A DNA stretch of 64,000 nucleotides. It comes from Botryllus schlosseri (lineage: Eukaryota). Positions 1 to 64,000 of this stretch are shown here, piece after piece. How positions within the stretch are numbered: the first letter of the stretch is position 1; the number at the start of each line of letters is the position of its first letter. The stretch spans positions 36,148,001 to 36,212,000 of the forward strand of contig CM119372.1 in NCBI GenBank assembly GCA_051294905.1. Direction: 5' to 3'. The translations under genes were made by a program, and so were the position numbers. The notes beneath the pieces are model-generated. The model saw nothing but the letters and a program-made list of their open reading frames with translations. It was not told the DNA's origin and searched no databases.

Positions 1-499
1 ATTGTTAAGTCATACTTTGCTATATTGGCATTATTTTGGATCCAAGTAATACATTATATACAACCTATAAGTGGGCTGCGTAATCACTGTTATTGTACAG
101 ATATGAACAAGCAGGCTTAAACTACAGGCTTAACGCATTTCCGGTTCAGTTTAGAAATCCCATGGTTATAGTTTACACTTAATATTCAAAAGTAGGTTCT
201 CTGTTCTAAATTCCAGGCTACTTTTCGCAGGCCAGTCAGAATCGCGTTGCGAACAGCACTTTGACAAGTCTGCTGAACAGCAAACTCAATTACTTGGAAT
301 CGGACTCTAGACTCATCACTGTGACTCGTACTCGAGCCGCTGCTCCCCGACTTGGGCTCGGACTTGATTTGGTGGCGAATTCAAAATTACTCGACATGAC
401 TCGCCAGTCAAAACTGCCAAAGTAAGGTTACCTTATATGACTCATAATCGTGTTACTTGGTTATAGGCCTGTAACCCTCGTTCACAGTGTGAACGCAAA

Positions 500-688
500 C
501 CTAGGATTTATCAAGGGTTTAAGCAATGCTCCTACTCGCCATCTCATCCGTGTAAGGGTAAGTGGTGTCTTATAAAGAGCGTAGAACTGGCCGTGCAATA
601 CAAGTCGGCAGCTGCGGCTGAAGAAAACCGGCTGGAAATAAAGGACCATAGTAGTCGACAAACACCATGAATACCACGAACAAACAAT
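500..688 (+). mobile_element. SINE copy (same family, diverged)
   Basis: ctcgccatctcatccg ... gtagtcgacaaacaccatgaataccac matches the 3' half of the other copies; 5' boundary uncertain. Confidence 0.65.
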
Positions 689-1978
689 GGATTCGTGTAT
701 AGGTAACGGAATGATCGACCGTTCATTCGTTTTAGCTGGTGTTCAACTGTAGCTTGTTGTGGTTGAGCTGGTTGTTTACGACGGCAATCATCGCTATTTC
801 GTTGGGCTGAGCAACTTCAATTCCGATTCTGACCGGCTACCAAACAATTCACTTAGTACATTTAGACTACTGAAACTTGCGGCTTGGGACGGCTTCGAAA
901 TTGTATCTGCTTCGAGAAAAAGGCAATCGACTTCAGGTCGTCTTGAGGTTCAACCCGCTAAATACTCCTGCTTTGAGACGGTTGGAGAAGTACATGCACT
1001 TGGAAAGGAATCCCTACTACTATTTCGGCCAATTTTGACACGTATTTCAACCTAGGCTAACAGAGGCTCTCATGCGTGCATTTCCTGTCAACAATATCCA
1101 AGTGATCTCTAGTTTTGGTAATTAGCGACCACGAATTATGAAGCGAATATATGCAATGAAATGACTTGTTCAATTCCCGGGCCGGGATTAATGCGCAAGG
1201 TGTGTTCGCCTTTTCGGAATGGCGTAAATGTATTTCAAGTTTTCACAGCTCTATCGTGAACTGCGTTATCTCCCGACCTATCACACAAATATGACCATAT
1301 GCAATATGTATGTAACGCATATTCGACCCTTTCGCAAGCCGTCTCGTAACGTAACTTCGAGAAGACTCATTGACGAGACGATTTCATCGTGTAAACAGGC
1401 CTTCAGGCTGGAAATTGTAATATTGACGGAACATAAATCAGATCGCATACATAGAAAGTAATAATCAATACGCGTGGCAGCAGTACGAGACGTAGTCAGG
1501 ATATAGTGAAATACCAAGAAGATCGAGTCGTCGCTTAGGGCTAATGTTTTTATGTATATATTTGTAACGCTCAGGAGTCTAGGGCTTCATAATACATTTG
1601 AATAACTTATAGTCAGCTCTAATGTGAACATTCAAAACTTATTTTAACAACAATCGGTATTTCTAAATATAACATGACACATTGTGAAATAAAATATAAA
1701 AGACAAAAGTGCTTTACCACAGATGCGAATAGAACAAGCTCTATTGTGCGATTTTTAAATGACACATGCCATGGCCTGGTTGCACGCTAAAATCAGCAGA
1801 ATATTCTGCTATATATGCGCAAATGACATGGTTAAATCCTGCACGAAGCAACTGGAGCGAACAGCCGAACTATAACTTGAACGAGACACAAGGACGTTTT
1901 TCGCTGTTCGCTCTTCGGGTTCTTGGTTATCATAGCAAGTGCCTAAACATGTTCTGTCAACCGCAGTAGACGCTACGT

Positions 1979-2953
1979 TTACCCAACGGATTTTCGGGCT
2001 GTCACAACCTGGCTTTTTCCAATCGCATTCGTCTCTTGCGTTCCATGAGCCCCTGCTGATACAGATGTGGCTCGTTCCGAACTCAACATTCTATTCCTTG
2101 CGCTCCGGCTGCTGTGCCGCAACCGTTCCCACGGAACAAGCCGCGATTTCCAATCGCCCGAGATTAGATTGATGCAGATCAGATTGATGATCATATCCAA
2201 ATGAAATAGAACAAATCTAGTAGCGCTAGACATGTCCACAAACGATATCGCCATGGCCATATCTGATGCTATGCATAACACTGAAAGGATGGTGACTCTT
2301 TTCATTAGTGTAACGTATTTAGGATGGGTCTGGATGCTCGACGAGCGATTAAAATGTATGGCTTTTATTAACGGATAGACAGATAGAATCAGCAGCGGCA
2401 ACTGAATCGACAAAGGAAATAACATCAAGACGACAGCTAGCGGTATGTCTTGCACGCCCACAAACACCCAACATACCATTAGCAACACCATTGCCGCTTC
2501 GTAAATAATGAAGTATTTGCTGACGAATCTCATAATCATATTTGAAAGATGAGCCAAGAATTCTGTCTCATAAATAGTTTTCTGCCGTATCCATATAACC
2601 GCGTAAACCGTGAAGAACACAAATCCACCAACAAGGAAAGTCACGCTCATCAAGACATGTTCGACTTCCCAGATGGCATTGCATTCTTCTGGTATACTCG
2701 CCGATTCATTCGATACGTCCCAGGCGATGACGCAATTGTTGATGCCTACCAGGACCGCCATTTCCGTCGTCACGGTAGCAAAAAGTAACGTGCAGCTGAC
2801 CGTCATAAGAATATTTTGAATGAATCTGCTCTTGCACCCGCAATTGCGGCAGACATTTTTCCGAATCACGTAAATCCATTGAGCGCAACAGAGGTAAACC
2901 GAAACTGCGAACAGTACCGATTCACAACCGATGATAACATCTATATCGGCCAT
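1979..2953 (-). CDS. Orphan 7TM (GPCR-like) membrane protein, paralogue 1, single coding exon, 324 aa
   Basis: Uninterrupted ORF with seven hydrophobic segments (VIIGCESVLFAVSVYLCCAQWIYV; ILMTVSCTLLFATV; VLMSVTFLVGGFVFFTVYAVIW; FIIYEAAMVLLMVCWVFV; LAVVLMLFPLSIQLPLLILSVYPL; VTILSVLCIASDMAMAISF; FVLFHLDMIINLICINLI) and a Ser/Thr-rich C-tail. Motifs WIRQ..IY, LAHLSN, YPL, CIASD and DW..RL.P are shared with three other ORFs in the window. Confidence 0.88.
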   Translation of the reverse strand: MADIDVIIGCESVLFAVSVYLCCAQWIYVIRKNVCRNCGCKSRFIQNILMTVSCTLLFATVTTEMAVLVGINNCVIAWDVSNESASIPEECNAIWEVEHVLMSVTFLVGGFVFFTVYAVIWIRQKTIYETEFLAHLSNMIMRFVSKYFIIYEAAMVLLMVCWVFVGVQDIPLAVVLMLFPLSIQLPLLILSVYPLIKAIHFNRSSSIQTHPKYVTLMKRVTILSVLCIASDMAMAISFVDMSSATRFVLFHLDMIINLICINLISGDWKSRLVPWERLRHSSRSARNRMLSSERATSVSAGAHGTQETNAIGKSQVVTARKSVG

Positions 2954-3187
2954 ACGAGCCTGCTCGAATAAGTACTGTTAATAGGTGGAAAGTACTTCAG
3001 TACAAGATCTCTAAAATATAAGAAATACTTCTTATGCAATTACATACGGCAGTGTTGGGAATCAGCCGCTACCGCCGAGCCACAAGTCATCTTGAGTTAT
3101 TGCAAATTTTGACTCCAATCAAGTCAGTCGATTTTCGAAGATGACTCGAGTCAAGCTGAATTTTCAAATTGGGGGCATGGTTTAAAG

Positions 3188-4542
3188 CAGAGGTCTCAAA
3201 CACGCGGCCCGCGAGAGCATTTTGTGCGGCCCGCGACGGCATTTTGGAATTTCAAGTATTTAACCATATATTCAAGTGCCGCATATCTTTTTTAGATATA
3301 AGAACTTGAAGTTCACGCTAAAACTACTATAAAATCAATGAAATCTCAAGGAACGTCACTATCACGTCACTTTTAAAAGCTACCGTGCGGTAAAAGATCA
3401 GCTATTACATCACATTTCTAGGTCATGATGATAAAACAATACCAGTTGATGATTCGTGACCGAAAATTGTGTAAAATTGTGTAAAATTACTCGATTTCGG
3501 ATTGACTGGATGACTAAATAAAAATGACTTAAGTGCAGTCCGATCAAACGTTGAAATAAGAGAAGGACTTGCGACTCGGAACGGTGACTTGGTAATTCTA
3601 CGGACGCAACGATCTATGAAACTGTCATGGGGAGTAGTAATATATCAAAAGGTCATAGATTGCGTTGGGTGTGGTAAATAGCTATCTAATCAGGTCAGTA
3701 TGGCAACCATTGGTATTATGTGACCCCCCTGACGTATAGTTGATTACATGTTGGATGTTGTTTGTTCTCTTTATCCATGTTATTATCTGTGGCGAGTAAG
3801 GTATTAGTACGGTCTACAGCCGTAACACCAATGAATTCTGAGCCGATTGAACATTTCTATTCCAGGGGTTCTTAACCAAGACCCGTAGACACCATCGGGG
3901 TACGAAGCACCACTTAAGGGTGTACGAGATGCATTGTGGAATTAGGCTTAAATGCTGTGGAATATTTTCTTGGCCAATATATGCAACTTGATAGTAGTCT
4001 TCGCGCTACGCGCAATTTTATGTGAGTGGGCGATCTGATTTTAATATAGGTGCCATAAGCAATTGTGTTGAAAATGAACACGGGGCTACGAGAAATCTTA
4101 TTGGAAGCACAACGGGTACGATCGCTAAAAAGGTTAGGAAGCAATGGTATTACTATGGCTCAATAATTATTATATTTAAAATGTTATTGATATGTTACAA
4201 TAATAATCGAAGGCAAAATCGAACGCTGATTTAATTCGCCTTTGGCAATGGCAGTAACAATAGTCGATGCTTATCACGACGATATCAAAACCAGGATTAT
4301 AGGCTACACCGCTCAAATGCTCTGATATCAAATCAATCTTCAGTAGATTTCCTAATATTCTTCATAAAATTGTGACTCGTCAAAGGTTCACTAGTTGCAA
4401 TATTATAACCCGACAGTTTTATGATGTCCTGATGCATCCTCTCGCATGATGTTTATAACTCACTAATTAAAAAAATTATGCCCGCGGCGTCCTGAAACAC
4501 TAATAAATTGGCCCGCGAGCACATTTGAGTTTGATACCCCTG
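3188..4542. mobile_element. Non-autonomous hAT (Charlie/Buster-type) element
   Basis: TIRs cagaggtctcaaac / gtttgatacccctg, subterminal gcggcccgcg motifs, perfect 8-bp TSD gtttaaag. Confidence 0.85.
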
Positions 4543-4605
4543 GTTTAAAGTCATTGCATTTTTCCAGTATCGCTCAGACATACGTGGTACTGGTAAAGTA
4601 AGTAG

Positions 4606-5032
4606 CAGAGATGAGCATGGATTAGGATTAGGTTTTGAAAAAACAGGATTAGTGAAATTTTGTCGGATTTGGATTGGATTTGGATTAGACATTTTTTTCA
4701 GAACGGATTAGGATTTGGATTGGATTTACCTATTTTCTGGGAGATTGAGATGTCGTGTGGCGAATGGCGACAAACTTTATTCGGATCAGTTATTAATGTA
4801 TATATGGTTACTAAGTTATCTTGAATCAAGTGAATCGTTGATTGTGAAAGAAAATTTTCGAATCCCTCCATTGCATAAATTAGTATTTTTTCTGAATTTC
4901 CAGTAGGAATCGGATTAGGATTGGACATGGACTTGAATATGAATAAGTTATGGATTAGGATTTGGATTTGGATTTGAAGGTTCGGATTCGGATTGGATTA
5001 GGACATAGAAATTTCAAATCCGCTCATCTCTG
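4606..5032. mobile_element. hAT-type MITE with GGATT(A/T) subterminal repeats
   Basis: TIR cagagatgagc / gctcatctctg; TSD gtaagtag / gtaagtaa. Confidence 0.85.
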
Positions 5033-5749
5033 GTAAGTAACTGCGTAGCTTCAGTTTATAATTATCAGACAAATGGAGGATAGAATGAGAAACAGTATGA
5101 TACACTACCAGGACATGGTGGGAATGACTATAGCAGTCGACAAACAGCGTGAAGCCACAAAATAAACAAACTAGTCAGGCGTAATTATTGAATGACTGCT
5201 TGCTCGTACAGGTTACACCAGCGACAGCGTATCACCAACAATCTGACCTTATATAAAGTACAGCGATTTAGTCGCCACCGATTACTTGATGAATTGAAAT
5301 TGACTCGTGCCTTTTGTTCCTAGTTCTAATCATGCGATGATTTAAAAATAAACAGAATGAATCATGCAGCAGTGTAACAATAAATAGAATATATAAGGTA
5401 TATAATATTATCTCATCACCCTGCGACTGAAGCGCGAGCACGTCCGCTACACTTGACGAGTTCACATAGAATATGCATTGCAGACTGAATGGATGGGGAT
5501 TGAGGTTAGGTACAGGGGTGGGTGACACGATTATTGGCACTATTTGGGACAGTTACACAGGGACTTAACCAGGGACTAAAATTTTCGTGCTCACAGGAGG
5601 CTCAAATATCAACGTTCCTGCTGGGTATGGAATCAGACCCGAGCCAGACAGGTTTGATTCTGATTCCTGCCCAAGATGCACAAGGTGCCATGTCACCTCT
5701 ACCTGAAAGCTTTCACAAGAAAACAGCCCTTCCGTGGGCGTGTTTTTAT

Positions 5750-6248
5750 CAGGGTTGTAATGACTCGAGTCACGATTGTTTGGTGACTCGACTGGACTCG
5801 AGTCATATTTTTTTAAATGCGTAAACCGACTCGACTCGAGAAAATTTTGTATTGACTCGACTTGTACTCAAGTCCTTGTACATGACTCGAACAAGAGACT
5901 ATAGGACGGCCAAGACAGACATTTCCTTGTAACTTCGAAGAATAGTAAATCACCACATTAATGATATTTCATCTAACAGTCCTGATACTTCGTAAATAGG
6001 GCCAGAAACTGTTAGGACTGAGCTCTCGAGCACAGTGGAAAACAGGGGGTTGAACCAGATGGAAGTCAAAACTACACAGTGAACTGTGACTTGGACTCGA
6101 GTTACAATTCTATAACACGGACTCGACCCTCTACAGACTGACTCCGACTTGACTCGGTGGTGGATTGAAAACGACTCGAATTGACTCGAGTCAAAACAAT
6201 AAAAGTGAGACTTGTGACTCGGCAACTTGTGACCGAGTTACAACCCTG
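5750..6248. mobile_element. hAT-type MITE with GACTCGAG repeats
   Basis: TIR cagggttgtaa / ttacaaccctg; perfect 8-bp TSD gtttttat. Degenerate relatives at about 300-400, 3050-3160, 15800-15950 and 24006-24197. Confidence 0.88.
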
Positions 6249-6560
6249 GTTTTTATTCCAGTAAACGCGACCGTAATCCTCGGAGCGCCAAGCAGGCCTC
6301 TCACATCGAAAGAAATATATTTCTATTGTCAGCAAGCCGCGCTGATACGGCCATGAATGACATGGAAGGTCATGGCTACTGAATTATTCGAATTGGCGAC
6401 TGATTTCACAAAACCAAGCGCTGAAAAACTGGTCAGACCTTAACATGTTATATTTCAATATTTAGATCGGAAAATCCATGATTTATTTTCAACCACGCAT
6501 TCAAGCCTGTTGGAAAGCGCCACTGTGATGTCAGTGGTTCAATATCAGTAACTCGCGAAT

Positions 6561-6565
<5 letters not shown>

Positions 6566-6600
<35 letters not shown>

Positions 6601-6655
6601 TCTCCCTTTCTATCCATCTCCCTTTCTATCTCTCTTTTTTTCTTTCTTTCTCTCT
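6566..6655. repeat. (CT)n microsatellite / polypyrimidine tract
   Basis: Read directly from the sequence. Confidence 0.95.
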
Positions 6656-7231
6656 GATCGCCTATTACCCACGCAAGTTAGTCTTACTATGACGTAAAAC
6701 CTACTATGTGATACGTGTTGAGGTATGCATTTTTCGTTATTAAGCCATTATTTAGCCATATTTTCAGCGCGCCTCATTCATTTAATTTTATAGTATTCAA
6801 GATAGTGACATACGGTGATGGTTTTGATGGCAGAGGCGGATTACCGTAGAATCAGATTGGAGGTTATGCGAAGTCCAAAAGGTTAGCTGATTCAGTTGAC
6901 GACTTGTTTCTTGCCACATTAACATTCTTCACACGCAGGATACGTAATAAGATATAGCTACTACGCATCAACTATTATCGAAGCTATGGAAAATACATAA
7001 CAGCCACCTGAGTAAGACTATATAGGTATTTGCTCAGCACAGCACGTCGACCGTCTTCACTTCACAATTCATACTACTGTCGCGGCTTTTGAATTCGGTA
7101 AACGCGTTGTTGTACCGCGCTGCATCTCGGAGCAGATTATTATATTCCTCACCTTTTACTGCCTCACAGCGCTAGTACTGTACCTAACAACTTGTGTGAA
7201 ATCGCATGGAGTGCAGTGAGAATGAGTAGAC

Positions 7232-8420
7232 CAGGGGTGGGCAAACTTTTGAGCTCGCGGGCCGCATTCAACATATGAATCCATTCGCGGGCCGCACTAT
7301 ATGAAATTGGGATTATAGATCAAAACGCAATATTGGTGTTTGATTATATAGTGAGGACATGGAGATAATATATATGCTTATTTAAAACAATCCAAACATT
7401 GCTTTGATGATATCGTACACGCTACAGAAGCATTGGCGAGAATTTTATAGGCTGGTTGATCTGAATTACCAATTTGTCAAAACTATAGAGATGAAAGTCG
7501 GTTGTCCCGATTCTTAGAACTGGATTGAAATTTAAATGTGTGAGCAGCGATCTGTTCATAGATTTAATAATTCCACTTTTGGTTCAGTTTCAGGACACAC
7601 AATGCTGACAGCATCATAACCATGTTAGATTCAAACACGCTTCTACTATGTGTAGATAAAATATTAATAACCCAATTCTACGCATACAGAGAACGAATGT
7701 ACCTTAGACACGAGCGAATCGTTTTTTATAAGCACAATACTGAAATAATTAAAACTGGAGTGGCAAGTCAGAAATCACACTCGTGATCCGAATTATGTCA
7801 ATCACGTTTAGGATTTTTGTGACGTATAGCAGTTGGAACCTTTCAAACTGCGTGGGCCTGGAAATCGGGCTGCCGCGCCAGAAATTGAACATAAAAAATA
7901 GTATAAGTAATTACCTTTGAGCGGTGGTTCTCAAAATTTTTAAAACACGACCCCCCCCCACTTATGATGGTAAAAGATTTGCCCCTACCCCCACCCCCTT
8001 ATCCTCATATCACAAAACGCAACCAGGATGCTAGCAAACCTAACGGACAGTTTGATGGCATGGAAGGTTATGACTGTGGATGAGAGATTTTTCAATATGA
8101 AATTCAGACTAAATACAGAGCATTCATTATGAACCGGATGTAAATCGCGCGGAGCGATATTCAGTTGAGCTCAGCTTCTTGCCCCCTTTCCGATGCTTTC
8201 ATGCCTCCAAAGGGGTGCGCCTCCCAATTTGAGAACCAATGCCTTGCAATTATCATGCAGAAATACACTAAGAAAAAGTTTAATCAAGTCTCTGCATTAA
8301 TTCACGTTTTAGTACGCATATTATCAATATTTTTAATAAGTTTCTTTAGACTCTCGCGGGCCGCACAGAACGGTGTGGAGGGCCGCATGCGGCCCGTGGG
8401 CCGTAGTTTGCCCACCCCTG
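7232..8420. mobile_element. Charlie/Buster-type hAT element containing a nested MITE (about 7922-8241)
   Basis: TIR caggggtgggcaaact / agtttgcccacccctg; perfect TSD gagtagac. The nested MITE has a relative at about 63351-63656. Confidence 0.88.
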
Positions 8421-9864
8421 GAGTAGACTATATCAAAATCGAGACATAGGCATCTGTTGGAAGTAGAGCATCGGGATACGCTTATGCAAAGTCAAGCCCG
8501 GCACTAAAAGAGCTCCGACTTCTGGCACAACCCACATTCATTCTAAGTTTTTGTTTGAAACCTTCCTCACTTGTTAGCTTTCAAGTAAATTATTGTATAA
8601 TCGACACCTTCTTTTTTTCATAAATTCTAAAAGGATACCTGGCGCAGCATTAGACTTGGTTGGACGTGATCACATATTTTGCTATACCGGTGACCATAAC
8701 TAATACAAAATAAGTCAAATGACATACACTGATCATAATATGTAACTTATATTGTCATGAAAGCAGGTAGAGATCAGTTAGTTAATAGATAATCAAAAAC
8801 TTCCTGAAGTTTTAAGGATTTAGTATCACCAATACACTTCAAGCACCATCTCTTTGCTGACAAGTAGGCCTACGACAGTTGATGCTGCTGTGGCATTTTT
8901 TGTGAACCAATTAGAATTCCATATGGTAGCGCGCGTAAAGTGGCATTAGCGCTGCGCTTCATCACGGAGGAAATAGCCTATTGAATGTGTACGATGTGTG
9001 CGTAGCAAAAATTACTATGACTCCATGCAATCATCACCACCATTCGCAAGTATATCATACTAATTAAAAGAATGACCGTTTAGACCAGCAACCGATACGG
9101 CGCTACCTGTTTTATATTGATTCAAATATTCTCATTAATTTCCGACAGTTCTCGATTTACCGGATACCCGTAAGTGGTCGTACGAAGAGAGACTGACTGA
9201 ATATTGGCATTGCGTCAGAATTGAGACCGTCCGCAAGTTAAGAAAACTAATACTACATACCAGGGGTTACCAATCTGTCTGTTACCCTCACCTCCCTTAG
9301 GGGCCATCAACCCTTTACAGGGCGCCATGATTAAATTATCACCTGTAAGTCTGCTCCACTGTAAGTAATGGCATTGATTATTATGTACTAATAATGCTAG
9401 TACGGTTATACAACACTGGTTGATGTTCAGTTTATTTCCATGTTTCACCTTTCGATATTTTAGAGTTTGGGCAACAAGGAATTTAGACGAAAGTTATCTT
9501 AAGCCTGGCGTTACATGAGTGTGAAGGTCTATAATTGTGTTCTATGTTCAACAGTTCCGACTAATGGGTCGATGGGAACAGGAAATCTGACCGCGGTGCA
9601 CAGTAGTTAGGAAATCCAAATCCAGCTAGACAGAAATGGTAATTTAAATCCGTTTTCTATTACAATCATGTACTTCGGGTTAGGAACTAAGATATAGAGA
9701 ACATGCACGAAATAAAAAATATGCAAATTTTCCCATTAGCTGTGAATACCGAAACAATGAAAATATTTCGATTATTGCCTTTGCCAACCGATTCCATAAC
9801 CGGATTTTCTATGTGGCGATGATATACAGAATACAGATATGATATAACCATAGTGTCCTACAAT

Positions 9865-11585
9865 CAGACATTGGGTGATTACTTCATGAATGTAATCGAT
9901 TGCGATTACGATTACTTCTGAATCACGCGATTATGATTACAGCAAAATCCGCAAGTAGTCGATTACGATTACTTTACAAAAGTAATCACGATTACTCACG
10001 ACTACATTTATTTATTTTTCTTCTTCGAAGTTTTCTTTGGAAGACAACAATGCGATGAAAAGGCCTCATGACGTCATGACGTCATTTCCTGTATATGACA
10101 TAACATACCATTGCATGATTTACAGAAATATGCATTTCGGTGTCGGCTAATACCGCGCCGCGAGCCCGCGAGAAACCAAGACATGCTACCTTGACCGAAA
10201 CATTCTGTATTTTTCCATTGTCCATAGCCGCGCTGGCTGTTCGCGACGAATAGTCTTCTCAATGTCAGCCCCACAATACAAATTCCACCCGGGGCACCCA
10301 CTGAGGGAAATGATGAACCCCGTGCAGAAATTACAATTTCTGGGTGCGTCTCACGAAAGTTTTTCGTTTACTTTTGTTATCGTCTGCAACGTTTCGGCGA
10401 CTCCAATATTTTTCGACTATGTAAAAGACAGGAGGTCACGAAATAACAACATGAAATAAAGTTATAGTTGTAAATTACGTGCCTAAATATTCGCGCTTGG
10501 CGCGACTTGACAGCAAATTCACAGCCAATCCATATCGCATCAAATCGTGTTTCCGGTTCTTGTGAAAAGCCCGGTCGTTGAAGGGGGGTCTGGGGGACTT
10601 CGCCCGACAGAATTTCTATTAATCGCCTTATGGGGTGGGAGGGGGTGGGCAAGACAACCATTCGTGAGAAGAGGGTGGCGAAATGCTGTTTCGGTACTGA
10701 TTCTAGCTGCAATCCACGCTAACATGGTGTGTACCGGATGGCTATAGTGGCAGATCCAAATGTTGAGTATAAAATTGCGAAATAGAAATTGTTGCCCGTT
10801 TCAACAAGGGCCTTATGAGAATACGATGAGGTAAACATAAACTTCTGCCTACAATCCACTTGATACGCAGATATTCTGAGCTGCTATTATACGAGTAAAT
10901 GAACATATCGGCTCGGTTATGATTTTTTATCAGCAGCCGTTGGATTATGATGCTTCGATGTAGAATTTGTCATGTTTTATTTGACGAGTACAAAATGACA
11001 CATCTTTGTCCAGTGTATACGTAAATAGGCCTACCGCTTGCCAATCAGCAACGATCAAACTGCGTTTACCTCAGCATAACAACACATCAATACATAGTAC
11101 ATACGTTACTATTCGAAACTAGGCATAGAGTGGTGATTATTATCCTGTTGCGAGGTAGTGGCGTCTGCAGTGTATTAATAACCTGACATAATGCAGAGCG
11201 GGTGTTCTTACAATCACAGTACTACATGTACAATTGTACATCGGAAATCTATTTACTACGTTCGGATAATTCGTTACGCAAAGAGCCAAGCTAATATTTG
11301 TGACGCAATAATGAGCAGAGGCGTTTGAAAATCCGACTTTTGTGCTATCCAAAACCTGTTTTAAATCGCACTCTTCATTGTTCACGAATGATCAGTTTAT
11401 GACATGGGCATTGCACAAATGAAAAGTAATCGTTCTTTCACAAAGAAATCGGTTATATATGTGAAGTAGTCGATTACGATTACTTCGGATTTTTTTTAAT
11501 GCAATCGATTGCGAACACGATTACTTGGAAATGCTGTAATCGTCGTAATCGATTACGGTTACTAAATACTCTAATTGCACGGCTG
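9865..11585. mobile_element. hAT-like element with GATTAC subterminal repeats, inserted just inside a CATAG-terminated MITE
   Basis: gattac arrays at both ends; degenerate TSD cctacaat / ctttcaat. The flanks (9849-9864 plus 11594 onward) rejoin into the sequence seen uninterrupted from 53150. Confidence 0.65.
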
Positions 11586-14459
11586 CTTTCAATAGTGTGG
11601 ACACCAGCAATGTCACGGCTCACTGCGATTGGTTTACGTCACACTTTCCATTTGGCTAAAGGCAATTAGACGGTAATTTTTGATCGGCTTGCCGGGCGCA
11701 AAATTTGTTAAAATTGGTATCAATTAAAAAGCTACTAAAGTACTGATTAAGATAATATAAATTTTATTATTTTATTCTGCCTGTGGTCCTGGTACCCCTC
11801 AAAATCAGTGTTTCCTTTTGCACAATGGTATTACATATGTAATTTCGCAAATTAATTGGTGAGAACTATAACGATCTAAAAAATTAATAAACTTTGGCAC
11901 CCTACTATTTGCGATAAATAGTTGTTTTCCGTGGTAAATGGCATTGATCAATGGATAGATGGATATGATCAGGATTAGTAACTGTGAATGGTATAAGCCA
12001 GGGTTCTCAACCGATGTTTGACTGGGGCCAATTTTCCGGTTTGAAAATACTCTGAAGCCCCACCTCTTATCCTATAGCCATTGGCCTTTGTACCGGGAAA
12101 TGCTTATTTCGTTAAAATATGTACGATTTTATCTCAGTAATCATATTTAAATCTGGAGCTCCAGCGACATGAAATTGCGCCAAACGCGAGAAAGTTTTTA
12201 AGTTGAATTAATCTTCTACAACGAACGACCAATGAAATAATTTCCGTACCCGTCGTGCTCCCGGATTGGGGGTTTGGGTGCGGCAGTTACTGCCCTAGTA
12301 TATATCATATAACTCCTGTGTACATTATGGCTCTGCGCTGTACAACCCTCGTCGCGAAACGAAATGATCTATTCCCGCATCCTCTCAGTGATTAGGGGTT
12401 TAGCTTAACTATGGTGGGTAATAATAAAACCATTCTGTGCCAGCTTCAAACAATTTTTGGTGAATCGGATACTACAGAAGAGTGGGAAAATTATTTTCTA
12501 GTATGCAAGCTGTCCAATGTACGCATATTGATGTTGCGATATCAGAACATTCAATCCAATGATACAATCAATTCATGTGTCACTTACATCAAGTACAGTG
12601 ATTACAACACGGACATATTGAACCAACACCAAACAAATAATGTTCTGTGCTATCCTTAATCCATACGATTCGTTGCCGTATACTTCCAGAGGAAGTTGAA
12701 AGTAATTGATAACAAATTTCTGTTATGGCTATTTCTATGTTGCAATAGTACGACCAGCCGAAGAACCGTACATCTACCTCAAATACACTTCAGTCCAAGT
12801 TTAATACACACCCCTTTTTAACGGCATACGACACATGAGCTTTGTAGCTTAGGTATAATTAGAAAATTTGTAAATATTTTGAGCGAATGAAATAGCAAAC
12901 ATTACTGAAATTTCACTAATTGTAAAATTTTCCAAATAGCTCTGTGGCCTACTTCAAAATACTACTGTTGAGAGTCTCCGGTCTAAGCCCTGAGGAAATG
13001 AAAAATATTACTGTCGTCAGTAAGGACAATGTTATAGAGTAAAGTTGGTCAACCTGTGGCCGCATAGAAGCATAAATATGCGACGGTGTACAAGTAGCCT
13101 AATTCAATTAGCGTGTGCGGGCGGTCGTCAATGTGCAATTTGAATTTACGAATTATAAGCTGCCAAATGAATTAAAACTTTTCATTTTTTATCAAAAAAA
13201 TTCTTTGCGCTTTGCGCGATTCAGGGAGTCATGAATTTTCGATTTAGATATAGTAGGGTTTTAGCATTCTGACCCCCGTACATATGAGAACCGTAGAGGA
13301 AAATAAGAAGACTCATAAAAATATACCAATTTGTAATCCCATTCCTCTCACAGAAGTTTTTTCTTGTACTTTCGCCCATTCCGATATATTTTGAGTATAG
13401 GCTACAGACAATCCTAATGGGAGGTCGAGGAATAACAATACGTAACAAAGGAACCAATGCTTGGCCTACCCAAAGATTCGTCATCAATTCATCAATAATT
13501 ATGAGCCCTAAATTGTCGAAAACACCCCTTTCATCAGCTCTACCGGTAAATCTGATGACACGGGCGGAGAAAGGATAAATATTTGATAGTAACATGTGCA
13601 TTGTGCAACCACCAATATTATTAATGAAATTCATTCATGAGAAAGTTAGTCTTTTCGCCCCATGCGCGACTTGTCAGCGATTCTCAATATCTCTTAATAG
13701 CATTAATAATTGCGATGTCGGTGGGTACGGAAAGCCTGCCTGGGCGTTCTAATTCTACAATTAAAAACGTTCGTTCGCGACATATTACACACGGAAAGAT
13801 TAATAACTCAGAACACAGCAATGGCTGTCCCTCCTATATCCAATTTAACATGGCTATTTCCTGTCTATAGTTGGTCCATTACGAATATTCATAGGAATGC
13901 GGCCGTACGCCATACATGTAATCGAAATACGGCGATGAATAGCAAAACGGTTGAACACCGCTGTCATAGAGTATATGTATGTAGCCCACAATTAGTCAAG
14001 ATATGATTTTATTTTGATAGTTTTGTGATGATCGAATGTGCATATAGAACGTTTAAAATGAATAATTCGCATCGCAAGAGCCTATACCGTAGAGGTGTTC
14101 ATACTGGAACCTCCCAGTCCGCGACGTTGAAATAATCAACTTTTATAACGAAATGCAGTGATTTTGAAAATAAATATTCTAATCGTAAACATCTGTTCCA
14201 ACAGGTCCTCCAAAAAGTGCAAAGAGGAATTATAAAGTTACAGAAATCGGGCACTGAATATTGCTATTACATGGTTCTATTCGTCGGCACACCGCGCATA
14301 TTATAGAAGCCTGGGATTCCGGCAAAATAATTAGTAATCACTTATATTTGAGTCTCATATCTCCTTAACGTTTCGCAACATGACAGTGCGTTATTACAGA
14401 TGCCGTCTGTAATCCAACATTCGTATCTTCATCATCATCCACGTACATTGTTTCGACGA

Positions 14460-15386
14460 TTAGGCTACCTGTCGATCACGGCGACATAAAATGACACATG
14501 GAAATAGCCTCAATATCCAATCGTTTGGGATTAAATTGACGCAAATCAGATTGATGATCATGTTCAAATGAAACCAGGATAATTTTAGGTTCAGATCCAT
14601 ATCACTAAAAAACCAAAACAACATAGCCATAACGGTGTCTGATGCTAAGCACATTGCTGTCAGAATAGTAACTCTTTGTCTCAATCGAACATATCTTCGA
14701 TCAGTAGAGATGTTTGATATGCGATTATAATATGTAGCCTTAATCAAAGGGTAGATGAACAGAATCAATATCGGGATCTGAATTGACCAAGTTGTCGGCA
14801 TGATCACCACCGTCAAAAATCCGGTAAACCGATTGAAGTAGCCGTAAAGCAGGAAACCTACTAGAAAAATCGCGACCGCTGCCATGAACACTGGAAAGTT
14901 TTTACTAAGGAACCTTGTAACCTTATTCGACAAATGAGCTAAGAACGATTTGCAGTAGATAGCTCTCTGCCTCTGCCATATTACACCATATATGATAAAC
15001 AGCGCAATCATGCAAATAGTCACAAGAATAGAAACTGTTGGAAGCAGGAATTTAGTGTCGTGCGACAAGGTATTCTGTTCTCTCGGGATAGATGATCCGA
15101 CATCAGACCCATTATATGTTGTTGAGTTCGGTGCTGCGAAAGACTTTTCCGCCATGATGACTTGTTGATAAGTTGTCTGCCACTTTTTAAGATATATCGC
15201 CAAGACGATTCCTGCAACCGTCGAAATAGCAATCAACGTGCTGCTGACCGCGAGGAGGATGCTCTGGATTTGATTTCTTGAAATATTACAGCTGCAGCAC
15301 ACATGATCATGAAAGCAATAATTCCATTGAACCAAACATATGTAGATGGAGATTCCGCACAGTATAATATCGAGTCCAATAAACAT
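14460..15386 (-). CDS. Orphan 7TM (GPCR-like) membrane protein, paralogue 2, 308 aa
   Basis: Same motif set (WQRQRAIY, FLAHLSN, IQIPILILFIYPL, CLASD, NLIPNDWILRLFP). Long ECL1 with N-glycosylation sequons (NST, NGS). Confidence 0.88.
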   Translation of the reverse strand: MFIGLDIILCGISIYICLVQWNYCFHDHVCCSCNISRNQIQSILLAVSSTLIAISTVAGIVLAIYLKKWQTTYQQVIMAEKSFAAPNSTTYNGSDVGSSIPREQNTLSHDTKFLLPTVSILVTICMIALFIIYGVIWQRQRAIYCKSFLAHLSNKVTRFLSKNFPVFMAAVAIFLVGFLLYGYFNRFTGFLTVVIMPTTWSIQIPILILFIYPLIKATYYNRISNISTDRRYVRLRQRVTILTAMCLASDTVMAMLFWFFSDMDLNLKLSWFHLNMIINLICVNLIPNDWILRLFPCVILCRRDRQVA

Positions 15387-16229
15387 ATTGGCTCTAAAAT
15401 TATTTAATTTCAGTGGTCGAATACCGTACTGAAATTGATAATTACATTCAAGATATTATAGTTATTCCTAATGTCTATATGTTGAAGTATATATTTGATC
15501 ACTCACGATGCAACAAGTAACAACCGCTGTAATAGACACATTATTAAGCGTCCGACCGCCGGGGCGGATGGATGCCAAACAGGCGGTTATAACACGAGAT
15601 TTCCCTACAACAACCGCCATGCGGGGAAGTAAAGAGCACGGCTGCTACATAAACGGCCAATGAATACGTAAATCTGGAATTTCAAACTGAATTGTGTTCG
15701 TAGGCCAGATTCAAATATCTTTTTGCTTGATGTCCGAACAAGTCATATCCTCACCAAATGCTACCTCCGAATCTGTACTCTATTTTTCAGTAGGAAGAGG
15801 TGAGTTGAACTTGAACTGCACTCGGGACTGAACGGGGAACACTATGGCTCGTACCCTTTCACCCTGACTTGGACTCGGACTTGAGTCGGTGATCAATCGA
15901 AAAGGCGATTTTCTGGTGACTCGAAACCTAGTGACTTGATTTCCCACCCTGGATTTTGAATTAACGATTTGGCATAATTTTACTAGTCCGGTTCATGTGC
16001 AAGCGATCACGAGAATTGAATGCGACCAGCGACCCAAATCGATATTCGCACTACTAGCTTAAAATATGCGAAACCTCGGCCATATCTACTTCTTCAAACT
16101 ACTTACTTGAGTAGCCTACTTTTCAAACCATTGATTTTTTGCTGCTACTTATAATCTAATGTTTACTTTTACTTTTTAAAGATAATTGTGGCAACAACGC
16201 ATAGTTGGGTGCTAACTAAATATTTCATC

Positions 16230-17905
16230 TTTGTAAAATAACTTGAACGATTCCAGTTAGCTAGCAGTCACTAAAATTCGAGAACACAGCAACGCATTCG
16301 AGGAACCACAGCTGGTGCTGTCAACTTTGCCTGACGCAATTATTGTATATCAAGTAGGGTGGAGCATGGACCGGAGCCGGATTGGATATCCGACCGGATT
16401 TTCTCATTTTTCGCCGGAGTCAGTTCGGAGCCGGATCAATGCTTTTTCTAATACGGCCGGAGTTGGATCGGAGCCAGTTCAGTACTTCCTACTAAAAATA
16501 TGACAGCATTACTCTGTTCCACCCTCGAATCAATAGTTAAAGTGAAACGTTCACAGCAGTAAACCACATGCTAAGTCCAAGTTGACATAATTAGGCTACT
16601 TCAGATAAGGGTTGGGTGTGATATTTGAGTTTTTAATTTCCTGTTTGCAATTTTGCAATCAATATTCGATGACATCCGGAGAGTAGATAATTATTATCGG
16701 ATTTTTTTCGGACCGGAACACAGTCATTTCTAGAATCCAACCTAGGGGTCTGACCAAAGTCGACCAAAGGTTTTAAAAACAGGATCTTAGTAGGACTAGA
16801 TAATTTATCGACCCGCTCCGCCCTAATATCAAGGTCTCGCTGCAACAGTAGTCAGCTACGGCTATTCTGGCCTAGGTCAGCTACAGGATTCCTACTGAAG
16901 AGCTTGCGATTTATATATAAGCTCCTCCTCGACATGTGCTCAGCGTATATGATGGTGTCTGAAAAAAGTCCAGAAGAATTTGGGACGTGATAAAAGCCGG
17001 CAACTCAGACATCACAATGACGGATGCCTGTGTAAAATGGCAATCGAAATCGTAGAAACACTATGAAAACCAAAATACAGCAATATTAAGTCATATGTAG
17101 ATATAACACGTGACGTGCTCCGATACAAACAGATCATCACCATTTTATTACTATTTTTATAAAATCAATCCACCACAAGATTGCGATAAAAAGAAGAAAT
17201 AGGGTGCCGAAACGACTTCCCGAAGAGACTTTTTAATCAGAAACTCACCTTGGCCTACAGCATTTAAATAAGAGGCGTACACATTGGATTTAGGAAAGAA
17301 TAACATAAATGGAAGCGACAAAACTGAATGCTGCATGTGTCAGTGTGCGCGGTCGATATGTGATATTGTGGTCCCGTTATGTTGAAGGCTGACTAGTAAT
17401 GTACGTGAAGCAAATGCGGATGCTATTAGTTATTTCACTTATTCACTTAATTAACTGGACCTTTCTATCAATTTTGGGATGCTTCAACGCTAGTAAACAA
17501 CGGCATTACCTCACTCCTGACATGATTATTAGTATTTATCGCTGATGTTGCAACTATTGTGAAGTATATCGCCTTGCATACGAAGAAGCATTGATTTCGT
17601 GATAGAAGCGCTGCGTTCCATAACAGAGAAATCGATCCATTATCCCGAATATGAGCAGAGCACAATATTGGTGTCACGGACATCGGAAATATGACTCGAC
17701 CATAATAAGAGAGGAAATGAGCATGCTGATAAATAATGCATAGCCACCAAGCAGATCGCTATCTGGTTGAAACCATTATAGTATGACTGTCGGAGTCGTT
17801 TCGACATTGCAAGAAACTGGGATGCAATCGATTAGAAATATTGCCTCAACCGACGACACTATGTAACACAGGTATGGCTGTAAACAATGATTCGAGTCCA
17901 ATATT
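16230..17905 (-). pseudogene. Probable highly decayed 7TM paralogue, interrupted by a MITE at 16355-16825
   Basis: Minus strand from 17902 reads IGLESLFTAIPVLHSVVG* versus paralogue 1 IGCESVLFAVSVYLCCAQW, with the TGA exactly at the conserved Trp. Further on, ALFISMLISSLIMVE (TM2-like) and TIIY..RSLYINR at about 16960-16906 (cf. IYPL.KA.YxNR). Multiple stops and frameshifts; boundaries approximate. Confidence 0.45.
16355..16825. mobile_element. hAT-type MITE with CCGG repeats
   Basis: TIR tagggtggagc / gctccgcccta; perfect 8-bp TSD atatcaag. Confidence 0.85.
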
Positions 17906-18118
17906 GAGAGACAGTAGCCTTCTTCCTCCTACTACCGAAATGATACGTCCCTTTCTAGTAATAGTTATATGATCATGATCAACAATATTATACTGTCGAT
18001 GTTTATTTCACAACTTAGGAGCCCTTGAACCGTTATTGCTGGTATCACAGATTCCAAAACACGAGAAGATAAGCACTTCAAAAATATTTGTATCAGACAC
18101 ATACCGTAACCGTGAAAG

Positions 18119-18617
18119 TAGGGATGGTGTGAACCTCTGAAAGATACAGGTTCGTGTGAACGTGAGCCTTTTTGAAAGGTTCTGTATGAACGCGAACGAC
18201 GAACGTGAACCTCGTGGCGTTACGTGGCGTCATATTACTAATTCTAACCCTACATTTCAGTGAAGTGATAGCCTATATTAATGTGCACGATACCTGGCGA
18301 CAACTCGGGCCACATAAAGCCACAATGCTTGAGCAGCCAGCCTACATATTGACGTTTTAAGCGTCGCCAAATGTATCAACTGGGCAATCAAATGATATAG
18401 TAGTCCCATGAAATCAATCTCTTCCGCCGCTTTGCCAGCAATGTGGACGACGACTGGCAAGGGAATATATGCTTACACCTTAACGGTCTAGGCCAGACCG
18501 GACAATGTATTCGACGTCTGAGTATGCTACGTTTAGAATGTAAAACGGATTTCTATACTTGCTACCGATATTACCCCATTACCAACTTATACAATAGTAG
18601 CCAACACCCCAATCGCA
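18119..18617. mobile_element. Truncated copy of the GTGAAC-repeat hAT MITE
   Basis: Collinear with 27285-28310 but lacks the 27469-27996 insert (empty site). Confidence 0.8.
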
Positions 18618-18939
18618 CTCTTGACCACGTAAGAGACGATTCGTCGCTGAGAGAGACACGCGTGAGTGATATACAGTGCTTCCCAACCTTTGTCAGCTCG
18701 CGACCCCCTATACATCCAAATTTTACTGTGCGACCCACCATGACACATGAGAAAGAGAGAGTCTTCATTGTCATCCAACCAGAATACAATAACAAAAACG
18801 TCAATGATGGTGATACAGAAGATAAGCATGCACAGTATTCGGTATCAGATAGGAGTGATCGATACGATCGTGAAGGTCAACTAGTCTTATCGCACCCGCA
18901 TCAAACAGGTACACGTGACTCTACAGTCTGGCTGTAAAA

Positions 18940-19345
18940 AATGTTAGTTTAAAAAAAGGAAAATGATGAGGAAAAACGATGGTAGCAAATTATCAATGAA
19001 GCAATATCGGGGAAAGGTCGGGCAACAGTGTTAATACAACGATAAGAGGTGATGAAGTAAGTCTTTTTTGAATCTATTATAAGGCAATTCACGGATATCT
19101 TGTGGTAGTTCATTCCAGATGACAGATCCTGAGTAGTCGATAGATCTCTTGGTTAGATTGCTATTGGGTTGGGGCAAGTTAATATTGCCCTTTGATGAGG
19201 ATCTCGTGTAATGGGAATGGACATTTTTAGCAGGTATGAAAAAGTCATCAAACACATGAGGCAAACTATTGGAAAAATATTTGAATTTAACTTTTGATAC
19301 TTCGAAGCGATATAGTTTTTCAACTCGCAAAATTCGTGGCTTACG
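18940..19345 (-). mobile_element. 3' fragment of a CR1/L2-group LINE
   Basis: ORF 19031-19390 has the LINE ORF2 C-terminal pattern NVHSHYTRSS..., SIDYSGSVIWNELP..., resembling the tail of the element at 62.7-62.9 kb. Confidence 0.75.
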
Positions 19346-19489
19346 GTAGTAAGGCGATGATTTGGCACGTAAAGGTACAGATGAGAACAACCGTATCGCT
19401 CGATTTTGCAGGGTTTAAATCCTGTGCAAAAACGATTTGTATGCATGCATGACAACTAATGAAAACGTAAATCAACTGACGGGGCGTCG

Positions 19490-19722
19490 TGTTCGTTGTT
19501 TTGAGGTATTTTCCGAATGTGATGGTCATTTGCATCAGGCTTATATTCTTTAATGTGATTCCGTAGCTGCCGACGGCAGGCTTCTAGACTTATTTAAGAC
19601 ACCGTTTACGCGGATCAGATGACGAGGAAGAGCCTAAATCTCCAACACTTGAGTCGAGCTCGTTCCTACTCGAACCAGTAACCCATTCGTGTTGCAGCTG
19701 TGGAACACCACGCTTTCTCGCC
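19490..19722 (-). mobile_element. SINE copy (same family)
   Basis: Shares agacaccg..., gaggaagagccta, ctccaacac, ctcgaacc and aacccatt..gtgttg.agctgtgga with 37695-37946. Confidence 0.78.
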
Positions 19723-20261
19723 TCACATAATGCAGGCAAGAATTAATACGCGTTACATATGATTACAAACTAGAAAGCGCGTCTATTTTACGTTGAACAT
19801 AATGAGGTTCTAATATAGCTTGCGTGAAGCCAATTGTATGCTCATTGTAACGCCAAATCAGACTGTATTGCTGCATTTTTTAACAACGGTCACAAAGCCT
19901 TTGTATGAAGAAACTAATTCCAATTCTTAGGCATACATAATAACACACAATCTAACTTCACGCTTGAATGTCCCAAAAATTATTGTGAGCACGGAAATGT
20001 GCCCAGCGGCAATTATAGGCTTGAAAGCAATTCGATTTAGACTCTATAGGACGAGAACGTGTATTTGCTCGTCTGATCGCGAGAAGATAAGTTGCTTGGC
20101 ATATTGAAATAGAACTGTAACGATTAGAAAATCTTTGCGATCAACCTGTTGGGAAGCACTGATGTAGATAAAGCAATTTATCTCCGGTTGGAAAGTCAAT
20201 CGCAACACTGGTGGTTGTCGTTCATGTCGCGAGAAAGCTAAGCAGCAGGAGTAGAATAGAT

Positions 20262-21427
20262 CAGTGGTTCCTAACCTGTTTTTCTCCAGCGCCCCCTTTC
20301 AAAATTTTCCTGGGCTAGTCGCCCCACTATTTTACGGACTGTATAAGTAAAAAAAATAATGGGTAAGTGGTCAAAGTCCGGTTTCGGGTTGGGATTTCAT
20401 ATATTAGACCACTCGACTAATAATGGTAAATTTGTATGTGCTATTTTCGATATCTAGCCTAATCCAGGTTGTTATAACAACCGTCGGTTAAGGCCAACGG
20501 GCTCACAACATTTGGTTCGATATCGATGCACAGATCTCGAATTCTCTGCAATTGGCAATATGGGAACGTTATTTGTATTGAGTTTTGTTTTGTTGCTTTG
20601 TGTGACTACTAAATCAACTGAGAATGAGATAGAGATTTGCTCAAATTAAATTTAGTCCTGCACCAAGCTCTTAACTTTAACATGAATAGGGGTAACAGCA
20701 CTAAGCAGTATTATCCTTGATGACACGACGAAGAAAGATACTGAGGCTTTAATTTTGTAGCTCTCCAATACAAGTATATTTAGTTAATCATTTTGGTCAA
20801 AAAGCTTCAAAACATCTTCAATGTACGAAGGGCATCACTGTCAAAAGTTGTACATTACGCTGCTTTCTCGATATCGACACGCAATGGGCTGTGGGATACA
20901 ACATCTAGTTCAAAACCTGCTGTGGAAAATAATCCGTGTTATCAGCATAAGTATCAGTTTAATAATATTTTCATCATTTCAAAACACCACAAAACTGCGA
21001 TACAATGAAAAGGAAGGAAGGTGTCGAAACGACTTGGAGTGGCTAGCGTGACGGGAGTGTTTTAATGGGGAATTGGCAATCCGAAAGTGGGCCAAATTCA
21101 TTATACTTGAATGTAAATAAACCACAGCATTCATATAAATATTGTCAGTGGATATTTCGCGATGAGCGCAACGAAAAACGTTTTGATTTGACAGGTTTTG
21201 TGGAATGTTAGTTTGCAATGAGAACTCAGGGATATATAAAACTATTGCTCTACTATATAGTCATTATTATGTCCTTACTACAGCTTCTACTGCTAGGCCC
21301 TTTTCTTCAGCGCCCCCCATACCACCTCCTGAGCCCAGCGCGCCCCATTTCGCCCCTGGGTGTTTCCGCCCTCTTCAAAATCCAGATCCCACTCTGGGGG
21401 CGTTGGAGACAAGGCTAAGATCCACTG
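20262..21427. mobile_element. hAT-like non-autonomous element with CGCCCC subterminal motifs
   Basis: Imperfect TIR cagtggttcctaacctg..tctccagcgcccc / ggggcgttggaga..aggctaagatccactg. Confidence 0.65.
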
Positions 21428-23079
21428 AAATAAACGATATGGTTGCGCACGTGTTGCCCGACGAAATAAGACACACCGCTGTACAGTGAATCGCGTATAT
21501 CATGGCTCAGGGCCCACCGTGTGGATATATATTATTGTTCATATTTGACTTTACAGCCTTATACGATTGAACAACCTGTTACACTTGATTAACGGATGAA
21601 GTGACACATTTGTGATGATCTATACGGCCACTGCATGAGAGATATACAGAAGTCTACGCAAACAAGCACAGTGGACGTCTTGTGATTGAATCCATTTTTT
21701 CAAGTCAAAATCAGTTTTTGTTTCAACCTCATCCATGCGAAGTCATTTCACAAATGATGGCTTGACTCTGACTTGATTTTCAAGCTACATGGTTCTCTAA
21801 ACCCCATTGCAAAATGCATATTGTTTGCCTTGAAATGGTGACTGAGTTCTTTCTTAGTAGAATTATACAGCGTCACTTCGTGTTTCGTGTTGATTAATAA
21901 CGCTTGTCTGTCACACCTGTTGGTAATATTACCCCAAACGTAGGGCTGACAGAGCAATTTGAGTACTCGAATCGAACATCAATTATTCGGGTGAATGGCA
22001 AAGAAATGTTCGTTCGAATATAAGGCCCATGCTCCCATATCGTTTTGTTATACTTTATTAATGATTGATATTTTTGCTGTATCAGCGGTTTCCAACCAGG
22101 GGGAATTCGCCCTAAGGAATAATTTTGAAATATTTTGGTGGAATCTGTCTAAAGGTTTGTACTTTGTATAGGAATCACATACGGTTCACAGTGTCTTCAG
22201 ATTTTTATGGCAGAACTGTTAAGTATGGAACTAGTTCTTTACAATTGTATGTTTCTTTTACCGGATTTTTATAGATGAGTTCGAATGCTTTCCGAAGACA
22301 ATTTGTTGGTTACGCGGCAGCCTCAAGTTAGACCAAATTGCGACCTAGCAGGGAATAGTCATGCGGAATGCAGCACTAGGCAGCTCGTGAAAATAATTAC
22401 CCCAGCCAACATCTGAGCTGACGTGAAAAACACACGAAATTCAAGTTTCTGATGGTGGTGCTCAGTAAATGCCACCACTTTCGCCCAAGCCTAAATTTCA
22501 CTGCCTCGCTACCAGTGATGACTTTTTGTACTCAGCATATTCTCAAATACTATCCAGAACGGGAGTAGAATGATTTCAAGAAAAGTATCATAACAGTCCA
22601 TCGATATCTGTGATAACGAGGTGACGCGCCACATTTTTACAATGCGATAAAAGTGGCTGCAACCAGAACAAAAGGTATTTGACGCTTCCGGTTTTAATTT
22701 GAAACCACATCATATTTAGAGCACCGTGCACCTTCAAGTTTTTTTCTATGACGACGGCAGCTCTCTTTACATCAGTTACTCGCGGCAGCGTTGATAAGTA
22801 TAATTGGCTCCCAAAGGTGGCGGCACCCCGATGGAGAAATAGTGAGTTATTAACAAAATACCAAACCATTTATGAAGTGATATAACTGGCAATGTTTTCT
22901 TTGAGCTCACATAAAACGTACATTGTCTGAATGTTACAAGTAATCAGAACTGCTTCTACGACATCCTCAATCATGGGTGTTACTACATTCTACTCGATGC
23001 AAAATACTCGATCAGGCTCTGATCACTCGCGAATTACATCTTTATCAGCCTTGCGGATAGTGTTGTTGTTACCGTTTGT

Positions 23080-23322
23080 GGTACATTCGTGGTGTTTTTC
23101 AACTGCAAAGTCCGACCGAGGTAGACTTCAGAATTCCTATCTGAGTGTTGGACGTTTACTTAGGCTCCTCCTCGTCACCTCATCCGCGTAAGCGGTATCT
23201 TACACGCCTAGAAGTGGGCCGTGCTATATGTCGGCAGTTACGGAAAAAATGGAGAATATCGGCCTGGTGTAAATGACCACAGTAGACGACAAACACCATG
23301 AATACCACAACGACAAACAAAC
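23080..23322 (+). mobile_element. SINE copy (same family)
   Basis: taggctcctcctcgtcacctcatccgcgtaagcggt ... ggcctggtgtaaatgacc ... aaacaccatgaataccacaac. Confidence 0.78.
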
Positions 23323-23382
23323 TGCAAAGGTCCTTTTCACCATGACAGGAGTGGACACGATTGCTTCGTAGAACGAGCGCCA

Positions 23383-23524
23383 TCGCATCATCCTTGTTAA
23401 ACATCGTTTGATTCTGAATTACACATCACGATATTTTCGCTACCGCAGCTAAGCCATTGGATGAATAGTAAGCGGAATCATGTCCTAAACATATACAACC
23501 ATAGGCCTTGAATGCGACTACGCA
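23383..23524 (+). pseudogene. 5' fragment of a paralogue-3-like receptor gene (leader plus about 23 codons), dead
   Basis: Aligns with about 25166-25311 (e.g. cacgatattttcgc, aagcggaat, gtcctaaacat, atgcgact). The ATG is replaced by TTG at 23457 and followed by TAG TAA. Confidence 0.75.
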
Positions 23525-25245
23525 TTAAAATATTCGTAAGCGGATGATGCATGCTAATCGAGCGGTTGAATTTTGATGGAGGTAACCAGCGAATTCCGCT
23601 TAATATATTTACGCAAGCCTTTTAATGAGGGATAAACCCATGCTAAGTTCGAATGCATTAGCAGTTTGTACCTTTTCCATGAACTTTGCGTTGGTCATCG
23701 CGCTATGATTCCACTTCCTACTGCATATGTTTCTTGTAGTAGACCAGCATTGGATACGGATTGCTTGCTTCCATATAAGTGATATGTTATTAGATAATGC
23801 CAGGGTTTTGCTGCTTTCAATAAACAAATATTGTCGATTGATTTATTCCAGTAATTTGTAATCATATGATATGATATGATGTGATGTATGATTTCCGATG
23901 CCACAGTGATAGTCTGTAGTTAGGACGCACATCTTTGCAGTTGTCTGAATGGATTAACCAGCATCAGCATCAGCCACTATCGATCGTTCATTCGCCCGCG
24001 TAGACCAGGGTCAAAACCAAGTCACAAGTCAATCATTCTTTTATAGTTTTCACTCGAGTCCAGTCCAGTGATTTTCAACCCACCACCAAGTCAATTTCCG
24101 GTCCAAGTCATGGAGCAAAGGGTCGAGTCCGAGTCGTAGTGTGGAGACTCGAGATCGATATGACAGGTCGTGGTCCACTGGATTCATCACAACCCTGGTC
24201 TAGGGAAGTGGCCGAGTCTGATTTCAATAACTATAATCACAGAATTCGATTCTTCACTGTGATTTTCAATCGAAGAACTGCATTTAACAGTTCTGTATTT
24301 GAGTCAACGATAAATATATTCAGCAATCCAAATTTGCAACGACGGATGGAGTTCCTTTGCAATATTTAAATTTTTTATTAATATATAATCCTGAAATTTT
24401 TGCGATATACAAACTTAAAAACCACTGGTCTAACGTGATCTTTTAAAAATTAAAACGTTACGTCATATACGTTGCTCAATTGGTTTTCGATTGAATCTCT
24501 ATTTATATCAGTGTTTATCGACACGAACCACAAGGGCTCGCAGCGGTTCAGGACACCTACATCACTCATGCAGGAGAAGTCACACTGATTTCAGTAAACA
24601 TTCATTATAATATTTAAAATTTTGTAGTTTTATTGCTTCAACACTGTTGTAGTTGGACAGTTCATTTTGTGGACCGATATATCTATCGCGGGGGCCTCAA
24701 ACAAGCGGCCAAGCGGTAATTGCTGAATAGTAAATCACATTTTCACGATGGTTGTGGAATTTCATTCTGCAAGATCCCGTCAATTGAGGCTTACTTGCCT
24801 ACTTTGAAAGACATGGACAAACCATTTTATTGATGCTCCCGCCCACAACGCCATCAAAAACTGTGAAATTGGCGCGCGGGGCAAACTTCAGTTTGTAATG
24901 TATTAGGTATATCAGAATTATGTTTTATGACTAGGGGGGAATTTGTCCTTCACCAAAGGCTTGCAGATACGGTTTGCCAGTTTAGTAACGGTTGTATCGG
25001 TAGCTTATATGCGTGTTATTGTACCGTTAACTCTCGATAATGAGTGGACTAGAAGTCTTCTAGTTAATAAATTATACTACAATGTAGTCCCGAAACTATT
25101 ATAGTAATATTTTAGTGAAGCTTATATACAAGTTCGTGCTTACAAGAGCCAGATCATTTTAGTGGCTCGCACCATCCTTATTGAACAAAACATCCTTTGA
25201 TTCCGATTTAGATTTCACGATATTTTCGCGAACACAGCTCATCCA

Positions 25246-26271
25246 ATGGATTTATGGAAAGCGGAATTCCGTCCTAAACATACAAACATTGCCATCGGAT
25301 GCGACTGTGCACTGCTTCCAATCACCGTCTATCTCTCTTCCGTTCACTGGATTTATATTCATCGCAAACGCGACCACCAGGACTGCTGTGCGATTTCGCG
25401 AAAGCTCACACAAAGTATTCTCCTCGCGGTCAGCTGCACATTCATTGTTGCCTCGTTGATTTTAGATATTATTGTTATGGTATATTGGAGAAAGTGCTTC
25501 CGATACGAGCAGCCGCATATTTCGTCGAATTTTAGCAACAGCAGTGAAGAACCGTATGACTGTTGTTTCGCCCGGAATATTGAGCCAATCTTATCGTCGT
25601 GTATCATAGTTGTTTTTGCAACGGTACCAATTTTGTTACACATCGTTACGTGGATAAGGCAGAGGGAAATCTATCGGAATTCGTTCTTGTCTCATCTGTC
25701 AAATCACATTTCGAGATTCGTCAGTAAATACTTGTTTATTTACATTTTGGTGATACTCGTCGTTGCGTTATCGCTCATTCACTGCAGTAACAGACTTGTG
25801 CCGATCATGTTACCTGCATGGGCGATTCAGTGTCCGCTGTTTATTCTGGCCATCTATCCATTGGGTAAGGCAACCTGTATCAACCGGACATTGAACTTGA
25901 GAACCAATCTCAAATACGTTCGACTTATAAAAAGAATCACCATCGTGACTGCGATATGCTTGTTGTCAGATACAGCGGTGGCGATATATATGGAACGCTT
26001 CAGCTCTCCGGAATTTTGGCCCCTCGCCTTCCATTTGAATCTGATCGTCTATCTGATTTGTGTGAATTTAATCTCGAGCGATTGGAAATTCAGGCTTGCA
26101 CCCTGGGCATGCTGCTCACAACAGAGAAGGGAGAGACTATCGCACGTCCAGAGTGCATTTTCCTTACGAACAGCGATGTCTGCAGTAGAACAACCAACGG
26201 AGATTGTGCGCAACGGCGGTGCTAAACTAGCCAACGAACTAGCAAAGAATCAACCTAAAGGACTAATATAG
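25246..26271 (+). CDS. Orphan 7TM (GPCR-like) membrane protein, paralogue 3, 341 aa
   Basis: Same motif set (WIRQREIY, FLSHLSN, IQCPLFILAIYPL, CLLSD, NLISSDWKFRLAP). By eye closest to paralogue 4. Confidence 0.9.
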   Translation: MDLWKAEFRPKHTNIAIGCDCALLPITVYLSSVHWIYIHRKRDHQDCCAISRKLTQSILLAVSCTFIVASLILDIIVMVYWRKCFRYEQPHISSNFSNSSEEPYDCCFARNIEPILSSCIIVVFATVPILLHIVTWIRQREIYRNSFLSHLSNHISRFVSKYLFIYILVILVVALSLIHCSNRLVPIMLPAWAIQCPLFILAIYPLGKATCINRTLNLRTNLKYVRLIKRITIVTAICLLSDTAVAIYMERFSSPEFWPLAFHLNLIVYLICVNLISSDWKFRLAPWACCSQQRRERLSHVQSAFSLRTAMSAVEQPTEIVRNGGAKLANELAKNQPKGLI

Positions 26272-27284
26272 AAGAAGAAGATTATTATTAGTAATAGTAG
26301 GATTGTAAAAGTAGTAGTGACGCTTATTACTGTGGTAAGTTTTTGTGAGACAGCTGCATTTAATTTTAACACAAAAGTTGCAGTAAAAAGTGATTTTAAC
26401 AAAATCTATTAAAATGGGACTTTCGGCAGATTCGCCTGGGCGTCCGTGAAATGGCAAACTACCTCGAATTTATACGACAGAATTATCAAAGCGATCTATT
26501 TACATTTTACATTTTGTTCGTGAACGGCCGTGCTTGACGTTCTAGCTGGCAAGCCATTCCATCATAGTTAACATTGAAAATGCCGCTAATCCATCATATC
26601 TATAGCTCTTTGTTATGCGAATCTAAGAGAATAGAACAATACTAGAAATGGTTTATAGCATGTTTTTTCAATCACTCCTCTACATTTTGCGCAATATTTT
26701 AGAAAAGCTGCAGTGAAAATTTGCTTGATAAATAGAAAAAATCTGCACTATAAATTTCCTACAAACAGCTTAAAACATCTTAGTACCTAAATTATGAGTA
26801 TCTATGAAGCTGCCGGAAGCCGTAAAAAAGTTGCAGAAGTGGCAAAAACTTGCCTTATAATTTTTACCCAGCATAAAGGAATGGTCGGTCACGGTCTCTA
26901 ATTACTTTCTGTTGATCTTTTTTCGGATAAAAAGAATCAAAATTAAAGCAATCTACATGACATAATTTCACGAACTCGGCAACTGGGGTTAATAGCTCAT
27001 GTATCGTAAGAATATGATCTAACGCAGGGCTCTTCAACCGGATGTATCGTACACCCTAGCTAGGTTGTACCATAATTTTTAAAGGGTGTACTGGGGTGTA
27101 CCAGATCCGCATTACAATGGACCGATGACTTGCTATCACAATAAATAGGCAAATTTATGCTTCAGAACAGGTCAACCGGGTGTGCAATACTGTACAATGT
27201 TCATATGGAATGTATACAGCTTGTAAATTACATTCCATTCCATTTCTGATGTCATGATTAAGCCGTCGGTAATGGACTTATTGG

Positions 27285-28809
27285 TAGAGATGGTGTGAAC
27301 CTTTGAAAGATTCAGGTTCGTGTGAACGTGAACCTTTTTGAAAGGTTCTGTATGAACGCGAACGTGAACCTCATGACGTCATACTGCTAATTCCAACCCT
27401 ACATTTCGGTGAAGTGATAGCCTATAATAATGCACACGATACCTTGCGACGACTCGGGCCTCATAATGTAGGCTTACCATATTTTGGAAATCTAAAAAGA
27501 GGACACTTTTTCATAAATTTCCAACTTTCAAAATCGGAGTAGAATTCTCAAAAAACGGTTAATTTTTCCCACTTTGTGACTGGTTAACTAAAAAAAAAAA
27601 AAAAAAAAAAAGGTCATCTCTTCCGCTCAGAACTCAAAATACCGTTTTTCTCCCCACATTGCCAGGTGGATGACTGAAAAAAAAAGGTCATCTTTTCCGC
27701 TCAGATCTCAAAATAACGTTTTTTACTCCACATCGCCAGGTGGATGACTAAAAAAAAAAAAAAAAAAAAGGTCATCTTTTCGCTCAGAGCTAAAATCACC
27801 GTTTTTCACCCGTCGGAGCTTCACGTCTGTGCTAATATGTGGCATATCACTCGCAATTTGCTCTAAATCTGCTCTAAATCCTAAAAAAGAGGACAAAATC
27901 TCAAAAAAGAGGACAAAAGGCCGTCCTCCGAGGACACTTTCAAAAAAGTCAAAAAAGAGGACAAATCCTCTTAAAAGAGGACGTATGGTAAGCCTATCAT
28001 AATGCCACAATGCTGAAGTACATATTGACGTTTTAAACGTCACCAAATGTATCTACTCGGGCAATAAAATGATATAATAATCTCATAGAATCCATATCTC
28101 CCGTCACTTTACCAAAAATTTCGACGGGGACTTGTAAGGGAATATGAGTTTACGCCTTGACGGTCTACGCCAGACCGGACAATGTATTCGGCGTCTGAGT
28201 ATTGCTGCGTTGATATTTAGCAGAGTGTAGAAACGGGTTTCTATACTTGCTACCGATCGATATTACCCCGTTAGCAAGTTATACAGTAGTAGCAAACACC
28301 CAAAAGGCACGGATTTGGTTTTTATGATACAGCGAAAATATGAAGTCAAGATTGGCCTCGTACGCCTGCTACATTTTTTACATCAAACAACGAGGTCAAT
28401 CTCATTGATCGGTTGAACAACCAACATTCTCTGACTACATGTAGTGTATTTCGTTCTTGATGTTGTGTGATTGTGGGTCAAGCTCTCAGCGGAGAGTCAC
28501 TACATATTTACAAACGGAAAGCAGGATATTTGGAGCAAAATTTTGTAATAAAGCAAGTAACATTTTCGAGACTGTCAAGGTGCATGCTCGTTTAGTATTT
28601 TTTTTATCTGCCAGCGCTGTGCATTGGGTGGCCAGCAGTTCAAATGCAATACATTCCAACCAAAGAAGTTAAAATGAAGTGAAAATTGTAATATATGAAA
28701 AAGGTTCACAGTGCAGAACCTACCAAGATTCTTTGTGAACGTGAACCTCTAAATTTCTGAGGTTCACACGCAGAACGCGAACGTGAACCTCACGTTCACA
28801 CTATCCCTT
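27285..28809. mobile_element. hAT MITE with GTGAAC repeats
   Basis: TIR tagagatggtgtgaac / gttcacactatccctt; perfect 8-bp TSD cttattgg. Confidence 0.88.
27469..27996. mobile_element. hAT MITE with AGAGGAC repeats nested in the previous element
   Basis: TIR taggcttaccata / tatggtaagccta; perfect TSD tcataatg; second copy at 40128-41465. Confidence 0.9.
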
Positions 28810-29483
28810 CTTATTGGTTTCTTTTGGAGCAGAACAGGGTGTAGTTGGCATGTTTTAAGGTTGCGATATATGTCTATACCGATTCTCAAGGAATTACCAA
28901 GTTGGAATCGTGCGCGTCTCACGAATAAAGGTTTTTCTGGTTCGTTTGGGCGGTTCCAATATATTTCGACTCTACCTACAATCCTGATGGGACGTTAAGA
29001 AAGACCAACATGCCACAAACTGATCAATAAAACGGAAGGTGCATCATCATTAATTCTGAGCCAAAATTATCCGAAGACGGTCCCCGCATCATCTCAAACG
29101 GTAAATCTGATCACGTCGGTGAAATCACAAAATTCACGAAATTCATTCAAGAGGTTGGTTCGACTAGCTAGACAGCTAATCCCAATACCGTTTTCTAACA
29201 TTTATGCTGTCGACTTTGGTGCACATAGAGTAAGTCTGCTTGGGTGTTCTGCTTCTGCAATTACAAAGTTTTATACGCAAGATATATCTCAAGAAATCAG
29301 TGATGACAGGAAATATCACACGGGCTCTCCACTGCCAAAAGTTGCCAGTATAGCCAATTTCACATAGGCCTACAAGAGTATTTATCGTCCAGATGGGCCA
29401 TGACGACTCTCTGCTGGAATTCGGCCGTATGCTATATATGGAATCGAAATGTGGCTTACTAATAATTTATCATGGGTGGATAC

Positions 29484-30777
29484 CAGAGGTGGTCAGTAAC
29501 GAAGTACTTCTACTTTTTCGAAGTACTCAAGTAGTTTTCCTCTACTTCTGGTACTTACTCAAGTAGATCTGATTTAAGCTACCTCTACTTCTACTTCGTA
29601 ATATTTTGTGATCTACTTACTTACTTTTCGCTATTTTCAGTTTTTTAAGTAGAAGTAGTTCAATCTTCTAATCAGGAAGATAGCCTGAGGAATTTCGGGG
29701 CTGTTTTAACGGAGTATCAACATTTAATTTTCATTAAAGTTTAGTAAAGCCTAGGATTTTCGTCGCGCTTCGCGCGCAGTGGATGGAGTGACCAATATGA
29801 TTTCACGAAAGTATCGGTGAATATGATTCTGGTAGAGGGTTGGCGTTGTTCCGTTCACACCATATTCTCGCCATTCACCCATATCAAATAAATCGTCACA
29901 GTATACATGGCTCATCATAACGTTTGAAACTGATGTTTCGCAATCTAGCATTTACTTGTCATATCGTTATCTAGCATGTTCATGGCGTATCCAAATCTGG
30001 AAAAGTGGACTCTGACTTTTTTTTAGTTTTAGAGCTGTTTTAGCATACCACCTTTGAAACTTTCTGGACTAAAAACATGAAGTACATGTTCTGCTTTTAG
30101 AAGTAGCATTTATATTTCACTTTCAATTCCAAGTATCATATACTTTAAGTTATAATTATTATCAGTTCTTTTGTCTGGATAACATACATGTTGAAGTATA
30201 AAAGCAAGTGTAGTAATGCCTTTAATTTTTAGAAATAAAGCTACGCAATATGGCATTTTTACGGTCCACCATATTTTTTATTAACGTTTACTAATCGCGC
30301 AAAGTGTTTACACCGTATCCTATACAACTTCTCCGTATTGCTCTTCGACTAAACTACGGGCCTTATAATATGGGGAATGGCGTCATATCATGCTATTTTG
30401 TAAAACGAGCTGTTCGAGAACACAGAGGATTAGCATCGCATTTCCATATCAATACTATCATTTTCATCCCATGATGTGGACGAATACATATGCTATCGAG
30501 AATTGGATACCTGCTGGTATGCATCAATATGAATCAAGCTCGTCACCTATCGCATAGCTCAATTTGCACCTTTTTACAATCCATGTGAACGAATTATGAT
30601 CGTTTTCATAACTACTTACTTACTTGAGTACTTTTCATGTCAGTCAATTTTACTTCTACTTCAAGTAGTTTTAGGTTGCTTATGGAAGAAGTACTTCTAC
30701 TCGTACTTGGTAGATTTTTTTCGTCGCTACTTCTACTTCTACTTGAGTAGATTTCTTGACTACTTTGACCACCTCTG
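29484..30777. mobile_element. hAT-like element with AGTA/TACT repeats
   Basis: TIR cagaggtggtca / tgaccacctctg; degenerate TSD gtggatac / gaggagac; expanded copy at 52661-57016. Confidence 0.82.
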
Positions 30778-31219
30778 GAGGAGACGACATGGACAAAGCG
30801 ATAACAAAAACAAAAAACGTTGGCAAATTCATGCACGTAGATGGGCTCGCACATCGTCAGGTCGTCCAATAGCGATGGTATACGCTATTTGTAGGGATTA
30901 CGTAGGACGCGCGCACCTGCATAAGCTTAGAATTCGTTACAAACGGCAATAAATAAATTTTACTTCGTTACGAAAATTAATAGCTTACTACATTTTGAGA
31001 GCCACATTTCCTTGAGCATACATTTTAGCCATAATCTCCGGCATATTAACTTAATTTTTAAATTGAAAGCCGTGAATTGCAGCTAAGTGGATGTGTTGAT
31101 ATTAGGCAATGAGAAGATGACGGTAAATGAGCAAAAATATTATCTATTTGCAGACATAATATGAAACAATGTTAAACGCGCGTGATACATTGTTAAATCT
31201 CTTTAAACCCCTATATACG

Positions 31220-31440
31220 TGTTGCAAAAACAAAGCACCCAACTACAAACAGTTATTTTGGAAATTGGTATCTGCATATGGAAAACTTGCAGCAAACATG
31301 AGCATCAGAGTTCACCTCCTGTTCAGTCATCGTGATGTATATCTTGGCCATCTTGATAATTAGAGTAAAGAATGGTTCCTCAAAGACATCAAAACAACAA
31401 GAGAAAGATACCAGGGCGGATGAGATGAACATATCATATC
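31220..31440 (+). mobile_element. Chapaev3-type transposase C-terminal remnant
   Basis: NMSIRVHLLFSHRD...FLKDIKTTRERYQG resembles the Chapaev3 NMSxKxHFLxSHxD...FHQDIxxxExRYQG block (recalled consensus). Confidence 0.6.
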
Positions 31441-32774
31441 AGTAGGAACGTATCAGCCGCACCCCAAACGCAAAATTGGAGGGGCGAGCTTCAAGGGGGT
31501 TCAAAGTTAATTCGTGAATTAGCATCAATTACAGCGTATTTTTTTGGAAATCTATGCAAGTTGCTAAAAAGATCTAGGCACCTTCAAACGGACAATTCGA
31601 TCCTTTTGAATAAAACATACTCTGAAATACATTGAATACCTTTATTTGATGTTGCTGCTAGGGCGACATCCAAACTAGGAGATTGACTCGTAGGCACATT
31701 TTTCAGTTTAAGACTCCTGGCCTACATGATCAGATTTACTGGTAGAAATAATGGATATGATGACACCGACAATTTGGGCACGACATGGTACGTACATCTC
31801 AAGCCAACTGCAGTTCTTAGTATATCATCTTTTCAATCAGCGTCGCTTCAACTGAATGTGGAACATCTATGCATTTAATCTTGTACGGACCCTGTGGCCA
31901 ACATTAATGCAAACGGTGAGGATAGATAAGAATGCAACGCCGTAGACATAGGAAATTATGCGCAAAGTATATCATTAATCCAAACTTTTCGCCCTGTTTT
32001 GGTGACAGTAAATTATATCTACTAGCGAATAGCGATCCCGCACAAAGCCAATGATGAAATTATGTATCCGTGACTGCGCCCACCTATTTACACGCTAACA
32101 ATATTTGTTGTATAAATAGACAATGTTATTTGGACGGCAGTCATAGGCATGTCCAAGCTGTTTTATCTGTTCATTCGCAACTAATGAAATTATAACCATA
32201 TAGAAATGGAAAGAAAAAGGAAATTTCAAATAGATAAAGGATTGGTATTGACCTATTGCGACTTGAAGATTCAGACTGCTCCGCGGACTAGAGCATGTAA
32301 ATATTTGAAAGTTGACTTGAAAGAATATCCCTAGTCACGGGTCATTCAACATTTCGCATGTGGCGAGTCCGAGAGAATTCAAGCCAGTTCAGTGCAATTA
32401 CTCGAATCATCCGAACACTGCTACATAGTGACTTGCATCAGTGCCGCAAACAATACCATTATGGAGATGACGTGTATTGAAGGGGTTTTCATGAATATGG
32501 ATTTGGTTTCATGAATAATGTGACGCGTGTAATCAGCTGCAGTAAGCAGATTATTGGATCTTAAGCCGTTGGGCCTGATGTTGTGGGGTTGAAAAGAATG
32601 AGAGACTAGCAATTCCATAGCAGGTTTATGCGCGATGGGCATGCGGGCAATCGGATGATGATCCTGGTCAGGGGTGTGATTTGTTTGGAAAGCGTAATAC
32701 TTGCAGAACAAAAATTATATAGCAAGAAGGCTCTCCTAACTATGCAGATTATCTGCTGTTGGTTAAGAAACCAT

Positions 32775-35700
32775 TCCCAACCTGGAAAACAAACGTTGAA
32801 ATCACCACATTTCCAAATCTTCTGAAATTTAGTACATGCATAGATAAATAAATTTGGAACACAATAAAGTTTATTTGAGGAAAATTGTCAAGTTTCAACA
32901 ACCTATTTGAAACCAAGAGCTGTTCCTTGGGTATATATTATTGAGAATAGCTACCCATATCTCCCGCCGTTTACCCGTCCGTTCCTAAATTTCTCAACTT
33001 TGACATTCAGAGTTATATTTTTCAGCAGAAATTACCGATAGTACTCTGAATGTCAAAGTAAGAAAATTAAACATCGGTGCGGGTTAACGACGGGAGTAAC
33101 GGGTAACCCAGCGGAGATGCCAACTCAAAACCGGTCGCGGGCCACTTTTCGAAATTCGTAGAGGCCGCAGGCTTCAATATCGAGATAAAAATAAGCAACG
33201 CAGTTCAACAACAGTGTTTGGATAACTCTACGTCAGTACAACGCTGTGATAACATGGGCGACGGGCATAGTCACGACAGACGAAATGATATGTTATTGAA
33301 GAAATACCAATACAACAAAAATTATGATCATCACTTTCATTCTATTTTGAACTATGAGCTGCGCACGATACCTGACAGAACTGTCGAGCAACTAAAGCAT
33401 GGATGGCCAAACTTTTTGCTATTCCAATTACTTATGTATAGTCTGGCAGCCTTCTCATGCATAGTCGTAACGAACTAACTGACGACCAAATACCCACGTT
33501 GAACGGTCCATGTCGATAATTGCCCATTGCCAGTGAACTCCAGACTAATCCAATAAATTTCCTTACTTTGACATTCAGAGCACTATCGGTAGAGTTTCTG
33601 CTCTATATTTAAAAAAATAATATAACTTTAAATGTCAAAGTTAGAAAATTTATTAACGGACGGGTAAACGGTGGAAGTAATGGGTAGCTATTCTCATTAA
33701 TATATAGGCCTACCCAAAGAACAGCTTTTAATTGCAAATAGGTTGTTGGAAATTGACATGTAGGCTAGTCTTCAGGGGTAGTGATGAATATAAGTTGAGC
33801 TTAACAAGGTGTTTTGAGTCAAAAAAGTATGGGAACCATCGGTATACCATATTTCAAACTTGAGCATATCCATGTACAAATGCAGTGTACTCTTGAGACT
33901 GCAATTTCACCACTTTACAGTCGAAAAACCAAACTGAAAAAGCTATGGAAAATTGTCTTAGTAACCAGATTTCATATCATACCCTACTTGCTTGAATATT
34001 TTTATAAGGTATTGCTCAATTCGCATTCTAAAATGTTTAACGCTTGACCGATTTCAGACCATCGATCAAGTTTCGCCTCAATTTAACCTTCAACCACTGG
34101 CGTAGCCAGAGATGGGCGAAAGGGGCGATCGCCCCCCCCCCCCCAAATTTTTGGAAAATTTTCGTGAAATCAATAGATATATTAGAGTATTTTGGGCAGA
34201 TGAATGCAACCTAAAATTTTTCTTCGCGCTTCGCGCGATTTAGTGTCCGTATATGTCTTGATTGCGTTATCGTTATCCCGAAAGAAATTTCTTCTGCAAA
34301 TACCAAATACCTATAATTAGATTTAGCTGCATCTTCAATCAGGGATATCTAGAACTAGTAGTTCTAGATATCCCTGTCTTCAATTATGAGAATACAACAG
34401 TACAAGCAGATACACTAGAGTAGCCAGAGGTCGTTGGGTTGATTGAGTCCAGGGTTGTCAGTTCAGTATGGGAGTTGGGGAATGTTAGTTCCGGCAATTT
34501 CCGTTCCGGGACACACGAAGACATGTAAAGTAGGCCACACGCGCTTCCGCAAAGTGACGGTCATAAAACCGACGCATGTATTCAGAAGCCCAAGGTATAT
34601 ATTTTCGGGTGCTTAAATGGCTGGCGCCTAATCATCCTGTCCCTGCAATTAGACCCCTCCGACATTAATGCGACTGGCACAGGAAAATATCACCACCCCG
34701 TTAAAAAGTGCTAATTTGAAATCGCACGAGTCTGATCAAAGGAGTTTTTTTAATTGGTCTGGTATGTATCAGCGATTCCAATCTTGAAAGTAGCGCCAAT
34801 CTTTACCAGGGGTTACTAAATAACCGTGCTTCAACGAAGTAAAGTAATAACGATGGACGCCACTTGCTGCTCATATACACGCTCCAATATTATTGATCAA
34901 ATTCTTCCATTTATTGAAAACAATTTCCGCTCCGCGCGACTAGGCCCGAAATTCACACTGATTGTTCGTCACCTAGTGTCAGCGATTTGGGCTCGTCCGT
35001 GAAACGAGCGCCCAATAAGCTATAGTTGGCAACAGGGAGCTTCCATAGGGTATGTGTGTGTGTGTGTGTGTGTGTGTGTTCGTCTAAGAATCGTATGTAT
35101 AAAGGGTAGTGATGAAATTGCCCATGCAAGGATATACAGTTCTGCGAGGTGTTCCCACAGGAGAGCTTCGCTAAACTGCCCCCTCCAAAAAAAAAAAGTT
35201 TTTTCTGGCTACAACCTTGCATATGAGCGATCTTTTGAGTGATGACTGCTTTCTCCGTAAGTCATGAAGTAACAGCAATAAATGAAAATAAGATGAATGA
35301 AGGGGGGCACGAAGCTTCGGTCAACTGAAAAAAAAATTCGCGCTCGGCGCGATTTATCTCCGATTCGTGGTTATTGCTATGTGTATAGTCCGAATTTCAA
35401 ATTTATGAATTCTCTCATCAACAGTCATATAACCTTCCATGCCATCAAACAATCCGTCGGGATTGCTCGCATTCTTGTTGCATTTTGTGATATGACGATA
35501 AGGGGGACGCGAAATTTTCCACTGTCATAAAGGGGGGCGTGTCGAAAAAAGAAACTCATAAATAGTCTTGCCGTGTGGTATGAACATAGTTCAAGATGTA
35601 TATATAATTAAGTGTCCCCTGAATGTTCGATGACACCGCTTCTATTAGCCATACCGGTAAATCTGAAAAGGAAAACGTATTTGCAATATGCAAGTAACAA

Positions 35701-36261
35701 TCTAATGAACCAATTCCATTCATTAACCATGAAAAATTTTCGCGCTTCGCGCGAAAGTGTTGACGCCTGAGTTTTCCACAATCATTATATTATTACTAGC
35801 ACTTTATGTCTGTGAGTGGAATATATGTGTAACGATCGCCCCAGATGTGTTAATCATCCAATAAGGGCCCTAAGACCATCGTCTTTTACGTATTTTCTCC
35901 TTACCTTTAGGGGAGGGGTTCATTTACGTCATCGAATTTTTCGCCCACCGCATGGCATTTAATACCACATGGCAATATAGACCAATAGACTAGCTACTCA
36001 GAAAACCGAGTGCCAAATCTCAACTTCAATCCAACATCTGTTTACACCTTTTTGAATTTTACATTGATAAACCTGAACGTTGCAGATCTGAAATGAGCAG
36101 AAAATCATCAATATTTCAAAATGACGTAACTTTTGACACCAGAGATCAATTTTCCTCAAAGAAACTTTATTATGTTCGAAATTAACTCATCTATGCATGT
36201 ACCAAATTTCAGAAAATTTAGGAATGTGGTGGTTCCAACTTTTGTTGTCCAGGTTGGGAAT
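32775..36261. mobile_element. Long-TIR element or composite with internal palindromes and nested MITEs
   Basis: 32775-32845 is an imperfect inverted repeat of 36190-36261. About 32884-33020 is inverted at about 33620-33758. Nested hAT MITE at about 34095-35219. Confidence 0.55.
35053..35078. repeat. (TG)n microsatellite
   Basis: Read directly from the sequence. Confidence 0.95.
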
Positions 36262-37694
36262 ATTTTCAGTTCTTTGTTTTCGAGAAGGTATTCGATCTTC
36301 AATTTTCACATCTTGAGAGCTTGCTTCTTTATGCAAGGTGATCAGAAAGCCGGTGTACCCTTGTTCTTTCCCTTTCAGTCAGTGATATCAGTCCACATCT
36401 TTGTGGTGTTCATTGTTCATTATTCATCGATAGCATATTTAAAATTGCTGGAATTTCTTTTCTTCTCTACAGCAGCACTCCTCTTCCAACAGCATTATCT
36501 GGATGGTATAAAATCCTTCACAATATATGATTTGACAGGTTCAAGTAATTGGATCTTGACATTACTTTGCAACAGAGCAGCAGATATTTGTGTTTCTCAC
36601 AAATCATGACATCGAACATTGCCCTGATGCTATCTTTTTGGAGAAAATGCATCTATCTTTATTATGGGTGCGTAAATGTGATGTGCCTCCACACTGCTGA
36701 CTTCTGACACATAACAGATCCAGAGCAGTTACCCTCACAGGTGCGATTGAGCAAGTTAACATTGTTCCATATTCCAGTTTTATTGTCCTTGATATCTTGA
36801 GTTTCGGTTTCTCTTCTGCATCTTCAGCATCTGAATGATTTCGTGCCATGCCATTTCTAAGCAATCCTAAGAAGAAATAAGACATATGTTTTTTATTTAG
36901 GTCCATTGCTGACAATGTTGCTCACATGCTAAATATTGTGGAAGTATAATTCTAGTAGAAAGATAGACTTAATTATTGACTGAAATGTTGCGTGAAGGCT
37001 GTCGAGGCAGTACCGTATATTCAGGGGTCGGCGACCTATGGGCTGCAAGCCACGTATGACTATTTTGGTGATATGGAATACCCCTATTATTCATGCTGCG
37101 GCCCGCGGCGTCATCAAAAACTAGGGAATTGGCTCGCGATGAAATTTTAGTCTAAGAAACCTCATTCAGTTAGACAGCTACATATTTTTAGTTGTACAAA
37201 CAGCTTTGAAAACCCCAATTTGGTGGGACCAAGCACGAAAGAAGCCAAAAATTGTTTCCTAAATCAACAAAAAGTATTGAGTATAGTTTAACAGATTTTT
37301 GTACATTAAAAATGTTCTTCGTGCTTCGCTATACGCCACCTCGAACGCAATAAAATTCTCTTGATTTATTGAATTTGCGAATCACTCTGTAATATTCGTA
37401 TCGACAAAAGCCTTCTTCGCCTTCCATGTCGATTTAGTATCCCTATATGCCACAGACGGGCAACATACGGCCCGCGACGGAATTTTGTCCGGCCGCGCAC
37501 AGTTTTCCGTGAAATTGTGACCTGCGGCCCGAGTCTGCCAAGATTCCCCACTACCTGCTTACGACGTCAAATTTTGGTGACTATATGTTATTATATACGT
37601 GTGTGCGTAGCGAGCGAGAGTGGAGCTTATGCGTAAGTTCGTGGAAGCGAGAAGACTCACATTATCGGCATTTACGATTTACTCAACCCTAATG

Positions 37695-37946
37695 TTGTTT
37701 ATGGTAATCATGGTGTTTATCGACTACAATGGTCATTTACACCAGGCCTATATTTCTTATTTTTGATCCCGTTAGCGCAGTACAATTCTGGGCTTTCCTA
37801 AGACACCGCTTATGCGAATGAGATGGCGAGGAAGAGCCTAGATAAACCTCCAACACAGGAATTCTTGAGTTGACTCCTGCCGGACTCGAACCCTCAACCC
37901 ATTGGTGTTGTAGCTGTGGATTACACCACCATGATATTTCGCCGCC
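37695..37946 (-). mobile_element. tRNA-derived-type SINE, full length
   Basis: B-box GGTTCGAGTCC near the 5' end. 15-bp TSD tactcaaccctaatg (37680-37694, 37947-37961). The empty site is visible in the paralogous host element at about 53065-53080. Confidence 0.85.
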
Positions 37947-38691
37947 TACTCAACCCTAATGAATTGATATCGTGGTCAATTTGGGGTACCGGGCTTATCG
38001 AACGCCTTGAAATCTTAATTAAAGGGGCACTGCACTCTAAAAATGATGTGGTCTGAAATTGAAGAGCAAAAAAAATCGGCCGCAACCTTTTTCTTCAGAA
38101 CGCAACCGTAATGGAGCTGCAACGTATTGAAATTTTCACAGGACCTTCACGCTCCAGCTGCCGCGGCTGCGCGTTAACGTTTCTTAACCCGTTGACTAAA
38201 TTTATGGCGCGGTATCTTCCAGTCACACTTGCTGCACGCGATCAGGCAATCACTTAGACAACAAACTTTAGATAGTTGTCATCCGATATTATGAAGGAAT
38301 TATTTCTTACACGCCAGGGCGGTTTAGTTACGTTAAGTATAGGCGTAAGGTACCGGCGCTTAACGTATTATGTTACGTCAGGAGGATTTGTGTCTGAAGC
38401 TTGTCATGACTCTATAATATTTGTCAGTTGTATTTGCCATTACAGTTGTATGTTGATGCAAAGCTATTCATACAGCTGTAATTTTCAAGCTGTGATTTTT
38501 CAGCGTATTACTGACTGCACAGTGCACAACTTTTAGAGTAGTGGTCTTGCGAAAGAGACAGGCACGGGATATTTTGCATCATTTACCCATGGCATAGCAA
38601 CAATTTTGATACGGTCCAGTTTACTTGTTCAAGACACAGATGCATAGTCAACACGAAAATATCATTATTTTATTATCATCAAAGTTCACAT

Positions 38692-39974
38692 TAGGGTTGG
38701 ATTATCCGGATAACGGTTAACCGGTTAACCGCAGGTATTTTCACTATCTGATATCCGGATATTTTTCTGCCGGTTAACCGGATAAAAAAGAATCGATGCT
38801 AATGCATTTTACACATTTTAGTAAGCTTCAATAAGTCGTATTCAGTGTTGGCGCGGCCGATTAACAAGAAGCGTGTTGCCAATTAGCGAGATGCGTCTGT
38901 ACACATTGCACAATGTAATGTGACGCGATCTCCTGCTGAGAAGATCGTTAAATTAGGTCATTGATTGCCGCGCGCTCGGCTATCGTCTCTGGCTTGATTT
39001 ATCGCGTCTTCAACAAGCCGATAGTTCCACTGGATTGAAGAATCGCATCTGCGATAGGCCATGTGCAGTGTACACACTATTCCATCGCTGGCCTGCACAA
39101 TCGCATCTTCATTGGCTTGGTGCTCACGATATTATCGTTGACCTACACAATCGCATCTGCAATAGGCCTACGAACGATATAATCGCTGGCCTAACCATCT
39201 CGGACCCAGCATGCATTGGCTCCTATCTCTCCATGGCTTGTTGACGATATGCCGTTAAGTGTATTCTAATTAGTGATTCTGAGAGTGACACCGCGAAACT
39301 GAATGACATCGAATGTTCGCAAAAATGTGCGTGCGTGCAAGCGTAATTGATTTCCGCTGATGATTAATTTGAAAAAAAAGATCGAAACCCCCTGATTTTA
39401 TTTCAATCCCCCTACATTTTCGGCTGGCTGCGTGCCTGATCACGTGAATTAGAGCGAGGTATCATGTCGGCATCAATTCCAGTATCAGCTAGTCGTCTTT
39501 CTAGTACTCCAAACCTAAACATAAGGATGGTCAAAAGGATGTAAAGCCGTTGAAGTTTCCGGCGTACGACCTGCCAACCTTTTGACTCTCTACGAAGCGC
39601 TGCTTTCTATTCAGCCCACTTCTGTGGAAGCTGAAAAAGCATTCTATGAACGTGGACTCTTTGTTACAAAATTCCGGTCCCGGCTACAGGATCCCACAAT
39701 TGATGCATCTGTGCTTTATAGAGTCGGCATTGCAGAAGCAGTGAACATTAAATTTGCGTGGTTTTTCTCGTATTCGCTCATACTGCGCGCGTAGGTAGGT
39801 TCTCTACAATAACACTGTGTAATGATTTTGCGATCCGTTTTGCATGCAGACCTAATGAAATCGATTGTCTCACTTAGCAGTTATTATCCGGTTAACCGGT
39901 TAGATAAATTCCAAAATATCCGGATAAATCCGTTATCCGGATAGTGAAAATTATTGATATCCGAACTAACCCTA
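38692..39974 (+). mobile_element. Internally deleted hAT element with a dimerization-domain remnant
   Basis: TIR tagggtt / aacccta; TSD gttcacat; ATCCGG/TAACCG repeats. 39582-39710 encodes LLSIQPTSVEAEKAF..GLFVTKFRSRL (hATC-like). Confidence 0.88.
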
Positions 39975-40127
39975 GTTCACATATTGTTGGGGACTGCCTA
40001 ATTGCGTCGAGCAAGTGCGACGGTGACGACATCGAGCCATGTAACGGGTTAAGAAATGCCGCGCAGCCGCGACAGCTGAAGCGTGAAGGTCCTGTGGAAA
40101 TTTCAATAAATTGCAGCTCCATTACGG

Positions 40128-41465
40128 TAGGCTTACCATACGTCCTCTTTTAAGAGGATTTGTCCTCTTTTTTGACTTTTATGAAAGTGTCCTCGGAGGA
40201 CGGCCTTTTGTCCTCTTTTTTGAGATTCTGTCCTCTTTTTCGAAAATTTGGGTCAGACTTAAAGCAAATTCCGAGTGATATGCCGCAAATTAGTACAGAA
40301 GTGACGCTCCGGAGGGTAGTGGAGATGTGGTACCGATGGATCACTGGGACCGAAAATACTTGAAAAAGTCTCCATGATAATTCCATGATTACACTCCGTG
40401 AATTTGTCTACAATTGCATGCTGATAGAATCTTTCCTCACATGCAAAAAAATCGACCTGCGTGAGTTATGGGGTCTGTGACGAATGATTTACGTTTTAGG
40501 GGGTGTAAAGTAAATTTGGATCGACATTTGCATTTTTCTACATCACCTTTCAGACTAACAAACCCACCATAATTTTTGATATGAAATATAGGGCTTGTAT
40601 CAGGGTATATAATGGCACATATTTTTTTGAATCAATACCATCCTCGAGTGGACTATTTTCAATTCAATTACAATATTTATAGGGTGGGGGACCTTTGGTA
40701 CCATAGCCAAAACAAGCAAAATAGATGGACGAACTAATCACTTAACAACAGAAACACGCCTACATATATAGAGGCTGTATATCAAAGTTACCTGTGGTGT
40801 TTTATCGCTTTAATACGAGGTATTTGTAAGTCAAAATGTCGATTTGCGGGTAATATTATGTGGCATTAATTTTGTAAGTTTGAGCGTAAATTAAAACATG
40901 ATTTTATGCCAACATTTGAGTTGATATAATCCATTTTATTCTTGAAGGTCGCGACCAAACATTCTTCATTGGCTTGCTGCAACTTAGCTTATAGTACACA
41001 ACAAAAAAAGCCAACGAATTTGAGTTTTTGAGCGTATGTCTCATAGGTCCCATGGTCGTGTGCCTTTGGACCCACCGGGTGGGGACCGATGACACGTTCG
41101 AGCAACAAATTTTAAACGATAATAAATATTTTTTGAAAAGGTGGATATTCATCTAAATGTCCGCGATAGGTAGAGCTTGTATCGAAGTGTTGAGACAGCA
41201 AAAGATCTGCTATTATCGGCTGAAGATTTGAGGGCCAGAGATCATTTTGCAATTTTTGATCCATCGGTACCACATCTCCCCTATTTCGGAGCGAAATACG
41301 CTATATCGAGCTCCGAACGGAAAGATGACTTTTTTTATTTTTTTTAGTCAACCGGTCACAAAGTGGGAAAAATTCACCGGTTTTTGTAAATTCTACTCCA
41401 GTTTTGTAAGTCTCAAATTTCTAAATAGTGTCCTCTTTTTAGATTTCCAAAATATGGTAAGCCTA
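40128..41465. mobile_element. AGAGGAC-repeat hAT MITE inserted in the Kolobok-like TIR
   Basis: TIR taggcttaccata; perfect TSD cattacgg. Confidence 0.9.
40319..41281. mobile_element. TA-flanked (Tc1/mariner/pogo-like) MITE, innermost in the nest
   Basis: TIR g(t/g)ggagatgtggtaccgatggatca at both ends, each bounded by TA; absent from the 27469-27996 copy of the host. Confidence 0.75.
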
Positions 41466-43618
41466 CATTACGGTGGCGTTCTGAAGAAAATGGCTGCGGC
41501 GTTTTGCTTTCAATTTGACACCACATCATTTTTAGAGTGCAATGCCCCTTTAAGGATTGCACTGTGTGTTCATTGATCAGAGAGAAGCAGACATAGCGGC
41601 GCCTATATGACAATGCTGTTCTCAAATCCACATTGTCATCGTCATTATTGGCGAGAAACGGCTATGAAGTGACATTGCTGTCGATAAAATACATTCATTA
41701 ATTACTATTTATTCCTTGTATATGTGGAAAAATGGGCGAATAATGTATCGATTTAGCAATCCGGCACGCCAAGTACATAATTTTCCTATATCCGGCTAGC
41801 CGACTGAAGAAGTTGCCCGCTCCTGCTATATGCGTATGTCTTTGGGTAAATCTCATACCTCTGAAACCACCCCAAGGATATATTTAGTGCAATTTCGTCG
41901 TGCTAGGGAATCTTACTTATTTGCAATCTCGCCTACGTCCCATTATGAATTCACCTGACAGGTGCACTAATCTGGTTCCACGCAAACGAAAGTTATTGAA
42001 TAAATAAATACATGCTGGCTGTAATGAGATTGCAACGCCGGTCAAAGCCGTTATGGCGGCAGGTATATGTGTGTCCAAGCTGTTTTCTCTGCTCTCATGC
42101 TGCTGCATGAAACCATATGGAAGCGTATGTGGAAATGAAATCCAGTATAGATAAAGGAATGTTTCAAAGTTAGAATACGGAGTTAATGAAGCGTTCTATT
42201 TACATATTGTTCGGGCACGGTCTTGCTTGGCAGAGGTAGTTGGACTTCATGCTCACAAGCAATTACGTCATAGATAACAGTGAAATGCAGCTAACACATC
42301 ATTAGTACTTTGTTAAGCAAATCAAAGAAAATAGAACCATACTAGAAGTAGTTTATTGCATGTTTTTAAATTTCTCCGTTACATTTTTACGCAATATTTG
42401 TTGAAAGTTGCGGTAATAATTGGCCTGAAAAATAGAGAAAAGCTGCAAAAAGTTGCACTATAAAATCACTCCAAACAGCTTAAAACATCATAGTACATAC
42501 ATTCTGAGTATCTAGGAAGCTTTCGGAAGCTGTAAAAAACGTGCCCTAGTCATAACCCTAGTGCAGGGGTCACCAACCTGGTTCCCGCGGGCACAAAGTA
42601 GCATGCGAGGACCAGATGAGTGGCCCGCGAGCCTTCTCTAAATATAGATTGAATAGCAGCATTTGCCAATATTCGTCAGATTATCACCAGTTAGCTTTAA
42701 ATATATAAATTGAGTGATTTAGCTATTCTTGTTTAAATTAAATTATAACATGTGACTTAGAAATGACAATACATATATATAAACACCTAAAATTATGATA
42801 TAAAATATCCCCAATTAAAATTAGTAATATACCAACATGTAATAGAATAACAAGAGATCGAAGACGTAGAATACGGCGTAGGCTACTGCCCATACATGCG
42901 ATATTATGGTTTGCCATCCACTTTCTTCTTAAAATAGTGGGGGGCTCAGTTATAGTAGCCTGACGTCCCGGACAATGCCGAAGTAGTAAACAACATTACT
43001 ATCCGGTAGCACATAGCGGTGACGTAGCCTATTAGCAGATGCAGTATGCCCATTACGTATTGTATCTTTTGACACAGCTTGTCTTTCTTACACTCAACGC
43101 AGCTTATAGTAGGCTACCATGTTTTTAACTTTCTGTAATCGATGCTGCTGTCAGGTATAATGAAATCTGTCATGTCTGGATGCTGAACGGTCCGAGATTG
43201 AAATTGTACCACTGCAAAATCACTTCCACCCCAAAGCCCACAAGGCTGCAGCAAACTTTTGGTGCCTTGTTGACGCGGAAAAGTACAGTGGTGAATGCGC
43301 ATTGCGCACTTGCGCAGCAGCGATGAAGGTTGCAAGCATGTTTGGTTCAACTTATCGTTGTGTAGCAGCCTTTGCGGACACGACATTGATCAAAAAACAA
43401 ACACAGAAAACGCCTCACTAATGCACATTGCACTTCTGCAACACTCACTCAGAGTTGCAGTGTAAGTTACATACCAGAGTACAGCGCACTAGTTGATAGC
43501 ATTCAATGCCAGGCCTCTCACTGACTGGTATAGCAACAGATAACACGATGTCCAGTCTAACGTATGACGTGATTTATTTTAAAATCTGAGCTTACAGTTG
43601 TTTTATAATAATTTATTT

Positions 43619-44048
43619 GAAGAGCTTCTTGGAGGTACAGAACTTCAATATACAATTGAATAGTATATTCATATTTTAATGAACCCGAATATTTTCGGCT
43701 GACACTCGTCAGGGGTAATCGTCAGCAACTAGTGGAGAAATGGAAAGAACATTGTATATCAACAATCGTATCACAAAATATGACGTCACCTGCATGAAAT
43801 TTCGTGAATGGGAGAGCGTTCAATGTACTATTTTTAGGTGGTACACGAACTCCTTTTGTTGACATAGTTTTGGTTGGTGTATTTTGATAAAAGTCGACTC
43901 CAAGGCACACAAATGGAATAGTGAACGGCCTCGCCCAACGATTCGAAATCGGTCGTCTCGATAATTATTCGCACAAATCGGATTATCTAACAGATGTTTG
44001 CCGATGGCAGAATTGATGGCCTTTGATCGATCAGCTTCAATCTTAAGT
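43619..44048 (-). mobile_element. Solo 3' fragment / pseudo-LTR of the same Penelope family
   Basis: Reverse complement matches the GIY-YIG C-terminus and 3' UTR, and ends at the same ...ccaagaagctcttc terminus as 62076. Confidence 0.92.
43681..43726 (-). ncRNA. Hammerhead ribozyme motif, third copy
   Basis: Identical to 60031-60076, although the neighbouring coding part of this copy has many substitutions. Confidence 0.78.
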
Positions 44049-47000
44049 CGCGAATAGTTCGCCGGACCGATACCTGAGCGCTGATTTCCTATATCTCAGT
44101 TCAATTTGCGCGTACATTTAACAAAAATTTTCAAAGAAGAGGACATTTGGGTGTCTTCCAGGGACACTTTCAAAGGTGTCAAAAAGAGGGCAAATCCTCT
44201 TAAAAGAGGACGTATGGTAACCCTAGTTAAAACATTTTTATTACTGCCGTACTGAACGCCCTTCATTTAGTGACCGTGCAACAGAGGTGTGGAACTTAAC
44301 TTCGGTCGCGGGTCGGATTTAAACGTTTTGATCGGTTACGGACCGGACGAGATAAATGATACCAAATTGCTAACCTCCAAATCAATCCAAACCTTTATTT
44401 TTCATTGGTATGCTTTATTATCAAGCATCTCTACACATATACATAATATTACGGATCATAGGGCACTATTCCGCAATAGCTTTATTCGCAAACAACGAAA
44501 TTGGCAGCGATACTATTATTTTTCCACGGAATACAGTTATAAACAACTAAAATAGTAACGATATGAGTTGACACAATTCTATTCTCATCCTCTGCTTCGG
44601 TCATGCGTATGCGATGTGAAGAATACTAGAGATTTAACTGTAAATGCATAGGTCTTGGAATTTGGTTCATTTTTATTAAATCACCATTCTGACTGCAAAA
44701 CTATTATTTGAAATCCCGAATTTTGTTGAAAATGTGCTGGATAATAATGTATCGGGCCAAGCATTTCACCATTTGCTCAGGATTGCTTCGCGGGCCGCAT
44801 GAAATAGTGTGGCGGGCCGTATGTTTCACATCACTACATTTTAGTGTATAAGCTACAGTAGAGTTACCTTATTTCTGCAACCCAAATTCCGTACACTCTT
44901 TAGCGGCCACTAGTGGATTTCAAAATTAGTTATGACGTCACACTAGCAAAGCTTTGCTCATGGACCAGAGGTGGTCACGATCCGGTTCAGGAGTATGTGG
45001 CTGACTGGCTGTGTGTTGTGTAACCGGGACCGAAAGTACATGTTTTCAGCCCCTTCCCGCCCAAATAAACACACTATAGGGTCATCGATGCAACTTCTGG
45101 GGGGGTGTCTGTTATATGAATCAGGTTTCTATATGAATGAATTCTGTCAATGATATTGGTTGTTCCATATATTACTATATAGATCCTCCACCCGCCCACA
45201 TGATGGGTGTAGGATGATGAGTTCGAAAACACAGGGAGCGTATAAATTGCACATCGTTAGGTCATGTTAAATTGTTCATGTCCTACCGATACGTTTGTCA
45301 GCCTTATGCCGGTGCGCACAACTGAGCTCTATAAACAACCCCATATTCAGTGGTTTCCAACCTTTTATGGTCGCGCCACCATCTCTAATTTGAAAATGTT
45401 CCGTGGCCCAGATCAAAATTTGACGAGCTGATTACAAAAAGAAGTCAGCACCTTTGCCCAGACATATTCATGGGCTACTTTGGAAGCTGATTACGTTCAT
45501 CATATTCGCAAACCCCATAATAAAGGCAAACGACCCCCCCCCCCGCGTTTGGAACCACTATCTTTGAATAAAGCATTTAAACGGCCTTAACGATCTCTAG
45601 GAATATACCGTTCTCTCATAATTGCGATTACAATTAGGCTTATTCCAGTAATGAAGGTTGTTTTTATTTATATTTTATTTCATTTTTTGCGAAGTTGGTA
45701 GTCATCATATTAAATTCAATAAATGTAATGGTAAATCTCGCGCAGCGCGAATAAAAATATCATGCATCAGCATAAATATTCCCAAAAAATATTGTTTTAA
45801 GGCTGATTTAAGAAAAAAATATTATGAGTCAACGTCAAGTCTTCAAAATTCCGGACATTTGGCATATTTTAGAAATTCCTCCCGGACGCTAGTTTGAACA
45901 GTGAAATTCCGGACATGTCCGGGAAATTCCGGACGTATGGCAACCCTAAGCTACAGTCATAAACCGAATACTACCTAACATAATTTTACAAATCTTACTT
46001 CAATACCCTACGACTAACTGGCGTTCCACTTGAGTGGCTCTCACGTGCAACAGTTTGAGAGCCACTAACTCTATTCAAATCGACAAAACAGCAAATGAAA
46101 TCTTGTCGCTAGAGCATATCTATTTCATAGTGAAGTTTTACTGCTACTGTCAACCTCGCCATAATTGTCAAGCACAATATATCAACAGTCAACAATGTTT
46201 AACATTAATTTAATTTACGTTAACCGAACCGAACGCGGCGCACACATACATCAAATTAATAACGACGGGATCACTTCCTTACTACTTTCACTCACCGCAA
46301 ATTTTGACTCGAGTCAAGTCATGTTGCTTCAATTCCAATTAAAATCAACTTCCAGTTCAAGTCACGGGTCAGGTCACGCAAATTTGCAATGCCCAGTCGA
46401 CTTATTGCAAATTTACGATTTCGAATAAATTTCAAATCAGAAATTATTCACAGTTTGTGTCGTTTGAATATTGTGCTGATGGCCGGATGCAGGCACAGAT
46501 GACAAGATGTCAATAAACTTAAAAAAACTTCCGGTTATTCCATTTTAACTACTAATTCGACATCAGTCGTGGGTTTACTGTTGTAGGTTGCTGAGAATGT
46601 TGCTCAAATGCTAAATAATCCGGAGAAATAAATCAAATTAGGCGAAATTTATTGACTGGAATGTTGCATGAAAGACCATAGGCAGCCCGAATTTATATGT
46701 GTGGAGGAGAGAAACTATTTCATCCGGGATATTTGGAGAGTGGGAAATGGTTGAGAAAGGGCTAGATGTAGTCCTCAATAAAACAACATATTAATCAGCG
46801 ACAATCCAACTGAATGTTGAACGTTTGCGCCTTTGAGGTTATACGCAATCGTGCCTTCAAAGTCAATGCACACCATAAGTTCGAATTAGAATTCAACGAT
46901 GGACATCCAAAGTATCGCGCAAAGTACATCGTTAATTCAAATTTAACGTCCATTTTTGGTGGTACTGATTCCTACTTATTTACAATGCAGCATGTGGTCC

Positions 47001-48469
47001 ACATTGGATTCAAGCATCCGTGGCATATGTGCGCTTATCTAGAACCACTCAAACGATATATATTGAGCAAACGAATACATGCTGGCTGTAATGAGATTAT
47101 AATGCCAATCAAATCCATTACGACGGCAGGTATTGATATGTCCCAGCTGTTTTATCTGCCCTCTCGCTTCCGATGAAATCCTAACCACATAGGTATGGAA
47201 ATAAAAATCCAATCCAGTAGATACCCGTTCCTATCGATCTCGTGGTATCATCTATCATAGTAAGACTAAGAGGTTCGGAATGCTATGCGAGGTGGAAAAC
47301 TTCAAAATTTTCTTGATAAAATGTTTCCCTGTGACGAGTCATTGCGCATATACGTCGAGTCCGATTCAAGTGAAGTCTATTTAGAGTATAATGATTCGAG
47401 TAGAGCAAGTCATTCAAAAGACCTGAGTCTATTAAAGTCTTGAACAGTGAACATGGCTACAGAATGACTTACGTCAGATCATCGTATCTGAAACAATACC
47501 CCCATGGATATGAAGTTTATTGGGGTGGTTCGAAGTATATCGATTAGGTTTGGTGCATAATGTGATAAGTTGGATTTGGTAGATGATCGGCTTTTTTGCT
47601 GTTGGACCTGGTATTGTCTGGTTACATAACGAGTTGGTAAAGTTTAGGAATATGCAATTGGTAACAGGTTTTCACACGAGGAAATGACTATGGAAACTTT
47701 GACCCGTCGATGTAGAGCGCTTATGAACAACCGAATCACCAGGATCCGGGATGTCCAACCTGCGGCCTGCAGAGCAAACATTTGCGGCCCGTGTAGAGGT
47801 GCTAATCTTGAAAGGTGTGCAGTGCACAAAGTGCGTTTCTATTAGCTTGTAGACTAGTAGGCATACGTTTTAGCTAAGCTCAGGGGAGCTCAGAGGCGGA
47901 AACAGGCTAACATTAATAACATATGCTAATGATGTCATGTGCATGAATATTTTTACACAATCTATTCGACGATTCGCGTGATTTACCTATTCAACTCCGG
48001 CTATTAAAATTAATATTCACGGATGTAGTCCGATCTCGAACAATGCGTATAGATCTAGCTCTAAATTCGACGTTTATCTACGTAAATGCGAATTTATACT
48101 CTGGATCCCAGTGGAGGCATGTACTGACGAACCCATGAAACAGCATCCCTTTAGACCAGCCATTCCCGAACTCTTGGCCCTGCCCCACCCCCACCCCCAA
48201 GGTAAGATCCATAGTTTGACTGAACTATGTAATATAAAAAGGAAATTAGTTAAAAGTTATTGATAATACTAGCAGAGCCATAAGTTACTTATTGAACTTT
48301 ACTTTACTTACTTTGTTTTACTTTTAAATTTATTATCAATAATATTTAAAGACTTCGCAATGGTGGCCCTGCCGAAAAAGAGAAGTACGATAAAAGTTAT
48401 ATTATGCTTGGCTTGGCTTGACAAAGGAGTGTGCAAGTCACAATGTGTTTCATTTTCAAATAGGCAAAG

Positions 48470-48600
48470 CGTACCCTATGAGCGTAATGAAATTGGCATT
48501 CGATTGCTGTTGCGTTTCTCATCAACATATCGTTGTGAATACGGGTTTTCAACAATGATACTTCTGAAGACAAAGCAGCGAAATCTATTGGATATAAAAT
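48470..48600 (+). mobile_element. Charlie/Buster hAT transposase C-terminal remnant
   Basis: LLLRFSSTYRCEYGFSTM..LKTKQRNLL matches the F-x-S/T-T-Y-x-C-E-x-G-F-S...K-T-K-x-R-N block. Confidence 0.75.
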
Positions 48601-50667
48601 TTAATGAAAATAACGTGGTGCTAGGGGTTTAATAAATAAAGCGTCATTGACGTTTCAAAATCTTCAAAGGGATCCACGTTATAACAAAGGTTTGGAGCCT
48701 CTCATTAGACAGCCCCAGCTTCACAATAAGTAGTTGAAAGTAAAAATCCAACATATAGTTATCGATGAATTGACCTTCACAATTCTGGATTCAACTTATT
48801 ACTCGATCATGACGTAACGTTCACACAATGGATGCCTTCCTCGCTTATACGGCAGCGCGAAAAGCACACTCTCCGGTTCAATCCGATATAGGCTCTCGGT
48901 GAACCAGGCTTGATAAGCATTGCTTGATATTCTTCGGGCGTATGTGTAAACCAGGGGCCGTGAAATTTGTTTGTAGAGGGAGCCATGATGGCCCTATATT
49001 TTCAATTGCCTTCCCCATAGAATCATGAACCAATTTGACGTTTGGCGTCTGTGACGTCACAATTGAAGATCTATGGCAACATCGTCATACCAAATCAAAA
49101 TTCACTACCGTCATTTCGAGTCACTGCAAATCTAAACACCAATCAAGTCAAGTCATTTAAAGATATGTCGAGTCGAGTCATGATCTGACCATTGTAATCA
49201 GATACTTATGGTGAGGTGAATTTCCAGTAAAATTTATAAAATTAAATTACGGAGAATAGTATTAACAGAATGCCTTTTTCAAATTTATTTAGTCTCCAGA
49301 TGCGAAATGGCTGCCAGAACCATTCCCGTAATATGACATAATTAGACGTAGATACCATGGGTAGTAAAACAACAACCACTTCAATATTGATTAGGTGCAA
49401 CTTATATGGTTGTGGCATCGGAGATATCTGTCTGAATTTTCAAATCATTGTTACCGCTATCACGTAGCAATTTCAAATACATATTAGAACTACTTCAAGT
49501 AGAACTAATAAATGAAAGGCCCGAAAGTACTCGGGTATGTAATAGTTTTTACAAGTAGATCAAGTGACATATACTTTTAGTGATAAATCGGAGGTGTGCT
49601 TGTATCGAAATTACAACATGTGTGTGATCAACGACTACAAATAAAGCAATTTCGGAAATATATACCAATACTGTGTGATACAGGGTTATTTTGCCCGTTT
49701 TTTATGGTGGTTTCATTGCCAAATTGTTCACAAAAGTTTAAGAAGCACCATGTTTTGATGTCAATAACTGTTGAATAGAAGTGAAAGTAGTCTGAAAATG
49801 AAACCACTTTAGAAAGTATTAGAATAGACTTGATTGAGCATACAGAAAAAAATATATAATACTTCATTATTGACCCGCTGTGGATACTGGGTGTGCACAC
49901 AGTTGCCTTATGATAAAATCAATGGCTGCATACGGCATAAAATCATTACACTGGTCTTTTATTAATGGATCAGCTGGAGCTGTGTGCGAATGGATGGGGA
50001 CGCTTTCCCCACGTCACTTATCCCGCCACAATTCTACTTCGTACTCTATACGTTGCTGATATGTTGCTGAATTGGCTTTGGATGATTTGTTTTCGCATAC
50101 GTAAAATATTATGAAAAAGCGATAGCGTTGTGTTGCTTCGCAGCGACGAATATTATTTGTCATAGTCAAAGTCATTATTTCAGGGAAGTTCAATTTTTGG
50201 TTAAAAGGGTCGCATGCGGTGTACGAATCATTTCGCGGGCAAATTTAAGTGTTGATGACCTCGATTACCAGCGGCTTGTTATAAATTTGGCCTTAACCCC
50301 GGCTATATGGTAAAAGACAATGGCAGAAAAATACTAATTTTTTTCTTGGAACGCAAGTTCACCACAAGCAACGTTGGCGATTGCTTTGATAATGAAGAGT
50401 AATTTCGAAAATGACTAACCGATCACTCGAAATCACTCATTGCTCGAGTGATGGCGGCGTTTGCATTAGTCTACCCAAACTTTGTTTTGATGTCTTTTAC
50501 AGATTACGGATAATGTTTCAATGGGCAGGGCACAGCGCATTATCTGGAGTTCCCTTTCCATACTCGATTTGCGATTGAATTTCTGCTGTGTATGGTTTTA
50601 CATTTATCGGCTCAATTTTCAGAAGTTTAATATCGTGTGATTGCAATTCACTTCCACAGTTAAACTA

Positions 50668-51591
50668 ATGGATTGTAGTGGACATTCCATTCGGCCGAAG
50701 TCGATAGACCTCACTAAATATACAAACAACGTCATCATATGCGACTGTGTATTGCTTGTAATCGCCGTCTACCTCTGTTCTGTTCACTGGATATATATTC
50801 ATTACATGCACAACTGCCAGGAATGTTGTGCGATATCGCGAAAGCTCACACAAAGTATTCTCCTGGCAGTCAGCTGCTCATTAATTGTTGCCTCGCTTAT
50901 CATGGATATTAATGTCATGGTAGATTGGAAAAAGCACCTCGCAGCGAAATCCGGTCACGGGACCTCTGTACAGTACTGCCCGAATATTGAACTGCTCTTA
51001 ATTGGCATGTTTGTTGTTTTTGCAACCGTACCAGTTTTGTTACACATCGTCACGTGGATGAGGCAGAGAGTATTCTATCGGAATTTGTTATTGTCTCATC
51101 TGTCAAACGGGATTTCAAGTTTCATAAGCAAATATTTTCTAATTCACGTTGTAGTGGTCCTCATTGTGGCTTTATCGCTATCGCTCATTCCCTACTGCGG
51201 AATTGTGTCGCTCATGCTACCTCCCTGGGCGATCCAGTGTCCGCTGTTGATTCTAGCCATCTATCCCTTGAGTAAAGCAGTTTATTTCAACCGGGCATCT
51301 AACTTACGAACCGATCGCACATACGTTCAACTTGCAAAAAGAATCACCCTCGCAACTTCGACATGCTTGGCGTCAGATACAGCTGTGGCGATATATATGT
51401 ACCGGTATTTCTCGCAGGAGTTATGGCCGCTCTTTTTCAACTTTAACCTGCTCCAAAATCTGATTTGTGTGAACTTGATCTCGAGCGATTGGAAACGCAG
51501 GTTGGTGCCTTGGGTACGCTCGTCACAAACATTCCAACGGAGAAGGGAAAGAATATCGTGTGTGGTGCGTGATTTTCGACCCCACCAGTGA
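50668..51591 (+). CDS. Orphan 7TM (GPCR-like) membrane protein, paralogue 4, 307 aa from the first ATG (MDCSGHS...)
   Basis: The ORF track starts at a TTG (50641). The first ATG is at 50668 and matches the MD start of paralogue 3. Motifs WMRQRVFY, LSHLSN, IQCPLLILAIYPL, CLASD, NLISSDWKRRLVP. Confidence 0.88.
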   Translation: MDCSGHSIRPKSIDLTKYTNNVIICDCVLLVIAVYLCSVHWIYIHYMHNCQECCAISRKLTQSILLAVSCSLIVASLIMDINVMVDWKKHLAAKSGHGTSVQYCPNIELLLIGMFVVFATVPVLLHIVTWMRQRVFYRNLLLSHLSNGISSFISKYFLIHVVVVLIVALSLSLIPYCGIVSLMLPPWAIQCPLLILAIYPLSKAVYFNRASNLRTDRTYVQLAKRITLATSTCLASDTAVAIYMYRYFSQELWPLFFNFNLLQNLICVNLISSDWKRRLVPWVRSSQTFQRRRERISCVVRDFRPHQ

Positions 51592-52850
51592 GATCTGCGT
51601 TACAAACTCCAAATCCGCTACTACTCGACAAGAAGATACTTTACAAGAAGAGAAACTGCTGGTGTTTTATGGAATGCAGGCAAATGGGTTGACGGGACGA
51701 CAGAACAGTTCTAAATGGGACATCAGAATTTAATTGTTTTATAACAGTTCCAATACTTGCATGTCGCATGCGTTGAGTTGAAATATAGGATTTTATTGAA
51801 ATGTAATTTGATCAAAATAAGACATGTCAACTATTTTGATGTTTTGAGCATTATGGGACGGATATCTACGGGACATGTAAATCTCGGAAATTGGTTGTAA
51901 TACATCGGTGTCGAATCTGTGGAAGTCTTTACACTTCGAGCCGCAAACCCAAGTCGGATTCGAGAACTTTCACCTCATCATCGGAAAAAGTTTGGGTAAC
52001 AGTGTCCACGTGTCCACTTACGACTTGATCCGAAAGTGGGGAAAAGCAATAGCTGTTTTTCTGTTGTTGATACAAAGTAAGGGGTCAGCGCATGATCTCA
52101 TTGATCTTGATAACCTATGTCGTAGCTAGGTAATCTCTTGAATTAAAACATGCGAATTACTGTTGCAATGTACTAACTGAAGAGTTTATTGATACAGACA
52201 TAACAGAAGGTCCTTACGTGCAGGACTACGGAACACGAATAACTATCGTAGTCTACTACGTCACAATACAGTTATTGTGATCAAGTAATGATAATGTCCA
52301 ATCACGATACACATCAGTTGCCTTACTGATCACCCTTATATACTTTACATAGTTACCTTATAGCGTAGGTGTCAAATTCAACTTCCAAATCAATCAATAC
52401 CTTGTTTTCACTGGATTTAAAAACGCAACACTGCCGTCGGATTGTTTTAATGTGGCTAATGAATATCTTGGACGTTTTTTGTCTTGAGGGATTATTTACC
52501 TAAGACTTGAAGATTTCTTCCATTACGATATCCGATTCGGTAATATACATTTATTAAACTCGACGACCTTTCGGCTGCCTCTTTTCCAAAGCTATCGTCA
52601 CGCTGAAGGTATTTAAACAGATTCATGAATAAACCAATAAGGCAAAGTATGACATAACAGCAGAGGTGGTCCGTAACGAAGTACTTCTACTTTTTGGAAG
52701 TACTCAGGTAGTTTTCTTCTACTTCGAGTACTTACTCAAGTAGATCTGATTTTATCTACTTCTTCTGCTACCTCGTAATATTTTGTGATCTACTTACTTA
52801 CTATTCGCTATTTTCAGTCTGCCGAGTGGCAGTAGTTTAATTCTTTATTA

Positions 52851-53948
52851 CAGGGGCGGGCAACATACGGCCCGCAGACATTTTCCCGTCTTACATGATA
52901 ATGCAGCCCGCGGCCCCAGTCTGCCGATATTCCCCACTATTTGCTTGAACGTTAAATTTTAGTGACTGTATGTTATTATATACGTGTGTGCGCAGCGTGC
53001 GAGAGTAGAGCTTACGGGTAAGTTCGTCGAAGCAAGAAGACTTGCATTATTGGCATTAACCATGTACGCAACCCTAATGAATTTATATCTTGGTAAATTT
53101 GGGGTACCGGGCTTATCGAACGCCTTGAAATCTTAATTAAGGATTGCACCATAGTGTGCTATATGGTGTGGTCACAAGCAAATCTCACGGCTCAGTGAAA
53201 TTGGTCTACGTCCCACTTTCCATTTGGCTAAAGGCAATTTTACGGTATTTTTTGACCAGCTTGTCGAGCATTAAATTTGAAATTGACATCGATTGATACC
53301 AAATATCAAATAATTGACCGGCTCGCCGATCGCGAAATTTGATAAAACGGGTATCAATCGAAATCTACCGCGGTACCGATTGCAAAATTAGGAGCAAGTG
53401 CCTACGAGAGAAGAGTGAGAGTGTGAATGCTCAATTCGCTGCGCAACAATGGCCCAGACGCTTGCGGTTTGTGCTGCTTTAACTTGCAACCAGACGGCAT
53501 GATTGCGTCACAATACCACACTCCGTTACAATGCAACATTCCAGGCTGATTTTGGGAGGTTCCAGAGCCACGAGCAGAATAAAATTTATATTTTCACAAT
53601 CAGTACCGCGGTAGCTTCCGATTGATACCCGTTTTATCAAATTTCGCGATCGGCGAGCCGGTCAATATAGGACACTATGATTGCACCGTTTGTTAATTGA
53701 TCGGAGAGAAGCAGACATGGCGTCGCCTGCATGACAATGGTGTTCTCAAATCCACATTGTCTTCGTCATTCTCGGCGAAAATGACTTTGAAGAGACATTG
53801 CTGTCGTTGAAATACATTCATTTAATACGATTTATTCCGTGTATATGTTGATAAATGGGCGAATAATGTATCGATTCAGCAATCCGGCCCGACAAGTACA
53901 TAATTTTCCTATATCCGGCCCGCCGACTGGAGACGTTGCCCGCCCCTG
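52851..53948. mobile_element. Charlie-type hAT element
   Basis: TIR caggggcgggcaac / gttgcccgcccctg; TSD ctttatta / ctttaata. Confidence 0.88.
53150..53679. mobile_element. CATAG-terminated (P-like) MITE with an internal ~70-bp inverted repeat
   Basis: TIR catagtgt(g/c)ctatat; TSD attgcac (7 bp, or gattgcacc 9 bp with shorter TIRs). 53315-53382 is inverted at 53597-53665. Superfamily assignment tentative. Confidence 0.7.
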
Positions 53949-54168
53949 CTTTAATAATAAAGATAGCCAGAGGAATTTCGGGGCTGTTTTCACGGAGTAT
54001 AAACATTTATTATTCATAAAAGCCAAGTAAAGCTCAGAACTTTTGTTGCGTTTCGCGCACAGTAGTCATGGAGTACCAAATATGTTTTCAAGAAAGTATC
54101 AGTGAATATAATTTAGGTACCGTATTACGTGGTTCCGCTCACACCGCGTTGTCGCCCATATCAAATAT

Positions 54169-56118
54169 CACTGGTCAACATTTTTCAACATTTGTTTTTG
54201 TTTTTTTAAAACGGTAATTGAGTTTACCTAATTTGACGATGCTGATTCCGAATTTGCGTCAGAATTCACTCATCACGTCACAATTTTTCGCAGAAATCGA
54301 TTAATATTTCACCCAAAAACAGCTGTATTAAGGGCTCTTAAGCCCGTTTAGGTCCGTATATGATACGAAACACACCCTACAAAGCTCCCATGTTACTTTA
54401 TTGGGTTTGAGGTTTTATTATCTTCAACCAAACCTTCCAAATAATCAGGATCCTTAGTATTTCCAAGAAATTTAGATGCAACTTCAATGAAAGAGAGTCA
54501 TGTATTTTTTTTCCAAATCGGCGTTCTTAATAAGAAACACGGAGTTTTTGGTGAGGGTTCTGATTTGAGGTCCAACAAATATACCCTTTATTGTATTACC
54601 TCAAGTGAGGAAACCTTTCGTGAGTGTATTTAGAACGTGCATTCTCTTTGATCAGAGCCTTAACAAAATTTTTCATGAGATCCAGTTTAATATATAATGG
54701 TGGAAATACAACATTAGATAAGAGCAACTGTCGTTAAGAGCAGGCTCTGAAAATTTTAAAACTTGGTGTAAGATACTCCCTCATCGACCACTTACGTTTA
54801 ATTTATTGATTTCTACTGTCCCATTCACACATAAAACAAGGATACCTTGTAGTTCTAGAGTTGAGCTAGTAGCGGAAACTGTATACGTTTGAATTGAGTA
54901 GTTTGAGTACTATATTCCAAATTTGAAATCAAAAGTTTCGTATTCACGTAAGACCCCTTGATTCCAGTTGTACCAGCTACATAGATTGAAGCACATTGAT
55001 TTGTAATTTACGACGAAACACTTTTAGGCTTGATGCATAAATAAAGAGGCGAAATTTACAGTTTCCAATGTCTCTAAGAGATCTTGAACATTGACACAAT
55101 AGATTAAAGAGGGTTCAAAGGCAAAGAAGCGTGTGTATTCACTATCACGATGCATATACCAAGCAAAGCTGGTATCAGTGCCAAGTATATGTTTGGCTTT
55201 CAATCTGAAACCTACAATAACAACAGATTCAATTGGCAAATTCAAATTTATGACAAAGTATATATAGTTCAGCTTGGTTCAACTTTATATAGCTGCTGAT
55301 CACTATTACACTCATGCTGAGAACATTCTTCAGACAAAGACTCTTCACCGATAGAATCTTTTTCAACTATTGGTATAACTTTCGAAGGCAATGGAATCGT
55401 GACATCTTGCCCATGAGGAATCGGTCGTATTGCGCAAGTCAAATTGGATATTGAATTTCATGCTGATTTTGACATTTAATAAAAAAAAACATGAGCACAA
55501 GTAACAATCTTTCCATGTCCATGTTGCTATCACCAAACCATTGGCACACCAAATGCTCAAGAGTTGTGTTTCCAAATGCTTTACAGCCTCAATGTCGCTT
55601 TATTTTTCATTCAGTGTGCTGTGCATACCTCTTCATTATATCGCCTAGGCCCAGCTGGGTGTCAGATTTCAAAGACTACTCCAAGTCGTTTCGACGCCTT
55701 CCTATCTTTTAATTGTATCACAGTCTTGTGATGCTTTGAAAGGCGGAAAATATTAATAAATTGATACTGATATCAAAAAGTAGGCCTAGAATACTTACAT
55801 TTTTACATATTTATAAAAAGTTACTTTTACTTCTCCTTGAGTAGACTTGACGTCGTTACTTCTACTTCTACTTGAGTACGAATGGTAAGTACTGTGACCA
55901 CCTCTGATGACGTCACAGTGGTTATAGCCATGACCCAACAGCAATGAATACGTCACAGATCAGGCTGTTTTTTGCACTGAAATGCAAAATTTTAAATCAC
56001 AGAATATAAAAAATCTTCTCGTGATAGAAAAAAGCGACTTCATATTCGTAATCAGCGTACGAAAATTGACTTCATAGTAATCATTTTGTCCAGAAAGCGA
56101 AAATCATGTCGACCAGTG
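54169..56118 (-). mobile_element. Chapaev3-type DNA transposon, internally deleted
   Basis: CACTG...CAGTG termini and 3-bp TSD tat. Minus-strand remnants YPCFMCEWDSR, FPPLYIKLDLMKNFVKAL, GIFVGPQIR and FLGNTKDPDY. Confidence 0.82.
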
Positions 56119-57224
56119 TATCCAATCACAGTAAATATGGCCCATCACAACGTTTGAAACTACCGTTTCGAAATCTAGCAATCACCTATCATATCGTAAT
56201 CTAGCAGCCCATAACGTGCCCTGCTAATCTGGAAGAGTGGACTCCGGCTTTTTTGTACGTTATACCTGTTTTAGCAGACCACCTTTGAAGCTTTCTGGAA
56301 AAAGACATGAAATATATTTCCGCTTTTTAAGAGTGGTATTTGTATTTCACTTTCAATTCCTAGTATCTTACTTTGAGTTCTAATTACGTTCAGTTTTTTG
56401 TCTGCAGAACATACATGTTGAAGTATAAAAGCAAGTTTAGAAATGCCTCTATTTTCCGAAAGTAAAGCTACACAAGATGGCAATTTTACGATTCACCATA
56501 TTTGCTATTAGGCGTATAGCCTACTAATTGCGCAAAATGTTTAAAGCGTAGGCTATTCGATACAACTTCTCCGCATTGCTTTTCGCCTAAACTTAGGGTT
56601 TTATAATATGGGGTAGGGCACCACGTCATGATAATTTCTAAAACGGGGTCTTCGAGTAAACAGAGGATTAGTATCGCATTTTCATATCACGACTATAATT
56701 TGCATCCCATGATGCGAACGAATGCATATTTTGACGGAGATTGATATCTCTTGGGATGCATCAATATGAATCAAGCTCTCTGCACCTTCCGCACAGCTCA
56801 ATTTGCAATTTTTGATAGTCAATGCGAACGACTAAAGACTGTTTTAAAAACTACTTACTTACTCGAGTAGATTTAAAGTCAGTCAATTCTACTTTTACTT
56901 GAAGTAGTTTGAGGCTGCTTTTAAAATTGCTACTTCTAATCATACGTGAGTAGATTTTTGCGTCGCTACCACTACTTCTATTTCAGTAGCTTTCTCGACT
57001 ACTTTGACCACCCATGGATAAAAAGCACAGACCCAGGCTACTATAGTAACGTATAGTTCTTAGTTTGTTGTTGTTGCCATTGTTACAAAGCAAATTCCAT
57101 GGTGTGTGACTTTTATTGTTACGTGCCTTATTGGTATACTTTTTGAACATGTTTATATTCTCTTAGTGTGGTGATAAATATTCAAAAGACGCATTCGAAA
57201 AGTTTTCGCGGTTAATAAATGTAT

Positions 57225-59190
57225 TTCTGCAATTTATGTTGTAATGAAAGTAATATTATTTCTTAAAAAAATTCAATTTGTGTTGAAAATGTGCTAGATA
57301 ACACTGTGTAGGGTCAAGCATTTCCAATTTACTCAGAATTGCTTCGCGGGCAAGATAAAATCGTGTGGGGGCCGTATGTTTCATAGCCCTGTCTTTTAGT
57401 GTATGAGCTACGATCAATTTTCAAGGTTAATCATTTGTGTTTCTTAAAGACTAGTCCGCGAAGACTTATTCATTTTGAAACCTGTCCGCATTGCAAAAAA
57501 GCTTCCCGAGCCCTGGCGTACGCTATATTGGGATTCACGAATCAGCACGCACTCCTGCATATGCTTCATATTTATTATTAGATTAGTGACATATCATATG
57601 AGAGGCTAGTACGTACAACAGTTTGAAAACCACTATCCGAATCGGCAACGCATCAAATGTACTCATGTCGCTGGATCCTATTCATTTTAAAGAGATGTTC
57701 CTGCTGTCATACTCATCATAAATGCCAAGCATGGAACGTAAAAAAATGCCAATGTGGAACACCAAGTAACATTACGATAACTGAACCTAACGCGGCGCAC
57801 ACCTGTATCAAAATACCACTGTTGAGATCGAGTTACAACTACCATAGAGTCACCGCAAATTTTGACTCTTGTCAAGCCAGTTATTCCAATTTCGGAGATA
57901 ACTCATGGGGTTATTTTGAATAAAATCTCTTATTTTCGCTGATGGGCAAGACAAAAAAAAAACGACTTTGTCGTACTATAAAGTTTACAAATACAATCTA
58001 TTTTGTTATTGTTACACACTGAAAACTGTTTCAAATCGAGATACAACAATATCATTATAATTAGGGATATTACATTTATCACAGTTGAAGTCAATTACAT
58101 ATTTATTCGCAGTATAAAAGTAGAAGAAAGCTACAATTTACTTCAATCAGAACGAAATATTTAAGGGGTAAATAAAATATTTTGGGCTTTTTTTAGGGGT
58201 GTAAGTATTTTCTAAACGAGAGTCAATCTGGTGAAAGTAATGTGATATTCGTAATCACCAACCTTGAAAACCCCAAAAGCGATTCCTAGATGTTTTGCCC
58301 ACAAAAAGTTCGTTTTGGTTACCAGTGTTATTAATGCGCTGATTGCCGGGTTCAGCGGCAGATTCAAATATCTAAACAAACTTTAAATGCCATTCCTGAA
58401 CTACTAATTCGACATGAGTCACGGGTTATTGCCGTAAGTTATTGAGGACGTTCCGTAAATGCAGGGCCGTAACTGCCACACCCCGAACCCCTCCGATTGG
58501 AGGTGGGGGAGCTCGAAGGGGCACCAAAATTAATTTGCAGATCAACATAAATTATGGAGTATTTTGTGATTTTCTACATCTTCAGAATTTTCGTCGCTAA
58601 ACGTACAACATGAGTAATCGAAATGCAGCCGTGAATAGCAAAGAGGTTGGCCACCCCTGCCATGGAATCATGCACCAATTCATAGATCTGAGATGTCACA
58701 GAAATGAAGATCATTGGCGACTTCGCCCTACCAAATCGAAATTCATTACCGTCATTTCGAGTCACTGCAAATCTTAACGCCAGTCAAGTCGAGTCATTTG
58801 AAAATATGTCAAGTCAAATCTATCAGGATTAGACCATTGTAATCTGATTCTTACAGTGACGTGAATTTCACAAAAACATCGAAATTGTAATATTAAATTA
58901 CGGGGAATGATATTAACGGAATGCCCTTTCTTTAAATTTATTTGTGTCGAGATGCAAAACTGCTGCCAGAACCATACCCTTAATATGACATAGAATTAGA
59001 CATAGATACCATGAGTACTAAAACAACAACCACTTGAATTTTCATATGGTGCAACTGACATTGTTTTCTTAGCGGTGGCATCGGATATATCTGTCTGAAT
59101 ATTTTCAATCATTCATACCGCTATCACGTAGCAATTTCCGATACAAACTAAAATTACTGCAAGTAGAACTAATGAATGAACGGCCTGAAA
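57225..59190 (+). repeat. Segmental duplication of the region upstream of paralogue 4 (about 44690-49525)
   Basis: Four collinear blocks: 44.69-44.85/57.23-57.41 kb, 46.05-46.33/57.61-57.89 kb, 46.54-46.61/58.39-58.46 kb and 49.01-49.52/58.66-59.19 kb. Confidence 0.8.
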
Positions 59191-60030
59191 TTTGACCTCT
59201 GACCCCACCAGGATATCCAACTGCTTTAATAATTATTTCACTTCAATTGGTTCCGTACTAGCTGCATAACTCCCTTCTCCTATTGTCAATCCAACGACAC
59301 AAAGTTCCTATACCTACTGCTGTCTCAACTCTATCTTTTTAGAAGATTGCAATCAGTCAGAAATGATGTGTAGTATACACTCGCTTAAAAACGGCAAATC
59401 CTCTGGCGTTGAAACGATCCCGGCAAAACTGCTCAAATTCATTGCACCTGCTATTGCCAGACATCTATGCACATTTTTCAACTTTTCAATCAATCATGAA
59501 GTATTTCCAGACCATCTCTAACAAGCCAAGGTTGTATCAGTTTACAAAAAGAATGCCAGGCTAGAAATTGGAAACTACAGACCAATTTCATTTTTGAACT
59601 CAATCGCCATTACATTTGAAAGACTACTCTACCGTAGAATCATTGACTTTGTTATGAAAAATTCACTATTATCCGATGAGCAATTCGGTTTTTTAGCCAA
59701 TAGAAGCACTACGCAGGCCTTAGCCGACATGACATCTAGACACTTCAAGTCACTTGATAACAAAACCATCATGTTGTGTTTTTTTAGATATCAGCAAAGC
59801 ATTTGACTCTGTTAACCACCAGTTACTAATTAAAAAACTTGTTCAGTTTGGCATACGTGGTATTGCCTCGAAACTTATATCTGACTACTTGAAAAACCGA
59901 CGACAATGTGTGTATGTTAATAGTACTATCTCCGCCCCATCAACTATAACTTGGGCGTCCCTCAGGGGTCTGTATTGGGGCCTTTATTATTTCTTATTTA
60001 TATCAATGAATAGTATATTCATATTGAAAT

Positions 60031-60076
60031 GAACCCGAATATTTTCGGCTGACACTCGTCAGGGGTAATCGTCAGC
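60031..60076 (-). ncRNA. Hammerhead ribozyme motif, second copy (left pseudo-LTR)
   Basis: Exact reverse complement of 61969-62014. Confidence 0.8.
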
Positions 60077-60167
60077 AACTAGTAGAGAATTGGAAAGAAC
60101 ATTGTATATCAACAATCGTATCACAAAATATGACGTCACCAGCATGAAATTTCGAATGAGAGAGCGT

Positions 60168-61674
60168 TCAATGTACTATTTTTAGGTGATACACGAACTC
60201 CTTTTGTTGACAGAGTTTTGGTTGGTGTAGTTTGATAAAAGTTGATTCCAAGACACACAAATGGAATTGTGAACGACCTCGACCTACGATTCGAAATCGG
60301 TCTTCTCGATAATTATTCGCACAAATCGGATTATCCAACAGATGTTTGCCGATGGCAGAATTAATGGCCTTTGATCGATCAGCATCAATCTTAAGTGGAT
60401 GAGTTAAGGGTGAGCTTTTCACATCGCGTGACGCACGTGTTCTGATAAATCTGGGGACATGTTGGTTTATGCGGTCCTGCAGACGTCTTGACGTTCTTCC
60501 CACGTAGCCACAATCACAGTGGCACCTATATTCGTACACTACATTACTTTGTTGAAGTGCATGAAGCACGTCTTTGCGTGTTGAAGGGAGCAGTTGTGTT
60601 GTTGTAAAAATCACATTGGTTTTGACTGTATCGTAACATTTACCGACAGCAGAAATCAATTGTTTTTCAAAGCGGGTGGAAATGGGGCCAATTCAAGGTA
60701 GATGGATATAAACATCTTTTATTGTTCGTGCGGTGGGCTCTGTTCGTTTTTCTGCGTTGAATTGCGTTAATTTCCTCTCCATGCCGCGGCTGATGACGTG
60801 TTCAGGGTAACCGTTATCAAGTAAGATTTTTCGGATGTAGTCAAGTTCTAAACTCAGTTTGTTACCCGAACATATCATCAACGCTCTATGCACGAGTGTG
60901 CCTATGAGGTTAATTTTTCTGCGCCGAGGACTAAATGAATTCCAGGGAAGGTATTGGCCTGTGAATGTCGGTTTCCTGAAAACAGACGTTTCAAATTTGT
61001 TGGTATTGTGCTTTTCAACTAATACGTCCAGAAATGATAACGAGTTATTGCGTTCTTTTTCTATTGTGAAGTGCAAGGCCGGGTGAAGCGAGTTTAAGCG
61101 AATGAGAAATTGGTCACACTCCGATTCATTCCTGAAAATGACAAATGTATCATCTACGTATCGGCGGTACAATAGTGGTTTGGCGGACTCACGCTGGGAC
61201 AGAAGCTCGCCCTCGTAATACCCTACGAAAATGTTGGCCAAAATAGGTCCCAGGGGACTACCCATGGCTAAGCCGTCTATTTGGCGAAACATGACCTCGT
61301 TAAAGCTAAATTCCACGCAGCAAGTTGCCGCTTGTAAAAGTTCAACAAAGACGTTACGCGGGATTGATGGTGGCGGTAACTTACCACCGTACAGCGCGTT
61401 GGCACAAATATCAATAGTCTCATGCAGCGGAACGTTCGTAAAAAGACTAGAGATATCAAATGAGCTCAGAAACACGTCTGGATTCGGCAAATCCAGGTTT
61501 CGTATTTCACCAGCGAACGTGAACGAATCGCGAACACATTCCGTGCCGTACAATTCCCGATCCGGTTCCAAAATGTCAATAAGCCATTTTGCCAGCTGAT
61601 GGTGAGCAGACCCGATCATGGAAAGTATAGGTCTCACTGGGACATTGTCTTTGTGAGTTTTTGGCAGTCCGTAC
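60168..61674 (-). pseudogene. Penelope RT-GIY-YIG ORF, one continuous frame broken by a single TGA at 60693-60695
   Basis: The two ORF-track entries (60693-61703 and 60168-60659) are in the same frame: ...YIHLP*IGPISTRFEKQLISAVGKCY..., consistent with LPW/YIG having mutated TGG>TGA. Confidence 0.88.
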
Positions 61675-61968
61675 AGGCCATTAATTCTGCCATCGGCAAA
61701 CATCTGTTGGATAATCCGATTTGTGCGAATAATTATCGAGACGACCGATTTCGAATCGTAGGTCGAGGTCGTTCACAATTCCATTTGTGTGCCTTGGAAT
61801 CAACTTTTATCAAAATACTCGAACCAAAACTCTGTCAACAAAAGAAGTTCGTGTATCACCTCAAAATAGTACATTGAACGCTCTCTCATTCGAAATTTCA
61901 TGCTGGTGACGTCATATTTTGTGATACGATTGTTGATATACAATGTTCTTTCCAATTCTCTACTAGTT

Positions 61969-62014
61969 GCTGACGATTACCCCTGACGAGTGTCAGCCGA
62001 AAATATTCGGGTTC
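61969..62014 (+). ncRNA. Minimal type I hammerhead ribozyme motif in the Penelope pseudo-LTR
   Basis: ACCC-CUGACGA-G(UGUCAGC)C-GAAA-AUAU-UC-GGGU. Stem I ACCC/GGGU, core CUGANGA 61983-61989, GAAA 61999-62002, palindromic stem III AAUAUU, predicted cleavage after C62008. Upstream GCUGACG (61969-61975) is complementary to loop II. Confidence 0.8.
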
Positions 62015-63769
62015 ATTTCAATATGAATATACTATTCAATTGTATATTGAAGTTCTGTACCTCCAAGAAGCTCTTCTTATATCAATGATGTTAGCAAGGT
62101 CTCCTCTCTGAAAACCGTACTATTCGCTGTTGATGCCTGTTTTTCCGCATCCTCAACATCCTTGCAGAACTTGCAAGAATTGACATCTAATGAAATGACA
62201 AAGATCTGTAATTGGATGAGAAATAACCAACTTTCCATCAACCCCAGTAAAACCCAACTTCACTTATTTAATAATTCCAATTCGCTGAAAACCAATCCAT
62301 TTTCTGTAAGAATCAATCAAACCATCATTAACCCAGCTGATCACGTTCGGTATCTTGGAATTCTTGTCGATTCGAAATTGTCATGGAAACCTCATATCGA
62401 CTCAGTCACCTCTAAATTGTCAAGTGCTGCGGGCATGCTACAACGATTAAAATATCTAATGCCCCAAAAAGTACTGTGTGCAGTGTATTTTGCTATTTTT
62501 CAATCTCAGCTTCAATATGCAATAAATATATGGGGACATACAAATGCAACAAACCTTACAAAAATCAGAACTCTCCAGAATCAGGCTCTTCGTGTCATTA
62601 GTAAATTACCTCCCAGGCGACGAATTCTCCCGGAATATCGAAGACATGGTATAGTCAGAGTTGCCGACCTAATTCAGAATGAGACGGCAAAGATGATGCA
62701 CACCATCTTCCACACAAACAGGTCATACTTTAATTCTCATTTTACGGAAACGCATGGTTAGGAAACTAGACAGTATCGAGAAATTCTATTTCGCTGCCTC
62801 TCCTGTCCCGATCTTCAACCCGCAATAGCTTACATTTTGTCGGTGCGAAAACTTGGAATGAACTCCCTAGAGCTGATACCAATACCTCCATGACAGTTTT
62901 AAAAACAATATAAAAATTATCTACTCCAAACGTACTGTTGATTTTTTTTCTTTTTTTTATACAATGCTTGTTCTAAATTTATCCTTTATCACAACTTTAT
63001 TAAAGCTTAATATCGTGTCGTTATTCATATATTTACTGAATGTTGACTCTACGTCAGGGGTGGGCAATTATTTTCCTCCGCGGGCCAAATGAGAAGTACA
63101 AATACGTTGGCGGGCCGAGTGAAATTTTTTAGCTATACTCCCCAGCGTATTTTAATTCCATTTCTAAATTACATTGTTAATAAATGCCGCTCTGTGAATA
63201 ATGTGTGGATGTTAGGTAATTAGAAAGTGACAATTAATTTAAAAATATCTATTTGCCGTCAGGATTCGAAACAATGTTAAACATGATACATTTTTAACTC
63301 TCTTTAAACCCCTATCGCCATATCCACGTTCTTCAATTAAGACTCTAAAACAGTGGTTCTCAAACTTTTTTAGGCACCTCTACCTTTATGATAGTGAAAA
63401 TTTTCGCACCCCCCTTATCATGATATCACAAAATATTAAAAAGTGCAACCCAAATCCTAGCAATCCCATGGTGGCATGGAAGGTTATGGCTATCGATGAG
63501 AGAATTCTGAAATATTAAAGTCGGACAATACACAGAGCAATAAGTATAAGCTTGGGGTAAATCGCGCGAAGCGCAAAAATTTTTTTCATGAAACTTAGAC
63601 TTCGCACCCCTCCCCCACTTCGGATGGTCTCGCGCCCCCTAATTCGGGAACCACAGCATCGAAATTTTTATGCAATAGTACAAAGCTTATTTTCTTGGTT
63701 GCTGCCTTTCGAGCAGTGTGAACTGTGCAGCTTAAATAGCCTTGATGTTGATCGAAGCTTGCATTTTTT

Positions 63770-64000
63770 TAACTTCGTCGCCCTCCCTTGACCGAGTGTT
63801 TCCTGTTTTTGTCATATGACCGACTTTGAATAAAATCTTTAATCTCGGTGACATGCTCGGCAAAAACTAAAAGGAGAGGTTTACACCTGACTCCAGTATA
63901 CAAATATTTAGTGCTCTGAAGTCTTAACCTGCTTTGAATTTCAGTTTTCGGCTTTTTTTTTGGCATGCCCGGTAATGGGTGTTCGATATGGTCAGCCATT
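63770..64000 (-). mobile_element. Probable Charlie-type hAT transposase remnant running off the window
   Basis: YLYTGVRC...TEIKDFI resembles LxHTxVRW...EIxxFL. A Charlie-type TIR (caggggtgggcaa) lies at 63056. Confidence 0.45.

Follow-up and report, generated by a model that had tools for sequence, protein, structure and literature searches.

Four intact open reading frames (ORFs) predicted to encode seven-transmembrane (7TM) proteins, here called genes A to D, lie in the window, i.e. the whole stretch of 64,000 nucleotides of Botryllus schlosseri DNA that was analysed (Table 1). As originally predicted, these are ATG-started, single-ORF paralogues of 307–341 amino acids; pairwise identities were 36–58% with E-values of 1e-45 or better in protein alignment, and genes C and D shared 58% of their amino acids and 74% of their nucleotides. 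The five motifs that the original prediction had quoted as a shared signature (WxRQxxxY at the end of TM3, LxHLSN, IQxP...YPL, CxxSD and NLIxxDWxxRLxP) were all found in each of the four aligned proteins. The seven hydrophobic segments claimed for every copy were recovered in A, B and C by a simple hydropathy pick, but only five were picked in D, despite its end-to-end alignment with C.

Table 1. Members of the 7TM family, and sequences related to them, in the analysed window.
Feature	Position	Strand	Description
Gene A	1979..2953	-	324 aa, intact 7TM ORF; model pLDDT 88.5, pTM 0.84
Gene B	14460..15386	-	308 aa, intact 7TM ORF; long ECL1 carrying two sequons
Gene C	25246..26271	+	341 aa, intact 7TM ORF
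Gene D	50668..51591	+	307 aa, intact 7TM ORF
Dead 5' fragment of a C-like gene	23383..23524	+	76% over 147 nt to C, E 7e-24
Probable decayed copy	11850..12250 (approximate limits)	-	TM5 motif at 11904-11984
Copy of the 3' flank of C (26464-26834)	42164..42544	+	72% over 395 nt

The genes had been described as a tandem array with single coding exons. Clustering was confirmed, with four genes in 50 kb, but the arrangement is loose, with gaps of 10–25 kb and two genes on each strand, B and C lying back to back. The 7TM core of each ORF aligns in full with relatives and therefore lies on one exon. As AG-ending, T-rich stretches occur 7–60 nt 5' of the start codons of A, B and D, these three genes may carry a 5' intron; among the joints listed, none fell within ORF A or ORF B. 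The surroundings of the four genes include repeats and retroelement fragments, 28% of the window being self-repeated, and none of the 14 further long frames scanned in the window matched a host-gene family.

One clear and one probable dead copy had also been predicted, and both were recovered, as small fragments only. The clear case covers the 5' flank and first 22 codons of gene C, has lost its start and contains in-frame stops; no further similarity was detected beyond its ends. The second is probably a decayed copy of the family: its TM5 motif scored 9.3 bits against a null maximum of 7.0 (13 null windows), tblastn gave an E-value of 0.002 and a weak DNA match (61%) to the ICL2 of gene B was present at 12183–12248. 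The duplicated 3' flank of gene C could be what is left of another duplication or simply belong to a low-copy repeat, and a search for a coding remnant adjoining it found none. Three other profile matches in the masked window (9033–9089, 34869–34994 and 49721–49798) were rejected as dead copies, their scores being within the null range.

These remnants, together with nested expansions of the family, are in keeping with the birth and death of genes that the original prediction envisaged, but the rapid pace it assumed is supported only in part, the duplications being old and selection purifying. Synonymous divergence (dS) was 1.1–2.2 in five of the six pairs among A to D and only the C–D pair was unsaturated, with a dS of 0.54 and a dN/dS of 0.50 (bootstrap 0.37–0.67); selection on this pair is purifying but relaxed. 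No positive selection was detected in C–D, the only usable pair, and no region exceeded 1, the loops resting on 22–35 synonymous sites. Further, three of the genes have counterparts in other data sets (A is 80% identical to P0001, B 77% to P0005 and D 68% to P0004), which are possibly orthologues in related species, or else paralogues. Given the dS values above 1.1 in five of six pairs and the 68–80% identity of these counterparts, turnover at the locus looks slow.

To place the genes among known proteins, a profile was built from the four window genes and three close matches (seven sequences). This retrieved 445 clusters of proteins, formed at 50% identity, with E-values of 0.001 or better, of which 174 remained at 1e-10 and 25 at 1e-30. 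Thirty relatives were looked up and six were named, all of them ascidian (five 'uncharacterized' proteins of Styela clava and one of Clavelina lepadiformis), in support of the ascidian origin that the original prediction had surmised; one fungal cluster in the Atlas appears as a lead for relatives outside tunicates. Among 21 matches, groups of four, four and two come from contigs of equal length, as would be expected of clusters. At cut-off, Pfam returned no family for the four window proteins or for 110 relatives, and a PDB sequence search with the seven-sequence profile found nothing. Sub-cut-off matches to Srd, Sre, Yip1, MBOAT and MatE, each in one or two relatives and among the 25 of 108 families listed, were set aside as hydrophobic noise; 'Serpentine receptor class gamma', a label in the Atlas, was discounted because it had been assigned automatically and no shared Pfam family stands behind it; and MFSD2A and rhodopsin, returned by a PDB search with 148 sequences, were dismissed as weak, out-of-register matches.

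The Clavelina protein, P0078, was the informative relative. It is matched by the window-gene profile with an E-value of 4e-16 (hhalign probability 97.8) and, compared by eye with excerpts of the supplement to Johnson, Razy-Krajka and Stolfi (2020), is near-identical over long stretches to KH.C5.48 of Ciona. In the same excerpts WxRQ can be read in 11 of 12 Ciona proteins, and WxRL in the other, and by eye these proteins also have the TM5, TM6 and TM7 patterns of the present alignment. The family of Ciona KH.C3.516 thus resembles A to D in WxRQ, TM5 Q...YP, TM6 CxxxD and TM7 N...DW/Y..RLxP with the same spacings, as well as in size, tandem arrangement and taxon. From the profile match to P0078, its near-identity to KH.C5.48 and the shared motifs, genes A to D almost certainly belong to this orphan 7TM family, which is reported to be tunicate-specific. 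They add a derived branch of new members to a family that is known but has no name, and an old local cluster of that family is the best explanation of the locus.

The family is not new, since it was in print in 2020 as an expanded and tandemly arrayed one. According to the available text of Johnson et al. (PMC7397655), Ciona robusta KH.C3.516 is an orphan 7TM protein that has neighbours in tandem and whose family has expanded specifically in tunicates, and its members were proposed as tunicate-specific chemosensory receptors. Expression of KH.C3.516 is specific to axial columnar cells, which are part of the larval papillae; KH.C8.90, a second family member, is also enriched in them, and a KH.C3.516::GFP fusion is enriched at their externally exposed tip, with Plcb and Itpr beside it (PMC7397655). 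These papilla cells respond to chemical stimuli, as described in the accessible part of a preprint (bioRxiv 10.1101/2023.07.03.547492). Excerpts of a 2020 review cite the chemosensory proposal and point out that a function had yet to be established (PMC7776563), those of a 2024 paper use KH.C3.516 merely as a marker (PMC10962819), and in the parts available of an earlier survey 23 Ciona sequences are classed as 'other rhodopsins' (Kamesh et al., 2008; PMC2396169). A functional test of the chemoreceptor idea was not found in the literature searched, a scope that excluded subscription journals and bioRxiv supplements; KH.C3.516 occurs there in three records and six other identifiers of family members in none. 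The candidacy of these genes as chemoreceptors was upheld, but as an idea already published (PMC7397655).

For structural comparisons we used a set of 153 sequences, comprising the four window proteins and 149 relatives (168 had been fetched, of which 17 were dropped for length and two as near-duplicates). Genes A to D grouped with five further proteins on a long stem (support 0.998; SH-aLRT 100 in a quick IQ-TREE analysis of 42 rows), and this clade is nested in a 31-member group. The TM3 cysteine is lost in the whole of this group, and the TM3–ECL2 cysteine pair, found in 116 of the 122 relatives outside the derived branch, is present in none of the nine window-clade proteins and none of the 22 sister rows, 16 of which have two cysteines within ECL2 instead. 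By comparison with the KH.C3.516 family, the window clade has a much shorter ECL2 (TM4–TM5 span of 39 versus 56 residues), a TM5 proline (9/9 versus 0/122), a cysteine-rich first inner loop (2.7 versus 0.4 cysteines) and a shorter N-terminus. On these sequence characters the window clade is a structural variant inside the family, and loss of the disulfide and of the ECL2 hairpin should leave it with a more open pocket. The build of this branch may also resemble that of bitter receptors, with no disulfide, a collapsed ECL2, a very short N-terminus and straight helices.

The GPCR-type fold on which the original prediction depends was supported by confident models and by Foldseek. The model of gene A comprises seven long helices and, at its C-terminal end, one further short helix, that of relative P0100 has seven helices (pLDDT 89.2), and for both the best 50 matches were all GPCRs; for the Styela member, all 15 matches at an E-value of 0.001 or better were of class A. 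Across the 153 sequences, lysines and arginines averaged 5.7, 2.6 and 4.1 in the loops following TM1, TM3 and TM5, predicted to be the inner ones, compared with 0.7, 1.2 and 0.65 for the loops on the outer side, and an N-terminal glycosylation sequon was present in 67%. Together these patterns strongly indicate that the N-terminus is outside, rather than the inverted topology that had been considered as a possible objection. This prediction differs from the N-in topology of the insect OR/GR channels, none of which appeared in the 50 best rows that each fold search gave, an absence that is not in itself proof.

Residue spacings link the family to class A. A cysteine lies exactly 25 residues before the arginine of WxRQ in 114 of the 122 members outside the window's branch, and arginine or lysine occupies the WxRQ arginine site in 151 of 152 sequences. 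In TM7, an asparagine precedes a conserved tryptophan, the helix-8 aromatic residue, by 11 residues (129/152), with N or D four residues before that asparagine (126/152) and K or R after the tryptophan (133/152). We take these spacings to be those of C3.25–R3.50 and N7.45–N7.49–F8.50 in class A. The original prediction had WxRQ replacing DRY and the NLI motif replacing NPxxY; by spacing, however, the arginine of WxRQ is presumably R3.50 itself, and the asparagine equivalent to that of NPxxY precedes the quoted NLI by one turn. In gene A the TM3 arginine is R123. Besides fold, N-out topology and this register, ancestral-type members resemble class A in an ECL2 hairpin with a cysteine; the differences are the lack of a TM6 or TM7 proline and of DRY, CWxP and NPxxY, each found in 0 of 153 sequences, only the R and the N being kept in register. 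The 7tm_1 profile matched none of the four window proteins at cut-off, and the best of 110 relatives reached 22.2 bits against a cut-off of 30.5. As DRY, CWxP and NPxxY are absent, the family falls outside class A in the formal sense, yet it probably works like class A, and from the retained spacings we infer that it goes back to the rhodopsin class, is highly derived and has kept the arginine that contacts the G protein.

The same register bears on whether these proteins signal through G proteins. They could instead be GPCR-fold proteins of an old eukaryotic lineage that act without G proteins, as lysosomal or Golgi 7TM proteins, channels or scaffolds, on the model of GPR137, TMEM87 or fungal PTH11-like proteins. 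We consider this improbable: the distances from Cys to Arg and from Asn to the aromatic residue are exactly those of class A, one relative in 110 gave a weak 7tm_1 match (E-value of 1.1e-4, below cut-off), P0078 is labelled in UniRef as a family 1 GPCR profile protein, and a large expansion with a variable outer face would be unusual for a housekeeping 7TM protein on textbook grounds. G-protein coupling of the family is accordingly put forward here as likely. In each of the seven helices conservation is higher in the inner half than in the outer one, as would be expected if many ligands act through one transducer.

Among vertebrate chemoreceptors, the olfactory receptors are similar in gene organisation (single coding exon, clusters and remnants) but no OR profile match was obtained. 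TAS2R (class T) and V1R/ORA share a length of about 300 amino acids, an intronless coding region, clustering and a short N-terminus with the window genes; the expression of two family members in one Ciona cell type is a further likeness to TAS2R. TAS2R/V1R were the best structural match for gene A, a lead that was gone for an ancestral-type member. The family might be the tunicate sister group of these receptors, in which case bitter-taste-type chemoreception would be older than the tunicate–vertebrate split, but we consider this kinship very improbable. TAS2R/V1R profiles matched neither the four window proteins (at an E-value of 10) nor 110 relatives (at 0.01).

Transcript comparison covered positions 500–17500, where two of the genes, A and B, lie. 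Parts of both and of their 3' flanks were matched exactly by contigs of run X9, which is guessed to be RNA (at B: 14052–14314, 14363–14778 and 15091–15310), with a depth of 2.4–4.8 at the matched parts and zero at 8438–9571. In three RNA runs, of each of which 3–6% was read, depth was 0.4 or less in bins lying mainly within ORFs A and B. This fits low or sparse transcription of the two genes.

We propose that A to D are highly derived rhodopsin-class-like receptors, with the N-terminus outside, in which a conserved cytoplasmic face (the TM3-end arginine, ICL2, the end of TM5, TM7 and helix 8) would engage one shared transducer while the divergent outer half would give each paralogue a different ligand. 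In epithelial sensory cells they would detect chemicals from outside the body, coupling to G proteins and using the PLC/IP3/Ca2+ pathway that has been suggested for the Ciona cells. We put the probability of this chemosensory role at roughly 0.45. The same family and G-protein mechanism could also serve internal or microbial ligands (peptides, lipids or chemoattractants) in blood cells or epithelia, with a part in immunity, self/non-self recognition or paracrine control. Clustered intronless GPCR expansions are, after all, textbook features of FPR, MRGPR and chemokine-type receptors too; the ECL2 beta-hairpin with its cysteine in the model of an ancestral member is typical of peptide and lipid receptors of class A; and counterparts of 68–80% identity would fit retained functions. 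In the text available, Johnson et al. likewise name a neurotransmitter ligand as an alternative (PMC7397655). Set against this are the enrichment of KH.C3.516::GFP at the exposed tip (PMC7397655), the loss of hairpin length and disulfide in the window clade and the low depth over A and B in the three RNA runs, and we regard internal or microbial ligands as the less probable use of these receptors, though a serious one.

External chemosensation, the reading preferred here, has a wider form which we advance tentatively: the family may be the main chemoreceptor repertoire of tunicates, independently invented from a rhodopsin-class ancestor and numbering dozens of genes per species, with the window branch having converged on the build of bitter-taste receptors. 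If true, this would be a chordate chemoreceptor family apart from OR, TAAR, V1R, V2R, T1R and T2R, and one unseen by Pfam. Orthologues of OR, V1R and V2R are absent from ascidians according to the accessible text of two sources (PMC7776563, PMC2817399), and a 2026 paper, in the part available, still lists the receptor for the settlement cue taurine as unknown (PMC12922724). Tunicates sense chemicals without the smell-receptor families of vertebrates, and the KH.C3.516 family is a published candidate, for which the present analysis estimates the size, assigns a structure and supplies a register of residues that can be mutated (R3.50, N7.49) together with a natural disulfide-free variant. The answer bears on the origin of vertebrate smell and taste, on larval settlement and on biofouling.

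The first inner loop of genes A-D, the four intact 7TM paralogues in the window, carries a Cys/His cluster (residues 33-43 in A) that is peculiar to the window clade, the nine-member derived branch formed by A-D and five other proteins; cysteines average 2.7 per first inner loop in this clade versus 0.4 elsewhere in the tunicate-specific orphan 7TM family of Ciona KH.C3.516. It might serve for palmitoylation or for holding a metal. A Mucoromycota 7TM cluster of 101 members in the ESM Atlas is similar to the family (0.93 by features, TM 0.66 by predicted structure), and a distant link with fungal 7TM proteins is possible.

The window also holds transposon traces and other repeats. A Penelope-like retroelement, in which a weak GIY-YIG frame follows the reverse transcriptase ORF, lies between two pieces of LINE-like reverse transcriptase and was apparently inserted into that LINE-like element. 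One further short frame shows a motif likeness to the C-terminal end of a hAT transposase; a Pfam search of this frame gave no match backing that likeness.

Transposon-related and repeat features in the window
Feature	Position	Strand	Evidence
Penelope-like retroelement	60168-61877	- (ORFs)	RVT_1 + weak GIY-YIG frame
Its reverse transcriptase ORF	60693-61703	-	RVT_1, E 3.8e-9 (Pfam)
Its GIY-YIG frame	60168-60692	-	E 0.023
Its end, also present inverted	59999-60370 vs 62046-61675		97%
Another copy of its end	43619-44048		
LINE-like element, two reverse transcriptase fragments	59733-60032 and 62051-62761	+	RVT_1, E 5e-8 and 0.003
hAT-like short frame	48273-48632	+	motif likeness
Repeat pair, 900 nt, unclassified	29896-30779 and 56126-57018		79% identity

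In Ciona, supplementary file 3 of Johnson, Razy-Krajka and Stolfi (2020; PMC7397655) gives the family member KH.L141.50 as a marker of another larval cell cluster, cluster 3 (37% versus 1.4% of cells). Members of the family may be distributed across several cell types.
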